In this document: positions 1 to 38,184 of the stretch, piece by piece
Numbering within the stretch: position 1 is the stretch's first letter
Layout of the letters: every line of letters begins with the position of its first letter
Assembly: GCA_964597725.1 (NCBI GenBank)
Contig: CAZQZA010000001.1
Location: 1 to 38,184 of the forward strand
Length of the DNA stretch: 38,184 bases
Reading direction: 5' to 3'
Origin: an uncultured Dehalococcoidales bacterium
Lineage (GTDB): Bacteria > Chloroflexota > Dehalococcoidia > Dehalococcoidales > JAUVZE01
Translations under genes and position numbers: made by a program
Notes under the pieces: generated by a model
Seen by the model: the letters and a program-made list of their open reading frames with translations, nothing else
Databases searched by the model: none
Told to the model about the DNA's origin: nothing

Positions 1-101
1 CAATCAGTTGGAAGCGCTCAGTCTTGCTAAGTCATTTTTATAATGTGTCTCCTATCAAGAGTGGTGTGATATTTTTATCGATATAGCGCCCATAAAAAAT
101 T

Positions 102-488
102 TTATCCCACCTGTTTCAGAAATTCCTCCAATTTAGCCCGCAACTCCTTGTACTGACCAACAACTTTATGGCCCTCCTCTGTCAATCTCGCATGTCCTCC
201 CCCAGCCCCACCCGTGGTTTTCTCAACCAGAGGGGCTGGCGCCAGACGATTCGCTGCTTCTATCCACAGCCAAGCATTGCGGTAACCTAATCTCATAGAC
301 CGAGCTGCTGCTGCTATTGAGCCAAACTTATCAATGCGCTCCAGCAGCATTATTCTCCCCCACCCCATATACAACTCGCCATCTTTCTCCACCCATATTC
401 TACCTCTTACCAAGTAGCCTGGCTCTGGGTGATGGGAAAAACGGGAGGGCTTCCTAGCCCTGTACTTTGGTATCTTTATCTTGGCCAC
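102..488 (-). CDS. ModE N-terminal-like winged-helix DNA-binding protein (no Mop/TOBE domains)
   Basis: 128-aa ORF with a GTG start. The segment GSIAAAARSMRLGYRNAW...LVEKTTGGAGGGHARLTEEG resembles the E. coli ModE N-domain (SGSISQGAKDAGISYKSAW...VERATGGKGGGGAVLT). The ORF ends before any molybdate-binding di-Mop region. Confidence 0.7.
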   Translation of the reverse strand: MAKIKIPKYRARKPSRFSHHPEPGYLVRGRIWVEKDGELYMGWGRIMLLERIDKFGSIAAAARSMRLGYRNAWLWIEAANRLAPAPLVEKTTGGAGGGHARLTEEGHKVVGQYKELRAKLEEFLKQVG

Positions 489-523
489 TTATCCTTTGCC
501 CCGGCTAGAGCAGTCAATGCTAT

Positions 524-551
524 ATTATAAGCGATATAACGCTCTTGTCAA
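524..551 (-). promoter_or_regulatory. Putative sigma70-type promoter of the ModE-like gene, overlapped by the conserved 14-nt motif
   Basis: Read on the minus strand: TTGACA (551-546), 16-nt spacer, TATAAT (529-524), about 35 nt upstream of the GTG start at 488. The motif TATATCGCTTATAA (538-525) overlaps the -10 box. Confidence 0.5.
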
Positions 552-647
552 GCTACTACAAGCTCTACTTAAGGTAGCCCAGCCGTCAGGCGCTGCTTTA
601 GCTCAGCGCTGATGTTTGTCTTACTGCTTCCAAGGTCGGTGTGAGCT

Positions 648-2096
648 CTAACCCTCTGCCTCATCCACGATTTGCTGGAGTTTTCTTTGGACCTCAACAT
701 CCAGAGGTTTTGGTTGGTGTGTAGCAAGGATTCTCTTTACCTGCTCCCTCGCCTTTGCCCGTATGTCTAGTGCCCCACTCTGCAACCACTCGTCCCTAGC
801 CATCCTGTTACCCAATTTTGCATCCCAGTTTTCAAGCTTATGGTATTCTGCAGTATGCCGGTGAGTTAGGAATTCTCCTCCTGGTCCCACCTCTCTAATT
901 ACCTCAACAGCAAGGGTATCTGGGTTAACGTCAATACCTCGCAATATTCTGGAGACCATGCCGCATATCTCGTTACCTATGACCGCCTGCTCGTGAACCG
1001 AAAGCACAGTGTCTTCCAGAGAAGAAGATGTACACTCAATAATTAGCTCACTCCCTGATAATGCAGTAAACATGTCTAATATACCTGTCTCATAGCCAGC
1101 CTGCGCGTCTAAAACGTTAGCCCGTGTCGTGGCTCCATGTATACCATGCGGTACCCCATAGTAGCGTAACATCTGGGCCAGAGCCACATTCATCAGTGCT
1201 TTCTCTGGACTAGCGAAAGTGAAGCTGCCGTACTTCAAATCTATAATAGAAGGGTACCCAAACAATCTGACGGGTACACCTGGCCTAACCAGTTGAGTTA
1301 GTATCAGACCAGCCAGGAGTTCGGCTACTGTTAACGTCAAAGTTCCAGCAAGAGTTACCGGCGATGTTCCACCAGTTGAGGGTATTGTGTAAATCTGAAA
1401 CGGATGTCCAAAACGGCAAATCTCGAGAAGAACGTCTACTCTATCTCGGTCAAAGATAAGGGGGCTTATTACTCCGAGACTAACTGTGAACATTGGCCTT
1501 CGGCGCAACGCCTCTTCATTCCCAGCTATGGCTATGCCCATCCTGATAAGGTCCTTCGCCGCTTTGCCATCATATGCGGTTGCGACAACCGGTTTCTCGG
1601 TGTTACTAAGTAATGCCTGAGATATGTGTCTGTCCAAAGCCTGAGTAGGAACATCCTGGGGGTAGATTTCGGGAAAGATGAGATGTGTATTCTCTAATGC
1701 ATCATGGATTCTCACATTATCTTCCAGGTCCTTCTTCGTAGCCGGCCTCCGCTCCCCAGTATCAAAATCGACAATAAACGTCGCCCCATGACCATTAGTG
1801 AAATGCACCTCTCCAGTGCCTGACTTAACGTCAAACTTTGGGTCCTTCCCACACACTGTCATAAAGCGGGGCGCGTGATTCAGAGCATACTCTACTAGAT
1901 GCAAGGGTATATGGGCAACCTGTTTTGCCTGGTCTATTTCTGCTCCAGCCCGGTTCAGGATATCCAATGCCTCTTCATGCACTACCTTCACACCCGGGTC
2001 CTCTAACACCTCAAGAGCCGCCTGATGAACTTGGAGTATCTCCTCTCTACTGAGGACCTCGATTGTTCTCCCCTTCAATGGCACTACACCGTACAT
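648..2096 (-). CDS. MttB-superfamily methyltransferase, non-pyrrolysine type (probable quaternary-amine:corrinoid methyltransferase)
   Basis: Uninterrupted 482-aa ORF with an AAGGAGG RBS. The N-terminus (LSREEILQVHQAALEVLEDPGVKV...ALDIL) and the length are typical of the trimethylamine methyltransferase MttB family. It lies directly downstream of a corrinoid protein gene. There is no in-frame TAG. Confidence 0.85.
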   Translation of the reverse strand: MYGVVPLKGRTIEVLSREEILQVHQAALEVLEDPGVKVVHEEALDILNRAGAEIDQAKQVAHIPLHLVEYALNHAPRFMTVCGKDPKFDVKSGTGEVHFTNGHGATFIVDFDTGERRPATKKDLEDNVRIHDALENTHLIFPEIYPQDVPTQALDRHISQALLSNTEKPVVATAYDGKAAKDLIRMGIAIAGNEEALRRRPMFTVSLGVISPLIFDRDRVDVLLEICRFGHPFQIYTIPSTGGTSPVTLAGTLTLTVAELLAGLILTQLVRPGVPVRLFGYPSIIDLKYGSFTFASPEKALMNVALAQMLRYYGVPHGIHGATTRANVLDAQAGYETGILDMFTALSGSELIIECTSSSLEDTVLSVHEQAVIGNEICGMVSRILRGIDVNPDTLAVEVIREVGPGGEFLTHRHTAEYHKLENWDAKLGNRMARDEWLQSGALDIRAKAREQVKRILATHQPKPLDVEVQRKLQQIVDEAEG

Positions 2097-2162
2097 TCTG
2101 CAACCTCCTTTGTTAAATCTAAACAGGCGCGGGCCAGCCCGCGCTTTAACTCAGTACAAACC

Positions 2163-2795
2163 CTATCCAACAAGCTCCCGTACTTTATCCACAGCTCCGG
2201 TAGCATCCCGGGCATATCCGTCAGCTCCAATTTGTGCTGCATATTCTGGACTAACCGGGGCACCACCGATGAGCACCCTGACCCCTTCCCGCATGTCAGC
2301 CGCTTTTAGTGCTTCGATTGTATTTTTCATCTCAGGCATGGTTGTTGTTAATAGGGCCGACATAGCTACAATGGGAGCTTCCTCTTCTCGGGTAACCTGC
2401 ACAAATCTTTCCACTGGTACATCTGTACCCAGATCAATTACTTGAAAGCCAGCGCCTCTGAGCATCATGCCAACAAGATTCTTACCAATGTCATGGAGGT
2501 CTCCCTTAACTGTACCAAACACCACTTTGGGGCCTAAGCCAACTCCACTGGTGACAAGTAAAGGCCTGAGTAAATCCATTCCTGTATGCATCGCCGTGGC
2601 TGACATTAACACTTCAGGGATGAAAATTTCATGTTTTTTCATCCTTTCCCCGATGACATTCATACCAGCAATGAGCCCTTCGTTAAGTATCTTCTCCGCG
2701 CTGATGCGACTACTGATTGCTTGTTGAACCAGTTCTCTTACTTTCTCCTTTTCACCCTCGATTACCGAGTTTGCAATGATTGTCAAATCTACCAT
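2163..2795 (-). CDS. Cobalamin-binding corrinoid protein (MtgC/MttC-like)
   Basis: 210 aa. It carries the B12-binding DxHxxG motif (GDLHDIGKNLV) followed by MSALLTTTM and IGGAP. An N-terminal helical cap domain is present, and the RBS is AAGGAGG. Confidence 0.85.
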   Translation of the reverse strand: MVDLTIIANSVIEGEKEKVRELVQQAISSRISAEKILNEGLIAGMNVIGERMKKHEIFIPEVLMSATAMHTGMDLLRPLLVTSGVGLGPKVVFGTVKGDLHDIGKNLVGMMLRGAGFQVIDLGTDVPVERFVQVTREEEAPIVAMSALLTTTMPEMKNTIEALKAADMREGVRVLIGGAPVSPEYAAQIGADGYARDATGAVDKVRELVG

Positions 2796-2883
2796 TTCAC
2801 CTCCTTTCTTGGATAGTCATAAGATATACTCCGAGCACCTTGCCGTTCCAAAAAGATATGTACACCCTCGACTTTGCCGAGGT

Positions 2884-4200
2884 TCACCCTCTCAGCTGCA
2901 TCATCAAATTTGGAAGCCATAGAGCTATCTGGGGGAATATCATAATTATGGCCATACCAATTATCAGAACTCCGAGGAAGGGGAATATAGACTTGTAGAT
3001 GTCTCCTGTAGTTATCCCTGGAGGAGCGACTGACTTCAGGTAGAATAGCTGGTAGCCAAAGGGTGGCGTTACGTAACCCATCTGCATATTAATAACGAAG
3101 AGGATTCCGAACCATATGGGGTCGAAGCCCAGCTCCCTAATTATAGGGAAACCGATAGGGACAAGGATGAAAATGATGGCGAAAGGGTCGAGAAACATTC
3201 CTAGGAAGAAGGCAACCAAGTTTATTGCGATGAGAATACCCCAGCGACCAAATCCTAGTCCCGTCACTAACTCAGTTATGAAGGCCCCCCCACCGGCTCT
3301 AGCATATACCGCGCTGAAGGCCATAGCTCCAAAAAAAATCCACATCGTCAAGACGGTAATTCTAAAGGTTTCGGTGGTTGTCTCTCTGATAATTTTCCAG
3401 CTAAACCGACGGTGGATGCCAACAGCTATGAGCACAGCCACTACACCTAGTGAGGCAGCCTCGGTAGGCGTGGCAATCCCGAAAAAAATCGAGCCCAAAA
3501 CGGCCAGGATAATCAGTAGGGGTAAAATCACCGCTCTGGTGGAGATGACTTTCTCTCTCAGGGTAAACTTCTCCGGGTGTGGTGGGCATAACTTGGGGTT
3601 GAGCCAAGCTCTTACACCTATATAGGCTATGAACAGAGTGCCAAGGAGAAGACCAGGCCCGACCCCGGCCATAAACAGCTTACCCACTGATACTCGGCCT
3701 ATCAGGGCAATCAGAATACTTATTATGCTGGGGGGAATTAGTATCCCCAGCGTCCCCGCCCCGGCTACAGTGCCTAATGCTATATTCTTGTTATAGCGGC
3801 GCCTAAGCATAGCTGGAACAGCTATCAGTCCCATAGTGAGAGTGGCGGTAGCGGTGACGCCGGTCATAGCAGCGAAGATGGCGCATATGACCACTGTTCC
3901 CATGGCGATGCCGCCTCTTAGCGGGCCTGACCAGCGGTGCGCCGACTCAAAAAGGGCTTCGGCGATGCCGGCACGCTCCAGTAGAATTCCCATCGAGATA
4001 AACAAGGGAATGGCGACAAGAACGATGTTCCACATACAGCCAAAGGTGTTGAAAACAATTAGCAACAGACCTTCAGTGCCCCACAGTAAATAACAAACCA
4101 CTACGGCAACACCCCCTAGGCACCAGGCAAGAGGAACACCCAGTATGAGAGCTGCTACTAGACCGCCAAACATTACCAGGGTGACTAGCTCAATACTCAT
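2884..4200 (-). CDS. TRAP transporter large permease (DctM family)
   Basis: Highly hydrophobic polytopic protein of about 438 aa with DctM-like segments. I chose the start MSIELV at 4200, which overlaps the DctQ stop. The track ORF extends to 4239. Confidence 0.85.
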   Translation of the reverse strand: MSIELVTLVMFGGLVAALILGVPLAWCLGGVAVVVCYLLWGTEGLLLIVFNTFGCMWNIVLVAIPLFISMGILLERAGIAEALFESAHRWSGPLRGGIAMGTVVICAIFAAMTGVTATATLTMGLIAVPAMLRRRYNKNIALGTVAGAGTLGILIPPSIISILIALIGRVSVGKLFMAGVGPGLLLGTLFIAYIGVRAWLNPKLCPPHPEKFTLREKVISTRAVILPLLIILAVLGSIFFGIATPTEAASLGVVAVLIAVGIHRRFSWKIIRETTTETFRITVLTMWIFFGAMAFSAVYARAGGGAFITELVTGLGFGRWGILIAINLVAFFLGMFLDPFAIIFILVPIGFPIIRELGFDPIWFGILFVINMQMGYVTPPFGYQLFYLKSVAPPGITTGDIYKSIFPFLGVLIIGMAIIMIFPQIALWLPNLMMQLRG

Positions 4201-4696
4201 ACTGCCTCCCGGTGATGGCGGTGAAGAGGTCGTGCCCAAATTTTGCCAATCCCTGAAGCAATATCAGCAAAGCCCCTAGGGGAATCATCAGCTTAACCGG
4301 GTAGAGGGGGGCACGGAAGGGAGTATTACAGGGTTCTAATCGTATCAAGGATTCCCAGGCATAACCAATCCCCCACCATAGCAGCACGCCACAGAAAGCA
4401 AGGAAAAGCGGAGTCCCGACCACGTCTAAAATCGCTCGTGTTCTGAGAGAGAAGCGGTTGTAGATTACGTCCATATTAATATGCGACTTATGGAGCAGGA
4501 CGTAGGCGCCACCAATGAAGTAGTAGGCAGCGAAGATGCGTTGAGTTGTTCCGTGAGCCCATATAGTCGGGGCATCAAATAGATACCTTAGAAAAATCTC
4601 ATATACCAACACCACCACACCCGGCCACAGCAGGTAAGCGAAAAGCTTTCCCGACCATTCACTGATGCCATCAATAAACTTGAGCAAGCGTCTCAT
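4190..4696 (-). CDS. TRAP transporter small permease (DctQ family)
   Basis: 168-aa protein with about four transmembrane segments, lying between the SBP and DctM genes. Size and position are typical of DctQ. Confidence 0.75.
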   Translation of the reverse strand: MRRLLKFIDGISEWSGKLFAYLLWPGVVVLVYEIFLRYLFDAPTIWAHGTTQRIFAAYYFIGGAYVLLHKSHINMDVIYNRFSLRTRAILDVVGTPLFLAFCGVLLWWGIGYAWESLIRLEPCNTPFRAPLYPVKLMIPLGALLILLQGLAKFGHDLFTAITGRQYEY

Positions 4697-4721
4697 CGTG
4701 TCCTCTATTATGCTTTATCAG

Positions 4722-4754
4722 GGTAGAGGTAGAGGCAATGCCTCTACCTCTACC
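4722..4754 (-). promoter_or_regulatory. Intercistronic stem-loop between the TRAP SBP and permease genes
   Basis: Near-perfect 33-nt palindrome: ggtagaggtagaggca-a-tgcctctacctctacc (16-nt arms). It lies in the 100-nt gap between the SBP stop (4797) and the DctQ start (4696). No U-tract follows it. Confidence 0.55.
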
Positions 4755-4796
4755 AGTCGCCAGACTACTGAACTTTGCTGATGGTTGTGAGCTAGA

Positions 4797-5933
4797 TTAA
4801 TCCAGCAACCCCAGCGCTTTCATGTAGTCCTGTAGTATTGCCGTGGCCTCAGCGAAGATGGGATCTTCTGCCGAATACTTATCCAGAACCGCCATCGAGT
4901 ATTCACTCATTATCCGTTGCTCTTCCACAGGCAAATGTGTTATCGTGTAGTCCCATTCCTCGACTAATTTCTCTGTCCATATGGCATCCCACCCAAAGTA
5001 AGAGGCAGTAAATATGTCACTGGCGTACGAGCAACTTTCGTAAAGGAGCATTTGGAGGTCATCAGGTAGCTCGTTCCAGGCATCCACATTTACATGTAAA
5101 GCCCAGGCATCAACCGGGGTTATAGGCGTTTCCAGGAAATACCCCGGCTTGAGAGGCTCATGAAATCCTGCATCAGCTATTACGCCTACACCTCCTCCCA
5201 TTACCACACCGTCAATAAGCCCCGTATCCAGCGCCCCGTAAATCTCCCCCCAGGGGAAGTAGACCGGTGACGCCTCTGCCTCTGCCAATACCTCTGCGTA
5301 GATACCGGTAGCCCTGAGTTTTTCCCCTTTAAAGTCGGCTGCCTTGGTAATGGGGAAGTTGGTCAGCGCCACGGTAATATCGGTTGGCATGGTAGCCACG
5401 TAGAAAATGTTGTGCTCGGCGTAAGCCTCCCGCAGCAGCTCCTCAAGTCCGAGCTTATAATAGAGGACGGTATAATGTTCCCATCTCGGCAGGGTGAACG
5501 GAGGAAGACCGCCCGAATAGATAGCCATCGGAAGCTTGCCTGTCCAGTATGGACCATAACTAAAATCAATCTTTAGCGTCCCTGTGGAGACAGCGTCAAA
5601 TGTCTCCAGCACTGGCATTATCTCACCACCTGCGTATGGTGTGATATCCAGCCGCCCTCCGCTTGCCACCCTGAGGTCATCACACCATCTTACGAGAACA
5701 TCCCAGTCCCAAGTCCCCCTGTACAGAGGATATGTCATATCCCACTCATATACTTCCTCTGCTGGTGGTGGTGGTGTTGGTGTTGGTGTTGGTGTTGGTG
5801 TTGGTGTCGGTGTTGGTGTTGGTGTCGGTGTTGGTGTTGGTGTTGGTGTTGGTGTCACTGGGGCAGCGCAAGCTATTAGGGCTATAATTAATGCTATACT
5901 GCCCAGCAGCACCAATAACTTTGTCAGTTTCAT
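4797..5933 (-). CDS. TRAP transporter substrate-binding lipoprotein (DctP type) with a (Thr-Pro)14 linker
   Basis: I chose the start MKLTKLL at 5933, preceded by AGGAGGAGG. The signal peptide has the lipobox LIAC, followed by a (TP)14-PPPP linker. The mature domain has DctP-like segments (YAGGEIMPVLETFDAVSTGTL...YWTGKLP). Confidence 0.8.
   Translation of the reverse strand: MKLTKLLVLLGSIALIIALIACAAPVTPTPTPTPTPTPTPTPTPTPTPTPTPTPPPPAEEVYEWDMTYPLYRGTWDWDVLVRWCDDLRVASGGRLDITPYAGGEIMPVLETFDAVSTGTLKIDFSYGPYWTGKLPMAIYSGGLPPFTLPRWEHYTVLYYKLGLEELLREAYAEHNIFYVATMPTDITVALTNFPITKAADFKGEKLRATGIYAEVLAEAEASPVYFPWGEIYGALDTGLIDGVVMGGGVGVIADAGFHEPLKPGYFLETPITPVDAWALHVNVDAWNELPDDLQMLLYESCSYASDIFTASYFGWDAIWTEKLVEEWDYTITHLPVEEQRIMSEYSMAVLDKYSAEDPIFAEATAILQDYMKALGLLD
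5773..5856 (-). repeat. Hexanucleotide tandem repeat GGTGT(T/C) x14 (coding, Thr-Pro linker)
   Basis: Fourteen consecutive 6-nt units: 11 GGTGTT and 3 GGTGTC. They sit inside the SBP gene and are preceded by a GGT run (5764-5772) encoding PPPP. Confidence 0.95.
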
Positions 5934-6001
5934 CTCCTCCTCCTTTTTTTGAAAACTTTTAGCTGCTTTTGGGTTAGGCTTCACATTTTTGGTTCACCCC
6001 C

Positions 6002-6013
6002 TTCTAATTAGAA
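6002..6013. promoter_or_regulatory. Perfect 12-bp palindrome TTCTAATTAGAA in the 5' leader of the TRAP operon
   Basis: Self-complementary 12-mer about 70 nt upstream of the SBP start, overlapping a second inverted repeat GAATG-N4-CATTC. It is a candidate operator; no function has been demonstrated. Confidence 0.3.
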
Positions 6014-6064
6014 TGTGACCATTCTTCATGTTAATATTCTTATAATAAGCATGGCACACGATAT

Positions 6065-6115
6065 TCATATGCGATATACTTAGCGCATGGTAACACTTTT
6101 AATAATATTTGTCAA
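6065..6115 (-). promoter_or_regulatory. Putative promoter of the TRAP/corrinoid/MttB operon plus the conserved 14-nt motif
   Basis: Read on the minus strand: TTGACA (6115-6110), 17-nt spacer, TACCAT (6092-6087), 8 nt, TATATCGCATATGA (6078-6065). This is the same architecture as at 33692-33742. Confidence 0.45.
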
Positions 6116-6136
6116 TACCTTGTAGAGTACAGAGTA

Positions 6137-6165
6137 TTGACGGATAGGTTAGAAATGTTTATGCT
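6137..6165 (+). promoter_or_regulatory. Putative promoter of the MarR gene
   Basis: TTGACG (6137-6142), 17-nt spacer, TATGCT (6160-6165), 45 nt upstream of the ATG at 6211. The inverted repeat CTCAT-gt-ATGAG (6163-6174) overlaps the -10 box and the likely transcription start. Confidence 0.4.
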
Positions 6166-6210
6166 CATGTATGAGTCTTGCCTGCTGGTATCAATGGAGG
6201 TGTGTGAGCA

Positions 6211-6702
6211 ATGTACGAAGAACGGGATAATCATTTGGTAGCTGACCGAGATTTTGTCCTCTGGGCCTTAATAAGACAAACGCAGTGGGTGATCTTGAGA
6301 GTAAGGGAAGCAGAACTGGCTCAATATGATCTTACCCCTGAGCAGGCTGCCGTTTGTCTCTTTACCCATCTAGCTGGTAATAACCCCACTCCCAGTGAAT
6401 TGTCGCGGTGGTTGGTTCGTGAGCCCCACACCGTATCCGGAATGCTGAGCAGAATGGAAAAAAAAGGCCTGGTGAGAAAGGTCAAGGACCTGGACCGAAA
6501 GAACCAGATAAGAGTTGTGTTGACGGAAAAAGGACAGCGGGCCTTTGAGCAGGCAACTAAAAGAGAGTGCATCCATCAGATATTCTCGTGCTTGACTGAT
6601 GAAGACCGCAAACAACTGAAGTCACTCTTGGGTAAACTACGGGACACGACGCTGGAGGAGTTTGGCATGTTTAAAAAACCGCCATATCCTCCGCTGGAGT
6701 AA
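6211..6702 (+). CDS. MarR-family transcriptional regulator
   Basis: 163 aa. The winged-HTH core TPSELSRWLVREPHTVSGMLSRMEKKGLVRKVKDLDRKNQIRVVLTEKG is typical of MarR. The gene is divergent from the TRAP operon. Confidence 0.85.
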   Translation: MYEERDNHLVADRDFVLWALIRQTQWVILRVREAELAQYDLTPEQAAVCLFTHLAGNNPTPSELSRWLVREPHTVSGMLSRMEKKGLVRKVKDLDRKNQIRVVLTEKGQRAFEQATKRECIHQIFSCLTDEDRKQLKSLLGKLRDTTLEEFGMFKKPPYPPLE

Positions 6703-6891
6703 GTGCCTTCCTGCGCCGGCTATGATTAACCGCGAACATTGTAGCGATTTAGCAAGTAAGGAGTAAAAACAAAAGATAAGCCGTAGGACTTCTGCGATCT
6801 TCTTGCCGTTACGACAAGATTTGAGCAATAGTTGACACACCGTTGGTAGTATATTAAATCTGCAACATGTGTGTCGCATTGGGAGGCGAGA

Positions 6892-7092
6892 ATGCTTGAG
6901 GTTTATCAGGAATTAGTCAATGTAATGCAAAAAGGGGAGCGGGCAGTATTAGCCACTGTCATCTCCAGTCGTGGCTCGGCGCCACGGAAAGCCGGAGTAA
7001 AGATGCTCGTCAGGAAAGACAGCACTTTTGTGGGTACCAGAGGTGGTGGGAGTGTGGAGCAGCAGGTTCAAGGGAGGAGATTTGGCTGGTAA
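6892..7092 (+). pseudogene. XdhC/CoxI-family N-terminal domain only (truncated XdhC-like Mo-enzyme maturation factor)
   Basis: 66 aa from the ATG at 6892 (RBS GGGAGG). AVLATVISSRGSAPRKAGVKMLV...GTRGGGSVE matches the XdhC_CoxI N-domain. The ORF stops after this domain, and only about 100 nt remain before the next gene, so the C-terminal Rossmann-like domain is missing. Confidence 0.5.
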
Positions 7093-7198
7093 GATTCTGG
7101 CGATGAGACACACCCAGATTGAACAGGTTGTACCGGGACATGCACAATTACCAAAAACAGTGGTCGAGGTTATTCAAAAAGGAATCAGAAGTTAATCT

Positions 7199-7795
7199 AT
7201 GGCCCCATTGATATCGACGCTAATCCTTGCTGCTGGTGAATCAAGACGTATGGTTAAACCGAAGCAACTTTTGCCTTTGGGAAAGACCACTATTCTGGAA
7301 TGCACGATTGACAACTTTCTTAATTCTGAGGTGCATGATGTTGTGGTGGTACTAGGCTATAGAGCTGAGGAAATAGTTAGCCTGATAGCCAAAAGACCGA
7401 TTAGCGTGGTTGTAAATGCAGCTTACCGTGAGGGGATGAGCACGTCAATAATAGCCGGGCTAAGCTTGATAAGTGATAATGCCCAGGGGGTCATGCTTGC
7501 CCTGGCAGACCAACCTTTTATCGACAGCCAAACTATCAATTGCTTGGTGGAATCATTTGGCGCTCATGATAAAGGTATCGTTATACCCACATATCAGGGT
7601 AAGAGAGGGCACCCGGTTATCTTATCCATCAAATATAAAGAAGAGTTGTTGAGTCTGAAGGGAGACATTGGTGGCAGAGAGATAATTCATCGATACCCTG
7701 ATGATGTCCTTGAAGTGCCCGTTAACTGTGAAGGTATATGTGTCGACATTGATACCGTGGACACCTACAATCTGCAGAGAAGTAAACTTACATAA
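7199..7795 (+). CDS. MobA-like nucleotidyltransferase, probable molybdenum cofactor cytidylyltransferase (MocA-like)
   Basis: 198 aa. The N-terminal LILAAGESRRM..PKQLLPL motif belongs to the MobA/MocA NTP-transferase fold. The gene lies next to the XdhC-like ORF and near two XDH-family enzymes. Confidence 0.75.
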   Translation: MAPLISTLILAAGESRRMVKPKQLLPLGKTTILECTIDNFLNSEVHDVVVVLGYRAEEIVSLIAKRPISVVVNAAYREGMSTSIIAGLSLISDNAQGVMLALADQPFIDSQTINCLVESFGAHDKGIVIPTYQGKRGHPVILSIKYKEELLSLKGDIGGREIIHRYPDDVLEVPVNCEGICVDIDTVDTYNLQRSKLT

Positions 7796-7889
7796 AAATG
7801 CCCAGCAGCCGCTTTATGCCCCTTACTACCTAAGTTCAGTTAGCTATTTCCCTCTCCCTGAACTAATAATTTACTTCTTGTCCAATCCA

Positions 7890-8303
7890 CTAGGCTTTGG
7901 CAAATTCATAGCTAACTCTGCCGTCGGCCAGTTTCACTGCCACCGGTTTCAAAGCCATGCCTATTCTAATATCAGTCTGCCTGATGCTACGGGACAGGCG
8001 GCCAAAAACTCTTAACCCCTCTTCAAAATCAACAATAGCCAGGGTGTACGGGGTGTCATCCTCAAAGCCGGTGGGGCCATAATTTACTTCAGTATAGGTA
8101 GCCAGCTTACCACTACCCTCAATCTGGAACCACTCAATATCACTGCCAAGACAGCTAGGGCAGTCCATCTTCGGTGGGAAATATCGGGTACTGCATCTCT
8201 TGCACCTTGTTGCCATTACCTTTCCTTGCTCAAGATAGGTTACAAAATCAACAGCTTTGGATTCATCAGTGAAGCTAACGGCGCCAAATTTATCAAACCC
8301 CAT
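7890..8303 (-). CDS. DUF35 Zn-ribbon/OB-fold protein (thiolase partner, BbsA-like)
   Basis: 137 aa. It has a rubredoxin-like CKRC...CPSC zinc ribbon followed by an OB-fold. It starts 4 nt after the thiolase-like gene. Confidence 0.85.
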   Translation of the reverse strand: MGFDKFGAVSFTDESKAVDFVTYLEQGKVMATRCKRCSTRYFPPKMDCPSCLGSDIEWFQIEGSGKLATYTEVNYGPTGFEDDTPYTLAIVDFEEGLRVFGRLSRSIRQTDIRIGMALKPVAVKLADGRVSYEFAKA

Positions 8304-8307
8304 TACG

Positions 8308-9465
8308 TTACCTCCTTAAAATGGTCACATTCCCATACTGTCCGACGCCACCAATATTGTGAATCAGTCCTACCTCTGCTCCCTTTACCTGCGCCTCAGT
8401 AGCCTCCCCCCTGAGCTGGCGGACAATAGTTCTGACCTGTGAACCGCCGGTAGCACCAATGGGGTGACCTTTAGATAGCAGGCCACCGTCAACGTTTACC
8501 GGAATTTTACCGCCTATGTATGTCTCTTTGGAATCGATTAATCCTGATCCCTCACCGGGTTTTACAAAGCCAAGGTCTTCATAAGCCATTATCTCAGCTA
8601 TGGTGAAACAGTCGTGAACTTCAGCAATGTCAATATCCTGTGACCCGACCCCGGCCATGGCGTAGGCCTGCTTCACCGCTTCCTGGGTACACCTTAAACC
8701 GGTCAGCAGCTTCCTGCCAGATAATGTCATGGTATCTGTCCCCGCACCTAAGCCGATAACCCAGATTGGAATTTTACATATACTCTTAGCTGCGTCCCCT
8801 CTGGCTACTATAATGCAGGAGGACCCATCAGCATTGGCACAGCAGTCGAACTTTTTTAAGGGACTGGTTATCACCTCAGAACTTAAGACATCGTCCAGGG
8901 TTACTTCTTTGCGGTAACATGCCTTGGGATTTTTAGCACCATAGCTGGCGTTCTTAACTCTTATCTTTGCTAGTTGCTCCTCGGTAGTACCATATTTGGC
9001 CATATGTGCCCGGGCATACATAGCATAACCGGCGGGCATGATAATGCCGAAAGGTGCCTCCCAGATTATGTCGCCCCCCCTTCCCATCCTCTCCGCAGCT
9101 TCACGGGAGGTAAGCTCTGACATTTTCTGAAAACCTATCACCGCCACTATTCGGTGAAGGCCAGACCTTATTAGAGACCAGGCCACTCTTAATCCGGTAC
9201 TGCTGGCAGAACATACGCTCTCGACATAAAAAGTCGGTTTAGGGGTAAGCTCAAGGTACTCTGATATTAATCCCGACGGAGTTCGCTGTTTGTCGTATTC
9301 CGGAGCCGAACAAATTATAGAAGCATCGATGTCCTTGTTGGTCATATCCAGGCCATCCATCGCTTCCTTGTAGGCTTCGAAACACAACTCTCGGATTGAT
9401 ATCCCACACTTACGGGTAAAAGCAGTCTGGCCAGCCCCGACAATAGCAATGTCTTCCCTGTCCAT
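8308..9465 (-). CDS. Thiolase-like protein (SCP-x/BbsB-type)
   Basis: I chose the start MDREDIAIVGAGQT at 9465 (RBS AAAGGGGAG). A nucleophile-type Cys lies in VESVCSASSTG, and GHPIGATGGSQ lies near the C-terminus. The track ORF extends to 9543. Confidence 0.85.
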   Translation of the reverse strand: MDREDIAIVGAGQTAFTRKCGISIRELCFEAYKEAMDGLDMTNKDIDASIICSAPEYDKQRTPSGLISEYLELTPKPTFYVESVCSASSTGLRVAWSLIRSGLHRIVAVIGFQKMSELTSREAAERMGRGGDIIWEAPFGIIMPAGYAMYARAHMAKYGTTEEQLAKIRVKNASYGAKNPKACYRKEVTLDDVLSSEVITSPLKKFDCCANADGSSCIIVARGDAAKSICKIPIWVIGLGAGTDTMTLSGRKLLTGLRCTQEAVKQAYAMAGVGSQDIDIAEVHDCFTIAEIMAYEDLGFVKPGEGSGLIDSKETYIGGKIPVNVDGGLLSKGHPIGATGGSQVRTIVRQLRGEATEAQVKGAEVGLIHNIGGVGQYGNVTILRR

Positions 9466-9741
9466 AGCATCTCCCCTTTCAATGTTAAGTCTTCTCACCC
9501 CGGTCAGTACAGTCGTAGAATCACTGTCCAGTCTTACGTCCAAGCCAGCCAGCCTGAACCACGCTTTACAGTAAAATGGGAGGGGCTAACTGGGGTTCCT
9601 TAACCTCCTCGTACCTCATGCTTGCCGAGTCACACAGGGTATCAGTTCCGTGGATAGAATGGTAGGTTTCTGGCAAACCCTGTCTAGCTGGGTAACTATT
9701 TCCCGCTTAATTTCCAATTTCTCAGCCTACACTTACTTAGC

Positions 9742-10956
9742 TTAGTAGGCAATCTGTTCCTGTATAAGTTTATCTATCTCCTCCTTTGGTATGCCGAGGA
9801 GTTTTCCAAAAACATAATAGTTGTGTTCGCCAAGCATCGGGGCTGGCCGGCGCACCTTTCCCGGCGTCTCGCTCAACTTACAGACCACATTGGGTATCCA
9901 ATCCACCGCAGTAACCGGATGCTCCACCTCCACCAGGACCTTCCGCTTCTGGAAATGGGGGTCAAAGAACCGTTCTTCAGTATCCTCACAGACAACCGCG
10001 GCTACCCCAGCTCTCTGAAGGAGCTTCATGACTTCACCCGGTGTCTTGGTCATGGTCCATTCGGTGGTCAACCTGTCCAACTCCTTGTGGTGGAGAAGTC
10101 TCCTGTATCCGTCAGCGAATTCTTCCCTCTCCACCCACGGGGGGCTACCTATCGCCTTGCAAAAGGCTTGCCATTCCTCCTCCGTCTGAATGGCGATGGA
10201 CACCCATTTATCGTCACCCTGACACCGGTAGTTATTGTGGGGAGCCATAATGTTACTGCGGTTCCCTATGGTACCTAGTACATGTCCTGCCATACTGTAT
10301 TCCATCACTGGCTCCGGCATGGTGCTGAGCAACGCTTCAACCTGAGCCACTTCTATGTGCTGCCCCTTGCCAGTTGCCTCACGTTGAAAAAGGGCGACCA
10401 GCATACTGAACGCGCCGTGGAGAGCTGCATTAATATCGGCATAGGCTTGCTGCATTCCAAGGACACGCTCACCCTCATAGCCGATCAGGCTATCCAAGCC
10501 AGCCAAGCCGGCTAAAGAGGGGCCATAGCTCACTAAGTCAGACAGCGGCCCCTCCTTCCCCACACCAGGGAAGGAGACCATAATAATGTCATGCTTAACC
10601 TTTACCAATTCATCGTAGTCTATGCCCAGCCTTTTGGTTACTGCGGGTGAGAAATTCTCCACCACGATATCACTAACCCTGACCAAGCTCTTGAATATCT
10701 CCAGGGCTTGGGGATGGGTCAAATCAAGGGTGATACCCAATTTGTTGCGGTTTATGCTGTGGAAAAGAGGGTCCATCTCGGGGTCCCTGGTGCGGTTATC
10801 CGGCCCGAAACGCACCGGGTCAAGGCGCTTTTGTGTCTCCAGCTTGATAACCTCAGCGCCCATATCGGCCAGAAGACAGGTGCTGCGCGGCGCCGCGGCT
10901 GCCCAGCCCAAGTCTATTATCCTGTAACCTTTAAGAATTTGCTTGCGAGTTGACAT
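9742..10956 (-). CDS. Family-III CoA-transferase-fold protein (CaiB/BaiF family), paralog 2
   Basis: I chose the start MSTRK at 10956 (GAGGA 8 nt upstream). The N-terminus YRIIDLGWAAAAPRSTCLLADMGAEVIKLE is typical of the family. The position of the catalytic Asp reads S-Y-G. The track ORF extends to 11082, into the upstream gene. Confidence 0.8.
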   Translation of the reverse strand: MSTRKQILKGYRIIDLGWAAAAPRSTCLLADMGAEVIKLETQKRLDPVRFGPDNRTRDPEMDPLFHSINRNKLGITLDLTHPQALEIFKSLVRVSDIVVENFSPAVTKRLGIDYDELVKVKHDIIMVSFPGVGKEGPLSDLVSYGPSLAGLAGLDSLIGYEGERVLGMQQAYADINAALHGAFSMLVALFQREATGKGQHIEVAQVEALLSTMPEPVMEYSMAGHVLGTIGNRSNIMAPHNNYRCQGDDKWVSIAIQTEEEWQAFCKAIGSPPWVEREEFADGYRRLLHHKELDRLTTEWTMTKTPGEVMKLLQRAGVAAVVCEDTEERFFDPHFQKRKVLVEVEHPVTAVDWIPNVVCKLSETPGKVRRPAPMLGEHNYYVFGKLLGIPKEEIDKLIQEQIAY

Positions 10957-10967
10957 TTTACGCATCC

Positions 10968-12188
10968 TCATATGATGTGCATTCTCCGCATCTGGGTCAG
11001 ATCCTCCGCCGAATAGCCAAGCGTACCATAGATTTCCTCGTTGTGTTCGGCAAGAGATGGAGCCCTGCGGCTGGAGCTCCATGTCCCGTATGACATCCTG
11101 AAGGGCGGTCCTGGAGCTTTAAATGCCTGGCCATTACAGTCTATTTCTACAAAATATCTCCGGTAATTTAGGTGCTCGTCATTTACTACCTCATCCATTT
11201 TTCTTACCGGTAGAAAGGCGATGTGCTTCTCACGACAACGAGCCATTATCTCAGCTCTGGTGTGGGACATAAGCCACGGCGCAAGCAGGTTGTCCAGGAC
11301 TTCAGGGTATTCCATTCCCACCTTCAAACGATCCTTAAACCTTTCATCTGAGGAATACCATTCTGGAATCTCGCCGTTGCCAATTATCTCCAAGAACCGC
11401 TTCCATTCCGAGCCACGCAGGGCAATCATGGATAAGTATCCATCCTTGCAGGGCAAGATGGTGTAGGGGTAGGGACCGGGAGTCCGGTGTCCTTTGCGCG
11501 TCCTCTTTCGCCCGGCATAGATAAAGGCGGAGACAGCGTTAGCGGTGTGGAAGATAGCCCATGACTCCGCCTCTGAGATATCCAGATGCTGTCCCTTATT
11601 AGTCTTCTTCCGGGCCATCAGGGCGAGCATAACGGCATTGGCTGTTATGATACCGGTCTGGAAGTGCCCCAGTGAAAAGGGAGGAGCGAGCGGCTCCCTG
11701 TCCGGTTCACCAATTATAAGGCTCATCCCCCCGATAGCACTGGCATTGATGGCATAGGCTTTATAGTCCCGGTAGGGGCCATTCTGACCGAATGGTGTAA
11801 TGGAGGCGACAATAAGGTGGGGGTTTTCTCTGCTCAGGTCTCTGAAGGTGACCTTCAGGCGCCTGGCTATCAGAGGCATCATATCCTCAATGAATATGTC
11901 GGCGCCTTCAAGCAGTTTGAGCAGTGTTTCCCGCCCGGTAGCCGTTCTGACGTTCAGGGTAACCGCCTTCTTAGCTCGGTTTAAATAGATGAACAGTCCA
12001 CTACAATCCGGGTCCGAGTGGTCATCGAGGAAGGGACCACACCTACGAGCAACATCGCCTACCCCAGGCTCCTCTATTTTTATGACCTCGGCACCGAGAC
12101 CGGTGAGTAGTGACCCGCAGTAAGGGCCTGAGATATAACCAGCCATCTCTATAACCTTAATCCCCGCCAGAGGCTTCCTCTCTTCCAT
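10968..12188 (-). CDS. Family-III CoA-transferase-fold protein (CaiB/BaiF family), paralog 1
   Basis: 406 aa with an AAGGAG RBS. IKVIEMAGYISGPYCGSLLTGLGAEVIKIEEPGVGD is typical of the family. The position of the catalytic Asp reads A-Y-A. Confidence 0.8.
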   Translation of the reverse strand: MEERKPLAGIKVIEMAGYISGPYCGSLLTGLGAEVIKIEEPGVGDVARRCGPFLDDHSDPDCSGLFIYLNRAKKAVTLNVRTATGRETLLKLLEGADIFIEDMMPLIARRLKVTFRDLSRENPHLIVASITPFGQNGPYRDYKAYAINASAIGGMSLIIGEPDREPLAPPFSLGHFQTGIITANAVMLALMARKKTNKGQHLDISEAESWAIFHTANAVSAFIYAGRKRTRKGHRTPGPYPYTILPCKDGYLSMIALRGSEWKRFLEIIGNGEIPEWYSSDERFKDRLKVGMEYPEVLDNLLAPWLMSHTRAEIMARCREKHIAFLPVRKMDEVVNDEHLNYRRYFVEIDCNGQAFKAPGPPFRMSYGTWSSSRRAPSLAEHNEEIYGTLGYSAEDLTQMRRMHII

Positions 12189-12213
12189 CAGCTTTCCTGC
12201 TCCTTACATGAAT

Positions 12214-13662
12214 CTAATCCTTATAATTTACAAACCTGTCCCGGAATTCATAGTAATTGACCGCCCTGCTTATTACCCTGGCAGCGTTCTCATAGCTGCG
12301 GAATACGGTAAGCCCGGCATCGGCGCACCGCTGCCAAGCCTTAAGCACAATTTCACGACCCTCGGGCGTCTCACCGCTGGTAAGCACAAGAGCGATAGGT
12401 TTAGGCACTGTCTTAAAAATATCCAGCAGGGCATCAATGCTGTAGTTTATCCAGTCCGGGGAACCGCCGTATATGACGAAGGCTTCAGGGTTGACGTGAG
12501 TCAGTATAATATCTATCTCCGGGCTATCAGCCACAATCCTGAAGGCGTCCATATACCCCTGCTGCGCACCAGCTCGTCCCACGCCAACCTCTATGGGGTT
12601 ACGAGCCATAGAGCCAGCCTCAGTGGTTATTCTCTCTAGTTTCGCCCGGGTATCGGGGCTAAACGGGGGCACCTTCAGCCCCACTTTTTCGCACATATCG
12701 GTGGCGACTACCCCCGGTCCCCCACCGCGGCCAATTATGGCCACCTTCCCCCCATTGGGGCGGGGTTTAAGGTATTCTAGCGCCACCAGTTGGTCTACAA
12801 TTTCCTCCAAGCTATATACTCTGATGGCACCGGTTTGGGCAAAAAAGGCCTCCCAGGCCTGCTCCGACCCAGCCAGCGAGCCAGTGTGCGAACGAGTTGC
12901 CTCCCGCCCGGCCTCGGTTAGCCCAGCTTTCAGCATGACCAGGGGCTTTCCCAGAGAGAGACACCTCATCGCCAGGTTGAAGAAGCGTCGGCCATCCTTT
13001 ACCCCCTCTAGGTACAAGGCGATGAATTGGGTCTGGTCATCACCAACCAGCATCTCTAAATAATCGGTGCTGTCCAGGTCAACGGCATTGCCATAGCTAA
13101 CCGCCTTTCCAAAAAAGATGCCCCTGTTGCTACCGTACATGACAATTCGGCCAACACCCGCTCCAGTCTGGGAGATAAGTCCCGCCGGGCCACTGCGCTT
13201 AGGCAAGTTGGCAAAAGTCACCCCACTATCCGGGCAGTGCACCCCGAGACAGTTGGGACCGCTTAAGCGTATCCCTGTTTCCTCCACAATGTTTTTCACC
13301 TCTTCCTGAAGGGACTTCCCCTCCGGTTTTCCGGTCTCAGCAAAGCCCGCCGTGAACACATGGGCTATCTTCACCTCCTTGGCGGCACACTCCCGAAGAA
13401 GTCTGGGCACTAGGGGGGCGGAAACATTCAGAATGGCATAATCAACCGGCTCCTCTATAGCGGTTACTGAGGAATATATCTTCAGCCCCAGCACCTGCGT
13501 TCCCTTGGGATTAACCGGGTAGAGCCTGCCCTTATACCCGAAGTTCAGCAGATTTCCAGTCCAGCCACGCTTTTCTTTCTCCTCGTCACTAGACGCCCCG
13601 ATGACAGCAATGGACTCAGGGTAGAAAACATCCTTAAGCGCAAGCTTCACTTTCTCAACCAT
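12214..13662 (-). CDS. NDP-forming acyl-CoA synthetase alpha-type protein (CoA-binding plus ligase-CoA domains, no ATP-grasp)
   Basis: 482 aa. The N-terminus SIAVIGAS...YPVNPK is a CoA-binding fold. A phosphohistidine-type motif SHTGSLAGS is present. It is paralogous to residues 1-480 of the 708-aa protein at 26139-28265 but lacks that protein's C-terminal ATP-grasp domain. Confidence 0.8.
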   Translation of the reverse strand: MVEKVKLALKDVFYPESIAVIGASSDEEKEKRGWTGNLLNFGYKGRLYPVNPKGTQVLGLKIYSSVTAIEEPVDYAILNVSAPLVPRLLRECAAKEVKIAHVFTAGFAETGKPEGKSLQEEVKNIVEETGIRLSGPNCLGVHCPDSGVTFANLPKRSGPAGLISQTGAGVGRIVMYGSNRGIFFGKAVSYGNAVDLDSTDYLEMLVGDDQTQFIALYLEGVKDGRRFFNLAMRCLSLGKPLVMLKAGLTEAGREATRSHTGSLAGSEQAWEAFFAQTGAIRVYSLEEIVDQLVALEYLKPRPNGGKVAIIGRGGGPGVVATDMCEKVGLKVPPFSPDTRAKLERITTEAGSMARNPIEVGVGRAGAQQGYMDAFRIVADSPEIDIILTHVNPEAFVIYGGSPDWINYSIDALLDIFKTVPKPIALVLTSGETPEGREIVLKAWQRCADAGLTVFRSYENAARVISRAVNYYEFRDRFVNYKD

Positions 13663-13772
13663 CTAATTTCACCTTTCAGTCTTTCGGGTCTGTTCAGGGT
13701 AATAGTGGCTATAGCACCTCCTTCAAAGGTTTCTCTCTCGTAGATTACTGTATCAAGCTCTAATCTTTCCAT
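13647..13772 (-). pseudogene. Remnant of a crotonase (enoyl-CoA hydratase) gene, N-terminal ~32 codons only
   Basis: It translates to MERLELDTVIYERETFEGGAIATITLNRPERL..., against MEFKTVIYEKENFEEGAVATITLNKPETL of the intact crotonase at 15910-16785. DNA 13693-13751 matches 16715-16773 at about 46/59 positions, and at 33 of the first 36. The reading frame then runs into the start of the next gene and stops. Confidence 0.6.
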
Positions 13773-13819
13773 ATTTGCGATATCTTCTTCCGCCCAAGGT
13801 TGCCTATTTACCACCAGCC

Positions 13820-15859
13820 TTAAACTCTCATCGCAGCAATCGCCCCTTCGGTAATGGCATGAGCCATATTCCTGGGCTCCTTGGCATCGCCAATCACAAA
13901 AAGCTTTTCCATTGTATCTTCCATTGTATCTTCCAGCTGAGCCTGCAGGTCATTTACCGACCTCACTCCTAGGGCTAGAATCACCGCATCAGCTTCAATA
14001 AGCCGCTCCTTTTCATATAGATACCGTCCTCCCGCATCACTGACCAGAATCTGCACGCCCTTGTCAGTTATCTTCTCGGCATCAGCCTCACAGATAATCT
14101 CTACGTTCTTATCCGCAATCAATTTGCGAACGCGGTCAATACGGTTGTTGGCGAAGGCTCCAGTGTTAAGGTATGCGAAGGGGAAGTGCTCAATTATGGT
14201 CACCTTATGACCTTTTGCCGCAAGATAGCTGGCTGTTTCGCAGCCGACGGAGAAGCCGCCTATGACAGCGACCCGCTTAGCCCAGGAGATGTCAGCCTTA
14301 CCCCCCAGCACATCATGAGTAGTGAACACATTCTTAGACCCCGCACCGGGGATATCGGGGATAGACGGAGTGGCTCCCGTGGCGATAATCACCGCATCTG
14401 GCTTTGCCTTATCCACCATTTCGGCGGTGACTTCCGTCCCCATATGCACCTTGATATTATTTTTCTCCATCTGACGCACCAGATACTCTATTACCCACCC
14501 CATCTTCTCCTCTTTACCCGGCGCGGCTGCGGCCAGCCTGAGCTGACCACCCAGCTGCTGCGTCCTCTCAAAAAGCTCAACCTCATGCCCCCTCAGTGCC
14601 GCTACCCGGGCAGCCTCCATACCTCCCGGACCACCGCCGATAACCATTACCTTCTTCTTCTGCGGGGCGGGCTGGATTTCACTGAATTCCGCCTCCCGTC
14701 CCGCAGCCACATTAATGGCACAATGTGCCGGGCACTCTAGAGCCACATGCAGGAGGCAGTAGTTACAGGAACAGCATTTCCGGATATCTTCGGTTTTGCC
14801 CTCTTTGGCCTTATTTGCCCAGTGTGGGTCGGCAAACAGAGCTCGGGCCAGGGAAATAAAATCAGCCTTGCCCGATTTTATCAAGTTCTCAGCGAATTCA
14901 GGTTCTCTAATTACACCCACGCACATAACGGGTATATCCACCGCGCTCTTCAGTACCTCGGCCAGGTGTGCCCGGGAGCCCTGGGGAAAGGACATGGGTT
15001 CAATGAGCTGCATAAATCCGCCGTTTATGTGCTCCCAGCCACCACCCCCCTGGTCAATAACGTCAGCACCCGCCTCCTGGCAGGCTTTGGCATAGAACTT
15101 AGCATCCTCAATTGTGATGGAACCCCACTCCATGGCATCCTCGCCAGCAAGCCGTACACTCACTGGGTAATCCTGACCCAGCTCTACCTTTATCCGCTTG
15201 ATTATCTCAGTAACCAGCCTAACCCTGTTTTGAGGAGTTCCCCCATACATATCGGTACGCTGGTTAGCTCGGGGTGACAGAAAGGTATGCAGCAGATACC
15301 CGTTGCATGCGTGCACCTCTACCAGGTCATATCCAGCCAGCATCACCCGCCATGCTGCATCCACATATTCCCCGAGTAAGTCTTCAATCTCTTCCAGAGT
15401 GAGTGCATGGGGCGTAAAGGGCTTTGCTTCAGGTTCCAGCTTTCTCTGCAGTTCTGTATATGCTTCGGGAATTGCTGATGGGGCTACCGGCTCCTGCCCG
15501 TTCAAATCGCCCAGGGTGGTGTGTTTGCCGGGATGGTAGAGCTGAACCCCAATCTTAGCATCCCAAGAGTGGACTGATTCCACCAGCTGAGCGTGTCCGG
15601 ATATATAGTGGTCATTAGTGATATTGAGCAGGCGCCATCGGCCACCATGGCGAGTATCAATGGAAGCGGGCTCCACCATTATCAAACCTACTCCTCCCTT
15701 AGCCCGCTCAGTATAATAGTCAATAACCTTCTGCGTAATGCCGCCAACGCTGTCATTGAGATGTGTTCCCATGGGTGCCATGACGATGCGGTTTTTTACC
15801 CTCAGCCTGCCGATTCTGCCTTCCTCAAATAGATGTGGAAAGTACTTGTTTCTGGCCAT
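13820..15859 (-). CDS. Old-yellow-enzyme / 2,4-dienoyl-CoA reductase (FadH)-type Fe-S flavoprotein
   Basis: 679 aa. The N-terminal OYE TIM-barrel begins LFEEGRIGRLRVKNRIVMAPMGT. A Cys cluster CCSCNYC...C follows. The C-terminal FAD/NAD(P) domain contains VIGGGPGGMEAA. Confidence 0.85.
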   Translation of the reverse strand: MARNKYFPHLFEEGRIGRLRVKNRIVMAPMGTHLNDSVGGITQKVIDYYTERAKGGVGLIMVEPASIDTRHGGRWRLLNITNDHYISGHAQLVESVHSWDAKIGVQLYHPGKHTTLGDLNGQEPVAPSAIPEAYTELQRKLEPEAKPFTPHALTLEEIEDLLGEYVDAAWRVMLAGYDLVEVHACNGYLLHTFLSPRANQRTDMYGGTPQNRVRLVTEIIKRIKVELGQDYPVSVRLAGEDAMEWGSITIEDAKFYAKACQEAGADVIDQGGGGWEHINGGFMQLIEPMSFPQGSRAHLAEVLKSAVDIPVMCVGVIREPEFAENLIKSGKADFISLARALFADPHWANKAKEGKTEDIRKCCSCNYCLLHVALECPAHCAINVAAGREAEFSEIQPAPQKKKVMVIGGGPGGMEAARVAALRGHEVELFERTQQLGGQLRLAAAAPGKEEKMGWVIEYLVRQMEKNNIKVHMGTEVTAEMVDKAKPDAVIIATGATPSIPDIPGAGSKNVFTTHDVLGGKADISWAKRVAVIGGFSVGCETASYLAAKGHKVTIIEHFPFAYLNTGAFANNRIDRVRKLIADKNVEIICEADAEKITDKGVQILVSDAGGRYLYEKERLIEADAVILALGVRSVNDLQAQLEDTMEDTMEKLFVIGDAKEPRNMAHAITEGAIAAMRV

Positions 15860-15909
15860 GTACTATATTACCCCCTGTTCATGTTTCTTCGCCTTTTACG
15901 CACCGACGA

Positions 15910-16785
15910 TCATACCAGGCCCTCATACCTCTTATCCCTAGCCTTTATGGCCTCCTTCACCCCCAGGTCTCGCCTCGCCCTCAGGAAGTTGAACTCATCC
16001 TCCTCAAACCTGACATTGGTCGCCATGGTGTGTCCCAGATAGCCCTGAGAAAAGCTGGAGTTGAGTCCCAACGTATCATAGGCCACCTGCGCCATTGCCT
16101 TGCCAATGGCAATGCCGTCCCTGGGCAGCAGCGTGACCACCCTGGCCATCTTCTTCGTCTCTTCCTCCAGCTTGTCCAGCGGCACTGCTTTATTCACTAT
16201 GCCCAGCCGCTCAGCCTCTTTACCATCAAAGGTTTTTCCAGTCAAGAGAAGCTCCCTGGTCTTTTTGGGCCCTATATGCATAATCTCTATCGGCAACACA
16301 TACATGACACCGGCAAAAACCAGCCTCTGCTCTAAATGACCAATCTTGGCATCCTCAGCAGCCAGGGCTAGGTCACAGCATAGCACCGTGTAAAGACCAC
16401 CGCCGATGCAGTGCCCGTGTACCTGGGCTATGGTTACCTTCGGACTGAGGTATATGCGACGAAGAGTGTCCGAGCGCCAGCGGTCATACTTCAGTCTTGC
16501 CCTCTGGCTGGGGCGCCTCGCCTTTTCTTCAGCCTTGCCGCTGCCGCCACCATATACATAGTAGACCCGCCCCAGGTCATAGCCTGAGGAAAAGCAGCGC
16601 CCGGCACCCTTAAATATCACCGCTTTAACGTCATCATCCTCCTCCGCCTGGGTAAGAGCAGCCAGGATATCTTCGGTCAATTCCACATCCATAGCGTTCA
16701 GCGTTTCCGGCTTATTCAGGGTAATAGTGGCTACAGCACCCTCTTCAAAGTTCTCCTTTTCATAGATAACCGTTTTGAACTCCAC
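15910..16785 (-). CDS. Crotonase-superfamily protein (enoyl-CoA hydratase/isomerase family) with an extended insertion
   Basis: 291 aa. ATITLNKPETLNAMD, FSSGYD and HCIGGG are crotonase segments. There are 44 residues between the SGxD segment and the second oxyanion segment, compared with 24 in the paralog at 23924-24685. Confidence 0.85.
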   Translation of the reverse strand: MEFKTVIYEKENFEEGAVATITLNKPETLNAMDVELTEDILAALTQAEEDDDVKAVIFKGAGRCFSSGYDLGRVYYVYGGGSGKAEEKARRPSQRARLKYDRWRSDTLRRIYLSPKVTIAQVHGHCIGGGLYTVLCCDLALAAEDAKIGHLEQRLVFAGVMYVLPIEIMHIGPKKTRELLLTGKTFDGKEAERLGIVNKAVPLDKLEEETKKMARVVTLLPRDGIAIGKAMAQVAYDTLGLNSSFSQGYLGHTMATNVRFEEDEFNFLRARRDLGVKEAIKARDKRYEGLV

Positions 16786-16833
16786 TTTCCATCTCCTTTA
16801 AATATGATCTCTCCTAGCGGCTAACCGCCAATG

Positions 16834-17289
16834 TTAAGAAGCTAAGCCCTCCAGCCTCTGTTGCAGGCGTTTGGTAAGCTCCTCCGTCAGCTTCTTGGCC
16901 TTGGCTCGCATTATCTTGTCCCCGAAGGTAGCCAGCCTGCCCACAATACTCACGTCCGAGGAATAGTCTATCTCCACCTCACCCGGGGAAATCTCCTTTA
17001 GCTCCACCGTTGTCTTATGTCTGAAGTGTCCGGCTTTTCCAACGTCATCACCCTCCCCGACAAATCTTATATGAGTCGGCGGCTCTATTTCGGTCAGGAC
17101 AGCCTTGAACTTAAATCTAACGGAAATGGGCCCTACCTTCTGCTTAACCACACAGTCATAGGTCTTATCGTCAATGCGTTCTATCTTCTCCGCACCGGGA
17201 ATACAGGAGAGCAGCGTCTGCGGGTCAAGTATTGAGTCCCACACCTTTTGGATGGGCGCCTTTAAGGTCAATTTCCCCTGTAGTAGCAT
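16834..17289 (-). CDS. CoxG-like SRPBCC protein
   Basis: 151 aa. The pattern L.G...L.API..VW..ILDP..L..CIPG.EKIE...D..Y......KVGPISV.F is typical of carbon monoxide dehydrogenase subunit G family proteins. It lies downstream of a Mo-hydroxylase set. Confidence 0.8.
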   Translation of the reverse strand: MLLQGKLTLKAPIQKVWDSILDPQTLLSCIPGAEKIERIDDKTYDCVVKQKVGPISVRFKFKAVLTEIEPPTHIRFVGEGDDVGKAGHFRHKTTVELKEISPGEVEIDYSSDVSIVGRLATFGDKIMRAKAKKLTEELTKRLQQRLEGLAS

Positions 17290-17322
17290 CTTATCTCCTT
17301 TTGCTCTTATATTTTTGCAATT

Positions 17323-19065
17323 CTATTCCTCAGCAATGCCTGGGTTTAATATCCTCATCAGAGCCAGCTCACGGGGGCTGGGAGGTTCAATTCTTTTGAG
17401 GCTGGGCTGCGCCTTAAGTTCCCAGCCGCAATCCTCCTTTATCTTGCTCACTATCTGGCTCTGGTCTGAGCTTGTATTGGCAAAATACCCGGTAAGCGTT
17501 AATTCATCATCACCGCTTATCTTCTCGAAAATTCCCTTATTAGAGACCACTGTCCTCACATTCCTTCCCGAACATGTTACATATGGCACTTTCTCCACAA
17601 AACGCCTCTTGGACTGAGCAGCGACCACCAGCATCTCCTCAGCAGTGGCGGCATCGTTGGCACCGCCCGAGCCGGTCAGGTAGAAGGTGTCCGATAGCTT
17701 GGTGGAGTTAAGGTTGCCGTATTTATCGAGCTGTCCTGCTCCTACCACTGAAAGACAGCGATTATGTGCAAATACACCATAGGCGTGTACCACATCCGTT
17801 ATCATCTTGCAGGTCCTCAAGTTGGTCAGGCTGGTAAGCTGCGGGTCGGCAGGGCGAGGTGACCATCCGAAAAGACCGGAGCCTATCATCAACTCCACCT
17901 CCACTCCAGCCTTCTTTAATTCATAGAAAGCAAGCCAAGCTGCAAACCCAGCCGTTCCCACTCCGCTCAAAATGACCTTGTACCCGTTCTCTAGAACCTT
18001 CTGCTTTATCACCCTTGATGCTGCAGCAATCATCGTTTCCGCTGCGCTATAATTGGATGCTTTCACCGTCTCTTCAGGCACCGCTAGCAGCTTATGTTCC
18101 CAGTCCACTCGGCTCTGCCCCTTAAGAAGAGAAAGACGCTCAGGGCCAAGCTTTCTGAGGTAATCCTCGTTGGTGGGACAGCCCACAATCCATTCCTTGA
18201 GCCAGCCATCCAGAGTCTCCACCTCCTTGGTTGCCTTTCGGTGCTCCTCCATAAACTCAATGTCTGCATCATAGCCAGCTATCTCTTGAGTAACATTGAA
18301 CAAGGCCTGGGGATGAGAGCCGAATGGGGCTAGGGACACAGACTTTACAAAGTAACCTGGTATGGTGACCAGGGATGAATGCTTCCGGATGAATTCGGTG
18401 GATACCAATTTCTCCACACTGGCTATGACCCCGTTCCTGCTGGCAAATGCCCCCCACTCCCCTTCGCCCGACAGGATGGCCGGGGAGGTTATGATGTTGC
18501 CACTCCTGTCCGCCGCCAATCCATGAACGATGGCCATGTCTGGGTAAAGAGCCTTTGCCAGCCCTATCCTCTCGCCACTGCCAAAGGGGTCATCCATTTC
18601 AATGAAGGAATCCGCATTCTCCTCCGCCATGCTGCTGTGCATAATTGACCTAGTGGGGAGGAAGTCAATTTTGAGGGCTGCGGCCATAAGCCGCAAGGGC
18701 AGGGAATAGAGAGACCAGTTTTCTATCTCCAGAGCCTTCTGCTCATAGGCTCTTTGAATGACCAGGCTCCGCCCCTGTGTTGGGCTTTCCGAGCAGCGGG
18801 AGGTCACGAGCTTAGTTACCAGCCCGCGGTGGACGAGGTCCAGAGCCGTATCCCTAGCCCCTACCATGATAAGTGTGAGCCCGGGCTTGTCTCCCCAGAA
18901 CTGTCTGATAATCTCGCGTATGGGCGCATAAGAGCCTTCACGTATGTAAAGGGCCATGCCAGGCTTCACATACTGGTGTATGGCCTCACTTAGTTCAACT
19001 ACTTTGTCTATACCTTCGTCAGCTGCCAGTTCTATACTGGAAAGGTCACCAAACTTATTCACCAT
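17323..19065 (-). CDS. Fused GctA-GctB-like family-I CoA-transferase-fold protein lacking the catalytic Glu
   Basis: 580 aa. The N-half resembles glutaconate CoA-transferase subunit A (LAPFGSHPQ...WLKEW...EDYLRKLG). The C-half resembles subunit B (GAGQLDKYGNLNST, TGSGGANDAA, SKRRFVEKVPYVTCSG). The signature position for Glu reads LMIGSGLFG; the Gly395 codon is at 17881-17883. Confidence 0.75.
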   Translation of the reverse strand: MVNKFGDLSSIELAADEGIDKVVELSEAIHQYVKPGMALYIREGSYAPIREIIRQFWGDKPGLTLIMVGARDTALDLVHRGLVTKLVTSRCSESPTQGRSLVIQRAYEQKALEIENWSLYSLPLRLMAAALKIDFLPTRSIMHSSMAEENADSFIEMDDPFGSGERIGLAKALYPDMAIVHGLAADRSGNIITSPAILSGEGEWGAFASRNGVIASVEKLVSTEFIRKHSSLVTIPGYFVKSVSLAPFGSHPQALFNVTQEIAGYDADIEFMEEHRKATKEVETLDGWLKEWIVGCPTNEDYLRKLGPERLSLLKGQSRVDWEHKLLAVPEETVKASNYSAAETMIAAASRVIKQKVLENGYKVILSGVGTAGFAAWLAFYELKKAGVEVELMIGSGLFGWSPRPADPQLTSLTNLRTCKMITDVVHAYGVFAHNRCLSVVGAGQLDKYGNLNSTKLSDTFYLTGSGGANDAATAEEMLVVAAQSKRRFVEKVPYVTCSGRNVRTVVSNKGIFEKISGDDELTLTGYFANTSSDQSQIVSKIKEDCGWELKAQPSLKRIEPPSPRELALMRILNPGIAEE

Positions 19066-19110
19066 TCACGACTCCCTCAGTTTTCTAGCATGCCAGCTGT
19101 GCTCTACCCT

Positions 19111-21486
19111 TCAGAACCTTTCTGCCAGCCCAGTTTCCTCGAGCGCCCGCATAATATTCTCCCTGGTGATGGGTATATCACGGAACCTGATGCCCAAGGC
19201 ATTATGGATTGCACTGGCTATGGCGGGAGCGGAGGGGGTAAGTACGCCCTCGCCTAAGCCCTTTGCCCCAAATGGGCCCTCCCGGTGCGGCGCCGGGGCG
19301 AAGTCAAACCTCGCATTGTCTATCAGAGGGTGCTCCATTATAGTGGGGATCTTATAGGAGACGAAGGTGGGGTTCATCACTATACCATCCTCCAACACCG
19401 TTTCCTCATAGAGGGTACTGCCTATGCCCATGCTCATCCCACCCTCCATCTGCTGCTCACACATCTTGGGATTGATGGGACGCCCCATATCAAAGACCCC
19501 AACGAACGTGACGATTTTTACCTCCCCGGTCTCTGTATTTACAGCCAGCTCTACGGCATGGGCACCATAGCAGAAATAGGCTACCACCCGCTCACCCTGT
19601 CCTGTTTCCATGTCCTCAGGGGTTATGGGACAGGAAAAGGTAGCCCGGCCTACTATCTCCGCCCCCTTCCCTACATAGCCACCGGAGCGGAAGAGCTCAG
19701 GCACATTGACGATAGCATCGGGTTTCCCTCTCTGATATATCCTGTTACCCTTCACCTCCAGTTCCTCTGCGGGCACCCCCAGCCTTTCAGATGCCAGTTC
19801 AGCGATTTGCCTTTTGGCATCCTGGCAGGCCATGAGGACTGCATTGCCGATGTAAAAGGTGAGCCGGCTGGAGGCAGTACCCCAGTCATACGGGGTGATG
19901 TCCGTATCGCCGCGGGTGATTTTGACCATATCCACTGGGAGTCCCATTTCCTCAGCAGCTATCTGGGCGGCAACAGTGTCACACCCCTGACCTATCTCAC
20001 TGCCGCTATGGAACACATTGACAGCACCATCTTCCCTCACCTTCACCAGGGCACAGGAATCAGTCCCGGCGATGGTGTATTTGTTGCCCAGGGCTATCCC
20101 CTTCCCCTTCTTCCACGGGCCCGGCTCTTGCTCAGGCTTCTCATCCCATCTGATGAGTGAGGCCGCCTTGTCCAGGCATTCCTCAGCACCCACACTGTGT
20201 GCTATCTCTCCCTGCACATTTCTCTCGCCTTCATGGAGCACATTCTTTCTCCTCACCTCCGCCCGATCCATACCCAGCCTCTCAGCTATCTCATCCATCT
20301 GGCCCTCTACAGCCCAATTTGACTGAGAGCTACCTAGACCACGGAAGGAAGAGTTTGGCGGCCGATTGGTGTAGACGCCATAGGAGTCCAGCTTGAAGTT
20401 GGATATCCGATAAGTGCCCACCGCTCCAAAAGAGGCATTCTTGGTTATAAGGCCGGTGTAGGCAGAATAGGCCCCGGCATCAAGAATCATTTTTATTTCT
20501 CTAGCTACTATGGTACCGTTTTTTTTGACACCATCCCTAACGTAAACTACGAAGGGTATCCTGGCGGGAGAATCTATAAACACTTCCTCACGGTTCAATA
20601 CCAGCTTCACCGGTCTTCCCGGAGTCTGCATCGCTACCAGAGAGGTCAGCGCCTCCTGCATCCAGGTAAGCCCGCCAAAACCACCACCCACATATGGGGT
20701 GATGAATCTCACCTTGGAGGGGGGTAATCCAAAGATATCGATGATGGTAGCCCTCTGCCTCCAAGCAGTCTGGGACTTGCTCCAGATAGTGAGGGTATCA
20801 CCCAGGTCAAACAGGGCTATAACCGTTGGTGGTTCAATGTAGCAGTGCTGTATTCGGGCAGTAGTGTATTTGTTCTCCACTACCAAATCAGCTTCCTTGA
20901 AGCCCTGGTCGGTATCCCCACACCGAATTTTGTAATGGTTTATCACATTGGGCATATCGGGCTCAAGGCGGGGGCGGAGAAAGCCCGTTAGGGTAGTGTG
21001 GTACCTAGACAAGTCTGGGTGAACGATGACCAACGGCTCCTTGCTCATAGCCAGCTCAGAGTCAAATATAGCTGGTAACTCCTCATACTCCACATCGATG
21101 GCGTCAACTGCTTCCTCAGCAGCCTCTATGGTGGTAGCGGATACCGCTGCCACTGGCTCACCAACAAACCGAACCACCTCTTGTGCCAAGAGTGGCCGGT
21201 CGGCCAAGAAAACCCCCCAGCGCCTTGATGGGGCATCCTCGCCAGTTACTACCGCCTGAACACCGGGCACCTTCCAGGCGGCTGAGGTATCTATATTTAC
21301 AATCTTGGCATGAGGATAGGGGCTGCGCAGAATTTTCATATGGAGCATGTTGGGCATTTCTATGTCACCGGTATATATCGCTTTACCGGTTGCCTTTTCC
21401 AAGGCATCCACCCTGGTAACGCTTGTGCTCACCACAGAAAACGGCGCTTCAAGCTCTTTGCTCTCTACCGAAACCTTCATTGTCAT
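19111..21486 (-). CDS. Xanthine dehydrogenase/aldehyde oxidase-family molybdopterin-binding large subunit (set 1)
   Basis: 791 aa. It has the N-terminal a/b-hammerhead (KATGKAIYTGDI), YVGGGFGG, and a C-terminal PFGAKGLGEGVL containing the family Glu. Confidence 0.9.
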   Translation of the reverse strand: MTMKVSVESKELEAPFSVVSTSVTRVDALEKATGKAIYTGDIEMPNMLHMKILRSPYPHAKIVNIDTSAAWKVPGVQAVVTGEDAPSRRWGVFLADRPLLAQEVVRFVGEPVAAVSATTIEAAEEAVDAIDVEYEELPAIFDSELAMSKEPLVIVHPDLSRYHTTLTGFLRPRLEPDMPNVINHYKIRCGDTDQGFKEADLVVENKYTTARIQHCYIEPPTVIALFDLGDTLTIWSKSQTAWRQRATIIDIFGLPPSKVRFITPYVGGGFGGLTWMQEALTSLVAMQTPGRPVKLVLNREEVFIDSPARIPFVVYVRDGVKKNGTIVAREIKMILDAGAYSAYTGLITKNASFGAVGTYRISNFKLDSYGVYTNRPPNSSFRGLGSSQSNWAVEGQMDEIAERLGMDRAEVRRKNVLHEGERNVQGEIAHSVGAEECLDKAASLIRWDEKPEQEPGPWKKGKGIALGNKYTIAGTDSCALVKVREDGAVNVFHSGSEIGQGCDTVAAQIAAEEMGLPVDMVKITRGDTDITPYDWGTASSRLTFYIGNAVLMACQDAKRQIAELASERLGVPAEELEVKGNRIYQRGKPDAIVNVPELFRSGGYVGKGAEIVGRATFSCPITPEDMETGQGERVVAYFCYGAHAVELAVNTETGEVKIVTFVGVFDMGRPINPKMCEQQMEGGMSMGIGSTLYEETVLEDGIVMNPTFVSYKIPTIMEHPLIDNARFDFAPAPHREGPFGAKGLGEGVLTPSAPAIASAIHNALGIRFRDIPITRENIMRALEETGLAERF

Positions 21487-21953
21487 ACTTTCTTCCCCTT
21501 ACTGTAGGCCAGGACAGTCTTCACTATTTTCTTGTATCCGGTGCAGCGACACAGGTTGCCACGCAATCCTTCTCGGACCTGTTCCTCAGTAGGGTTGGAA
21601 TTTTCATCTACCAGAGCTTTGGCGGCGAGTATCATCCCTGCTGTGCAGTAACCACACTGGATGGCAAAGTGGTCGATGAAGGCCTGCTGAAGAGGATGAA
21701 GCGCGCTATCCTTGCTCAGCCCCTCTATGGTAAGTATATCTCTGCCTTCTGTCTGGAGCGCCAACACCAGGCAGCTCTTTACCGCTCTACCATCAATGAG
21801 AACAGTACAGCTACCACAAAAACCGCTGTTGCAACCAGACTTGACCCCTTTGAGCTTTAATTCGTCCCGCAAAACCTCCTGCAGTGTCCTCCAAGCATCC
21901 ACAAATATGGTTACCTTCTCCCCGTTGACTGTGAACTCCAAACGCTGCTTCAT
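21483..21953 (-). CDS. [2Fe-2S]-binding small subunit of the Mo hydroxylase (set 1)
   Basis: 156 aa. It contains GCNSGFCGSCTV, QCGYCTAGM and LCRCTGY. It overlaps the large-subunit start by 4 nt. Confidence 0.9.
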   Translation of the reverse strand: MKQRLEFTVNGEKVTIFVDAWRTLQEVLRDELKLKGVKSGCNSGFCGSCTVLIDGRAVKSCLVLALQTEGRDILTIEGLSKDSALHPLQQAFIDHFAIQCGYCTAGMILAAKALVDENSNPTEEQVREGLRGNLCRCTGYKKIVKTVLAYSKGKKV

Positions 21954-22828
21954 CTGGACCTACCTCCTTGAGCTAAGGCACGTTCTACTGCACGAGAGAC
22001 TATCTCCTTGGTAAGCACATAGACTATCCGTTTCTTATATTCTGCTGACCCTTCCAGGTCGCTTGAAGGGTCAGCCTCTTCCGCAGCCGCTCTGGCTGCT
22101 TCGCCGAGGGGAAGGGCACCAAGGCTAGCTCCAGATAGTAACTTGCTGGCTTTCTCAGCCTTGATGGGTGTCGGACCTACTCCACCCAGTATGATACGAG
22201 TCTCTCTCACCTTCTCCTTCTCCAGTCTCACCATGGCCGCCACTGCACCAATGGGGTTATCCCCAGCCCTAATAGTCTCCTTGCGATATGCTGCCCCACT
22301 TGAATCAGGTGGATTGGGGATTTGCACCTCCACCAGAAGCTCGTCTGGTTCAAGCACGGTAGTAAGATAATCCTCAAAGAAGTCTTCAAGGTGTATCACC
22401 CTTTTCCCCCTTTGGCTCACCGCCTTGACCTTGGCACCCAAAGCAATGAGTGGAGGTGCCGGGTCACCCCCAGGGTCAGCATGTACTAGGTTGCCGACCA
22501 GTGTCCCCCAGTTCTTAATCTGCGCCTGAGCCAGCCAGCGCTCCATCTCCATCAGCACCGGGAAGTGCTTCCTTATTAATGGTGATGTCTCAACATCCCT
22601 ATGAGTTGCCAGAGCCCCTATCCGTATCCCTTCTCCATTCCCAACGATGTAATCCAATTCAGAGACATACTTAAGGTCGATGATATAATCTGGCGCCATA
22701 ATTCGCTGTTTGAGCATAGGGATGAGGCTCTGTCCGCCGGCTATTAATTTAGCCCCTTCTCCATGCTCCGTAAGCATACAACACACTTCCTCTACGCTGG
22801 TGGGGCGCAAATATGCAAAGGGCCTCAT
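21950..22828 (-). CDS. FAD-binding medium subunit of the Mo hydroxylase (CoxM-like, set 1)
   Basis: About 292 aa from the ATG at 22828 (AAGGAGG 6 nt upstream; the track starts at a GTG at 22831). It has the LIAGGQSLIPMLK FAD-binding motif. It contains only 2 Cys and has no Fe-S insertion loop. Confidence 0.85.
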   Translation of the reverse strand: MRPFAYLRPTSVEEVCCMLTEHGEGAKLIAGGQSLIPMLKQRIMAPDYIIDLKYVSELDYIVGNGEGIRIGALATHRDVETSPLIRKHFPVLMEMERWLAQAQIKNWGTLVGNLVHADPGGDPAPPLIALGAKVKAVSQRGKRVIHLEDFFEDYLTTVLEPDELLVEVQIPNPPDSSGAAYRKETIRAGDNPIGAVAAMVRLEKEKVRETRIILGGVGPTPIKAEKASKLLSGASLGALPLGEAARAAAEEADPSSDLEGSAEYKKRIVYVLTKEIVSRAVERALAQGGRSR

Positions 22829-23008
22829 CACAAACCTCCTTTTTCCTAGCTACGATACATTATAGCCTGTACAAGATGAAGAAGCTACGCTCATCAATGA
22901 CCTCTGTCTTTTCACATCCGGGAATGCAGTTACCTAGATTCTCCAGATTGACTATAAAATCCTATGATTTCTGAAGTGGTGCATTAACCGTAAATTTATC
23001 CTGAATAA

Positions 23009-23905
23009 TCACAGCTTTCCCCTTGATTTCAGGATTTGCTCGAGTTCCTTTATCACAATATCTATCCTGTCCCACTCATCGATAGGTGAACGTCGCCGTA
23101 GATTCTCCAACAACTCAAAATTTAGAGATGCTGAGACAATTCCCTCTTCTGGACCACCCTCAGCGTAAATCTGGGACATCTTCCACCCCCTGCCAGCGAT
23201 AGTGCTGTGCCCATAGAAGGATTTTGTCCTTTCTTTCCCGGTTAAATTAGCACTGGCGGTATAGACTATATTCTCCGTCCCCCGGGCGCAGGTCTGGTGG
23301 ACAATAAAGTCATCCTTACCCGCTCCAGCAGGACTGGCAGCAGCGTTAAGGATGATTCTAGCTCCCTTCAGCATGAGCACTCTTGACAGCATGGGAAATG
23401 TCCAAAAATCATAGCATATCTGGACGCCGATGGTTCCCAAGTTGGTCTCAAAAACGGGAAGGCTGTCTCCAGGCGTGAAACATTGTGTCTCGGTTAGTGG
23501 TAATGCCATAAGGTGAATTTTACGATAGGCTCCAAGTATCCCTTCGGGGCCGATAACCGCTGCCGAAATATGCCTTATTTCCGGGTTCTCCGGGTTTTTC
23601 TCTGGCATCCCAAAAACCACATATATCCCTGTTTCCTTAGCAGTCTTGGCAATCTCCTCAGTGGAAGGACCAGGGATGGTCTCTGCCAGCTCACGGTGCA
23701 TGTAACAGCCGCCTTCGGCGATATCCTCACTGCACTCATAGCCACTGAGGGCTAGTTCAGGGAAAAGCACTATGTCATTGCCCTGCTCAGCCGCTTGCTC
23801 AGTAAATCTCTTTATTTTTTTGAGATTGGCTTCCTTATCTCCCCATACCGTGGCAAAATTAACACAAGCTATGGAGACAACCTTTGGGTGTTCTTTTTGG
23901 GCCAA
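23009..23905 (-). CDS. Carbon-nitrogen hydrolase (nitrilase superfamily; amidase/N-carbamoylase-like)
   Basis: 298 aa with a TTG start and a GGAGGGA RBS. The Glu-Lys-Cys triad contexts are FPELALSGY, YRKIHL and VQICYDFWTFP. Confidence 0.85.
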   Translation of the reverse strand: MAQKEHPKVVSIACVNFATVWGDKEANLKKIKRFTEQAAEQGNDIVLFPELALSGYECSEDIAEGGCYMHRELAETIPGPSTEEIAKTAKETGIYVVFGMPEKNPENPEIRHISAAVIGPEGILGAYRKIHLMALPLTETQCFTPGDSLPVFETNLGTIGVQICYDFWTFPMLSRVLMLKGARIILNAAASPAGAGKDDFIVHQTCARGTENIVYTASANLTGKERTKSFYGHSTIAGRGWKMSQIYAEGGPEEGIVSASLNFELLENLRRRSPIDEWDRIDIVIKELEQILKSRGKL

Positions 23906-23923
23906 TTTAACTCCCTCCTATGA

Positions 23924-24685
23924 TTATTTACCGGTAAACTCAGGTACTCTCTTCTTTTTAAAAGCAGCTATTCCCACCTTATGGTCCGCTGTCTCTCGGC
24001 ATATAGTTTGGGCCTGGTATTCGAGCGCTAGCACCGTAGCAATATCCGAATTCTGTGTAACGTTCAGAATCCTTTTTATCATCGCCATTGGCTTCGGCGC
24101 CCCTTTTGCCAGCCGCTTGGAATATTCCTTAACGAAATCTTGAAATTCCTCATCGGGGACCACTTTGTTCACCATCCCTATTCTCTCTGCTTCCACTGCC
24201 GATATTCGGTCTCCGGTAAGCATAAGCTCTTTTGCCTTGTAGATTCCCACTAACCTGGGCAAAAAATACATTCCTCCCCAGTCCGGAACAAGCCCTATTT
24301 TGACAAAGCTCTGAATAAAACTCGCCTTCTCCGAAGCAATAACAATATCTGCGGCCATTGCCAGGTTGCAGCCAGCACCAGCGGCGACACCATTAACCGC
24401 AGATATTACCGGTTTCTCCAGATTCATAATCTTAAGGACTATTGGATGAGACTTTATCATTCTTTCAGACTTGCCCATACTTCTCATATCACCACCAGAG
24501 CAAAAGGCTCTTCCCTTTCCAGTGATGGTTAGCACTCTGATATCAGCATCCGCCTCTATATCATCCAAAGCAGCTAGAAGCTCCCGCCTCATTGTATTGT
24601 CTATGGCATTAAGTACATCGGGCCTGTTTAGATATAGGGTAGCAACCTTTTTTTCTTTTTCTAAAATTACGGTTTCAAATGGCAT
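23924..24685 (-). CDS. Enoyl-CoA hydratase/isomerase-family protein
   Basis: 253 aa. VATLYLNRPDVLNA, FCSGGD and AAGAGCNLAMAADI are canonical crotonase segments. Confidence 0.85.
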   Translation of the reverse strand: MPFETVILEKEKKVATLYLNRPDVLNAIDNTMRRELLAALDDIEADADIRVLTITGKGRAFCSGGDMRSMGKSERMIKSHPIVLKIMNLEKPVISAVNGVAAGAGCNLAMAADIVIASEKASFIQSFVKIGLVPDWGGMYFLPRLVGIYKAKELMLTGDRISAVEAERIGMVNKVVPDEEFQDFVKEYSKRLAKGAPKPMAMIKRILNVTQNSDIATVLALEYQAQTICRETADHKVGIAAFKKKRVPEFTGK

Positions 24686-24724
24686 CGAAAAGCCTCACCT
24701 CCCTCCGCTTTATTTTTGACGGTG

Positions 24725-26113
24725 TTATCTTTTTATATACTTTCCAAAGCCTTCCTTATTGAGAACTTTGCCATTTTCCATAATCACCTCTCCCCTGAGG
24801 ACGGTTAACACCGGCCAGCCCTTTAGCGTCCATCCGTCCCAGAGAGAGAAGTCAGACAAGCCCTGAAGCATCTCCGGGTTCACCTTTTTCTCCAGGTCAA
24901 GGTCAACGATAGCGAAATCGGCATCACTACCAATCTCTATTGTTCCTTTCTTAGGATAAAGGCCAAATATCTTGGCTGTATTATAGGAAGCCAGTTCAGC
25001 CACCTCCTCCAGAGATAGGCGTCCTTTGTTTACCCCTTCGCTCAAAAGGAGTGGTAGCAATAAGGCAACCCCGGGGAAACCAGGAACAGCGCTCCAGATA
25101 TCCTTTTTCTGTTCTTTCAAGAGGTGACAGTGGTCTGTACCTACTGTATCTATATCCCCATCGACTATCCCTTGCCAGAGGAAATCAATGTCCTCCTGAG
25201 TCCTCAATGGTGGGTTCACCTTGCCAAAAGGACCAATCGGAGAATCTTTGGTCTGAGTTAAATAATGAGTGCAGGTCTCAGCGTAAATCTCTACCGGACT
25301 TCGCTCTCTATGAAGCATTATCTCTCTTAGAGCAGCTTCACAGGTAACATGAACAATATAGGCTGGACAGTTAGTAATCTCAGCAAGATACAAAATACGA
25401 CGAACACTTTCGGCTTCACAAAAGTCTGGCCTACCGTCAGTCCAGGCGGCAAGGTCCTGCCTGCCCTGTGCCTTTAACGGCGCAGTCAGCATGGTGAGAA
25501 GCTCCATACTTTCACAATGTACCATAACAATTACCCCGGGATACTGACTTAACTCAGCAAAAGTTCGATATAAGAACGCATCGTCAACATCGTTTGTTAT
25601 CCCCAGGGCTTTACCCTCAGCACCTTTGTAAGCCATGGAATACTTGAAGGATTTAACTCCGTACTCCTCGATATATTTTTTATACTCCTTTGGCTCTGCT
25701 TGAGAGTTGGTGGATATCATGAGATGCACACCGAAATCAACGTGTGATCGCTCTTCGGCTTTGCCCATAATTTCCCAAAAGTCCTCATAGGGTGATGGCT
25801 GCTGTCCGTACTGACGATAGAAGTGAATGTTAGTGGTTACACCTCCGACTGCCGCTGAAGTTGTTTCCGTGCCGAAGGCCTCATAAAATGAACCATAAGG
25901 AGCCCCAGGATATCCAGGGTGGCTATGGGGGTCAATAATTCCGGGCAGGACATACTTTCCACTTATATCTACTTCCTTCTTGGCGGATACCTCTTCGGAA
26001 GGAGACAGGATTGCTACCACCTTTTCGCCCCTTATTCCTATGTTTCCTTCGATAATTCCGCGCTGAGGGATAACTAACTTCCCATTCTTGATAAGCAAAT
26101 CAAATTGGCTCAT
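24725..26113 (-). CDS. Cyclic amidohydrolase of the dihydropyrimidinase/hydantoinase type
   Basis: 462 aa with an AAGGAGG RBS. The metal-site motifs appear intact: IDPHSH, SFKYSMAYK (the carboxylated-Lys context), VMVHCES, YIVHVTC and GTDHC. Confidence 0.85.
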   Translation of the reverse strand: MSQFDLLIKNGKLVIPQRGIIEGNIGIRGEKVVAILSPSEEVSAKKEVDISGKYVLPGIIDPHSHPGYPGAPYGSFYEAFGTETTSAAVGGVTTNIHFYRQYGQQPSPYEDFWEIMGKAEERSHVDFGVHLMISTNSQAEPKEYKKYIEEYGVKSFKYSMAYKGAEGKALGITNDVDDAFLYRTFAELSQYPGVIVMVHCESMELLTMLTAPLKAQGRQDLAAWTDGRPDFCEAESVRRILYLAEITNCPAYIVHVTCEAALREIMLHRERSPVEIYAETCTHYLTQTKDSPIGPFGKVNPPLRTQEDIDFLWQGIVDGDIDTVGTDHCHLLKEQKKDIWSAVPGFPGVALLLPLLLSEGVNKGRLSLEEVAELASYNTAKIFGLYPKKGTIEIGSDADFAIVDLDLEKKVNPEMLQGLSDFSLWDGWTLKGWPVLTVLRGEVIMENGKVLNKEGFGKYIKR

Positions 26114-26138
26114 AAGTTAATTCCTCCTTAATATAATA

Positions 26139-28265
26139 TTATTTGTTACGCTTCAAACATAGCGCATCAAGCACTTTTGCTCCTTGGCCATCTTCAAAGA
26201 CCACTACCGGGTTCAAATCGAGCTCTGAAACTGACTCGCCCCAGTCTGAAGCTAAGTTTGATACCTTCAATAGCAGGTCAATGATAGCCATGATATCAGC
26301 CTTAGGTTTACCTCGAACACCGGCTAGCACCTGATACCCTTTAATTTCTCGTACCATCTCTTCAGCATCTCGACGTGTTATTGGCAATAGACGCATAGAA
26401 ACGTCCTTCAGAATCTCGACAAGAATTCCCCCAAGACCAAACATGAGTACCAGCCCAAATTGGGGGTCTCGAGAAACACCGATGATGACTTCAACACCTT
26501 CTTTAGCCATCTCTTGAACCAGAACCCCCTCAATCTTGGCTTTTGGTGCATAGTTTTGACAGTTAGCCAGTATCTCGGAGTAAGCCTTAATTAAGGCAGA
26601 CTTACTGGTCAGATTTAGCCTGATGCCGCCGGCTTCACTCTTGTGAGTAATCTGTGGGGAGTTAACCTTGAGCGCTACCGGATAACCTATCTTCTCAGCA
26701 ATTTGTGCCGCCTGGGTAGCGGAGGTTGCTACCTCTTCCCTTGTAATCGGGATTCCGTACAAAGCAAGGAGCAACTTCGCTTCGTGTTCGGTCATGGTTT
26801 GTTCGGATGTGCTGAAAATGGTCTCAGCTTTACGGCAGTCAATTGATACTGGAAGTGCCTCTTTGTCCCTAACCAGGAATCTCTCTCTCATCTGTGAGTA
26901 GGTAACCGCTGACTTCACTGCTTTGATGCACCGTTCAGGTGACTTGAATAGGGTTACCTTGCTTTCGTCGAGCAATCCAAACGCTGATTCCGATAGATTC
27001 CCTGCTGCCCACCAGCTGACGAATGGTTTATCAACTGTCTTTGCAGCGTCAATGATGTAAGTTGCTCTTGCCCTGGCTCGCTCCCCCGGTACCATAGATA
27101 TGGCTACAGCGACGACATCAATGTTTTCATCTTGTGAAAAAAGCTGGATTACACCCTTAAACATTTCCGGCTGGCTGTATAGTTGGCCGGTCAGGTCCAT
27201 CGGATTTCCTACGGTAGCGAACGATTCGACCTTTTGGGATAATTGTTCCCGGGTAAATTGAGACAGAGCGGGTAGACTTAGTCCGTTTTTGACAATCTTG
27301 TCGGCGAGGATGATAGCTCCTCCTCCAGTACCAGTGAGAATGCCCACCCGATTCCCCTTGGGTAGTTTGCTTTTTGAAAACAGCATAGCTGTCTCAATCA
27401 GGTCATCGTACTCCTCAACCCTGATTACTCCATATTGCTTGAATACCGCTGAATAGACAGCATCAGACCCAGTTAGGGAACCAGTATGGGTAGCGGCTAC
27501 CCTTTTCCCACCTTCAGTCTCCCCTACCTTTAGTAGAACAATCGGCTTTCCCAGCTCTAAGGCTCGCTTTGCCACTTTGGCAAACTTTCTGGTATCTCTG
27601 ATACCTTCTACGTATGCCATAATGACCTGCGTGTTGGGGTCGTCTACCAGGAATGCCATAAAATCGGTGAGGTCTAAATCTGCCTCATTGCCGGTCGAGA
27701 TGAAGTAGCTGAACCCGATGTTCCTGCTCTGAGCCCGATTGACAATGGACCCCCCCAAGGCACCACTCTCGGAAACAAAACCTATGTTCCCGGGTACCAA
27801 TCGGTCTGCTTCCAGGAATCCACTGAACGACATGGCGGTATCCTCAGCAAAATTAACGATGCCAATGCAGTTAGGCCCGCAAACTTTCATTTCACCTTGT
27901 TTTATTATTTGGCGAAGCTCTTCCTGTTTACATTTTCCTTCCTCGCCGGTTTCGGCAAAACCAGCGCTATAGATAATAGCTGTCTTTATCCCCCGCTGGG
28001 CGCATTCTCTGAGAGAGTCAGGGACTAGCTTTGCCGCCAGGGCTATTAGAGCTGTATCTATTCTTTCGGGCAGATTTCGGACATTAGGGTAGCACTGAAT
28101 TCCAGCGATTTCCTCATATTTCGGGTTAACCGGATAGATTTTTCCCCGGTACCCGAATTTGAGGAGATACTTAAGCAACATCCCCCCAATTCGGCCAAAA
28201 TCATCTGAGGCTCCGACAACAGCAATCGACTTTGGAGCAAGCAATGCGTTTAAGGTTTCGTTCAT
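26139..28265 (-). CDS. NDP(ADP)-forming acyl-CoA synthetase, fused alpha plus ATP-grasp beta domains
   Basis: 708 aa. It has a CoA-binding N-terminus (SIAVVGAS...YPVNPK), a phosphohistidine motif THTGSLTGS, and a C-terminal ATP-grasp (EHEAKLLLALYGIPI...GYPVALKV). Confidence 0.85.
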   Translation of the reverse strand: MNETLNALLAPKSIAVVGASDDFGRIGGMLLKYLLKFGYRGKIYPVNPKYEEIAGIQCYPNVRNLPERIDTALIALAAKLVPDSLRECAQRGIKTAIIYSAGFAETGEEGKCKQEELRQIIKQGEMKVCGPNCIGIVNFAEDTAMSFSGFLEADRLVPGNIGFVSESGALGGSIVNRAQSRNIGFSYFISTGNEADLDLTDFMAFLVDDPNTQVIMAYVEGIRDTRKFAKVAKRALELGKPIVLLKVGETEGGKRVAATHTGSLTGSDAVYSAVFKQYGVIRVEEYDDLIETAMLFSKSKLPKGNRVGILTGTGGGAIILADKIVKNGLSLPALSQFTREQLSQKVESFATVGNPMDLTGQLYSQPEMFKGVIQLFSQDENIDVVAVAISMVPGERARARATYIIDAAKTVDKPFVSWWAAGNLSESAFGLLDESKVTLFKSPERCIKAVKSAVTYSQMRERFLVRDKEALPVSIDCRKAETIFSTSEQTMTEHEAKLLLALYGIPITREEVATSATQAAQIAEKIGYPVALKVNSPQITHKSEAGGIRLNLTSKSALIKAYSEILANCQNYAPKAKIEGVLVQEMAKEGVEVIIGVSRDPQFGLVLMFGLGGILVEILKDVSMRLLPITRRDAEEMVREIKGYQVLAGVRGKPKADIMAIIDLLLKVSNLASDWGESVSELDLNPVVVFEDGQGAKVLDALCLKRNK

Positions 28266-28296
28266 TATCTATCTTCCTAGTGCCCAGAAAGGGTTC

Positions 28297-29862
28297 TTAA
28301 AGCGGAATATTGCCATGCTTTTTAGGGTATTTAAGCTCTGTCTTTCTTCCCATCATGTTCAACGCTTTGATTAGCATGGGGCGAGTGTCCCTGGGGTCGA
28401 TAATCTCTTCGATTCGCATCAGACCAGCAGCATGATAGGGCTGCTTTCCCCATTGGCTACGGTATTCCTCTAACCTTTTCTTCTTCAACTCTTCAGGATT
28501 CTCGGCAGCGGCTATCTCTTTCCCATAAAGAATGTTCACCGCCCCCGAACCACCCATCAGTGCTACCTCAGCAGTGGGCCAGGCAAGTGCCAGGTCACAG
28601 CCCATAGGCTCATAGCACATCGCCGCACTGGCTCCTCCATATGATTTTCTAATATAGACGGTTATCTTGGGTACTGTCGACTCGGCTATTGCATACAGAA
28701 CCTTGGCTCCGTGCCGTATAATTCCTTGATGCTCCTGTTCCTTCCCCGGCAAGTAAGCTGGTGTGTCAACCATGAATATCAGCGGAATGCTAAAGGCATC
28801 GCAGAATCGAATAAAGCGCGCCTCTTTGTCGGAACTATTGATATCCAATGCCCCTGCCAGGTACAGGGGATTGTTAGCCACTATCCCCACCGCATTTCCA
28901 CCAAGCCGGGCAAAACCAACAATTATGTTCTTAGCGTACTCAGCCTTAATCTCGAAGAAATCGCCGTTGTCCACAACCCGGCTGATAACCTTGTGCATGT
29001 CAAAAGGCTTCGCCGGATTCGTAGGTACAATATCCAGAAGGTCTTCTTCCCTGCGGTTAACATCATCTCCAGTGTCTTGGTAAGGAGGCTTTTCGGTGCA
29101 ATTCTGGGGCAGAAAACCTAGCAGTTTCCTTGTCTTTCTCAGGCAGTCCTCGTCGTTATCGGTCAGTAAATCACAACAGCCGCTCACCGTGGCATGAATT
29201 TTAGCTCCGCCAAGTTCTTGGTCAGTAATATCCTCTGAAGTGGCAGATTTTAGCAGTGTAGGAGAAGCAATGTACATATAACTGGTATCCTTGACCATAA
29301 AAAGCATGTCATGCAGCATGGGCGAATAGGAAGCACCAGCAGCACAGGGGCCCATCATCAGGGCAATCTGTGGGATAACGCCGGAAGAGTTAGTGTGATA
29401 ATAAAACATAGTGGCGTAACTATCGTTGGGATCAGCAGTGACATAATCCTGGACTCTTACACCACCTGAATCTATCATGCCAATTACCGGCACCTGCATC
29501 TTAAGTGCTCTTTTTAGGAGCCTGATGATTTTTTTGGCGTGAGTTGAGCCTAGTGTCCCGGCCAGTACGGTGAAATCCTGGGCATAGATGCAGACTGGTC
29601 GTCTATCTATTTCGCCGTACCCGGTAATTACTCCATCCCCTGGGAATTCACGTTGGTCAATATCGAAGCCAGTTTTCCGGGATAATGCCCACAGGTCAAA
29701 TTCGACAAATGAGCCTGTGTCCAGGAGCTTACCAATCCTCTCTCGGGCGGTTAACTTACCTTGAGCGTGTTGCTTCTCAATTGCCGGTAAGCCCCCACCC
29801 TGTGTCAAACGCGCTCGCTTCTTTTCTAGCTCTTCAAGCCGACTACGCATGTCATCTTCCAT
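28297..29862 (-). CDS. Acyl-CoA carboxyltransferase subunit (GcdA / MmdA / PccB family)
   Basis: About 521 aa from the ATG at 29862 (RBS GGAGGGG; the track starts at a TTG at 29874). RIGKLLDTGSFVEF...GDGVITGYG and the two-domain length are typical of the carboxyltransferase family. Confidence 0.85.
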   Translation of the reverse strand: MEDDMRSRLEELEKKRARLTQGGGLPAIEKQHAQGKLTARERIGKLLDTGSFVEFDLWALSRKTGFDIDQREFPGDGVITGYGEIDRRPVCIYAQDFTVLAGTLGSTHAKKIIRLLKRALKMQVPVIGMIDSGGVRVQDYVTADPNDSYATMFYYHTNSSGVIPQIALMMGPCAAGASYSPMLHDMLFMVKDTSYMYIASPTLLKSATSEDITDQELGGAKIHATVSGCCDLLTDNDEDCLRKTRKLLGFLPQNCTEKPPYQDTGDDVNRREEDLLDIVPTNPAKPFDMHKVISRVVDNGDFFEIKAEYAKNIIVGFARLGGNAVGIVANNPLYLAGALDINSSDKEARFIRFCDAFSIPLIFMVDTPAYLPGKEQEHQGIIRHGAKVLYAIAESTVPKITVYIRKSYGGASAAMCYEPMGCDLALAWPTAEVALMGGSGAVNILYGKEIAAAENPEELKKKRLEEYRSQWGKQPYHAAGLMRIEEIIDPRDTRPMLIKALNMMGRKTELKYPKKHGNIPL

Positions 29863-29924
29863 TTTCCCCTCCAAAAAACTCTCCTGCTGACCTGTTCCTA
29901 GACCGCTGAGTTCCGATTAGTAGA

Positions 29925-30422
29925 TTAGACAGCACTTAGATTTTTGCCTGTCTGAATCGATTCAGCAGCTTTCTTGATGGCATCGACTATCTTCACATAG
30001 CCGGTGCAACGGCAGAGGTTGCCTCCTATTGCCCGTTTAATCTCCTCCTCGGTAGGGTTAGGGTTCTCATCCAGTAAGGCCTTGGCTGACATTATCATCC
30101 CTGGAGTACAATAACCGCACTGGATAGCTCCATACTGGATAAAGGCTTCTTGAACAGGGTGTAACTGTCCTTTGTTAGCTAAGCCCTCAATGGTCAGCAC
30201 TTCCCTGTCATCGGCCTCCACGGCTAGTACAAGACAAGAGTTAACCGTTTTTCCGTCCATGATGATGGTGCATGCCCCACAATCGCCACGGTTGCACCCT
30301 TTCTTGGCTCCGGTTAGACTGAGTTTGTCACGCAGAACATCCAGCAGTGATTCGCGTGGCTCCACAGCAACTGTGTAAGACTCCCCGTTCACAGTTAGCC
30401 TAATATTATGCTTCACCTTCAC
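29925..30422 (-). CDS. [2Fe-2S]-binding small subunit of the Mo hydroxylase (set 2)
   Basis: 165 aa. It contains GCNRGDCGACTI, QCGYCTPGM and LCRCTGY. Confidence 0.9.
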   Translation of the reverse strand: MKVKHNIRLTVNGESYTVAVEPRESLLDVLRDKLSLTGAKKGCNRGDCGACTIIMDGKTVNSCLVLAVEADDREVLTIEGLANKGQLHPVQEAFIQYGAIQCGYCTPGMIMSAKALLDENPNPTEEEIKRAIGGNLCRCTGYVKIVDAIKKAAESIQTGKNLSAV

Positions 30423-31299
30423 TCCCTCCAGACTTTAGCTTCTCCAGTGCCTGGACGATACTCTGGTTTACCAGTACTTCGATGATTTGCTTCCTATACC
30501 ATAAGGAAGCTCTGACATCGGTTATCGGGGCTGCTTCCTCAGAGGCCACCTTAGCTGCTTCCTTGATAAAGAAATCACTTATCTTGTTTCCCCTGAGTAC
30601 TGCTTCTGCTCTCTTTGCTCTAAGCGGCGTTGGCGCAACTGCTCCCAGCACCATTCTGATATCTGTGCAGTTAGCAAGAGCTGAGTCCATAGTTAATGTG
30701 GAAGCAACACCCACTAGGGCTAGGTCCGTAGCTTTGCGTCGGCTGAATTTCAAATAGATTCCCTCCGAATGAGCTCTCATGTTGGGCACCCTTACTTCTT
30801 TTAAAATCTGGCCTTTACCCAGAACGGTCTCACCTGGGCCGGTAAAGAACTCTTCCAGTGGCAACAGACTCTCACCATCCGGTCCAGCCAGTGTTACTGA
30901 TGCACCTAGGCCAAGCAAGGAGGGCGCCATATCGGCAGAGGGTGCAGCATTGCATAGATTTCCCCCCACGGTTGCTTTATTGCGTACCTGTACTGAGCCT
31001 AATGTCCCCGCCGCCTGGCTCAGTATGCTGAACTTCTCCTGTATAAGCTTGGATTTCTCGATGTCACATATATTGACCAGTGCCCCTATTCTAAGCCCTT
31101 CAGCCTCACTATAATCAATACCACTCAAATCGGTAATGTGTTTTAGGTCAATGAGCACTGCTGGCTGCAACACCCGGTCCCGCATCTTCACCAGCAAGTC
31201 CGTGCCTCCGGCTAATATTGCGGCTTTCCCATCATGCTGAACAAGCAAGCTAACCGCTTCTTCTAGCTTTTCTGGTACCACATATTCAAAGCTTTTCAT
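30406..31299 (-). CDS. FAD-binding medium subunit of the Mo hydroxylase (set 2)
   Basis: 297 aa with the ILAGGTDLLVKMR motif. It has no Cys-rich insertion. Its start overlaps the large-subunit stop by 4 nt. Confidence 0.85.
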   Translation of the reverse strand: MKSFEYVVPEKLEEAVSLLVQHDGKAAILAGGTDLLVKMRDRVLQPAVLIDLKHITDLSGIDYSEAEGLRIGALVNICDIEKSKLIQEKFSILSQAAGTLGSVQVRNKATVGGNLCNAAPSADMAPSLLGLGASVTLAGPDGESLLPLEEFFTGPGETVLGKGQILKEVRVPNMRAHSEGIYLKFSRRKATDLALVGVASTLTMDSALANCTDIRMVLGAVAPTPLRAKRAEAVLRGNKISDFFIKEAAKVASEEAAPITDVRASLWYRKQIIEVLVNQSIVQALEKLKSGGSEGEA

Positions 31300-33617
31300 C
31301 TATTCTCTCCCCTTTCTTTAAGCGCTTTTAGTATCTTTTCAGAGGTTATGGGGAGTTCTGTGAACCTGATTCCGATGGCATCATAGATAGCATTAGCCAC
31401 AGCAGGTGCTGTAGGAATCAGGACAGCTTCACCAATACCTTTGGCGCCAAAGGGGCCGTTTGGCTCGTTAGATTCGACAATGATTGAGGATATTGGCGGG
31501 ATGTCCATTGCGGTTAGAATGGTATAGTCAGTAAGGTTTGGATTCATAATCTTCCCATCAGGCTGCAACTTCACTTCCTCGATGAGTGCTAAGCCTATTC
31601 CTTGGACCACTCCGCCCTCGATCTGTCCCTCGCAGCACATGGGATTGATAGCCTTACCTGCATCATGAGCGGCAATAAATCTAAGAATATTTACCTTACC
31701 CGTTTCTCGGTCGACCTCGACTTCAACTACTTGGGCGGCAAAGGCAAGGCATGGAACAGGCAAGGCATACCAGGTGATTGGGTCAAAATCCTTTGTTTGA
31801 GGAGGTTCATTAAAGTAGCCAACCCCCACAATAGGCGCATTCTTTTTGAGATAACTGCTGGCAGCTACCTGTGCCAAGTCTATTGAGGAACTTGGGCTCT
31901 TCTTTACTAAAACCTTCCCGTCTCTCAACTCTAGCTCGCTAATATCAGCATCAAGCATTCCTGAGGCGAGTCCCAGTATCTTGGACCTCGCATCCTTTGC
32001 TGCTCTCAAAACAGCATTCCCGGCACACAGGGTAACTCGGGAGCCGTAAGTGCCTGCACAGGGAGGAGTTATACTAGTATCTGTTCCCACCAATCTTATC
32101 TGGTCAATGGAGACCCCAAGGGCTTCGGCAGCAATTTGAGACAATATAGTATCAGAGCCCTGCCCGATATCAGATGCTCCCATAGCCAGTGTAAATGCCC
32201 CGCTCCAATCTAAGGTAATTGAAGCTCCGGAGTAGTTGACCCCGCTTCCCATACTGGCGCCACCGGTGTAAATCATGCAGGCCATCCCCACACCGCGGGA
32301 GCTATGTTTACTTGTTTCCTTCCTAGTTTTCTCCCATTGGATTGCCTCCGAAGACTTCTCAATGCATTCCTTGAGTCCACAACTTGTTATCCGCATCAAA
32401 TTAGCTGTCATGTCTCCGGTCTGGTTGGCGTTCTTTAACCTCAACTCCTTGGGGTCCATTCTCAATTCACTGGCAATCTTGTCTATCATGCTCTCGTGGG
32501 CAAAGGTAACCTGAACATCTCCAAAACCGCGCATGGCGCCGCCATAGTTTTTATTGGTGTAGACCAGACGGCCATCAAACTTGACATTGGGAAAGCGGTA
32601 CAAAGCGCAGAACCAGGTACAGGCATAGGAGAGAACGGCAGGGCCATAACTGTTATAAGCGCCGTTATCCATCACCACATAGGCCTCTTTTGCCAGTAGC
32701 GTACCGTCTTTCTTTGCCCCCATCTTGACCTTGATGATGAAGGGGTGTCGGCACCTTGTGCCGTAAAATTCATCTTGTCTAGAAAGGGATATCTTGACTG
32801 GTCTGCCCGTCGCCTGTGCTAGGAAGACAGTTATGGGTTCAACAGTCTCCATTTTACAGGACCTACCAAACCCACCGCCCATGTATGGCTTGATTACCCG
32901 GATATTCTTTAGGGGCAGGTTACAAGCGTGTGATATCCTTTGCCTCATGTCGTGAGGTACCTGCGTGGTGGACCACAGGGTAAGCCGCCCTGATGAGTCG
33001 AAGGTGGCTATAGTAGTCTGGGTCTCCAAACAGGTATGGGCTTGAGTTTGGGTGGTGAAACGTTCCTCAAGAATGTAATCACTTTCGGCAAAGCCTTTTT
33101 GGACATCCCCGATTTCAATGAATGCATGTCTGGCAATATTACTTTCCAGGTGCTCGTGGATTCTAGGGGCATCTGGTTGTATTGCTTTCTCTGGATCGAA
33201 GACTGTAGGAAGAGGCTCGTAATCAACCTTGATTAACTCTAGTGCTTCCTCGGCAGTATCTTCGTCTATGGCAGCCACCGCTGCCACTTCATCTCCAACG
33301 AAGCGGATTTTTCCCGCTGCTAGGGGCAGCTTATCGGCTAATTGAGGAATGACACTGAATTTGATTTTTGGTGTATCGTCAGCGGTAATAACGGCTTTGA
33401 CACCAGGCAACCTTCTAGCGCGAGTTACATCAATATTGGTAATTCGAGCATGAGGTAGCGGGCTTCTCAAAATCTTGCCAACCAGCATGCCCGGCAATCG
33501 CATATCCGTAGTATAAATAGCTGCTCCCGTGACCTTTTCTCTGGCATCCACTCGAGCCACCCTCTCACCGACTACAGAGCCTGAGCCATTAAACTCAGTG
33601 GCAACAGCATTATCCAT
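31296..33617 (-). CDS. Xanthine dehydrogenase/aldehyde oxidase-family molybdopterin-binding large subunit (set 2)
   Basis: 773 aa with an AAGGAGG RBS. It contains KVTGAAIYTTDM, YMGGGFGR, and a C-terminal PFGAKGIGEAVL. Confidence 0.9.
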   Translation of the reverse strand: MDNAVATEFNGSGSVVGERVARVDAREKVTGAAIYTTDMRLPGMLVGKILRSPLPHARITNIDVTRARRLPGVKAVITADDTPKIKFSVIPQLADKLPLAAGKIRFVGDEVAAVAAIDEDTAEEALELIKVDYEPLPTVFDPEKAIQPDAPRIHEHLESNIARHAFIEIGDVQKGFAESDYILEERFTTQTQAHTCLETQTTIATFDSSGRLTLWSTTQVPHDMRQRISHACNLPLKNIRVIKPYMGGGFGRSCKMETVEPITVFLAQATGRPVKISLSRQDEFYGTRCRHPFIIKVKMGAKKDGTLLAKEAYVVMDNGAYNSYGPAVLSYACTWFCALYRFPNVKFDGRLVYTNKNYGGAMRGFGDVQVTFAHESMIDKIASELRMDPKELRLKNANQTGDMTANLMRITSCGLKECIEKSSEAIQWEKTRKETSKHSSRGVGMACMIYTGGASMGSGVNYSGASITLDWSGAFTLAMGASDIGQGSDTILSQIAAEALGVSIDQIRLVGTDTSITPPCAGTYGSRVTLCAGNAVLRAAKDARSKILGLASGMLDADISELELRDGKVLVKKSPSSSIDLAQVAASSYLKKNAPIVGVGYFNEPPQTKDFDPITWYALPVPCLAFAAQVVEVEVDRETGKVNILRFIAAHDAGKAINPMCCEGQIEGGVVQGIGLALIEEVKLQPDGKIMNPNLTDYTILTAMDIPPISSIIVESNEPNGPFGAKGIGEAVLIPTAPAVANAIYDAIGIRFTELPITSEKILKALKERGENR

Positions 33618-33691
33618 GATGCCTGCCTCCTTCTTGATTAGGATTTCACTCGCTGACTGATACCTCTCAGGACAAACATCTCACAAGACCA

Positions 33692-33742
33692 TCATATACG
33701 ATATATTTCTCATAAGATAACATCATCAGTGATATATGTCAA
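33692..33742 (-). promoter_or_regulatory. Putative promoter of the Mo-hydroxylase (set 2) operon plus the conserved 14-nt motif
   Basis: Read on the minus strand: TTGACA (33742-33737), 17-nt spacer, TATCTT (33719-33714), 8 nt, TATATCGTATATGA (33705-33692), about 75 nt upstream of the ATG at 33617. Confidence 0.45.
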
Positions 33743-33857
33743 TGCCTTTACCAAGGTTGTGTTAAAAAATTTAAAAGTGAACTATAGAGGATACATTCCT
33801 CCGCTAAGGAGGGATGTATAGAGCAGCTAGATAAGCATTTCACTTGAAGGATAGCAG

Positions 33858-34238
33858 TTACTGAGGAAGTGGCCTATCCATCCCTTCGTGGTCATAGCCA
33901 CACTGTGTCGTTCTGGGTAGCATGTGAAAGAGAGGTTCTTTCTCCACCGAGTCGATTTGAATAGCACAGGGGGCCATACTCACAATGAAGCCGAGTAGCG
34001 CCATACTCCAAGTGCTGTCATTGACAGTACGCTGGCTCAAGGCCTGATAAAAGTGAAAAGGAAGCTCCCTTCCTAATGTAACCAAGATGCCAAGCAAGTA
34101 TATGAATGCCCCTGCCGAAATCCAGAGATAAGAGCCAAACCCCGGAGTTTGAAGAAAGTCGGCAAGGAGCATACCCGAAAATCCAGCCACAAGTCCCAGC
34201 AAGACATAGGCAAATAGACGGAAAAAGGAGAATATCAA
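33858..34238 (-). CDS. Hypothetical membrane protein, possibly a truncated DsbD_2/TauE-like fragment
   Basis: 126-aa ORF with about 3 hydrophobic segments. FAYVLLGLVAGFSG and a later ...APC... weakly resemble DsbD_2-type transmembrane proteins. The N-terminal Cys motif and the C-terminal half are absent. Confidence 0.3.
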   Translation of the reverse strand: MIFSFFRLFAYVLLGLVAGFSGMLLADFLQTPGFGSYLWISAGAFIYLLGILVTLGRELPFHFYQALSQRTVNDSTWSMALLGFIVSMAPCAIQIDSVEKEPLFHMLPRTTQCGYDHEGMDRPLPQ

Positions 34239-34450
34239 AGTCGCTTTTAGTCCCTCCCTTCACCTCTCTCTCGTTCCAGCTACATATAGGGCTAACATTG
34301 GCACGCAGGAGATTGCACACTGACTAGCACCCACGACCAGCCCGGCTATAAACAGCTCCATAGCAACGTTCGTCTGATGGCTCACAATTTTACTATGTAG
34401 AATACACCCTTAATTATAACTCCAAAAAGCACCCGCCACTAAATTTGTTT

Positions 34451-34708
34451 CTATTGTTTCGCATGAGTCTTTGTGAGGGATTGGAGAAAACTGACCTGTC
34501 TCATATTGTGCAGCAGTGTGGGACTATCACCACCGGTATCGAACAAAATAGACTTTTGGAGAAGCCTCGTCAGATAAGAGAAACCCCAAGCTGCGCGTAG
34601 TCGATTATCAAGCTCATTATTATCATAGGCAATAATGAGCTCATCTGACCTTGATTCAGGTACTGATTGAGGAGGGAATATAGTAGGCGCTTTTACCAAG
34701 AGAACCAC
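34451..34708 (-). pseudogene. N-terminal fragment of an MBL-fold (metallo-beta-lactamase-like) protein
   Basis: LIIAYDNN...LRAAWGFSYL......SILFDTGGDSPTLLHNMRQ resembles the first ~55 residues of MBL-fold hydrolases. The ORF ends before the HxHxDH motif. Confidence 0.4.
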
Positions 34709-35081
34709 TTTCCACAGCGAACAGGATAACCTTCACTTCGTCATTTAGTTTACTATTCAAAGTAACCCCAAAGATCACCTCAGCTATTGTATCCACTCTT
34801 TTCTTAATCGTATCCACTGCGTCATTAACTTCTTTGAGAAGTAGGTCTGATGGTCCGGTTATATTAAATAGTACCTTTGTCGCTACCTTAAGCACCGATG
34901 CATCAATCAGGGAATTACTGAGAGCAGCCTGACAGGCATCAATAGCTTTATCTTTACCAGTACCACTGCCGGTAGAAATCAAGACTGGACCCTTCTGGTG
35001 CATAATAGTTCTAATATCGCTATAACTGATATCGATCTCACCGGTGGTTTGTATAAGCTCAGTGATACCTTGTATGGTATT
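34656..35081 (-). pseudogene. FtsZ-like C-terminal-half fragment (no GTP-binding N-domain)
   Basis: The frame is open from 35081, directly after a TAG. NTIQGITELIQTTGEIDISYSDIRTIMHQKGPVLISTGSGTGKDKA...VLFNITGPSDLLLKEVNDAVDTIKKRVDTIAEVIFGVTLNSKLNDEVKVILFAVESG aligns by eye with FtsZ from the T7-loop region to the end of the C-domain. The tubulin-signature GGGTGTG region is absent. Confidence 0.6.
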
Positions 35082-35165
35082 CTAGCTACAAAACAGGGTT
35101 TTGACAACTGACACAAAAGTTCTAGTCTGAACGTAACACCACTGTTAAGGATACCTATCCTAGAA

Positions 35166-35204
35166 TTAGGAAACCGCTGCTCTATCCACCTGAGCTACAG
35201 GGAC
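35166..35204 (-). pseudogene. 5' half of a tRNA-Arg(CCU) gene, truncated after the anticodon loop
   Basis: The minus strand reads GTCCCTG-TA-GCTC-AGGTGGATA-GAGC-A-GCGGT-TTCCTAA, giving an acceptor 5' arm, a complete D-arm, an anticodon 5' stem and a loop with CCT. The next bases (TTCTA) cannot pair with GCGGT. I found no T-arm or acceptor 3' arm within several hundred nt. Confidence 0.6.
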
Positions 35205-35287
35205 AGCCCATCAAGAACTAAGTATACGCTGTGCGGACATGTAGGTCAAGCACACCAGAGGGCGATTACATTTCTAGGGAGCGTTGC

Positions 35288-35313
35288 ATATTACCCGCTG
35301 TTGCGGGTAATAT
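35288..35313. repeat. Perfect 11-bp-arm inverted repeat ATATTACCCGC-tgtt-GCGGGTAATAT
   Basis: Read directly from the sequence. It lies between the tRNA fragment and the MFS gene, about 90 nt upstream of the MFS start. There is no flanking U/T tract on either strand. Confidence 0.6.
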
Positions 35314-35403
35314 TAAGCAATAGGTCAAGGCGCTTCTATTAACAGAGCCTTTCCCTCTAAAGACTCAGCTTGAGAGATATGCAGGAATATACTTTGCCGG
35401 ATA

Positions 35404-36696
35404 ATGATTATGGATAAAAAACACCCCAGGATATTCTACGGCTGGTGGGTTGTTGGCGCCTGTTTTTTAATTGCGCTATATGTGAGTGGGATTATCTTCT
35501 ATGGGTTCACGGCTATCTTTGAGCCGATAGCAGATGAGTTTGGCTGGAGCTACACCCAGATTTCACTGGCCGCTTCGCTACGTGGCTTGGAGATAGGCCT
35601 TCTTGCCCCCCTCCTAGGATTACTGGTTGACCGCTGGGGGCCAAGAAGGCTGATATTCAGCGGGTCAATCATTATTGGTCTGGGTCTAATACTGCTGAGC
35701 CGTACCACCTCCCTTGGCATGTTCTATGGCGCCTTTATCCTAGTGACTATAGGCGTGAGTACCTGTAGCGGCACAGTATTGATGACAGCGGTGGCCAACT
35801 GGTTCCGTAGAAAAGTGGGGCTGGCTACTGGCATTATGACTTGCGGTTGGGGATTTAGCGGCCTCCTAGTTCCCCTGGTAGTCAGACTTATCGACATATT
35901 TGAGTGGCGAATGACGATGGTTATCCTCGGCCTCGGTGTCGTGGTCATAGGGATGCCCCTCTCGCTCCTGGTTCGGCACAAGCCGGAACAATATGGCTAC
36001 CAGCCGGATGGTGAGATGAACAGTAGTACCATTCCCGACGAAGGTCTGACCCCAGCCCCAACTGCCGAGGTGGGTATCGGAGCTAAACAGGCCCTAAAGA
36101 GCAGTACCTTCTGGCACATAGTGCTGGCACTAACGTGTTACTCACTGATACTGAATGCCGTGGTTACCCATGTAATGCCTTATCTCAATAGCGTTGGCAT
36201 CACCAGGATAATGTCCGGCCTGGTGGCCAGCGCTATCCCGCTGTTGAGTATTAGCGGGCGTCTTGGTTTTGGCTGGCTTGGAGACAAATTTGATAAGAGG
36301 TGGGTAGCAGCCGGCGCTTTCGCCGCAATGGGCCTAGGTTCACTCTGTTTCGGCTATGCTTCCAGTGACGGAACCTGGCTACTGGTGCCTTTCCTCGTTC
36401 TTTTTGGGATTGGCTACGGGGGCAACAGTACCATGAGAGCGACTCTTTTACAAGAATACTTTGGCAGAAGCAAGTTCGGCACCATCTTTGGTTTTGCCAT
36501 GGGCATAATGATGTTGGGACAGGCGATAGGTGCGCCTCTGGCTGGCTGGGTATTTGATACTTGGGGTAGTTATCAAGGTATTTGGTTGGTGTTTGCTGGC
36601 TTGGCGGTTATCGCTCTAGCCCTCGTTGCCACCACACCCAGACTTCACTCCAGTCCAATGGAAGGTCAATTTGAAGGTACTACACCAATCGATTGA
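35404..36696 (+). CDS. MFS transporter (oxalate/formate antiporter-like subfamily)
   Basis: 430 aa with about 12 predicted hydrophobic segments. The N-terminus RIFYGWWVVGACFLIALYVSGIIFYGFTAIFEPIADEFGWSYTQISLA is typical of OFA-type MFS proteins. Confidence 0.8.
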   Translation: MIMDKKHPRIFYGWWVVGACFLIALYVSGIIFYGFTAIFEPIADEFGWSYTQISLAASLRGLEIGLLAPLLGLLVDRWGPRRLIFSGSIIIGLGLILLSRTTSLGMFYGAFILVTIGVSTCSGTVLMTAVANWFRRKVGLATGIMTCGWGFSGLLVPLVVRLIDIFEWRMTMVILGLGVVVIGMPLSLLVRHKPEQYGYQPDGEMNSSTIPDEGLTPAPTAEVGIGAKQALKSSTFWHIVLALTCYSLILNAVVTHVMPYLNSVGITRIMSGLVASAIPLLSISGRLGFGWLGDKFDKRWVAAGAFAAMGLGSLCFGYASSDGTWLLVPFLVLFGIGYGGNSTMRATLLQEYFGRSKFGTIFGFAMGIMMLGQAIGAPLAGWVFDTWGSYQGIWLVFAGLAVIALALVATTPRLHSSPMEGQFEGTTPID

Positions 36697-38005
36697 AAAC
36701 TAGTCCTGCCGGTAGTTTAGGGTAAAAATAGGTTGCTTTCCTGGGCATCCGGTCATCAGCATCGGCAATGGCTTTGATTTCCTCTGCCCTAACCGGACTT
36801 AATAGAAAGGCTAGTTGATATTCCTGGTCTAATACCCTGTTTACCGCGTCCTGTCTATCATGGCAATAGCCAAGGATTGCCTCTTCCCGCTCACTCCTCA
36901 GTCCTAGGAGCTCCTCCAGTATGATATGGTCAAGGATACTAACATCCAACCTCTTGTATAGCTCAGAATGAAAGTGTGGCATCATTTGGCTAGTAATAGT
37001 GAAGTCATGCAACTTTAGCACAATAAGGTATTCGGCTGCCAGGCCAAAGACGACCAGGCTAACCTGGTTTGACCCTTTCACCTTTGTATCAGCTAGTAGA
37101 CCATCGGCCTGCTGCCATGTACCAGGCATCTTTAGTGGCAACTTCTCTATTTCAAAGAATGACCTCAGCTTAGCCATCAACTCGCTCATAGTTGATTCTG
37201 ACAGACCACGAATCAGTCGGTGAGGAGGTAGGATGACCAGCCCAGGGTCAAAGAAATCTACCAGTGTCATCATCACAAAATTAAACGCTTCATCTCCTGA
37301 TGATGGTGAGGAGCAGGCACGCCTCTCACGCTGGTAGTTGAGAGCACTCTCGTAGCGATGATGCCCATCGGCGATGTAGAGTGGCTGATGAGCTAGACTA
37401 CTAGCTATCTGTTCGATAACCCCAGGCTCGGTGATAGCCCAAACATTATGACCTTCTCCATTGGCATGACTTAAGCTAATTATCGGCTGGTTTGACTTCT
37501 GTGCTGCTAGCAATGAAGAGACCTGCTGCCTCTGGTCTTCATATAGCACCAAGATTGGGCTGGTGTTAGCTTGGAGTGCCCACAGTAGGTTTAGGCGGTC
37601 ACCCTTAGGCTTAACTAGCGTGCCCTCATGAGGACGAATAACCTTCTTATCCCATTCCTCCAGCCTAACACGGCAGGTTATACCCCGGCGTCTGTATTCC
37701 TTTCCCTGGTAGGTAAAATAGTGGTCATGGAGGTAGATTGCTGGTACCTCATCAACCTTAAGGATACCTTGCTCTAGCCACTGCTCCAGCGTAGTTGCCG
37801 AACGAGAATATTTGTTGACCGTCGCCGTGTCTGTGGGCAACTCCCGACCATACTCCAGTCGAATAAAGTTATACTGGCTTCGGTGGTAAAACTCTTGCTG
37901 CATTTGTGGGGGGATAATATCGTATGGGGGGCAGATAACCGCAGTTAAGTCACTAATTATCTGTTGATTATACCGCACTCCGTGAAAGGGATAAATCTCA
38001 GCCAC
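36680..38005 (-). CDS. DUF1015 family protein
   Basis: 441 aa. The N-terminal IYPFHGVRYN...ICPPYDII and the internal YIADGHHRYESAL are characteristic of DUF1015. Its 3' end overlaps the convergent MFS gene by 17 nt. Confidence 0.8.
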   Translation of the reverse strand: MAEIYPFHGVRYNQQIISDLTAVICPPYDIIPPQMQQEFYHRSQYNFIRLEYGRELPTDTATVNKYSRSATTLEQWLEQGILKVDEVPAIYLHDHYFTYQGKEYRRRGITCRVRLEEWDKKVIRPHEGTLVKPKGDRLNLLWALQANTSPILVLYEDQRQQVSSLLAAQKSNQPIISLSHANGEGHNVWAITEPGVIEQIASSLAHQPLYIADGHHRYESALNYQRERRACSSPSSGDEAFNFVMMTLVDFFDPGLVILPPHRLIRGLSESTMSELMAKLRSFFEIEKLPLKMPGTWQQADGLLADTKVKGSNQVSLVVFGLAAEYLIVLKLHDFTITSQMMPHFHSELYKRLDVSILDHIILEELLGLRSEREEAILGYCHDRQDAVNRVLDQEYQLAFLLSPVRAEEIKAIADADDRMPRKATYFYPKLPAGLVFNRLV

Positions 38006-38184
38006 GCTTACTTGAACCTCGGCTAACTAGGCCTATAGGAAAGTGGTTTGTCAATGACCTTAGTTTACCCTATGCTCTAGGCAAAGCGCAAGTTCAGCTA
38101 AAAGATACCCTTTTTACCAAATAACCAAAATGTCCATTATGGTGTCATCATGAGAAGGTTCCTCGTAATAGTAACCTGGTTTGG

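Follow-up and report, generated by a model that had tools for sequence, protein, structure and literature searches.

A recurring gene cluster of an uncultured Dehalococcoidales bacterium and its possible role in CoA-dependent breakdown of N-methylated pyridine carboxylates

In the breakdown of isonicotinate by Mycobacterium sp. INA1, two Mo hydroxylations are reportedly followed by a CoA-dependent step, as described biochemically; if so, this provides a precedent for the chemistry considered here, not for the genes. For trigonelline, which is N-methylnicotinate, and homarine, only oxygen-dependent routes have been described (PMC13236597), and a 2023 paper named trigonelline as a possible, as yet unknown substrate of corrinoid methylotrophy (PMC10805028). 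Our literature search found neither a published equivalent of the cluster analyzed here nor a catabolic pathway with pyridine-carbonyl-CoA intermediates, in line with the initial annotation, which knew of no characterised pathway of such composition.

The cluster resides in a stretch of 38,184 nucleotides of contig CAZQZA010000001.1 (hereafter, the window), in which positions 7890-33617 had initially been read as a single CoA-dependent system for the catabolism of an N-heterocycle. The core of that reading is retained, whereas the boundaries, the CoA-transferase label of a 580-aa protein and several named enzyme roles are not.

Gene content and limits of the cluster

The ORF list gives exactly 20 intact ORFs in 7890-33617, as annotated before, all on the minus strand; at their junctions they overlap by 4-17 nt or are 4-50 nt apart. 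The three larger gaps reported earlier were found again, namely that between the thiolase and CoA-transferase b (about 270 nt with Met 9468 as the thiolase start), 13663-13819 and 22829-23008. All 20 ORFs have strong Pfam matches, which bear out the claimed content: two L/M/S sets of the xanthine dehydrogenase (XDH) family, a cyclic amidohydrolase, a CN_hydrolase, an OYE/FadH-type reductase, two crotonases, a thiolase with a DUF35 protein, a carboxyltransferase, a CoxG protein, two family III CoA-transferases, one family-I-like CoA-transferase protein and two NDP-forming acyl-CoA synthetase proteins. Domains of acyl-CoA dehydrogenase, ETF and 3-hydroxyacyl-CoA dehydrogenase, noted as missing at the outset, were found in none of the scanned ORFs of the window. 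Among the window proteins, only MocA passes an equivalog cut-off, the thiolase being borderline.

The limits 7890-33617 turned out to be too narrow, and the functional unit reaches down to about position 648. The genes for an MttB-family methyltransferase, a corrinoid protein and a TRAP transporter (648-5984) as well as MocA (7199-7795) are parts of a conserved module, which points to an N-methylated substrate that would be demethylated first. Judged by its relatives, the resulting set of about 27 genes is a real, recurring cluster.

The MttB-superfamily protein (648-2096, minus strand; 482 aa; Pfam MTTB, 3.8e-105) lacks pyrrolysine, its ORF being uninterrupted; it scores 443 bits against the model of the Pyl trimethylamine methyltransferase (cut-off 525) and shows nearly the same distance to MtgB (253 bits) as to MttB (239 bits). 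More than 100 homologues, 63-95% identical, all come from uncultured organisms. We propose that this protein demethylates an N-methyl (quaternary) amine. Its cognate corrinoid protein (2163-2795, minus; 210 aa; Pfam B12-binding and B12-binding_2) carries the DxHxxG motif as DLHDIG and scores below the MtgC cut-offs; in L031, L032, L033 and numerous metagenome loci, its gene adjoins that of MttB. The TRAP transporter, a proposed importer of the carboxylated substrate, consists of DctM (2884-4239), DctQ (4190-4696) and DctP (4797-5984), all on the minus strand and matched by the Pfam families of the same names. This operon is flanked by a 128-aa LysR-type ORF (102-488, minus) that matches Pfam HTH_1 only, a truncated regulator; full-length LysR genes border MttB in L004 and L033, and a 91% identical copy of the short ORF adjoins MttB in L043. 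Two plus-strand genes separate the MttB/TRAP operon from the catabolic genes: a MarR-family regulator (6211-6702; Pfam MarR_2, MarR), copies of which (70-78% identical) adjoin the TRAP/MttB unit in L043 and L049, and the molybdenum-cofactor cytidylyltransferase MocA (NCBIfam TIGR03310, 197 bits against an equivalog cut-off of 186.45). The MCD cofactor made by MocA is the cofactor of bacterial XDH-family enzymes. Neither a methyl-corrinoid:THF methyltransferase nor a corrinoid-activating enzyme is present in the window.

Recurrence and mosaic structure

Independent metagenome contigs (L004, L030, L031, L032, L033/L034 and L039-L041) carry the same gene set in changed order, with core proteins 51-86% identical to those of the window; none of these relatives is from a cultured organism. 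The core set, which comprises XDH, the GctAB-like and NCR-like proteins, the amidohydrolase, the CN_hydrolase, the 291-aa crotonase, CoA-transferases a and b and MttB/TRAP, stays together in no fewer than three rearranged variants, and such retention despite rearrangement is a hallmark of selection for co-location. The initial annotation had considered that the two halves of the block might never co-occur; homologues from both do so, in varied orders, on independent contigs, which argues against chance juxtaposition.

The earlier report of a gene remnant in 13663-13819 was also correct. On the minus strand, this gap holds the N-terminal ~35 codons (~13690-13795) of a second crotonase of the 291-aa type, reading MERLELDTVIYERETFEGGAIATITLNRPERL, with 19 of 29 amino acids and ~76% of the nucleotides identical to the start of the intact gene at 15910-16785. 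It occupies exactly the position of an intact orthologue in L004, L033 and L034, where the order is crotonase, alpha-type acyl-CoA synthetase, CoA-transferase a, CoA-transferase b, and evidently marks a recombination scar. GC content steps at ~23 kb, from 0.46-0.49 upstream to 0.51-0.54 downstream, and the remnant and the step together show that the cluster is a mosaic, joined by recombination from two or more blocks rather than descended from a single ancestral operon.

A mosaic could also be a decaying one, in which aromatic-acid CoA, hydantoin/pyrimidine and betaine-demethylase operons were joined by recombination with no shared substrate. The GC step, the crotonase remnant, the upstream gene fragments at 33858-35003 and the truncated LysR gene fit this scenario, as does the finding that the related clusters retrieved, themselves partial contigs, contain no close homologue of the carboxyltransferase, of the 253-aa crotonase or of the thiolase/DUF35 pair. 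However, all 20 genes are intact with catalytic residues kept, and the core set persists through rearrangement, so that we regard such decay as very improbable.

The MttB unit shares in this recurrence. L004, L031, L032, L033/L034 and L035 each encode MttB within 10 kb of catabolic-module genes. Among 38 metagenome MttB loci of at least 7 kb, DctPQM adjoins the MttB homologue in 31, and 18 carry one or more homologues of the catabolic genes of the window; the common unit is XDH(L,S,M)-CoxG-ACS, the last being a fused, ADP-forming acyl-CoA synthetase (ACS), divergent from MttB-(corrinoid)-DctPQM. An alternative that we consider unlikely retains the CoA-dependent anaerobic pathway for an N-heteroaromatic carboxylate and treats MttB, corrinoid protein and TRAP as an unrelated neighbouring betaine-demethylation operon; the substrate would then be an unmethylated acid, for instance nicotinate, picolinate, isonicotinate or quinolinate, and would enter through a different transporter, for example, the MFS protein encoded at 35404-36696. 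The placement of MarR and MocA on the other strand between the two units is consistent with this separation, as are the 20 of 38 loci that show no catabolic-gene homologue within the fetched DNA and the module of L030, which lacks MttB over the stretch of contig covered. Nevertheless, MttB homologues (62-88% identity) adjoin XDH, CoxG, ACS, GctAB-like, 291-aa-type crotonase or CoA-transferase genes in several arrangements and in a divergent-promoter configuration; the loci without module genes are mostly short contigs filled by TRAP genes, and the longer contig L035, of the 71-74% identity group, has an XDH unit 6-8 kb past the TRAP genes.

Enzymes of the catabolic module

The case for a single CoA-dependent N-heterocycle system is strengthened by the closest solved relatives of the Mo hydroxylases and the reductase, whose substrates are aroyl- or dienoyl-CoA esters, and by the active-site residues present in the two hydrolases. 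Mo hydroxylase 1 (29925-33617, minus; Pfam) comprises Mo (31296-33617), FAD (30406-31299) and 2Fe-2S (29925-30422) subunits, and Mo hydroxylase 2 (19111-22828, minus; Pfam) comprises FAD (21950-22828), 2Fe-2S (21483-21953) and Mo (19111-21486) subunits. HcrA is the top match of both large subunits in NCBIfam and PDB, the alpha subunit of 4-hydroxybenzoyl-CoA reductase (4-HBCR) being the best PDB match at 517 bits for the first (382 for the next; margin 135) and 378 bits for the second (253 for the next; margin 125). The catalytic Glu729 is present in Mo hydroxylase 1, and GGGFG together with the catalytic Glu745 in Mo hydroxylase 2. The FAD subunit of the former lacks the [4Fe-4S] loop of HcrB, and both enzymes, related as they are to 4-HBCR, appear to be wired as ordinary hydroxylases. 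Homologues of Mo hydroxylase 1 (50-53% identity) are the single XDH in the core module of L039 and L041, and orthologues of Mo hydroxylase 2 (85-87%) adjoin MttB/TRAP in L031 and L107. Two XDH sets per cluster occur also in L030, L031 and L032; only one lies near the core in L039-L041, which weakens a strict two-hydroxylation (imide) scheme.

The OYE-FadH-NCR-type protein (13820-15859, minus; Pfam Oxidored_FMN, Pyr_redox_2), with FMN, [4Fe-4S] and FAD and a CxxCxxC..C motif at 362-380, is proposed to reduce the ring of the heteroaroyl-CoA; its best PDB matches are 2-naphthoyl-CoA reductase (6qkg, 298 bits) and, next, the E. coli 2,4-dienoyl-CoA reductase (264 bits). The cyclic amidohydrolase (24725-26113, minus), a proposed hydrolytic ring opener of the hydantoinase/dihydropyrimidinase type, best matches L- and D-hydantoinases in PDB (268 and 256 bits), falls below the cut-off of TIGR02033 (dihydropyrimidinase; 319 against 393 bits) and has all metal ligands (HxH, K, H, H, D). 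This protein (36-40%) and the reductase are only 36-41% identical to their counterparts in related clusters, so that specificities may differ. The CN_hydrolase of the amidase branch (23009-23905, minus; Pfam, 8e-44), proposed to catalyze deamidation, has the E-K-C triad and orthologues in every related cluster (51-62% identity); its closest solved structures are Pyrococcus nitrilase-like/beta-ureidopropionase proteins and the Nit2 omega-amidase.

These likenesses also admit a different substrate, a free purine- or pyrimidine-type base that would undergo XDH-like hydroxylation and then reductive steps of the dihydropyrimidinase and beta-ureidopropionase kind, with the CoA enzymes serving only the small aliphatic acids released. 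The subunits of Mo hydroxylase 1 come close to the cut-offs of the XdhABC xanthine dehydrogenase models (697/780, 250/310 and 209/217 bits), nearly equalling the HcrA score, which leaves room for action on a free base, and the amidohydrolase score and the beta-ureidopropionase-like relatives of the CN_hydrolase point the same way. We nonetheless deem a free base improbable: HcrA is the best match of both L subunits, the reductase is of the NCR/FadH rather than the PreTA/DPD type, every variant has its XDH genes intermixed with genes for CoA-transferase, crotonase and acyl-CoA synthetase, and TRAP, ACS and MttB would have no role.

Activation of the demethylated acid is proposed to be the task of the 708-aa NDP-forming acyl-CoA synthetase (26139-28265, minus; Pfam CoA_binding_2, Succ_CoA_lig, ATP-grasp_5), a fusion of alpha and beta parts with a THTGSL motif. 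At least 11 metagenome loci encode a homologue of this synthetase (50-53% identity) with MttB on one side and CoxG/XDH on the other. A second, alpha-type protein (12214-13662, minus; 482 aa; CoA_binding_2, Succ_CoA_lig) has the phospho-His motif SHTGSLAG and no ATP-grasp domain; orthologues (62-66%) occur in L004, L031 and L033, and L004 carries a separate ATP-grasp gene. The family III CoA-transferase comprises subunit a (10968-12188, minus; CoA_transf_3, 9e-93), with orthologues in all related clusters (65-72%), and subunit b (9742-10956, minus; CoA_transf_3, 1e-101), with orthologues in L004, L030, L033, L039 and L041 (66-72%), adjacent to subunit a or a few genes off. The ORF of subunit b extends to 11082 (446 aa); the likely start at 10956 follows the gene call on an identical contig and gives a spacing of 11 nt to the preceding gene.

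The fused GctA/GctB-like protein (17323-19065, minus; 580 aa; matches to 1poi_A/B, AibA 5mzw and IpdA 6co6) was initially labelled a CoA-transferase. We rejected a canonical enzyme of this kind because the catalytic Glu is missing: VESGL of GctB aligns with IGSGL, and the position is Gly in 34/34 homologues of at least 50% identity, whereas 34 more distant ones keep Glu. We propose instead that it acts on a CoA ester as a lyase, decarboxylase or hydrolase. The adjacent gene encodes a CoxG/SRPBCC protein (16834-17289, minus; Pfam COXG, 2.6e-22), which in MttB loci again has genes for an acyl-CoA synthetase on one side and for XDH on the other.

The 291-aa crotonase (15910-16785, minus; ECH_1) is among the best-conserved proteins of the module (65-83% identity in L004, L031, L033, L039, L041 and L090), its closest solved structures being generic hydratases and hydroxycinnamoyl-CoA hydratase-lyase. 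The 253-aa crotonase (23924-24685, minus; ECH_1, 3e-64) falls below all equivalog cut-offs, and the MmdA/GcdA-type carboxyltransferase (28297-29874, minus; Carboxyl_trans, 4e-163) reaches 687 bits against the TIGR01117 cut-off of 999, with no biotin-carrier or membrane subunits nearby. The SCP-x/archaeal-type thiolase (8308-9468, minus, the ORF extending to 9543; Thiolase_C_1, Thiolase_N, Thiolase_C) scores 420.5 bits against PRK06064 (cut-off 420), and its partner is a DUF35/ChsH2-type protein with an OB-fold and a zinc ribbon (7890-8303, minus; OB_ChsH2_C, zf-ChsH2). The names given earlier, 'ring-opening crotonase', 'BbsAB-like' and 'GcdA-type', find no backing at the level of curated equivalog cut-offs.

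A proposed pathway and its substrate

We infer the substrate and the order of steps from gene content. A carboxylate (TRAP, ACS) that is also an N-methyl amine (MttB), with an XDH-hydroxylatable ring yielding amide nitrogen (amidohydrolase, CN_hydrolase), fits the pyridine betaines. With moderate confidence, we interpret the window as an anaerobic CoA-thioester system for a carboxylated, N-methylated pyridine, with trigonelline favoured over homarine, the second candidate, by chemical reasoning only.

Under this scheme, the TRAP transporter (2884-5984) would bring in the betaine, and the non-Pyl MttB-family enzyme would pass the methyl group from the nitrogen to the corrinoid protein in its Co(I) state, leaving the free pyridine carboxylate. 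The acid would be converted to its CoA ester by the fused ADP-forming acyl-CoA synthetase, by the heteromeric family III CoA-transferase (9742-12188) or by both, the transferase drawing its CoA from an ester that arises further along the pathway. The two MCD-dependent Mo hydroxylases, with the cytidylylated cofactor provided by MocA, would add one or two oxo groups beside the ring nitrogen; in nicotinoyl-CoA, C6 is para to the thioester, the position on which 4-HBCR works. The NCR/FadH-like flavo-FeS reductase would then reduce the activated ring, the hydantoinase-type amidohydrolase would open the lactam or imide, and the CN_hydrolase would free ammonia from the amide so formed. The resulting open-chain dicarboxyl- or tricarboxyl-CoA would be trimmed towards glutaryl-, crotonyl- or acetyl-CoA, with the 291-aa crotonase and the Glu-less GctAB-like protein (of a decarboxylase or retro-Claisen type, compare AibAB and IpdAB) as candidates and the carboxyltransferase, the second crotonase and the thiolase/DUF35 pair as further ones, found in this organism alone among the clusters compared. 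The genes for these steps would have been put together by recombination from at least two blocks. If this scheme is correct, the anaerobic breakdown of trigonelline-type compounds as CoA esters would be a route without earlier description.

Gene content and layout

The initial annotation described 20 consecutive minus-strand ORFs at 7890-33617, with junctions that overlap or span no more than 50 nt except at three gaps, one of which (13663-13819) contains a gene remnant. The ORF list and the Pfam search, in which all 20 ORFs received an assignment, bear out this layout, and the remnant corresponds to approximately the first 35 codons of a crotonase. Listed in the order of transcription, starting with the Mo subunit of the first hydroxylase, the Pfam-assigned products are Mo hydroxylase 1 (XDH1; Mo, FAD and 2Fe-2S subunits, denoted L, M and S, at 31296-33617, 30406-31299 and 29925-30422, respectively), a carboxyltransferase (28297-29874), a fused alpha+beta NDP-forming acyl-CoA synthetase (ACS) of 708 aa (26139-28265), a hydantoinase-type amidohydrolase (24725-26113), a 253-aa crotonase (23924-24685), a CN_hydrolase (23009-23905), Mo hydroxylase 2 (XDH2; 22828-19111, in the order M, S, L), a 580-aa CoA_trans protein (17323-19065), CoxG (16834-17289), a 291-aa crotonase, hereafter ECH_291 (15910-16785), an OYE/FadH-type reductase (13820-15859), an ACS-alpha-type protein without the ATP-grasp domain (12214-13662), two family III CoA-transferases, CoAT3a and CoAT3b (10968-12188 and 9742-10956), a thiolase (8308-9468) and a DUF35 protein (7890-8303). 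As also claimed originally, the domain scan detected no acyl-CoA dehydrogenase, ETF or 3-hydroxyacyl-CoA dehydrogenase in the window.

Downstream of the cluster, on the same strand, lie the genes for a DctPQM TRAP transporter (2884-5984), a corrinoid protein with the DxHxxG motif (2163-2795) and an MttB-superfamily methyltransferase of 482 aa that has no in-frame stop (648-2096). Between this unit and the cluster sit two plus-strand genes, for a MarR regulator and for MocA, the Mo-cofactor cytidylyltransferase. MocA (197 vs 186 bits) is the sole window protein to reach an NCBIfam equivalog cut-off; the thiolase is borderline, with a match to the generic PRK06064 subfamily model (420.5 against 420 bits), and an exact-sequence look-up of the window proteins returned no names. 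The Rfam scan of the whole window yielded no match, so that there is no Moco or B12 riboswitch. Promoter-like sites exceed the shuffled expectation in 1-20000 (31 vs 19.6 ± 4.5), and both promoter and terminator counts equal the shuffled expectation in 20000-38184; across the window, transcription units could not be delimited from any single promoter- or terminator-like site, none being strong enough.

Several further observations concern individual genes and the borders. The ACS-alpha protein (12214-13662) retains the phospho-histidine motif, and the window encodes no ATP-grasp partner for it; it may use the ATP-grasp domain of the 708-aa enzyme; in L004, a metagenome locus with a related cluster, a separate 231-aa ATP-grasp_5 protein is encoded at 17947-18642. 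Farthest downstream, the minus-strand LysR-type ORF at 102-488 (128 aa) comprises the HTH part only and is either a truncated regulator or a product of a frameshift; MttB has full-length LysR genes beside it in the metagenome loci L004 and L033, and in a further locus, L043, its neighbor is a copy 91% identical to the window ORF. Just upstream of the cluster, 33858-35003 (minus strand) holds gene fragments only, namely a DsbD_2 membrane-protein piece (33858-34238) and an isolated FtsZ C-terminal-domain ORF of 115 aa (34656-35003; FtsZ_C, 1e-21), a sign of probable decay or rearrangement at this border. Past these fragments, on the far side of the cluster, lie an MFS transporter (35404-36696, plus strand), which scores highest with carriers of the L-lactate type (161 bits) and the oxalate/formate type (109 bits), in each case under the cut-off, and a DUF1015 protein (36680-38005, minus strand).

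Related clusters and mosaic origin

The window is identical to metagenome contigs. When the alignment of the 580-aa protein was run against GTDB genomes, one for each species, the relatives retrieved had at most 44% identity, none of them lay within such a cluster, and no cultured carrier of the cluster is known from these data. On metagenome contigs encoding 60-63%-identical orthologues of the 580-aa protein (GctAB-like), the gene set of the window recurs, arranged in other orders. L004 encodes MttB, LysR, ECH_291, ACS-alpha, CoAT3a, CoAT3b, amidohydrolase, CN_hydrolase, the GctAB-like protein, reductase, XDH, ATP-grasp, acyl-CoA dehydrogenase and two crotonases. L030 combines the core with two XDH sets. 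L031 encodes a corrinoid protein, MttB, DctPQM, XDH, CN_hydrolase, the GctAB-like protein, CoxG, acyl-CoA dehydrogenase, ECH_291, a further XDH, amidohydrolase, ACS-alpha and CoAT3, and L032 a corrinoid protein, MttB, the GctAB-like protein, XDH, CN_hydrolase, reductase, amidohydrolase and another XDH. In clusters of this type, identity to the window is 60-86% for MttB, the corrinoid protein, TRAP, ECH_291, ACS-alpha, CoAT3a/b, the GctAB-like protein and XDH2, 51-56% for the CN_hydrolase, and 38-41% for the amidohydrolase and the reductase. The acyl-CoA dehydrogenase absent from the window is thus present in related clusters (L004 and L031). A third variant (L039-L041) has a single XDH1-type XDH, 50-53% identical, between ECH_291 and CoAT3a, as well as an AMP-forming ligase.

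The picture from the MttB side is similar. A metagenome scan with the MttB alignment returned 80 loci, with homologues at 62-100% identity on 79 contigs from many metagenome samples. DctPQM adjoins MttB in 31 of the 38 loci of at least 7 kb, and 18 of these 38 contain one or more homologues of the catabolic genes in the window. Homologues that are 78% identical (L033, L034) lie beside core genes, a 72%-identical one (L035) is near ACS, CoxG and XDH, and a 67%-identical one (L036) occurs with TRAP, a pterin-binding methyltransferase, an amidohydrolase and two CoA-transferases. A recurrent unit consists of XDH(L,S,M)-CoxG-fused ACS, divergent from MttB-(corrinoid)-DctPQM. Some of these loci have features of their own. 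In L035 and L098, from the group with MttB at 62-72% identity, a sigma-54 activator and an HMGL-like (HMG-CoA-lyase-type) gene separate the ACS-CoxG-XDH unit from MttB. The pterin-binding methyltransferase of L036, a methyl-corrinoid:THF step absent from the window, adjoins the TRAP genes; the window likewise lacks a RamA-type activator and glutaryl-CoA dehydrogenase. L046 (Ga0209991_10000264), L075 and L105 have two copies of the MttB/TRAP unit, or several divergent MttB paralogues (29-34% identity) next to one another, suggesting that the hosts of these contigs hold families of betaine demethylases with different specificities.

The initial annotation had allowed that the two halves of the cluster might be unrelated operons juxtaposed by chance. 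They co-occur in recurring, reordered clusters, so its proposal of a single unit survives this test; the limits that it set were too narrow, given that the MttB/TRAP unit belongs as well. An alternative is that the cluster encodes the same pathway and the MttB/TRAP unit is unrelated to it. Recurrence in shuffled orders, seen also from the MttB side, indicates instead that both halves and the MttB/TRAP unit constitute one functional module. The cluster is under selection as a unit.

Within this module, the window cluster was assembled from at least two blocks, with every gene intact, as indicated jointly by the remnant, a GC step and the genes that set the window apart from the related clusters retrieved. 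The minus-strand remnant at 13663-13819 is the N-terminus of a second ECH_291-type crotonase, about 76% identical at the nucleotide level to the start of 15910-16785 and joined to the ACS-alpha gene at the latter's upstream edge. The remnant occupies the position of the intact ECH_291 orthologue in L004, L033 and L034, where the order is ECH, ACS-alpha, CoAT3a, CoAT3b, and marks the junction at which such a block (as in L004 and L033) recombined into the cluster. The GC content changes at the 180-nt gap (approximately 22800-23050) from 0.46-0.49 in 23-34 kb to 0.51-0.54 in 9-22 kb, so that the two operon-like blocks differ in composition. None of the related clusters retrieved encodes a close homologue of the thiolase, its DUF35 partner, the carboxyltransferase or the 253-aa crotonase.

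Predicted enzyme functions

Both Mo hydroxylases, XDH1 (29925-33617) and XDH2 (19111-22828), have the complete L, M and S Pfam domains of the xanthine dehydrogenase family, and both Mo subunits keep the GGGFG motif and the catalytic Glu in 'FGAKGxGE' (E729 and E745). The best match of XDH1_L and XDH2_L is HcrA of 4-hydroxybenzoyl-CoA reductase (4-HBCR), with NCBIfam scores of 736 and 563 bits, both below the cut-off of the HcrA model TIGR03194 (994.55 bits), and PDB scores of 517 bits (382 for the next match) and 378 bits (253 for the next), respectively. HcrABC of Thauera aromatica (PDB 1rm6), the best structure and HMM match of both Mo subunits, shares the three-subunit architecture, and its substrate is an aroyl-CoA that is attacked para to the thioester. 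The FAD subunits are of ordinary length (297 and 293 aa, vs 324 aa for HcrB), and their best matches are ordinary FAD subunits. In the alignment of XDH1_M, residues 111-281 correspond to HcrB 150-316 and residues 2-117 to positions 3-116 of the model; the HcrB-type [4Fe-4S] loop of approximately 35-40 residues, which enables HcrB to work reductively, is missing. Without this loop, XDH1 and XDH2 should hydroxylate rather than dehydroxylate their substrates. Given the sub-cut-off scores and the absent loop, we do not assign them to 4-HBCR, and the absent loop leads us to reject a reductive, 4-HBCR-like role.

The cut-offs of the XdhABC models (NF043082/83/84) are missed by XDH1 (697/780, 250.5/310 and 209.4/217 bits), which comes close enough for this to be a caveat, and by XDH2 (522/780, 147/310 and 188/217 bits). 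The substrates of both enzymes are plausibly aroyl-CoA esters; 2-furoyl-CoA dehydrogenase is a further member of the XDH family that works on a CoA ester. The L subunits of the module fall into several lineages. Outside the contigs with at least 89% identity, the closest XDH1_L homologue with examined context (63% identical; L038, JGI 3300033145, Ga0366840_1005837) adjoins an STT3/AglB-type oligosaccharyltransferase and glycosyltransferases, with no catabolic genes there, and these glycosylation neighbors hint at an archaeal carrier and hence at inter-domain exchange of this XDH lineage. In L001, a contig otherwise identical to the window, the XDH2 Mo subunit (7796-9955, vs 19111-21486 in the window) was annotated with 719 aa and aligns only in part, at 80% identity, so that this gene either varies between strains or was assembled differently.

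The MttB protein (648-2096) has an MTTB domain (3.8e-105) in an ORF without an in-frame amber codon, and the adjacent corrinoid protein (2163-2795) carries the DxHxxG motif as 'DLHDIG'. The methyltransferase is about equidistant from MtgB (253 bits) and trimethylamine methyltransferase (239 bits), and misses the cut-off of the Pyl trimethylamine-enzyme model (443 against 525 bits); on sequence grounds, it is an orthologue of neither and forms its own clade. The MTTB domain, adjacent corrinoid protein and anaerobic host are shared with non-Pyl MttB systems, such as the glycine betaine enzyme MtgB (PDB 2qne/9yce); MtcB, MtpB and MtyB are other non-Pyl members of the superfamily. Unlike these known systems, the window clade is always accompanied by TRAP, and often by XDH and ACS genes. 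No aromatic (pyridinium) methyl donor has been described for the MttB superfamily, and a 2023 study put forward corrinoid methylotrophy on trigonelline as possible but unknown (PMC10805028).

The reductase (13820-15859) has the predicted features of the class that includes 2-naphthoyl-CoA reductase (NCR) and 2,4-dienoyl-CoA reductase (FadH), with Oxidored_FMN at residues 10-356, Pyr_redox_2 at 402-672 and the cysteines C362/C365/C368/C380. NCR and FadH, which are ATP-independent reducers of conjugated CoA thioesters, share with it the FMN barrel, the Cys4 cluster and the FAD/NAD(P) domains. Its top PDB matches are NCR (6qkg, 298 bits) and Escherichia coli FadH (1ps9, 264 bits), a likeness that is moderate only, and it passes no curated model (BaiCD, 478/825 bits). 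The amidohydrolase (24725-26113) is closest to L-/D-hydantoinases and dihydropyrimidinases, with the full set of metal ligands, and falls short of the dihydropyrimidinase cut-off (TIGR02033, 319 vs 393 bits). The window encodes no PreTA/DPD-type (DHO_dh/DPD) reductase, the one present being of the OYE/FadH/NCR type; neither the amidohydrolase nor the reductase thus qualifies for the reductive pyrimidine pathway. The CN_hydrolase (23009-23905), with the E-K-C triad, belongs to the amidase branch, near the Pyrococcus nitrilase-like/beta-ureidopropionase proteins and Nit2 omega-amidase.

The 580-aa protein (17323-19065) is a fusion of GctA-like and GctB-like halves. The catalytic Glu of GctB ('VESGL') pairs with Gly395 ('IGSGL') in the pairwise alignment, and the same pairing is obtained when the profile of the 121-member family is aligned to GctB. 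Gly is the residue here in each of the 34 homologues that are at least 50% identical, and 34 more distant ones keep the Glu. With the nucleophilic Glu replaced by Gly, a canonical CoA-transferase role is rejected. Further matches are AibA (5mzw) and IpdA (6co6), at low scores of 41 and 19 bits; IpdAB (6co6) is a ring-cleaving hydrolase, and AibA/AibB is 3-methylglutaconyl-CoA decarboxylase (PMC7756340). Both combine the family I CoA-transferase fold with non-transferase chemistry on CoA esters, and both differ from the window protein, which is one fused chain. The missing Glu, together with these matches, makes lyase, decarboxylase or hydrolase activity on a CoA ester the most likely function of the protein, in place of CoA transfer. 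Its AlphaFold2 model is poor (mean pLDDT 51, from a 13-sequence alignment).

Among the remaining CoA enzymes, identity of the thiolase/DUF35 pair with BbsAB is rejected (NF053627, 44/250 bits; NF053628, 176/750 bits). The window does not encode a complete biotin-dependent Na+-pump glutaconyl-/methylmalonyl-CoA decarboxylase: the carboxyltransferase is present alone (TIGR01117, 687/999 bits), and no scanned ORF of the window contains a biotin_lipoyl domain or a GcdB/OadB-type subunit. A BamA-type ring hydrolase role for the crotonases is likewise rejected, with no such model among their top matches.

A candidate pathway for pyridine betaines

The cluster combines known enzyme families in a new way, and these families constrain its substrate. 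TRAP uptake and CoA activation call for a carboxylate, MttB-type demethylation for an N-methyl amine, and the remaining enzymes for a ring that can be hydroxylated by XDH and gives up its nitrogen in amide form. Each of these demands is satisfied by N-methylpyridinium carboxylates. Following uptake, such a compound would undergo corrinoid-dependent demethylation and be converted to its CoA ester by the ACS and/or a heteromeric family III transferase. One or two Mo hydroxylations would then be followed by ring reduction by the NCR-like enzyme, hydrolytic ring opening and deamidation, and ECH_291, the Glu-less GctAB-like protein and accessory enzymes would trim the product toward glutaryl-, crotonyl- or acetyl-CoA. 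This order of steps is one that we infer.

That the cluster serves to degrade an N-heteroaromatic acid anaerobically by a CoA-dependent pathway not yet described, regardless of whether the MttB/TRAP unit belongs to it, we regard as very probable. With respect to the first step, we lean toward corrinoid-dependent N-demethylation of a pyridine betaine. Trigonelline would be favored on chemical reasoning because C6 of nicotinoyl-CoA, para to the thioester, the position attacked by 4-HBCR, is also alpha to the nitrogen, and because both N-flanking carbons are free in nicotinate, which suits two hydroxylases, an imidase and a half-amidase. The choice of trigonelline specifically is quite tentative; homarine is possible.

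Three known pathways offer comparisons, the first two being the nearest in biochemistry. The Eubacterium barkeri nicotinate fermentation proceeds via nicotinate dehydrogenase (3hrd), 6-hydroxynicotinate reductase and enamidase to glutarate-derived steps. The logic is the same, with Mo hydroxylation next to the nitrogen, reduction of the ring and its opening by an amidohydrolase-superfamily enzyme without oxygen, and the 3hrd subunits are significant matches of the window Mo hydroxylases, for which the best match is HcrA, not NdhL. However, the E. barkeri pathway works on free acids and its Mo subunit is split in two (NdhL and NdhM), whereas the window Mo subunits are single chains of 773 and 791 aa that span 3hrd_A and 3hrd_B; the window also differs in having CoA ligase and transferase genes, an NCR/FadH-type reductase and a separate CN_hydrolase, and in lacking B12 mutase genes.

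The closest precedent in the order of chemistry is isonicotinate degradation by Mycobacterium sp. INA1, which reportedly involves two Mo hydroxylations to citrazinate, formation of citrazyl-CoA, reduction and hydrolytic opening; we know of no genes for this pathway. Common to both are two hydroxylations flanking the nitrogen, a CoA ester, reduction and imide-type hydrolysis. The INA1 pathway differs in being aerobic, in hydroxylation preceding CoA activation and in having no demethylation step. As enzymes, those of the window are akin to 4-HBCR, NCR and the heteromeric family III transferases, known from anaerobic aromatic CoA pathways.

Plants, algae and marine animals contain trigonelline and homarine in abundance as N-containing metabolites. 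No route is known for their breakdown in anoxic sediments, since those described so far all depend on oxygenases. In the aerobic trigonelline (tgn, Acinetobacter) and homarine (homABCDER) routes, flavin-dependent oxygenase pairs cleave the ring while it still bears the N-methyl group, and the homarine route yields N-methylglutamate (PMC13236597). These routes share candidate substrates with the window and employ no Mo enzyme, corrinoid or CoA esters. Full-text literature yielded neither a catabolic pyridine-carbonyl-CoA intermediate nor an MttB enzyme for trigonelline, the literature on anaerobic trigonelline demethylation and Desulfococcus niacini described no such pathway, and that on isonicotinate and citrazinate consisted of chemistry papers only.

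The most complete scenario, to which we give somewhat less than even credence, is that of a pathway, the first such, that breaks down pyridine betaines (trigonelline, homarine or both) without oxygen and would be widespread in sediment Desulfobacterota; in it, MttB would demethylate the pyridinium nitrogen onto the corrinoid and the ring would be degraded wholly as a CoA thioester by hydroxylating relatives of 4-HBCR, an NCR-like ATP-independent reductase, an imidase and an amidase, and a Glu-less lyase or decarboxylase with the CoA-transferase fold. If this is correct, the MttB methyltransferase superfamily would gain a new, aromatic substrate class, the first genes for degradation of a pyridine ring as a CoA thioester would be at hand, 4-HBCR-like Mo enzymes would be shown to act as hydroxylases on heteroaroyl-CoA, and the small group of non-transferases with the CoA-transferase fold would have one more member. 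The cluster supplies concrete genes for enzyme assays and, with MttB homologues on so many contigs, the system may matter for the flow of carbon, nitrogen and methyl groups in sediments.

Follow-up and report, generated by a model that had tools for sequence, protein, structure and literature searches.

Loss of the catalytic glutamate in a clade of fused glutaconate CoA-transferase-like proteins, and its possible meaning for the anaerobic degradation of pyridine acids

What reaction, if any, is left to a protein with the fold of a family I CoA-transferase once its catalytic glutamate is gone? The question is raised by a gene at positions 17323..19065 of the window, the stretch of 38,184 nucleotides from an uncultured Dehalococcoidales bacterium analyzed here; this gene and all other features of the window given below lie on the minus strand. 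It encodes a protein of 580 residues in which a GctA-like and a GctB-like half are fused and the catalytic glutamate is absent. A preliminary description, made from the sequence by eye, had proposed a ring-opening enzyme rather than a transferase, possibly a ring-cleaving hydrolase resembling IpdAB of steroid catabolism.

Both halves of the protein find their best match in the glutaconate CoA-transferase GctAB of Acidaminococcus fermentans (PDB 1POI), which has the same two-domain fold. The N-terminal, alpha domain (residues ~21-315; 18121..19005) aligns with GctA (1poi_A) over residues 21-315, and Pfam CoA_trans (PF01144) matches at 62.9 bits in this half only (residues 24-244). The C-terminal, beta domain (residues ~341-575; 17341..18045) is defined by the alignment of the family profile with residues 9-256 of GctB (1poi_B). 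Searches with phmmer returned E=2.4e-20 for GctA and E=5e-13 for GctB, and the family profile reached E=1e-38 (136 bits) and E=6e-21 (78 bits), respectively, bearing out the earlier assignment of the C-terminal half to GctB; the peptides quoted at the time (GAGQLDKYGNLNST, TGSGGANDAA, SKRRFVEKVPYVTCSG, LMIGSGLFG and ALYIREGSYAP) are all present in the translation. An AF2 model of the 580-residue protein (pLDDT 90.6) recovers full-length family I transferases (SCOT, ASCT and YdiF) with E~1e-25 and GctA with a TM of 0.81. The two-domain alpha/beta family I CoA-transferase fold is complete in this protein. An 'xSGL' loop and a GSGGAN motif are common to it and GctAB; in contrast, GctAB consists of two subunits with Glu54 in the beta subunit and a GGF signature and belongs to a hydroxyglutarate fermentation operon, whereas the present protein is a single chain with Gly395, without GGF, in a nitrogen-heterocycle catabolic cluster.

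Inspection of the catalytic position reveals a glycine. HMMER pairs ELMIGSGLF of the query with HIIVESGLM of GctB and places Gly395 (codon GGC, 17881..17883) at the position of GctB Glu54, and pairwise and profile alignment both support a register that had first been read by eye. Conversion of GGC to a glutamate codon would need two base changes, and the identical protein sequence occurs on three further assembled contigs. Among the query and its best 120 homologues (121 sequences), the column holds glycine in 84, alanine in 2, methionine in 1 and glutamate in 34, and every homologue of at least 50% identity has glycine. A neighbour-joining tree of this sample parts the 87 Glu-less from the 34 Glu-bearing fused sequences in a single split. 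Judged from these sequences, the loss is ancient and conserved and is not a sequence error. With Gly395 in place of the nucleophilic glutamate, the protein is unable to pass through the glutamyl-CoA thioester on which the classical ping-pong mechanism depends, and to this extent the earlier view that it is not a transferase stands.

The N-terminal GGF signature is absent as well, the segment ALYIRE----GSYAP of the query carrying a deletion relative to HIALGGFTTDRKPYA of GctA. The signature had been called degenerate, and its absence is real; the Glu-bearing fused relatives, however, also lack it, and it is therefore uninformative on loss of function. These relatives (e.g., P0038, P0041, P0051 and the second gene of locus L092, where a Glu-less copy and its Glu-bearing paralogue occur together) have the same fused architecture at 45-49% identity, and 77 positions are at least 90% conserved in both groups. 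Since its closest relatives are fused proteins that still bear the glutamate, the clade lost this residue independently of IpdAB and of AibAB, a decarboxylase considered below.

The Glu-bearing relatives keep Glu395, Asn373, Gly92 and Gly439, unlike the Glu-less clade, which has conserved residues of its own. Position 429, a tyrosine in the query (17779..17781), is Tyr or His in 85 of the 87 Glu-less sequences and Leu, Met or Ile in all 34 Glu-bearing ones. Ser396 (17878..17880) is Ser or Thr in 63/87 and hydrophobic in the Glu-bearing clade, and Glu115 (18721..18723), which aligns with GctA Glu99, is found in 87/87 compared with 26/34. The glycine-rich GxGGxxD-type motif of the beta domain (G465-S-G-G-A-N-D471; 17653..17673), aligned with 'GSGGANG' of GctB, is kept in both clades. 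The residues new to the Glu-less clade are capable of proton transfer and are more in keeping with enolate chemistry than with a reaction free of acids and bases. Tyr429, as a putative general acid, and Glu115 are candidate active-site residues and candidate proton donors.

The surroundings of the gene describe a catabolic cluster. Directly upstream lies a Mo hydroxylase, set 2 (19111..22831; Mo subunit 19111-21486, 2Fe-2S 21483-21953, FAD 21950-22831), and directly downstream a CoxG/SRPBCC protein (16834..17289), an adjacency repeated in locus L090. There follow a crotonase, ECH291 (15910..16785), that keeps only the second hydratase glutamate, has a tyrosine at the first and is 67-81% identical across related clusters, and a 679-residue OYE and FAD/NAD(P) reductase of 2,4-dienoyl-CoA reductase or BaiCD type (13820..15859). 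Farther downstream are an acyl-CoA synthetase alpha-like protein with CoA-binding and flavodoxin domains and without an ATP-grasp domain (12214..13662), two genes for family III CoA-transferases (9742..12188; one at 10968-12188, the other from 9742 to ~10956), an SCP-x-type thiolase (8308-9543) with a DUF35/OB-fold partner (7890-8303; together 7890..9543) and, beside these catabolic genes, a TRAP transporter (DctMQP, 2884-5984), a corrinoid protein (2163-2795) and an MttB-family methyltransferase (648-2096; 648..5984 in all). Upstream of set 2 are a CN-hydrolase family amidase (23009..23905), a PaaG-like crotonase-family protein of 253 residues without both hydratase glutamates (23924..24685), a cyclic amidohydrolase of hydantoinase/dihydropyrimidinase type that is likely the ring-opening enzyme (24725..26113), a fused ADP-forming acyl-CoA synthetase (26139..28265), a carboxyltransferase (28297..29874) and a second Mo hydroxylase, set 1 (29925..33617; 2Fe-2S 29925-30422, FAD 30406-31299, Mo 31296-33617). 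The carboxyltransferase is of the propionyl-CoA carboxylase beta or methylmalonyl-CoA decarboxylase alpha type and not of the glutaconyl-CoA decarboxylase type. Both Mo subunits are closest to the alpha subunit of 4-hydroxybenzoyl-CoA reductase (517 bits for set 1; 378 bits for set 2, as the closest solved structure), so that CoA-ester substrates fit, and hydroxylation at the position para to the carbonyl would correspond to C6 of nicotinoyl-CoA.

The cluster recurs in at least eight metagenomic loci (L007, L008, L009, L029, L090, L097, L098 and L099), which share two Mo hydroxylases, family III CoA-transferases, ADP-forming CoA synthetase genes, an OYE-type reductase or acyl-CoA dehydrogenase, a hydantoinase-type amidohydrolase, a CN-hydrolase amidase and a crotonase, with the Glu-less gene as a constant member. 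An MttB gene, a corrinoid protein gene or both stand alongside in seven clusters (that of the window and six related ones), five of which also carry a TRAP transporter (the window, L090, L097, L098 and L099). The recurrent order is amidase, Gct-like gene, in some cases CoxG, acyl-CoA dehydrogenase or OYE, and crotonase. The genes for the amidohydrolase and the amidase usually precede the Gct-like gene. In four related clusters the Gct-like gene is downstream of the amidase, directly so in L008, L029 and L090 and with an OYE gene between the two in L007; in L090 and L099 the genes that come next encode an acyl-CoA dehydrogenase and a crotonase, in the window the OYE-type reductase and crotonase. 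This order puts the protein behind the reaction in which a free carboxylate arises and ahead of steps of beta-oxidation type. From its gene content, we infer that the cluster probably encodes an undescribed anaerobic route for degradation of a methylated pyridine acid such as trigonelline. With no catalytic glutamate and a fixed place in such a cluster, the protein most likely has a different job, and sequence points to a likely role other than ping-pong CoA transfer.

One such role would be non-catalytic: as a subunit that binds CoA esters or serves as a scaffold, the protein would pass substrates on to the Mo hydroxylase or reductase encoded next to it. The loss of the catalytic residue is consistent with this, as is the position of the gene, which adjoins Mo hydroxylase genes and overlaps them by 11 bases in L009. 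Conservation is strong over the full length, however, with many invariant polar residues (including H181, D186, E218, H251, D447, N453 and D471), the newly conserved Tyr429 and Ser396 indicate a functional active site, and Mo hydroxylases are absent from many loci with Glu-less copies. We regard a purely structural role as very improbable.

Comparison of gene surroundings bears on whether CoA transfer could have survived by another chemistry. The Glu-bearing fused relatives occur in beta-oxidation-like settings (acyl-CoA dehydrogenase, AMP-ligase, SDR) in which family III transferases are rare: 9/14 Glu-less loci have a family III CoA-transferase no more than 10 kb from the gene, versus 2/13 Glu-bearing loci (p=0.018). 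The CoA ester is therefore apparently supplied to the Glu-less proteins by another enzyme. Among the Glu-less loci, L013 combines two Glu-less copies with three crotonases and three family III transferases and has no dehydrogenase, and the homologue P0022 stands beside three UbiD decarboxylases. Intermolecular CoA transfer would have to proceed through a relocated nucleophile, e.g., Glu115, which is invariant in the Glu-less clade only, or through a mixed anhydride in a ternary complex. The alpha subunit of citrate lyase provides a precedent for the latter, forming a mixed anhydride directly between two acids in a ternary complex, and the profile weakly matches citrate lyase alpha-like structures (2hj0 and 1xr4), with a further match to the NCBIfam model citF (E=0.008). 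The retained glycine-rich motif of the beta domain and most of the conserved transferase residues are compatible with such activity, and the three clusters in which the gene comes immediately after MttB would suit an early activating step. Against this, several CoA-activating enzymes are already present in the clusters (two family III transferases and ADP-forming synthetases in the window), and to our knowledge no Gct-type family I enzyme works without the beta-domain glutamate. That Glu-less copies are found alongside family III transferases, and in L092 alongside a Glu-bearing paralogue, speaks for a distinct function that complements theirs. Intermolecular transfer thus appears quite unlikely.

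Hydrolytic ring cleavage, as proposed earlier, would have the protein add water to an unsaturated cyclic acyl-CoA, here a reduced hydroxypyridine-carbonyl-CoA, and break a ring bond by a retro-aldol or retro-Claisen reaction. IpdAB, the COCHEA-CoA ring hydrolase of steroid catabolism (PDB 6CO6, 6CO9, 6COJ and 6CON), is a Gct-type fold with glycine at the glutamate position and has a crotonase, a flavin reductase and a thiolase as partner enzymes; the window also has a crotonase, an OYE reductase and the SCP-x thiolase with its DUF35 partner. Counted back from the position of IpdA Glu105, the fourth residue is the invariant, acidic Glu115. Since IpdB of R. jostii RHA1 likewise has a glycine (Gly57) at the catalytic position and IpdAB is without transferase activity (PMC5380842), the analogy was a reasonable one. 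The family profile, however, reaches only 44 bits with IpdA and 14 bits with IpdB, far below its scores for GctA and GctB. Chains 6co6_A and 6coj_A differ at 'REMD[E/A]GMV', and their residue 117 (Glu to Ala in 6COJ), which we take to be the catalytic Glu105, aligns with Leu119 of the present protein (18709..18711), 16 residues before a shared FLP anchor and without a gap between. Glu105 of IpdA was reportedly identified as the catalytic base (Crowe and colleagues, 2018). IpdAB comprises separate subunits in the KstR2-regulon steroid setting, whereas the protein studied here is fused; the steroid HIP-catabolic genes IpdC, IpdF, EchA20, FadA6 and KstR2 are not among its neighbours in the window, and the thiolase and DUF35 genes are found in the window only and in none of the other clusters as far as these are sequenced. 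The surroundings are those of a nitrogen-heterocycle cluster rather than a carbocyclic beta-keto-CoA pathway, the dedicated cyclic amidohydrolase and amidase already explain ring opening and ammonia release, and the position of the gene downstream of the amidase (immediately so in three of four clusters) places it later. Ring hydrolysis of the IpdAB type is thus disfavoured, and we consider it decidedly unlikely.

Two other Gct- or Cat1-type precedents, AibAB and ThnP, fit at least as well as IpdAB. AibA/AibB, the 3-methylglutaconyl-CoA decarboxylase of Myxococcus xanthus (PDB 5MZW-5N03), is a non-transferase of Gct-type fold that has another residue in place of the catalytic glutamate and reacts via an enolate (PMC7756340), and it acts on a C5-dicarboxyl-type CoA ester, as we propose for the Glu-less protein. 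AibA is the second-best solved match of the family profile (E=1.6e-13, 53 bits, partial coverage); AibB matches weakly at 23 bits, also with partial coverage, so that the link to AibAB is an analogy. Orthology to AibA/AibB was rejected, given these weak, partial matches and nearest relatives that are Glu-bearing fused proteins. AibAB comprises separate subunits in a biosynthetic setting (isovaleryl-CoA) and has Cys56 of AibB at the catalytic position, where the fused protein has Gly395; its proton donor near the enolate is Cys56B/Glu72B, a part for which Tyr/His429 and the invariant Glu115 are candidates in the Glu-less clade.

The explanation we prefer, though tentatively, is that the protein decarboxylates a carboxylated glutaryl- or glutaconyl-CoA by way of an enolate, in the manner of AibAB. 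In such a pathway, an N-methylated pyridine carboxylate, most plausibly trigonelline, would be demethylated to nicotinate and converted to its CoA thioester, the ring would be hydroxylated adjacent to the nitrogen and then reduced, and the resulting cyclic imide would be a substrate first for the amidohydrolase, which opens it, and then for the amidase, which deamidates it. What remains would be a C5 dicarboxyl-CoA with an extra carboxyl group, e.g., 2-carboxyglutaryl-CoA. The Glu-less protein would hold this glutaryl- or glutaconyl-type ester in the ancestral Gct pocket with the thioester carbonyl polarized, CO2 would be released via the thioester enolate, and the enolate would be protonated by Tyr429 and/or Glu115. 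The product, glutaryl-CoA or crotonyl-CoA, would be taken over by enzymes encoded next to the protein, the acyl-CoA dehydrogenase or reductase and the crotonase. The closest solved relatives support this reading, GctAB acting on C5 dicarboxyl-CoA substrates and AibA, next, belonging to a decarboxylase of 3-methylglutaconyl-CoA; the methylmalonyl-CoA-decarboxylase-type carboxyltransferase in turn hints at an alpha-carboxylated acyl-CoA intermediate. On the other side, crotonase-fold decarboxylases exist and ECH291 could decarboxylate instead, as in this window could the PCC-beta/MmdA-type carboxyltransferase, and other Glu-less homologues, P0022 and those of L013, stand in different surroundings.

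The gene pattern of L013 fits a CoA-isomerase role equally well, and this leads to the main rival, an intramolecular CoA-transferase or CoA 'mutase' like ThnP of enrichment culture N47. ThnP, from anaerobic naphthalene degradation, has Gly238 at the catalytic glutamate position, performs only intramolecular CoA transfer on a dicarboxyl-CoA ester and is encoded in an anaerobic degradation operon with a specific acyl-CoA dehydrogenase acting next (PMC11659651). By this route, the free carboxylate of the substrate would attack its own thioester to give a cyclic anhydride, and the retained CoA thiolate would re-attack the other carbonyl; CoA would thus be moved between the carboxyls of an unsymmetrical di- or tricarboxylate, so that the dehydrogenase or hydratase of the following step could act. 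The protein keeps almost every residue that is conserved in its Glu-bearing relatives, which would make this a minimal change from a transferase. The step after the amidase, source of a new free carboxylate, the dehydrogenase and crotonase that follow in L090 and L099, the strong association with family III CoA-transferases as typical activators of dicarboxylates, and L013, with only crotonases, family III transferases and two Glu-less copies, are all compatible with it. ThnP belongs, however, to the Cat1 (4-hydroxybutyrate CoA-transferase-like) rather than the Gct subgroup, and therefore serves as an analogy only: Cat1/AarC-type structures (4eu3 and others) match residues 396-486 alone with E~1e-3, AcetylCoA_hydro has no Pfam match in the protein, and the likeness is mechanistic, with orthology undetectable. 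An anhydride mechanism would have no need of the conserved Tyr/His or the invariant Glu115, and the nicotinate route, the most plausible one, calls for decarboxylation of the ring-opened product rather than a CoA shift, which would be needed mainly in an isonicotinate-type route, for which we know of no natural N-methylated precursor. We therefore rate the CoA mutase as rather unlikely, though as a serious contender.

Beyond the enolate decarboxylase proposed for this window, the Glu-less fused Gct clade as a whole could be a new class of CoA-thioester lyase, decarboxylating or otherwise C-C-cleaving, with Tyr429 and Glu115 as its own residues and a place in an undescribed anaerobic trigonelline/nicotinate pathway; this broader proposal is possible but doubtful. 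If it is true, sulfate-reducing and related bacteria would possess a fully anaerobic, CoA-dependent pathway for trigonelline and nicotinate. The pathway would begin with an MttB-family trigonelline:corrinoid methyltransferase, nicotinoyl-CoA would be hydroxylated by Mo enzymes related to 4-hydroxybenzoyl-CoA reductase, an OYE-type reductase would reduce the ring, and a hydantoinase-type imidase together with an amidase would open and deamidate it.

The gene at 17323-19065 (minus strand) encodes a protein of 580 residues, in whose translation all peptides quoted in the preliminary description are found. Pfam CoA_trans covers only the N-terminal half, scoring 62.9 bits over residues 24-244. Against solved structures, residues 21-315 aligned with GctA (1poi_A, E=2.4e-20) and residues 357-500 with GctB (1poi_B, E=5e-13), so that the two halves of the target match the two subunits of the Acidaminococcus fermentans glutaconate CoA-transferase. 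With a profile built from 43 family members, these E values improve to 1e-38 and 6e-21, respectively, and the GctB alignment now reaches the C-terminus. An AlphaFold2 model generated from the family alignment is confident (mean pLDDT 90.6, pTM 0.91), and Foldseek matched it over its whole length to the single-chain family I CoA-transferases ASCT, YdiF and SCOT (E ~1e-25) and to GctA with a TM of 0.81. The earlier label of a fused GctAB-like protein is borne out by all of these analyses.

HMMER pairs the query stretch VELMIGSGLFGWSP with CHIIVESGLMDCSP of GctB in the pairwise and family-profile alignments alike, which places Gly395 of the target opposite Glu54, the GctB nucleophile. Because both alignments agree on this, with no Glu at the position, an error in the register first drawn by eye is rejected; the Gly395 codon (GGC, 17881-17883) likewise lies where it had been computed to lie. 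A sequencing error or pseudogene is also rejected, since two substitutions separate GGC from a Glu codon, the identical protein is present on three further assembled contigs, and every match at least 50% identical to the target has Gly at the catalytic column. The N-terminal GGF signature is degenerate, as had been described. It is uninformative on function and is rejected as a sign of its loss, because Glu-bearing fused relatives also lack GGF.

A homologue search across ~5.8 billion proteins returned at least 500 relatives, almost all of them fused, ~590 residues long and derived from metagenomes and MAGs, with Thermodesulfobacteriota, Chloroflexota, Syntrophales, Nitrospinae and Bathyarchaeota among the named sources and only generic CoA-transferase labels for names. 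No close orthologue turned up among species-representative genomes (best match 52% identical), and remoter fused or split relatives in genomes have Glu in nearly all cases. Among the query and its best 120 matches, the catalytic column contains Gly in 84 sequences, Ala in 2, Met in 1 and Glu in 34, and one split of a neighbour-joining tree parts the 34 Glu-bearing from the 87 Glu-less sequences. Most of these 120 matches fall in the Glu-less clade. On the simplest reading of these sequences, Glu would have been lost once, anciently, inside a family of presumably genuine transferases, and independently of its losses in IpdAB and AibAB; orthology of the target to either is rejected on profile bit scores and the tree.

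Three enzymes of this fold without the Glu serve for comparison. IpdAB, with Gly in IpdB, carries out hydration and C-C ring cleavage and has no transferase activity (PMC5380842). AibAB, with Cys56 in AibB, decarboxylates 3-methylglutaconyl-CoA via an enolate (PMC7756340). ThnP, a member of the Cat1 subgroup with Gly238, performs a purely intramolecular CoA transfer for which an internal anhydride is proposed (PMC11659651). The target clade is a fourth lineage of the fold lacking the catalytic Glu, independent of these three and much larger. With the Glu absent and its loss conserved, the initial inference that the protein is not a transferase is sound, and the automatic labels 'CoA-transferase' and 'acyl CoA:acetate/3-ketoacid CoA transferase' on clade members are very likely wrong.

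Comparison of the two groups reveals 77 positions kept at ≥90% in both, including the glycine-rich GSGGAND motif, H181, D186, E218, H251, D447 and N453. Few positions differ consistently. Position 395 is Gly (84), Ala (2) or Met (1) in the Glu-less group versus Glu in 34/34, position 396 is Ser/Thr (63/87) versus hydrophobic, and position 429 is Tyr or His (85/87) versus Leu/Met/Ile (34/34). Glu115 is invariant in the Glu-less clade (87/87) and present in 26/34 Glu-bearing sequences. Conversely, position 373 (Asn in 33/34 Glu-bearing sequences) and positions 92 and 439 (Gly in 34/34 each) are variable in the Glu-less clade. Since the few consistent differences combine relaxed old residues with fixed new ones, the active site appears to have been re-tooled rather than merely broken. 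That is to say, constraints linked to the covalent glutamyl intermediate would have been relaxed and residues capable of proton transfer newly fixed, with Tyr429 and Glu115 as candidate catalytic residues. A purely structural role seems unlikely against the many invariant polar residues of the clade. Retention of CoA transfer, whether by a ternary-complex mechanism or with a nucleophile that has moved elsewhere (to Glu115, for instance), is improbable.

The target gene lies in a cluster in which all genes from ~33617 down to 7890 are on the minus strand. The series opens with Mo hydroxylase set 1 (Mo large subunit 31296-33617), a carboxyltransferase (28297-29874), a fused ADP-forming acyl-CoA synthetase, a cyclic amidohydrolase, a 253-aa crotonase (23924-24685), a CN-hydrolase amidase and Mo hydroxylase set 2 (Mo large subunit 19111-21486). 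The target gene is followed by the SRPBCC protein CoxG, a second crotonase termed ECH291 (15910-16785), an OYE+FAD reductase of the dienoyl-CoA reductase/BaiCD type (13820-15859), an acyl-CoA-synthetase alpha-like protein without an ATP-grasp domain (12214-13662), two family III CoA-transferases, and an SCP-x thiolase with a DUF35 partner, ending at 7890. The 253-aa crotonase is PaaG isomerase-like and lacks both hydratase glutamates; ECH291 keeps only the second (in GHLEQRL), with Tyr at the first (GGGLYTV), a pattern like that of hydratase-lyases. Divergent from the cluster are a MarR regulator and a MobA/MocA-like nucleotidyltransferase (6211-7795, plus strand), the latter a MocA-like cytidylyltransferase, which would suit the supply of cytosine-dinucleotide Mo cofactor to both hydroxylases. 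Positions 648-5984 (minus strand) carry the genes for a TRAP transporter, a corrinoid protein and an MttB-family methyltransferase. The MttB gene (648-2096) scores 443 bits to the trimethylamine model, under the model cutoff, and no pyrrolysine stop is seen in it.

Both Mo large subunits are closest to the alpha subunit of 4-hydroxybenzoyl-CoA reductase (1rm6), at 517 bits for set 1 and 378 bits for set 2 against next-best matches of 383 and 253, and are much remoter from nicotinate dehydrogenase, quinoline oxidoreductase and xanthine dehydrogenase. By this likeness, the substrates of both hydroxylases may be heteroaroyl-CoA thioesters and not the free acids. The FAD subunits (293 and 297 aa) match the 4-hydroxybenzoyl-CoA reductase beta model only weakly. 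With 268 bits to 1gkr, the amidohydrolase belongs to the hydantoinase/dihydropyrimidinase type; an enamidase-type enzyme was checked for and not found. The carboxyltransferase is of the propionyl-CoA carboxylase beta/methylmalonyl-CoA decarboxylase alpha type (~590 bits), and a glutaconyl-CoA decarboxylase type is rejected at 119 bits to GcdA. No biotin carrier or membrane subunit lies nearby, and no counterpart is seen in related clusters; this lone enzyme may decarboxylate an alpha-carboxylated acyl-CoA intermediate.

The preliminary description had proposed an IpdAB-like ring hydrolase. A resemblance to the setting of IpdAB (crotonase, flavin reductase and thiolase nearby) is real in the window, but the thiolase/DUF35 pair is unseen in the available parts of other clusters, and a ring hydrolase of this kind is unlikely. 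The cluster already has its own ring-opening amidohydrolase, and the family profile rates IpdA and IpdB far under GctA and GctB. The two IpdA sequences in the PDB carry one E-to-A difference ('REMD[E/A]GMV') at what is reportedly the catalytic Glu105, and this residue falls on Leu119 of the target, 16 residues back, ungapped, from a shared 'FLP' anchor.

The module recurs round target orthologues of 58-63% identity at seven loci (L007, L008, L009, L090, L097, L098 and L099) and round a 43%-identical copy, also Glu-less, from a MAG of Candidatus Desulfobacula maris (L029); part of it is present at a Bathyarchaeia locus with split A/B genes (L083). Besides the Glu-less Gct-like gene and ECH291, the module brings together two sets of Mo hydroxylase genes, the cyclic amidohydrolase and CN-hydrolase, the synthetase alpha-like gene, pairs of family III CoA-transferases, and an OYE reductase, an acyl-CoA dehydrogenase or both. 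The amidase precedes the Gct-like gene in L008, L029 and L090. The order Gct-like, CoxG, ECH291, OYE is that of the window, and Gct-like, (CoxG), acyl-CoA dehydrogenase, ECH291 that of L090 and L099. The dehydrogenase after the Gct-like gene or CoxG is of the short-chain type (L090, 12245-13402; L099, 11839-12999), its alternative being the OYE+FAD reductase in the window, L008 and L029, with both in L008. The synthetase alpha-like protein is kept beside the family III pair in several clusters at 61-67% identity, while a small ATP-grasp gene stands separately in L008. In seven independent clusters (the window, L008, L009, L090, L097, L098 and L099), the catabolic genes adjoin MttB and/or the corrinoid protein; the MttB homologues are 76-85% identical, MttB lies directly upstream of the Gct-like gene in 3/7, and TRAP transporter genes occur in the window and in four of the other six.

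The set of two Mo hydroxylases, an amidohydrolase of the cyclic imidase type and an amidase suggests a pyridine ring as substrate, and the cluster may serve the anaerobic degradation of pyridine carboxylates, possibly trigonelline. After hydroxylation at both carbons beside the nitrogen, the ring would be reduced; the resulting cyclic imide would then be opened and deamidated. That these ring steps run on the CoA thioester is suggested by the type of reductase and by the likeness of both Mo enzymes to 4-hydroxybenzoyl-CoA reductase. The product would be glutaryl-CoA with an extra alpha-carboxyl group, from which one or two decarboxylations would be needed to reach glutaryl-CoA and crotonyl-CoA. 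In nicotinoyl-CoA, the position para to the CoA-carbonyl is C6. Isonicotinate and picolinate tentatively rank below nicotinate, as the Mo enzymes' likeness would fit hydroxylation para to the CoA-carbonyl, the two amide-hydrolysing enzymes and two hydroxylases would fit a 2,6-dioxo (imide) intermediate, and natural N-methylpyridinium carboxylates are taken to be the 3- and 2-isomers. The conserved MttB, corrinoid and TRAP genes suggest that the compound actually used for growth is a carboxylate bearing a quaternary N-methyl group, for which trigonelline (N-methylnicotinate), an abundant osmolyte of plants and the sea, is the obvious candidate. MttB and the corrinoid protein would demethylate trigonelline, homarine or a similar N-methylpyridinium carboxylate; no characterised enzyme for such a substrate was found, and trigonelline still figures in a 2023 study among the unknown aromatic methylamine substrates of corrinoid-dependent demethylation. 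A literature search gave no mention of nicotinoyl-CoA, 6-hydroxynicotinoyl-CoA, citrazyl-CoA, picolinoyl-CoA, isonicotinoyl-CoA or such a CoA-dependent route, and one on anaerobic nicotinate degradation in sulfate reducers returned nothing relevant.

We tentatively rank first an AibAB-like decarboxylase. The ancestral scaffold binds C5 dicarboxyl-CoA esters, and the proposed pathway needs a decarboxylation right after the amidase, which is the usual place of the gene; next in line are genes for a crotonase and for an acyl-CoA dehydrogenase or reductase. Loss of the Glu side chain would free space beside the thioester for an alpha-carboxylate, and the gained Tyr/His and fixed Glu would suit protonation of an enolate.

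The main rival is a ThnP-like intramolecular CoA shift, which is possible but doubtful. It is the smallest departure from a transferase and suits the association with family III transferases, which lie within 10 kb of 9/14 Glu-less versus 2/13 Glu-bearing loci (Fisher p=0.018); the latter neighbour acyl-CoA dehydrogenases, AMP-ligases and SDRs. This distribution fits a Glu-less protein that gets its CoA ester from another enzyme. The shift also suits L013 (1521-14757, Thermodesulfobacteriota MAG172), where two Glu-less Gct-like genes share a dehydrogenase-free cluster with IclR, three family III transferases and three crotonases, in what looks like a redox-neutral dicarboxylate pathway. It would, however, be superfluous in the nicotinate route and leaves the new polar residues unexplained.

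The clade also occurs in other settings. P0022, a Glu-less homologue 57% identical to the target (L004; GCA_040960625.1, JBFOMW010000795.1), lies in a different degradation cluster, possibly for an aromatic polycarboxylate. Its neighbours there are three decarboxylases of the UbiD family, an aldehyde:ferredoxin oxidoreductase, a TRAP transporter, a BKACE enzyme, an HMGL-like protein, a CoA ligase and a family III transferase. In L092 (1498-6899, JGI 3300038380), four tandem CoA_trans genes encode a Glu-less fused protein, a Glu-bearing fused protein (ELMAEMGLYGY) and a split A/B pair, which suggests complementary roles for the two forms in one operon.

The absence of the Glu from this CoA-transferase-fold protein is real, and its clade is large and new among Glu-less members of the fold, with all of its members previously unstudied. 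Other members without the catalytic Glu each proved to do unexpected chemistry, namely as a ring hydrolase, a decarboxylase and an intramolecular CoA shuttle. The target is the least understood piece of a cluster that may encode an undescribed anaerobic pyridine-carboxylate route and may explain the breakdown of pyridine carboxylates, possibly trigonelline, by strict anaerobes. With a defined set of candidate genes, the CoA-dependent route and trigonelline demethylation are both directly testable.

Follow-up and report, generated by a model that had tools for sequence, protein, structure and literature searches.

A duplicated promoter-operator module predicted to place two operons of an uncultured Dehalococcoidales bacterium under one MarR-family repressor

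Repressors of the MarR family occupy palindromic operators lying over the -10/+1 region of a divergent operon, as exemplified by E. coli MarR at marO and by the hydroxycinnamate and aromatic-acid regulators. In Dehalococcoides mccartyi, RdhR and Rdh2R were reportedly described by Krasper et al. in 2016, a study to which PMC12961961 and PMC7755780 refer, as regulators of the rdh genes. Non-dehalogenating members of the Dehalococcoidia are abundant in subsurface sediments, and their metabolism is known almost solely from gene lists. Binding sites have also been defined for ModE regulators: the E. coli site is ATCGNTATATA-N6-TATATANCGAT (PMC545781), and EMSA has proven RTTATGT-N8-RCATAAY as the site in Methanosarcina acetivorans (PMC12327845).

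Here we compare with these systems a 38,184-nt stretch of metagenomic DNA from an uncultured Dehalococcoidales bacterium (GCA_964597725.1 CAZQZA010000001.1:1-38184, hereafter the window, with positions counted from its first letter), in which two promoter regions, sites A and B, lie 27.6 kb apart with functionally unrelated operons behind them. Site B falls within a 277-nt gap that has a MarR-family regulator gene (6211-6702, plus strand) on one side and, on the other, a divergent minus-strand operon (648-5933) which by Pfam encodes the TRAP proteins DctP, DctQ and DctM, a corrinoid protein and an MttB-family methyltransferase nearest to glycine betaine methyltransferase (9yce/2qne). This operon is followed by the gene of a 128-aa ModE-like HTH protein (102-488, minus strand). 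Site A lies upstream of a Mo-hydroxylase operon (23009-33617, minus strand; Pfam), whose first gene encodes the large subunit (31296-33617, minus strand), with the alpha subunit of 4-hydroxybenzoyl-CoA reductase as its nearest solved structure (1rm6, E = 6e-154). The large subunit is followed, in order and by Pfam, by the FAD and 2Fe-2S subunits, a carboxyltransferase, an ADP-forming acyl-CoA synthetase, a hydantoinase-like amidohydrolase, whose nearest relatives are hydantoinases, an enoyl-CoA hydratase and a CN hydrolase; genes on the same strand continue to 7890, among them a second Mo-hydroxylase set, CoA transferases and an OYE-type reductase. We consider it probable that sites A and B represent a duplicated module whose palindrome is the operator of a repressor encoded by the MarR gene at 6211-6702, which would be the proposed regulator of both promoters and join the two operons in one local regulon.

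A consensus promoter scan of the minus strand reads both sites as TTGACA-17-TAnnnT with a TG extension and 10/12 matches, that is, as predicted sigma-70-type promoters with -35 and -10 hexamers spaced 16-18 nt apart. At site A, the TTGACA hexamer (33737-33742, minus strand), which is also evident on direct reading, is followed after a 17-nt spacer by the TG-extended -10 element TGT TATCTT (33714-33722, hexamer 33719-33714, minus strand); at site B, a TTGACA hexamer identified in the same two ways (6110-6115, minus strand) is followed at the same distance by TGT TACCAT (6087-6095, hexamer 6092-6087, minus strand). The -35 hexamers are preceded by AAGGCA at site A and AAGGTA at site B. Eight nucleotides after each -10 box lies a 14-mer, TATATCGTATATGA at site A (33692-33705, minus strand) and TATATCGCATATGA at site B (6065-6078, minus strand), and the exact pattern TATATCGYATATGA occurs in the window at these two sites only. 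A first-pass annotation of this DNA had drawn attention to the common -35 hexamer, 17-nt spacers identical at 10 of 17 positions, the TAnnnT form of both -10 boxes, 14-mers identical at 13 of 14 positions and each 8 nt past the -10 box, and a TGTG 6 nt further on in both copies; each of these details can be read in the sequence. Its designation of the 14-mer as the motif holds in part, in that the conserved block is real, but the symmetric predicted operator sits shifted by 2 nt. At site A the predicted MarR operator is TATCGTATATGATG (33690-33703, minus strand), which matches 12 of the 14 positions of a palindrome composed of the abutting half-sites TATCGYA and TRCGATA, while its counterpart at site B, B1, is TATCGCATATGAAT (6063-6076, minus strand), with 11 of 14 matches; both start 10 nt after the -10 box. 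A weaker tandem operator, B2 (TATCGTGTGCCATG; 6050-6063, minus strand; 7.3 bits), is predicted at a 13-bp offset from B1 and includes the TGTG downstream of the site B 14-mer.

The similarity between the two sites extends well past these elements. Local alignment of the intergenic regions of A and B gives an ungapped match of 84 nt (57/84 identical) with a score of 30, compared with 10.2 +/- 1.4 and a maximum of 18 in 2000 dinucleotide-preserving shuffles (z = 14), and A-B is the top-scoring pair of all intergenic pairs in the window, the runner-up scoring 16. A bridge between the two sites is provided by locus L012, which encodes a MarR protein 76% identical to that of the window and has a more diverged MarR-TRAP intergenic region: a blastn search of all fetched loci (designated here by L numbers) matched the site A region to this intergenic region with 74% identity over 119 nt (E = 1e-12), and the L012 leader is closer to site A than the site B leader is. 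The earlier claims that the similarity exceeds chance and that the two promoters are homologous are thus borne out, by the shuffling test and the pairwise ranking for the first and by z = 14 together with the L012 match for the second. A five-way alignment places the extent of homology at ~175 nt, from ~20 nt upstream of the -35 hexamer (about -60) to the ribosome-binding site and ATG, and together with the blastn and A-B alignments delimits the promoter-operator-leader modules at 33606-33790 for site A and, between the MarR gene and the TRAP/corrinoid/MttB operon, at 5975-6160 for site B (both minus strand). The site B module is conserved at 92-95% in L006 and L013 and at 75% in L012.

In this alignment, the ribosome-binding site and ATG of the Mo-hydroxylase gene are matched in B-type leaders by a vestigial ribosome-binding site, GAAGGGGGTGA, and an ATG-TGA start-stop (5981-6004, minus strand), which are kept in L006, L012 and L013; the real DctP start lies ~50 nt beyond. 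These alignments indicate that sites A and B are copies, two within 38 kb, of a single ancestral promoter-operator-leader module of ~175 nt, and the vestigial ATG-TGA in copy B suggests a direction of copying. The identical 8-nt offset between -10 box and 14-mer, which the first-pass annotation had pointed out, is indeed exact, but because the two copies descend from ungapped common ancestry it is a by-product of duplication and not evidence of an independent constraint.

Such ancestry raises the question of whether the 14-mer has any regulatory role at all, since the ~175-nt homology, with no indels in its core, would alone account for the identical offset, and, as the vestigial ribosome-binding site and ATG-TGA of the B leader demonstrate, copying was not confined to functional parts. 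At short evolutionary distance the 14-mer is likewise undistinguished: in the comparison of the window with L006 and L013, it holds two of the few intergenic substitutions and is no better conserved than its flanks. Across the greater distance between site A and four B-type sequences, where the module has decayed to 57/84 identity in its core, the 14-mer is instead the single best-conserved 14-nt window of the module, with a mean identity of 0.91, above the -35 region (0.80) and most other 10-nt blocks (about 0.4-0.75). At the sequence level, this comparison shows selective conservation of the operator block between site A and the B-type sequences. The palindrome core also recurs at promoters that lack detectable flanking homology, beside MarR relatives of 40-65% identity. 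On this balance, we regard it as quite unlikely that the shared block is a mere trace of a recent promoter-leader duplication.

To look for diverged orthologues of site A, we used the first 250 residues of the large subunit as the query. The best match in this search is 63% identical and has a different context, in that its contig (L171) carries another gene 88 nt upstream of the large-subunit homologue and the motif is absent, while contigs with an identical large-subunit protein have an identical site A sequence. The search therefore yielded no diverged orthologue, and hence no independent footprint for site A. It also counts against the operator assignment that the right half-sites of A and B are degenerate, T replacing C at position 10 in all A- and B-type copies.

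The predicted operator can be followed beyond this module among relatives of the MarR protein, which we gathered as 80 metagenomic and 80 genomic MarR-encoding loci plus the contigs of individual homologues. Scanning these loci with TATCGYATRYGA returned many exact matches, nearly all of them promoter-proximal and adjoining a MarR gene, which resolve into the 14-bp palindrome described above; a perfect version, TATCGTATGCGATA, lies upstream of MarR relatives in L017 and L021. The enrichment analysis covered 96 non-redundant Dehalococcoidia loci, from each of which we took the 350 nt preceding the gene of the MarR relative (~33 kb in total). Unbiased counting of 8-mers in these 96 regions, which is independent of any consensus derived from A and B, gave CGCATACG as the top word unrelated to TTGACA or TATAAT (11 loci, 22-fold enriched), with ATACGATA, ATCGCATA and GTATGCGA among the other top non-promoter words. 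Matches to TATCGYATRCGATA with at most one mismatch number 6 in the 33 kb upstream of MarR relatives vs 1 in 710 kb elsewhere (86-fold), and with at most two mismatches 13 vs 12 (22-fold). Across loci, the palindrome family is thereby shown to co-occur, as a sequence pattern, with the genes of MarR relatives.

We also constructed a symmetric matrix from 13 sites of other loci, with no window sites included. Among ~38,000 window positions, this outside matrix ranks operator A first (18.0 bits) and B1 second (14.7 bits), at a level for which a first-order Markov null predicts 0.1 matches per window; this ranking is only a partly independent test, A and B having supplied the consensus with which sites in the other loci were first sought. 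The same core is found, in a different context, beside two closer MarR orthologues of 65% identity: L177 carries TTGACA-17-TAATAT followed by a palindrome with the halves GTTCGTATATGAT and TATCGTATATGACT, and L009 has TATCGTATGCGATT in its own promoter. A further candidate at 13773-13783, ATATCGCAAAT, is a weak match and was rejected, as the matrix gives it no support. A text search of the open-access literature did not find TATCGYATRCGATA as a described site, and within the literature searched neither the operator motif nor the MarR subfamily has been described.

Since the motif is present after many TTGACA-type promoters, one might suppose that promoters of Dehalococcoidia carry it generically, for example as a discriminator or as part of the initially transcribed sequence, and that no specific regulator is involved. 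A generic element should not be so scarce elsewhere: the 710 kb of background, which contains hundreds of genes, holds only the 1 and 12 matches given above, and A and B alone in the window reach at least 14.7 bits despite the presence of other promoter-like sites. We therefore hold this explanation to be extremely improbable. The proposal of the first-pass annotation that a common regulator acts at both sites gains support, on the other hand, from the top ranking of A and B by the outside matrix and from the enrichment of palindromes beside MarR relatives, which point to a MarR protein as that regulator.

The position of the palindrome relative to predicted promoters is also informative. In non-redundant loci, 29 of the 52 sites scoring at least 12 bits lie between -13 and +30 nt after the -10 box of a TTGACA-type promoter, defined for this count as TTGACA (at most one mismatch)-16/18-TAnnnT. 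The 10-nt gap from the -10 box seen at A and B recurs in L082, L103, L104 and L158, and the 13-bp tandem layout of B1 and B2 in L083, L109, L158, L177 and L009. Such a start-region and tandem layout is that expected of an occluding repressor, and the earlier suggestion of a repressor-type operator near +1 agrees with the -10-proximal position of these 29 sites, the promoters in question being predicted by consensus.

A motif predicted to occupy about +2 to +15 of both transcripts could alternatively act in RNA, at their 5' ends, as a leader structure, a riboswitch-like element or a site for a protein or sRNA. The B leader (146 nt) is in fact unusually conserved, at 92-95% compared with 79% identity for the MarR protein. 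However, Rfam searches were negative both for the window (gathering thresholds) and for L006 (E values up to 1), and the folding energies of the two leaders are ordinary (z = -0.85 and -0.17). At paralogous loci, moreover, the palindrome often lies over the -10 box or the spacer, with an offset of -13 in L017, L021, L064 and L091; because sites over the -10 box would not be transcribed from that promoter, this placement disfavors a role at the RNA level, which we judge very unlikely.

The product of 6211-6702 matches the Pfam families MarR_2 (28.0 bits, cutoff 27), MarR (26.0, cutoff 24.6) and HTH_27 (26.2, cutoff 22.2), and its nearest solved structure is 5e1w (E = 2e-21), which we take to be RdhR of D. 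mccartyi. Among GTDB species-representative genomes, its relatives all belong to metagenome-assembled genomes of Dehalococcoidia/Chloroflexota, with identities of at most 52%. Its wHTH region is nearly identical to those of the MarR proteins in L009, L016 and L091, all of which bear near-perfect palindromes. Comparison of recognition helices was tried as an explanation of specificity and abandoned, the helix being too conserved across paralogues; many MarR paralogues share the same recognition helix and have no strong palindrome in the locus DNA examined. Another MarR paralogue could thus be the true binder. Site B lies ~60 nt upstream of the predicted promoter of the MarR gene itself, so autoregulation is not evident.

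For the preferred reading, in which the MarR protein encoded at 6211-6702 represses both promoters, the following mechanism can be proposed. A MarR dimer would bind the imperfect 14-bp palindrome that begins ~10 nt past each -10 box, roughly at +4 to +17, with a second, weaker copy of the operator available 13 bp further on at site B. Bound there, the dimer would cover the start region and may prevent transcription from initiating or the polymerase from escaping the promoter. If the protein behaves like other MarR repressors, a small molecule, most probably a substrate or intermediate of the pathway, would release it from its operators, whereupon the operon for TRAP uptake and corrinoid/MttB demethylation and the Mo-hydroxylase/CoA catabolic operon would be switched on together. 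We infer MarR binding at these sites, repression, relief by ligand and the start positions themselves from operator placement and the behavior of the family. Through the shared predicted operator, the arrangement lends support to the first-pass proposal of a single regulon that links methyl transfer and uptake with the Mo-hydroxylase/CoA cluster.

That annotation had named two candidate regulators, the MarR protein and the ModE-like protein encoded at 102-488, and it is the second of these that our analysis does not favor, since the ModE-like protein has boxes of its own and there is no ModE box at site B. The ModE-like protein consists of a DNA-binding domain only (Pfam HTH_1, sub-threshold). 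Its PDB matches include 2ijl (E = 4.6e-13) and the N-domain of E. coli ModE (1b9m, E = 4.2e-10, residues 38-126); matches to ModE end at the N-domain, and no Mop/TOBE molybdate-binding domain was found in the 128 residues. ModE-type boxes with at most two mismatches occur three times in the window, compared with 0.10 expected, and six times in the ~1.7 Mb of background from other loci. Box C, GCTATAT-N8-ATATAAC (519-540, plus strand), lies inside the promoter of the ModE-like gene, a perfect TTGACA-16-TATAAT, and reads GTTATAT-N8-ATATAGC on the other strand; box D (66-87, plus strand) lies downstream of the gene and is identical in L013. The third box, GATATAT-N8-AGATAAC (33700-33721, plus strand; two mismatches to GTTATAT-N8-ATATAAC), extends across the -10 box into the start of the 14-mer, and does so at site A only. 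In L013, L014 and L008, the arms of box C are conserved and its spacer is variable.

These boxes provide the grounds for supposing that the ModE-like protein itself binds the shared 14-mer, which would make both operons and the ModE-like gene a molybdenum-status regulon. The TATATCG heptamer of the 14-mer also occurs in boxes C and D, which flank the ModE-like gene; the box geometry, GTTATAT-N8-ATATAAC, agrees with published ModE sites; a box overlaps site A with two mismatches although such boxes are rare in the background; and it makes biological sense for a ModE relative to control a Mo-enzyme operon. Set against this, the inverted repeat RTTATRT-N8-AYATAAY is matched with two mismatches at site A and with five at site B, and the homologous 22-mer likewise has five mismatches to the ModE box in the site B orthologues L006, L012 and L013, where the second arm is absent. 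In boxes C and D, the CG of the heptamer falls within the variable spacer, where L008 has TG. Palindromes with the 14-mer core track MarR genes, and the loci with the best palindromes contain no ModE-like gene in the locus DNA examined. Finally, without Mop domains the ModE-like protein would not sense molybdate on its own, which also counts against this alternative. We consider it unlikely overall that the ModE-like protein is the factor that recognizes the shared 14-mer.

A third TATATCG site, at 525-538, was considered as a further copy of the operator and set aside; it scores 10.3 bits, and because its arms fit ModE box C, with its variable spacer, we assign it to the ModE-like system. The counterpart of this site in L014 lies 210 nt upstream of a MarR gene, the usual operator distance, and MarR binding there is possible. 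The distribution of boxes suggests that the ModE-like protein probably has a small regulon of its own, which would take in its own gene and the next operon and may extend to the Mo-enzyme promoter. Because a ModE-type box overlaps site A, a second input to the Mo-enzyme operon is possible, and this operon may also be under the control of the Mop-less protein encoded at 102-488. The ModE-like system is therefore a neighbor of the shared-motif finding and not its explanation.

If the MarR protein does govern both promoters, the shared operator constitutes independent evidence placing the MttB/corrinoid/TRAP operon and the Mo-hydroxylase/CoA cluster in one pathway, and operator sharing could be used to sort genes into pathways in other metagenome-assembled genomes. 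The consensus TATCGYATRCGATA offers a handle on the large uncharacterized expansion of MarR proteins in Dehalococcoidia that should be useful for regulon prediction, and the duplicated cassette is a concrete example of a local regulon recruiting a second operon. A more comprehensive joint reading, which we advance tentatively and consider doubtful as a whole, is that the window encodes a previously undescribed anaerobic catabolic regulon of uncultured sediment Dehalococcoidia. Under this reading, a methylated carboxylate would be taken up by the TRAP system and N-demethylated by corrinoid/MttB-type proteins, and these steps would be switched on together with a downstream pathway that combines CoA activation, Mo enzymes akin to 4-hydroxybenzoyl-CoA reductase and a ring cleavage like that of hydantoinases and carbamoylases. 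Two signals, substrate through MarR and molybdenum or cofactor status through the Mop-less ModE-like protein, would converge on overlapping sites in the Mo-enzyme promoter, and the regulon would have grown by copying of a whole cassette that left a start-stop mini-ORF in one copy.

Compared with the systems outlined at the start, the window resembles described MarR repressor systems in that a winged-helix MarR protein is encoded divergently from a regulated operon and a 14-bp pseudo-palindrome, sometimes in tandem, is located at the predicted transcription start; it differs in that the second predicted operator lies 27.6 kb from the regulator gene. With RdhR and Rdh2R of D. mccartyi it shares relatives within the Dehalococcoidia/Chloroflexota and 5e1w as the nearest structure, but the predicted targets are a TRAP/corrinoid/MttB operon and a Mo-hydroxylase/CoA operon, not reductive dehalogenase genes. 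The resemblance to ModE systems lies in the N-terminal DNA-binding domain of the protein encoded at 102-488 and in the arm sequences and N8 spacing of the three boxes, one within the promoter of its gene, one a short way past the gene's end and one across the site A -10 box, whereas that protein has no Mop/TOBE domain and the site B 14-mer forms no ModE box. As in other cases of regulon growth by duplication of a promoter-operator cassette, a contiguous module of ~175 nt with promoter, operator and ribosome-binding site precedes two unrelated operons, here limited to two copies in 38 kb. The same regulon plan, with one MarR and several operator-bearing promoters, is seen in L109, where a single MarR is accompanied by operator-bearing promoters before an ABC-transporter operon, the MarR operon and an oxidase operon. 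The regulatory mechanism proposed for the window is conventional, and leaves the known understanding of MarR repressors unchanged.

Across the intergenic region that separates the MarR gene from the TRAP/corrinoid/MttB operon (5934-6210), the window is 92-95% identical to two other loci, L006 and L013, while the MarR proteins of these lineages are just 78-79% identical, and divergence in the DctP signal peptide and Pro/Thr-rich linker begins directly after the ATG. The non-coding DNA between MarR and TRAP is thus more conserved than the coding DNA on its flanks. Within its promoter-operator-leader module (site B), the leader has an ATG-TGA start-stop mini-ORF preceded by a ribosome-binding site (5981-6004, minus strand), and the two align with the ATG and ribosome-binding site that belong to the Mo-hydroxylase gene at site A, the homologous module ahead of the Mo-hydroxylase operon. 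Since four lineages (the window, L006, L012 and L013) keep the mini-ORF, it is either left over from duplication of the cassette or a start-stop element with a function.

The predicted 14-bp MarR operators are often paired in tandem, exactly 13 bp apart with a one-base overlap, as at 6050-6076 in the window and at loci L083, L109, L158, L177 and L009. This spacing hints that two MarR dimers may bind different helix faces at such pairs. Near-identical predicted operators accompany paralogous MarR regulators at L016, L091, L100, L104, L119, L158, L051 and L109, and the genes adjoining these regulators are very different from one another, encoding long beta-helix surface proteins anchored at the C-terminus, binding proteins of ABC transporters, an aldehyde:ferredoxin oxidoreductase-like enzyme and FAD oxidoreductases.

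Three ModE-type boxes (GTTATAT-N8-ATATAAC, at most two mismatches) occur in the window, against 0.10 expected. Two, at 519-540 and 66-87 (plus strand), lie either side of the Mop-less ModE-like gene, and the third (33700-33721, plus strand) overlaps the -10 box at site A, in the Mo-hydroxylase promoter, a position that suggests, from sequence, that a second, molybdenum-related input may act at this site only.

Shortly upstream of site A lie truncated remnants of two genes, a DsbD_2 fragment (33858-34238) and an FtsZ_C fragment (34656-35003), both on the minus strand, and a 66-aa XdhC remnant (6892-7092, plus strand) follows the MarR gene; together they suggest that the borders of the cluster have been rearranged or represent island junctions. 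A promoter-like TTGCCT-17-GATAAT lies upstream of the DsbD_2 fragment, and its -35 box shares bases with a weak operator-like site, TATTGCCTATGATA (34621-34634, 10.3 bits).

Two family III CoA-transferase ORFs, 9742-11082 and 10968-12188 (both minus strand), overlap by 115 nt as listed; because the downstream ORF is 409 aa in the L001 gene call, its true start lies beyond the first in-frame ATG. The minus-strand genes from 7890 to 33617 include CoA ligases and CoA transferases, a thiolase and its DUF35-type partner, an OYE-type reductase, a CN hydrolase together with a hydantoinase-like amidohydrolase, CoxG and two Mo-hydroxylase sets that resemble 4-hydroxybenzoyl-CoA reductase, a gene content that points to a putative pathway for anaerobic breakdown of some N-methylated heterocyclic or aromatic carboxylate.
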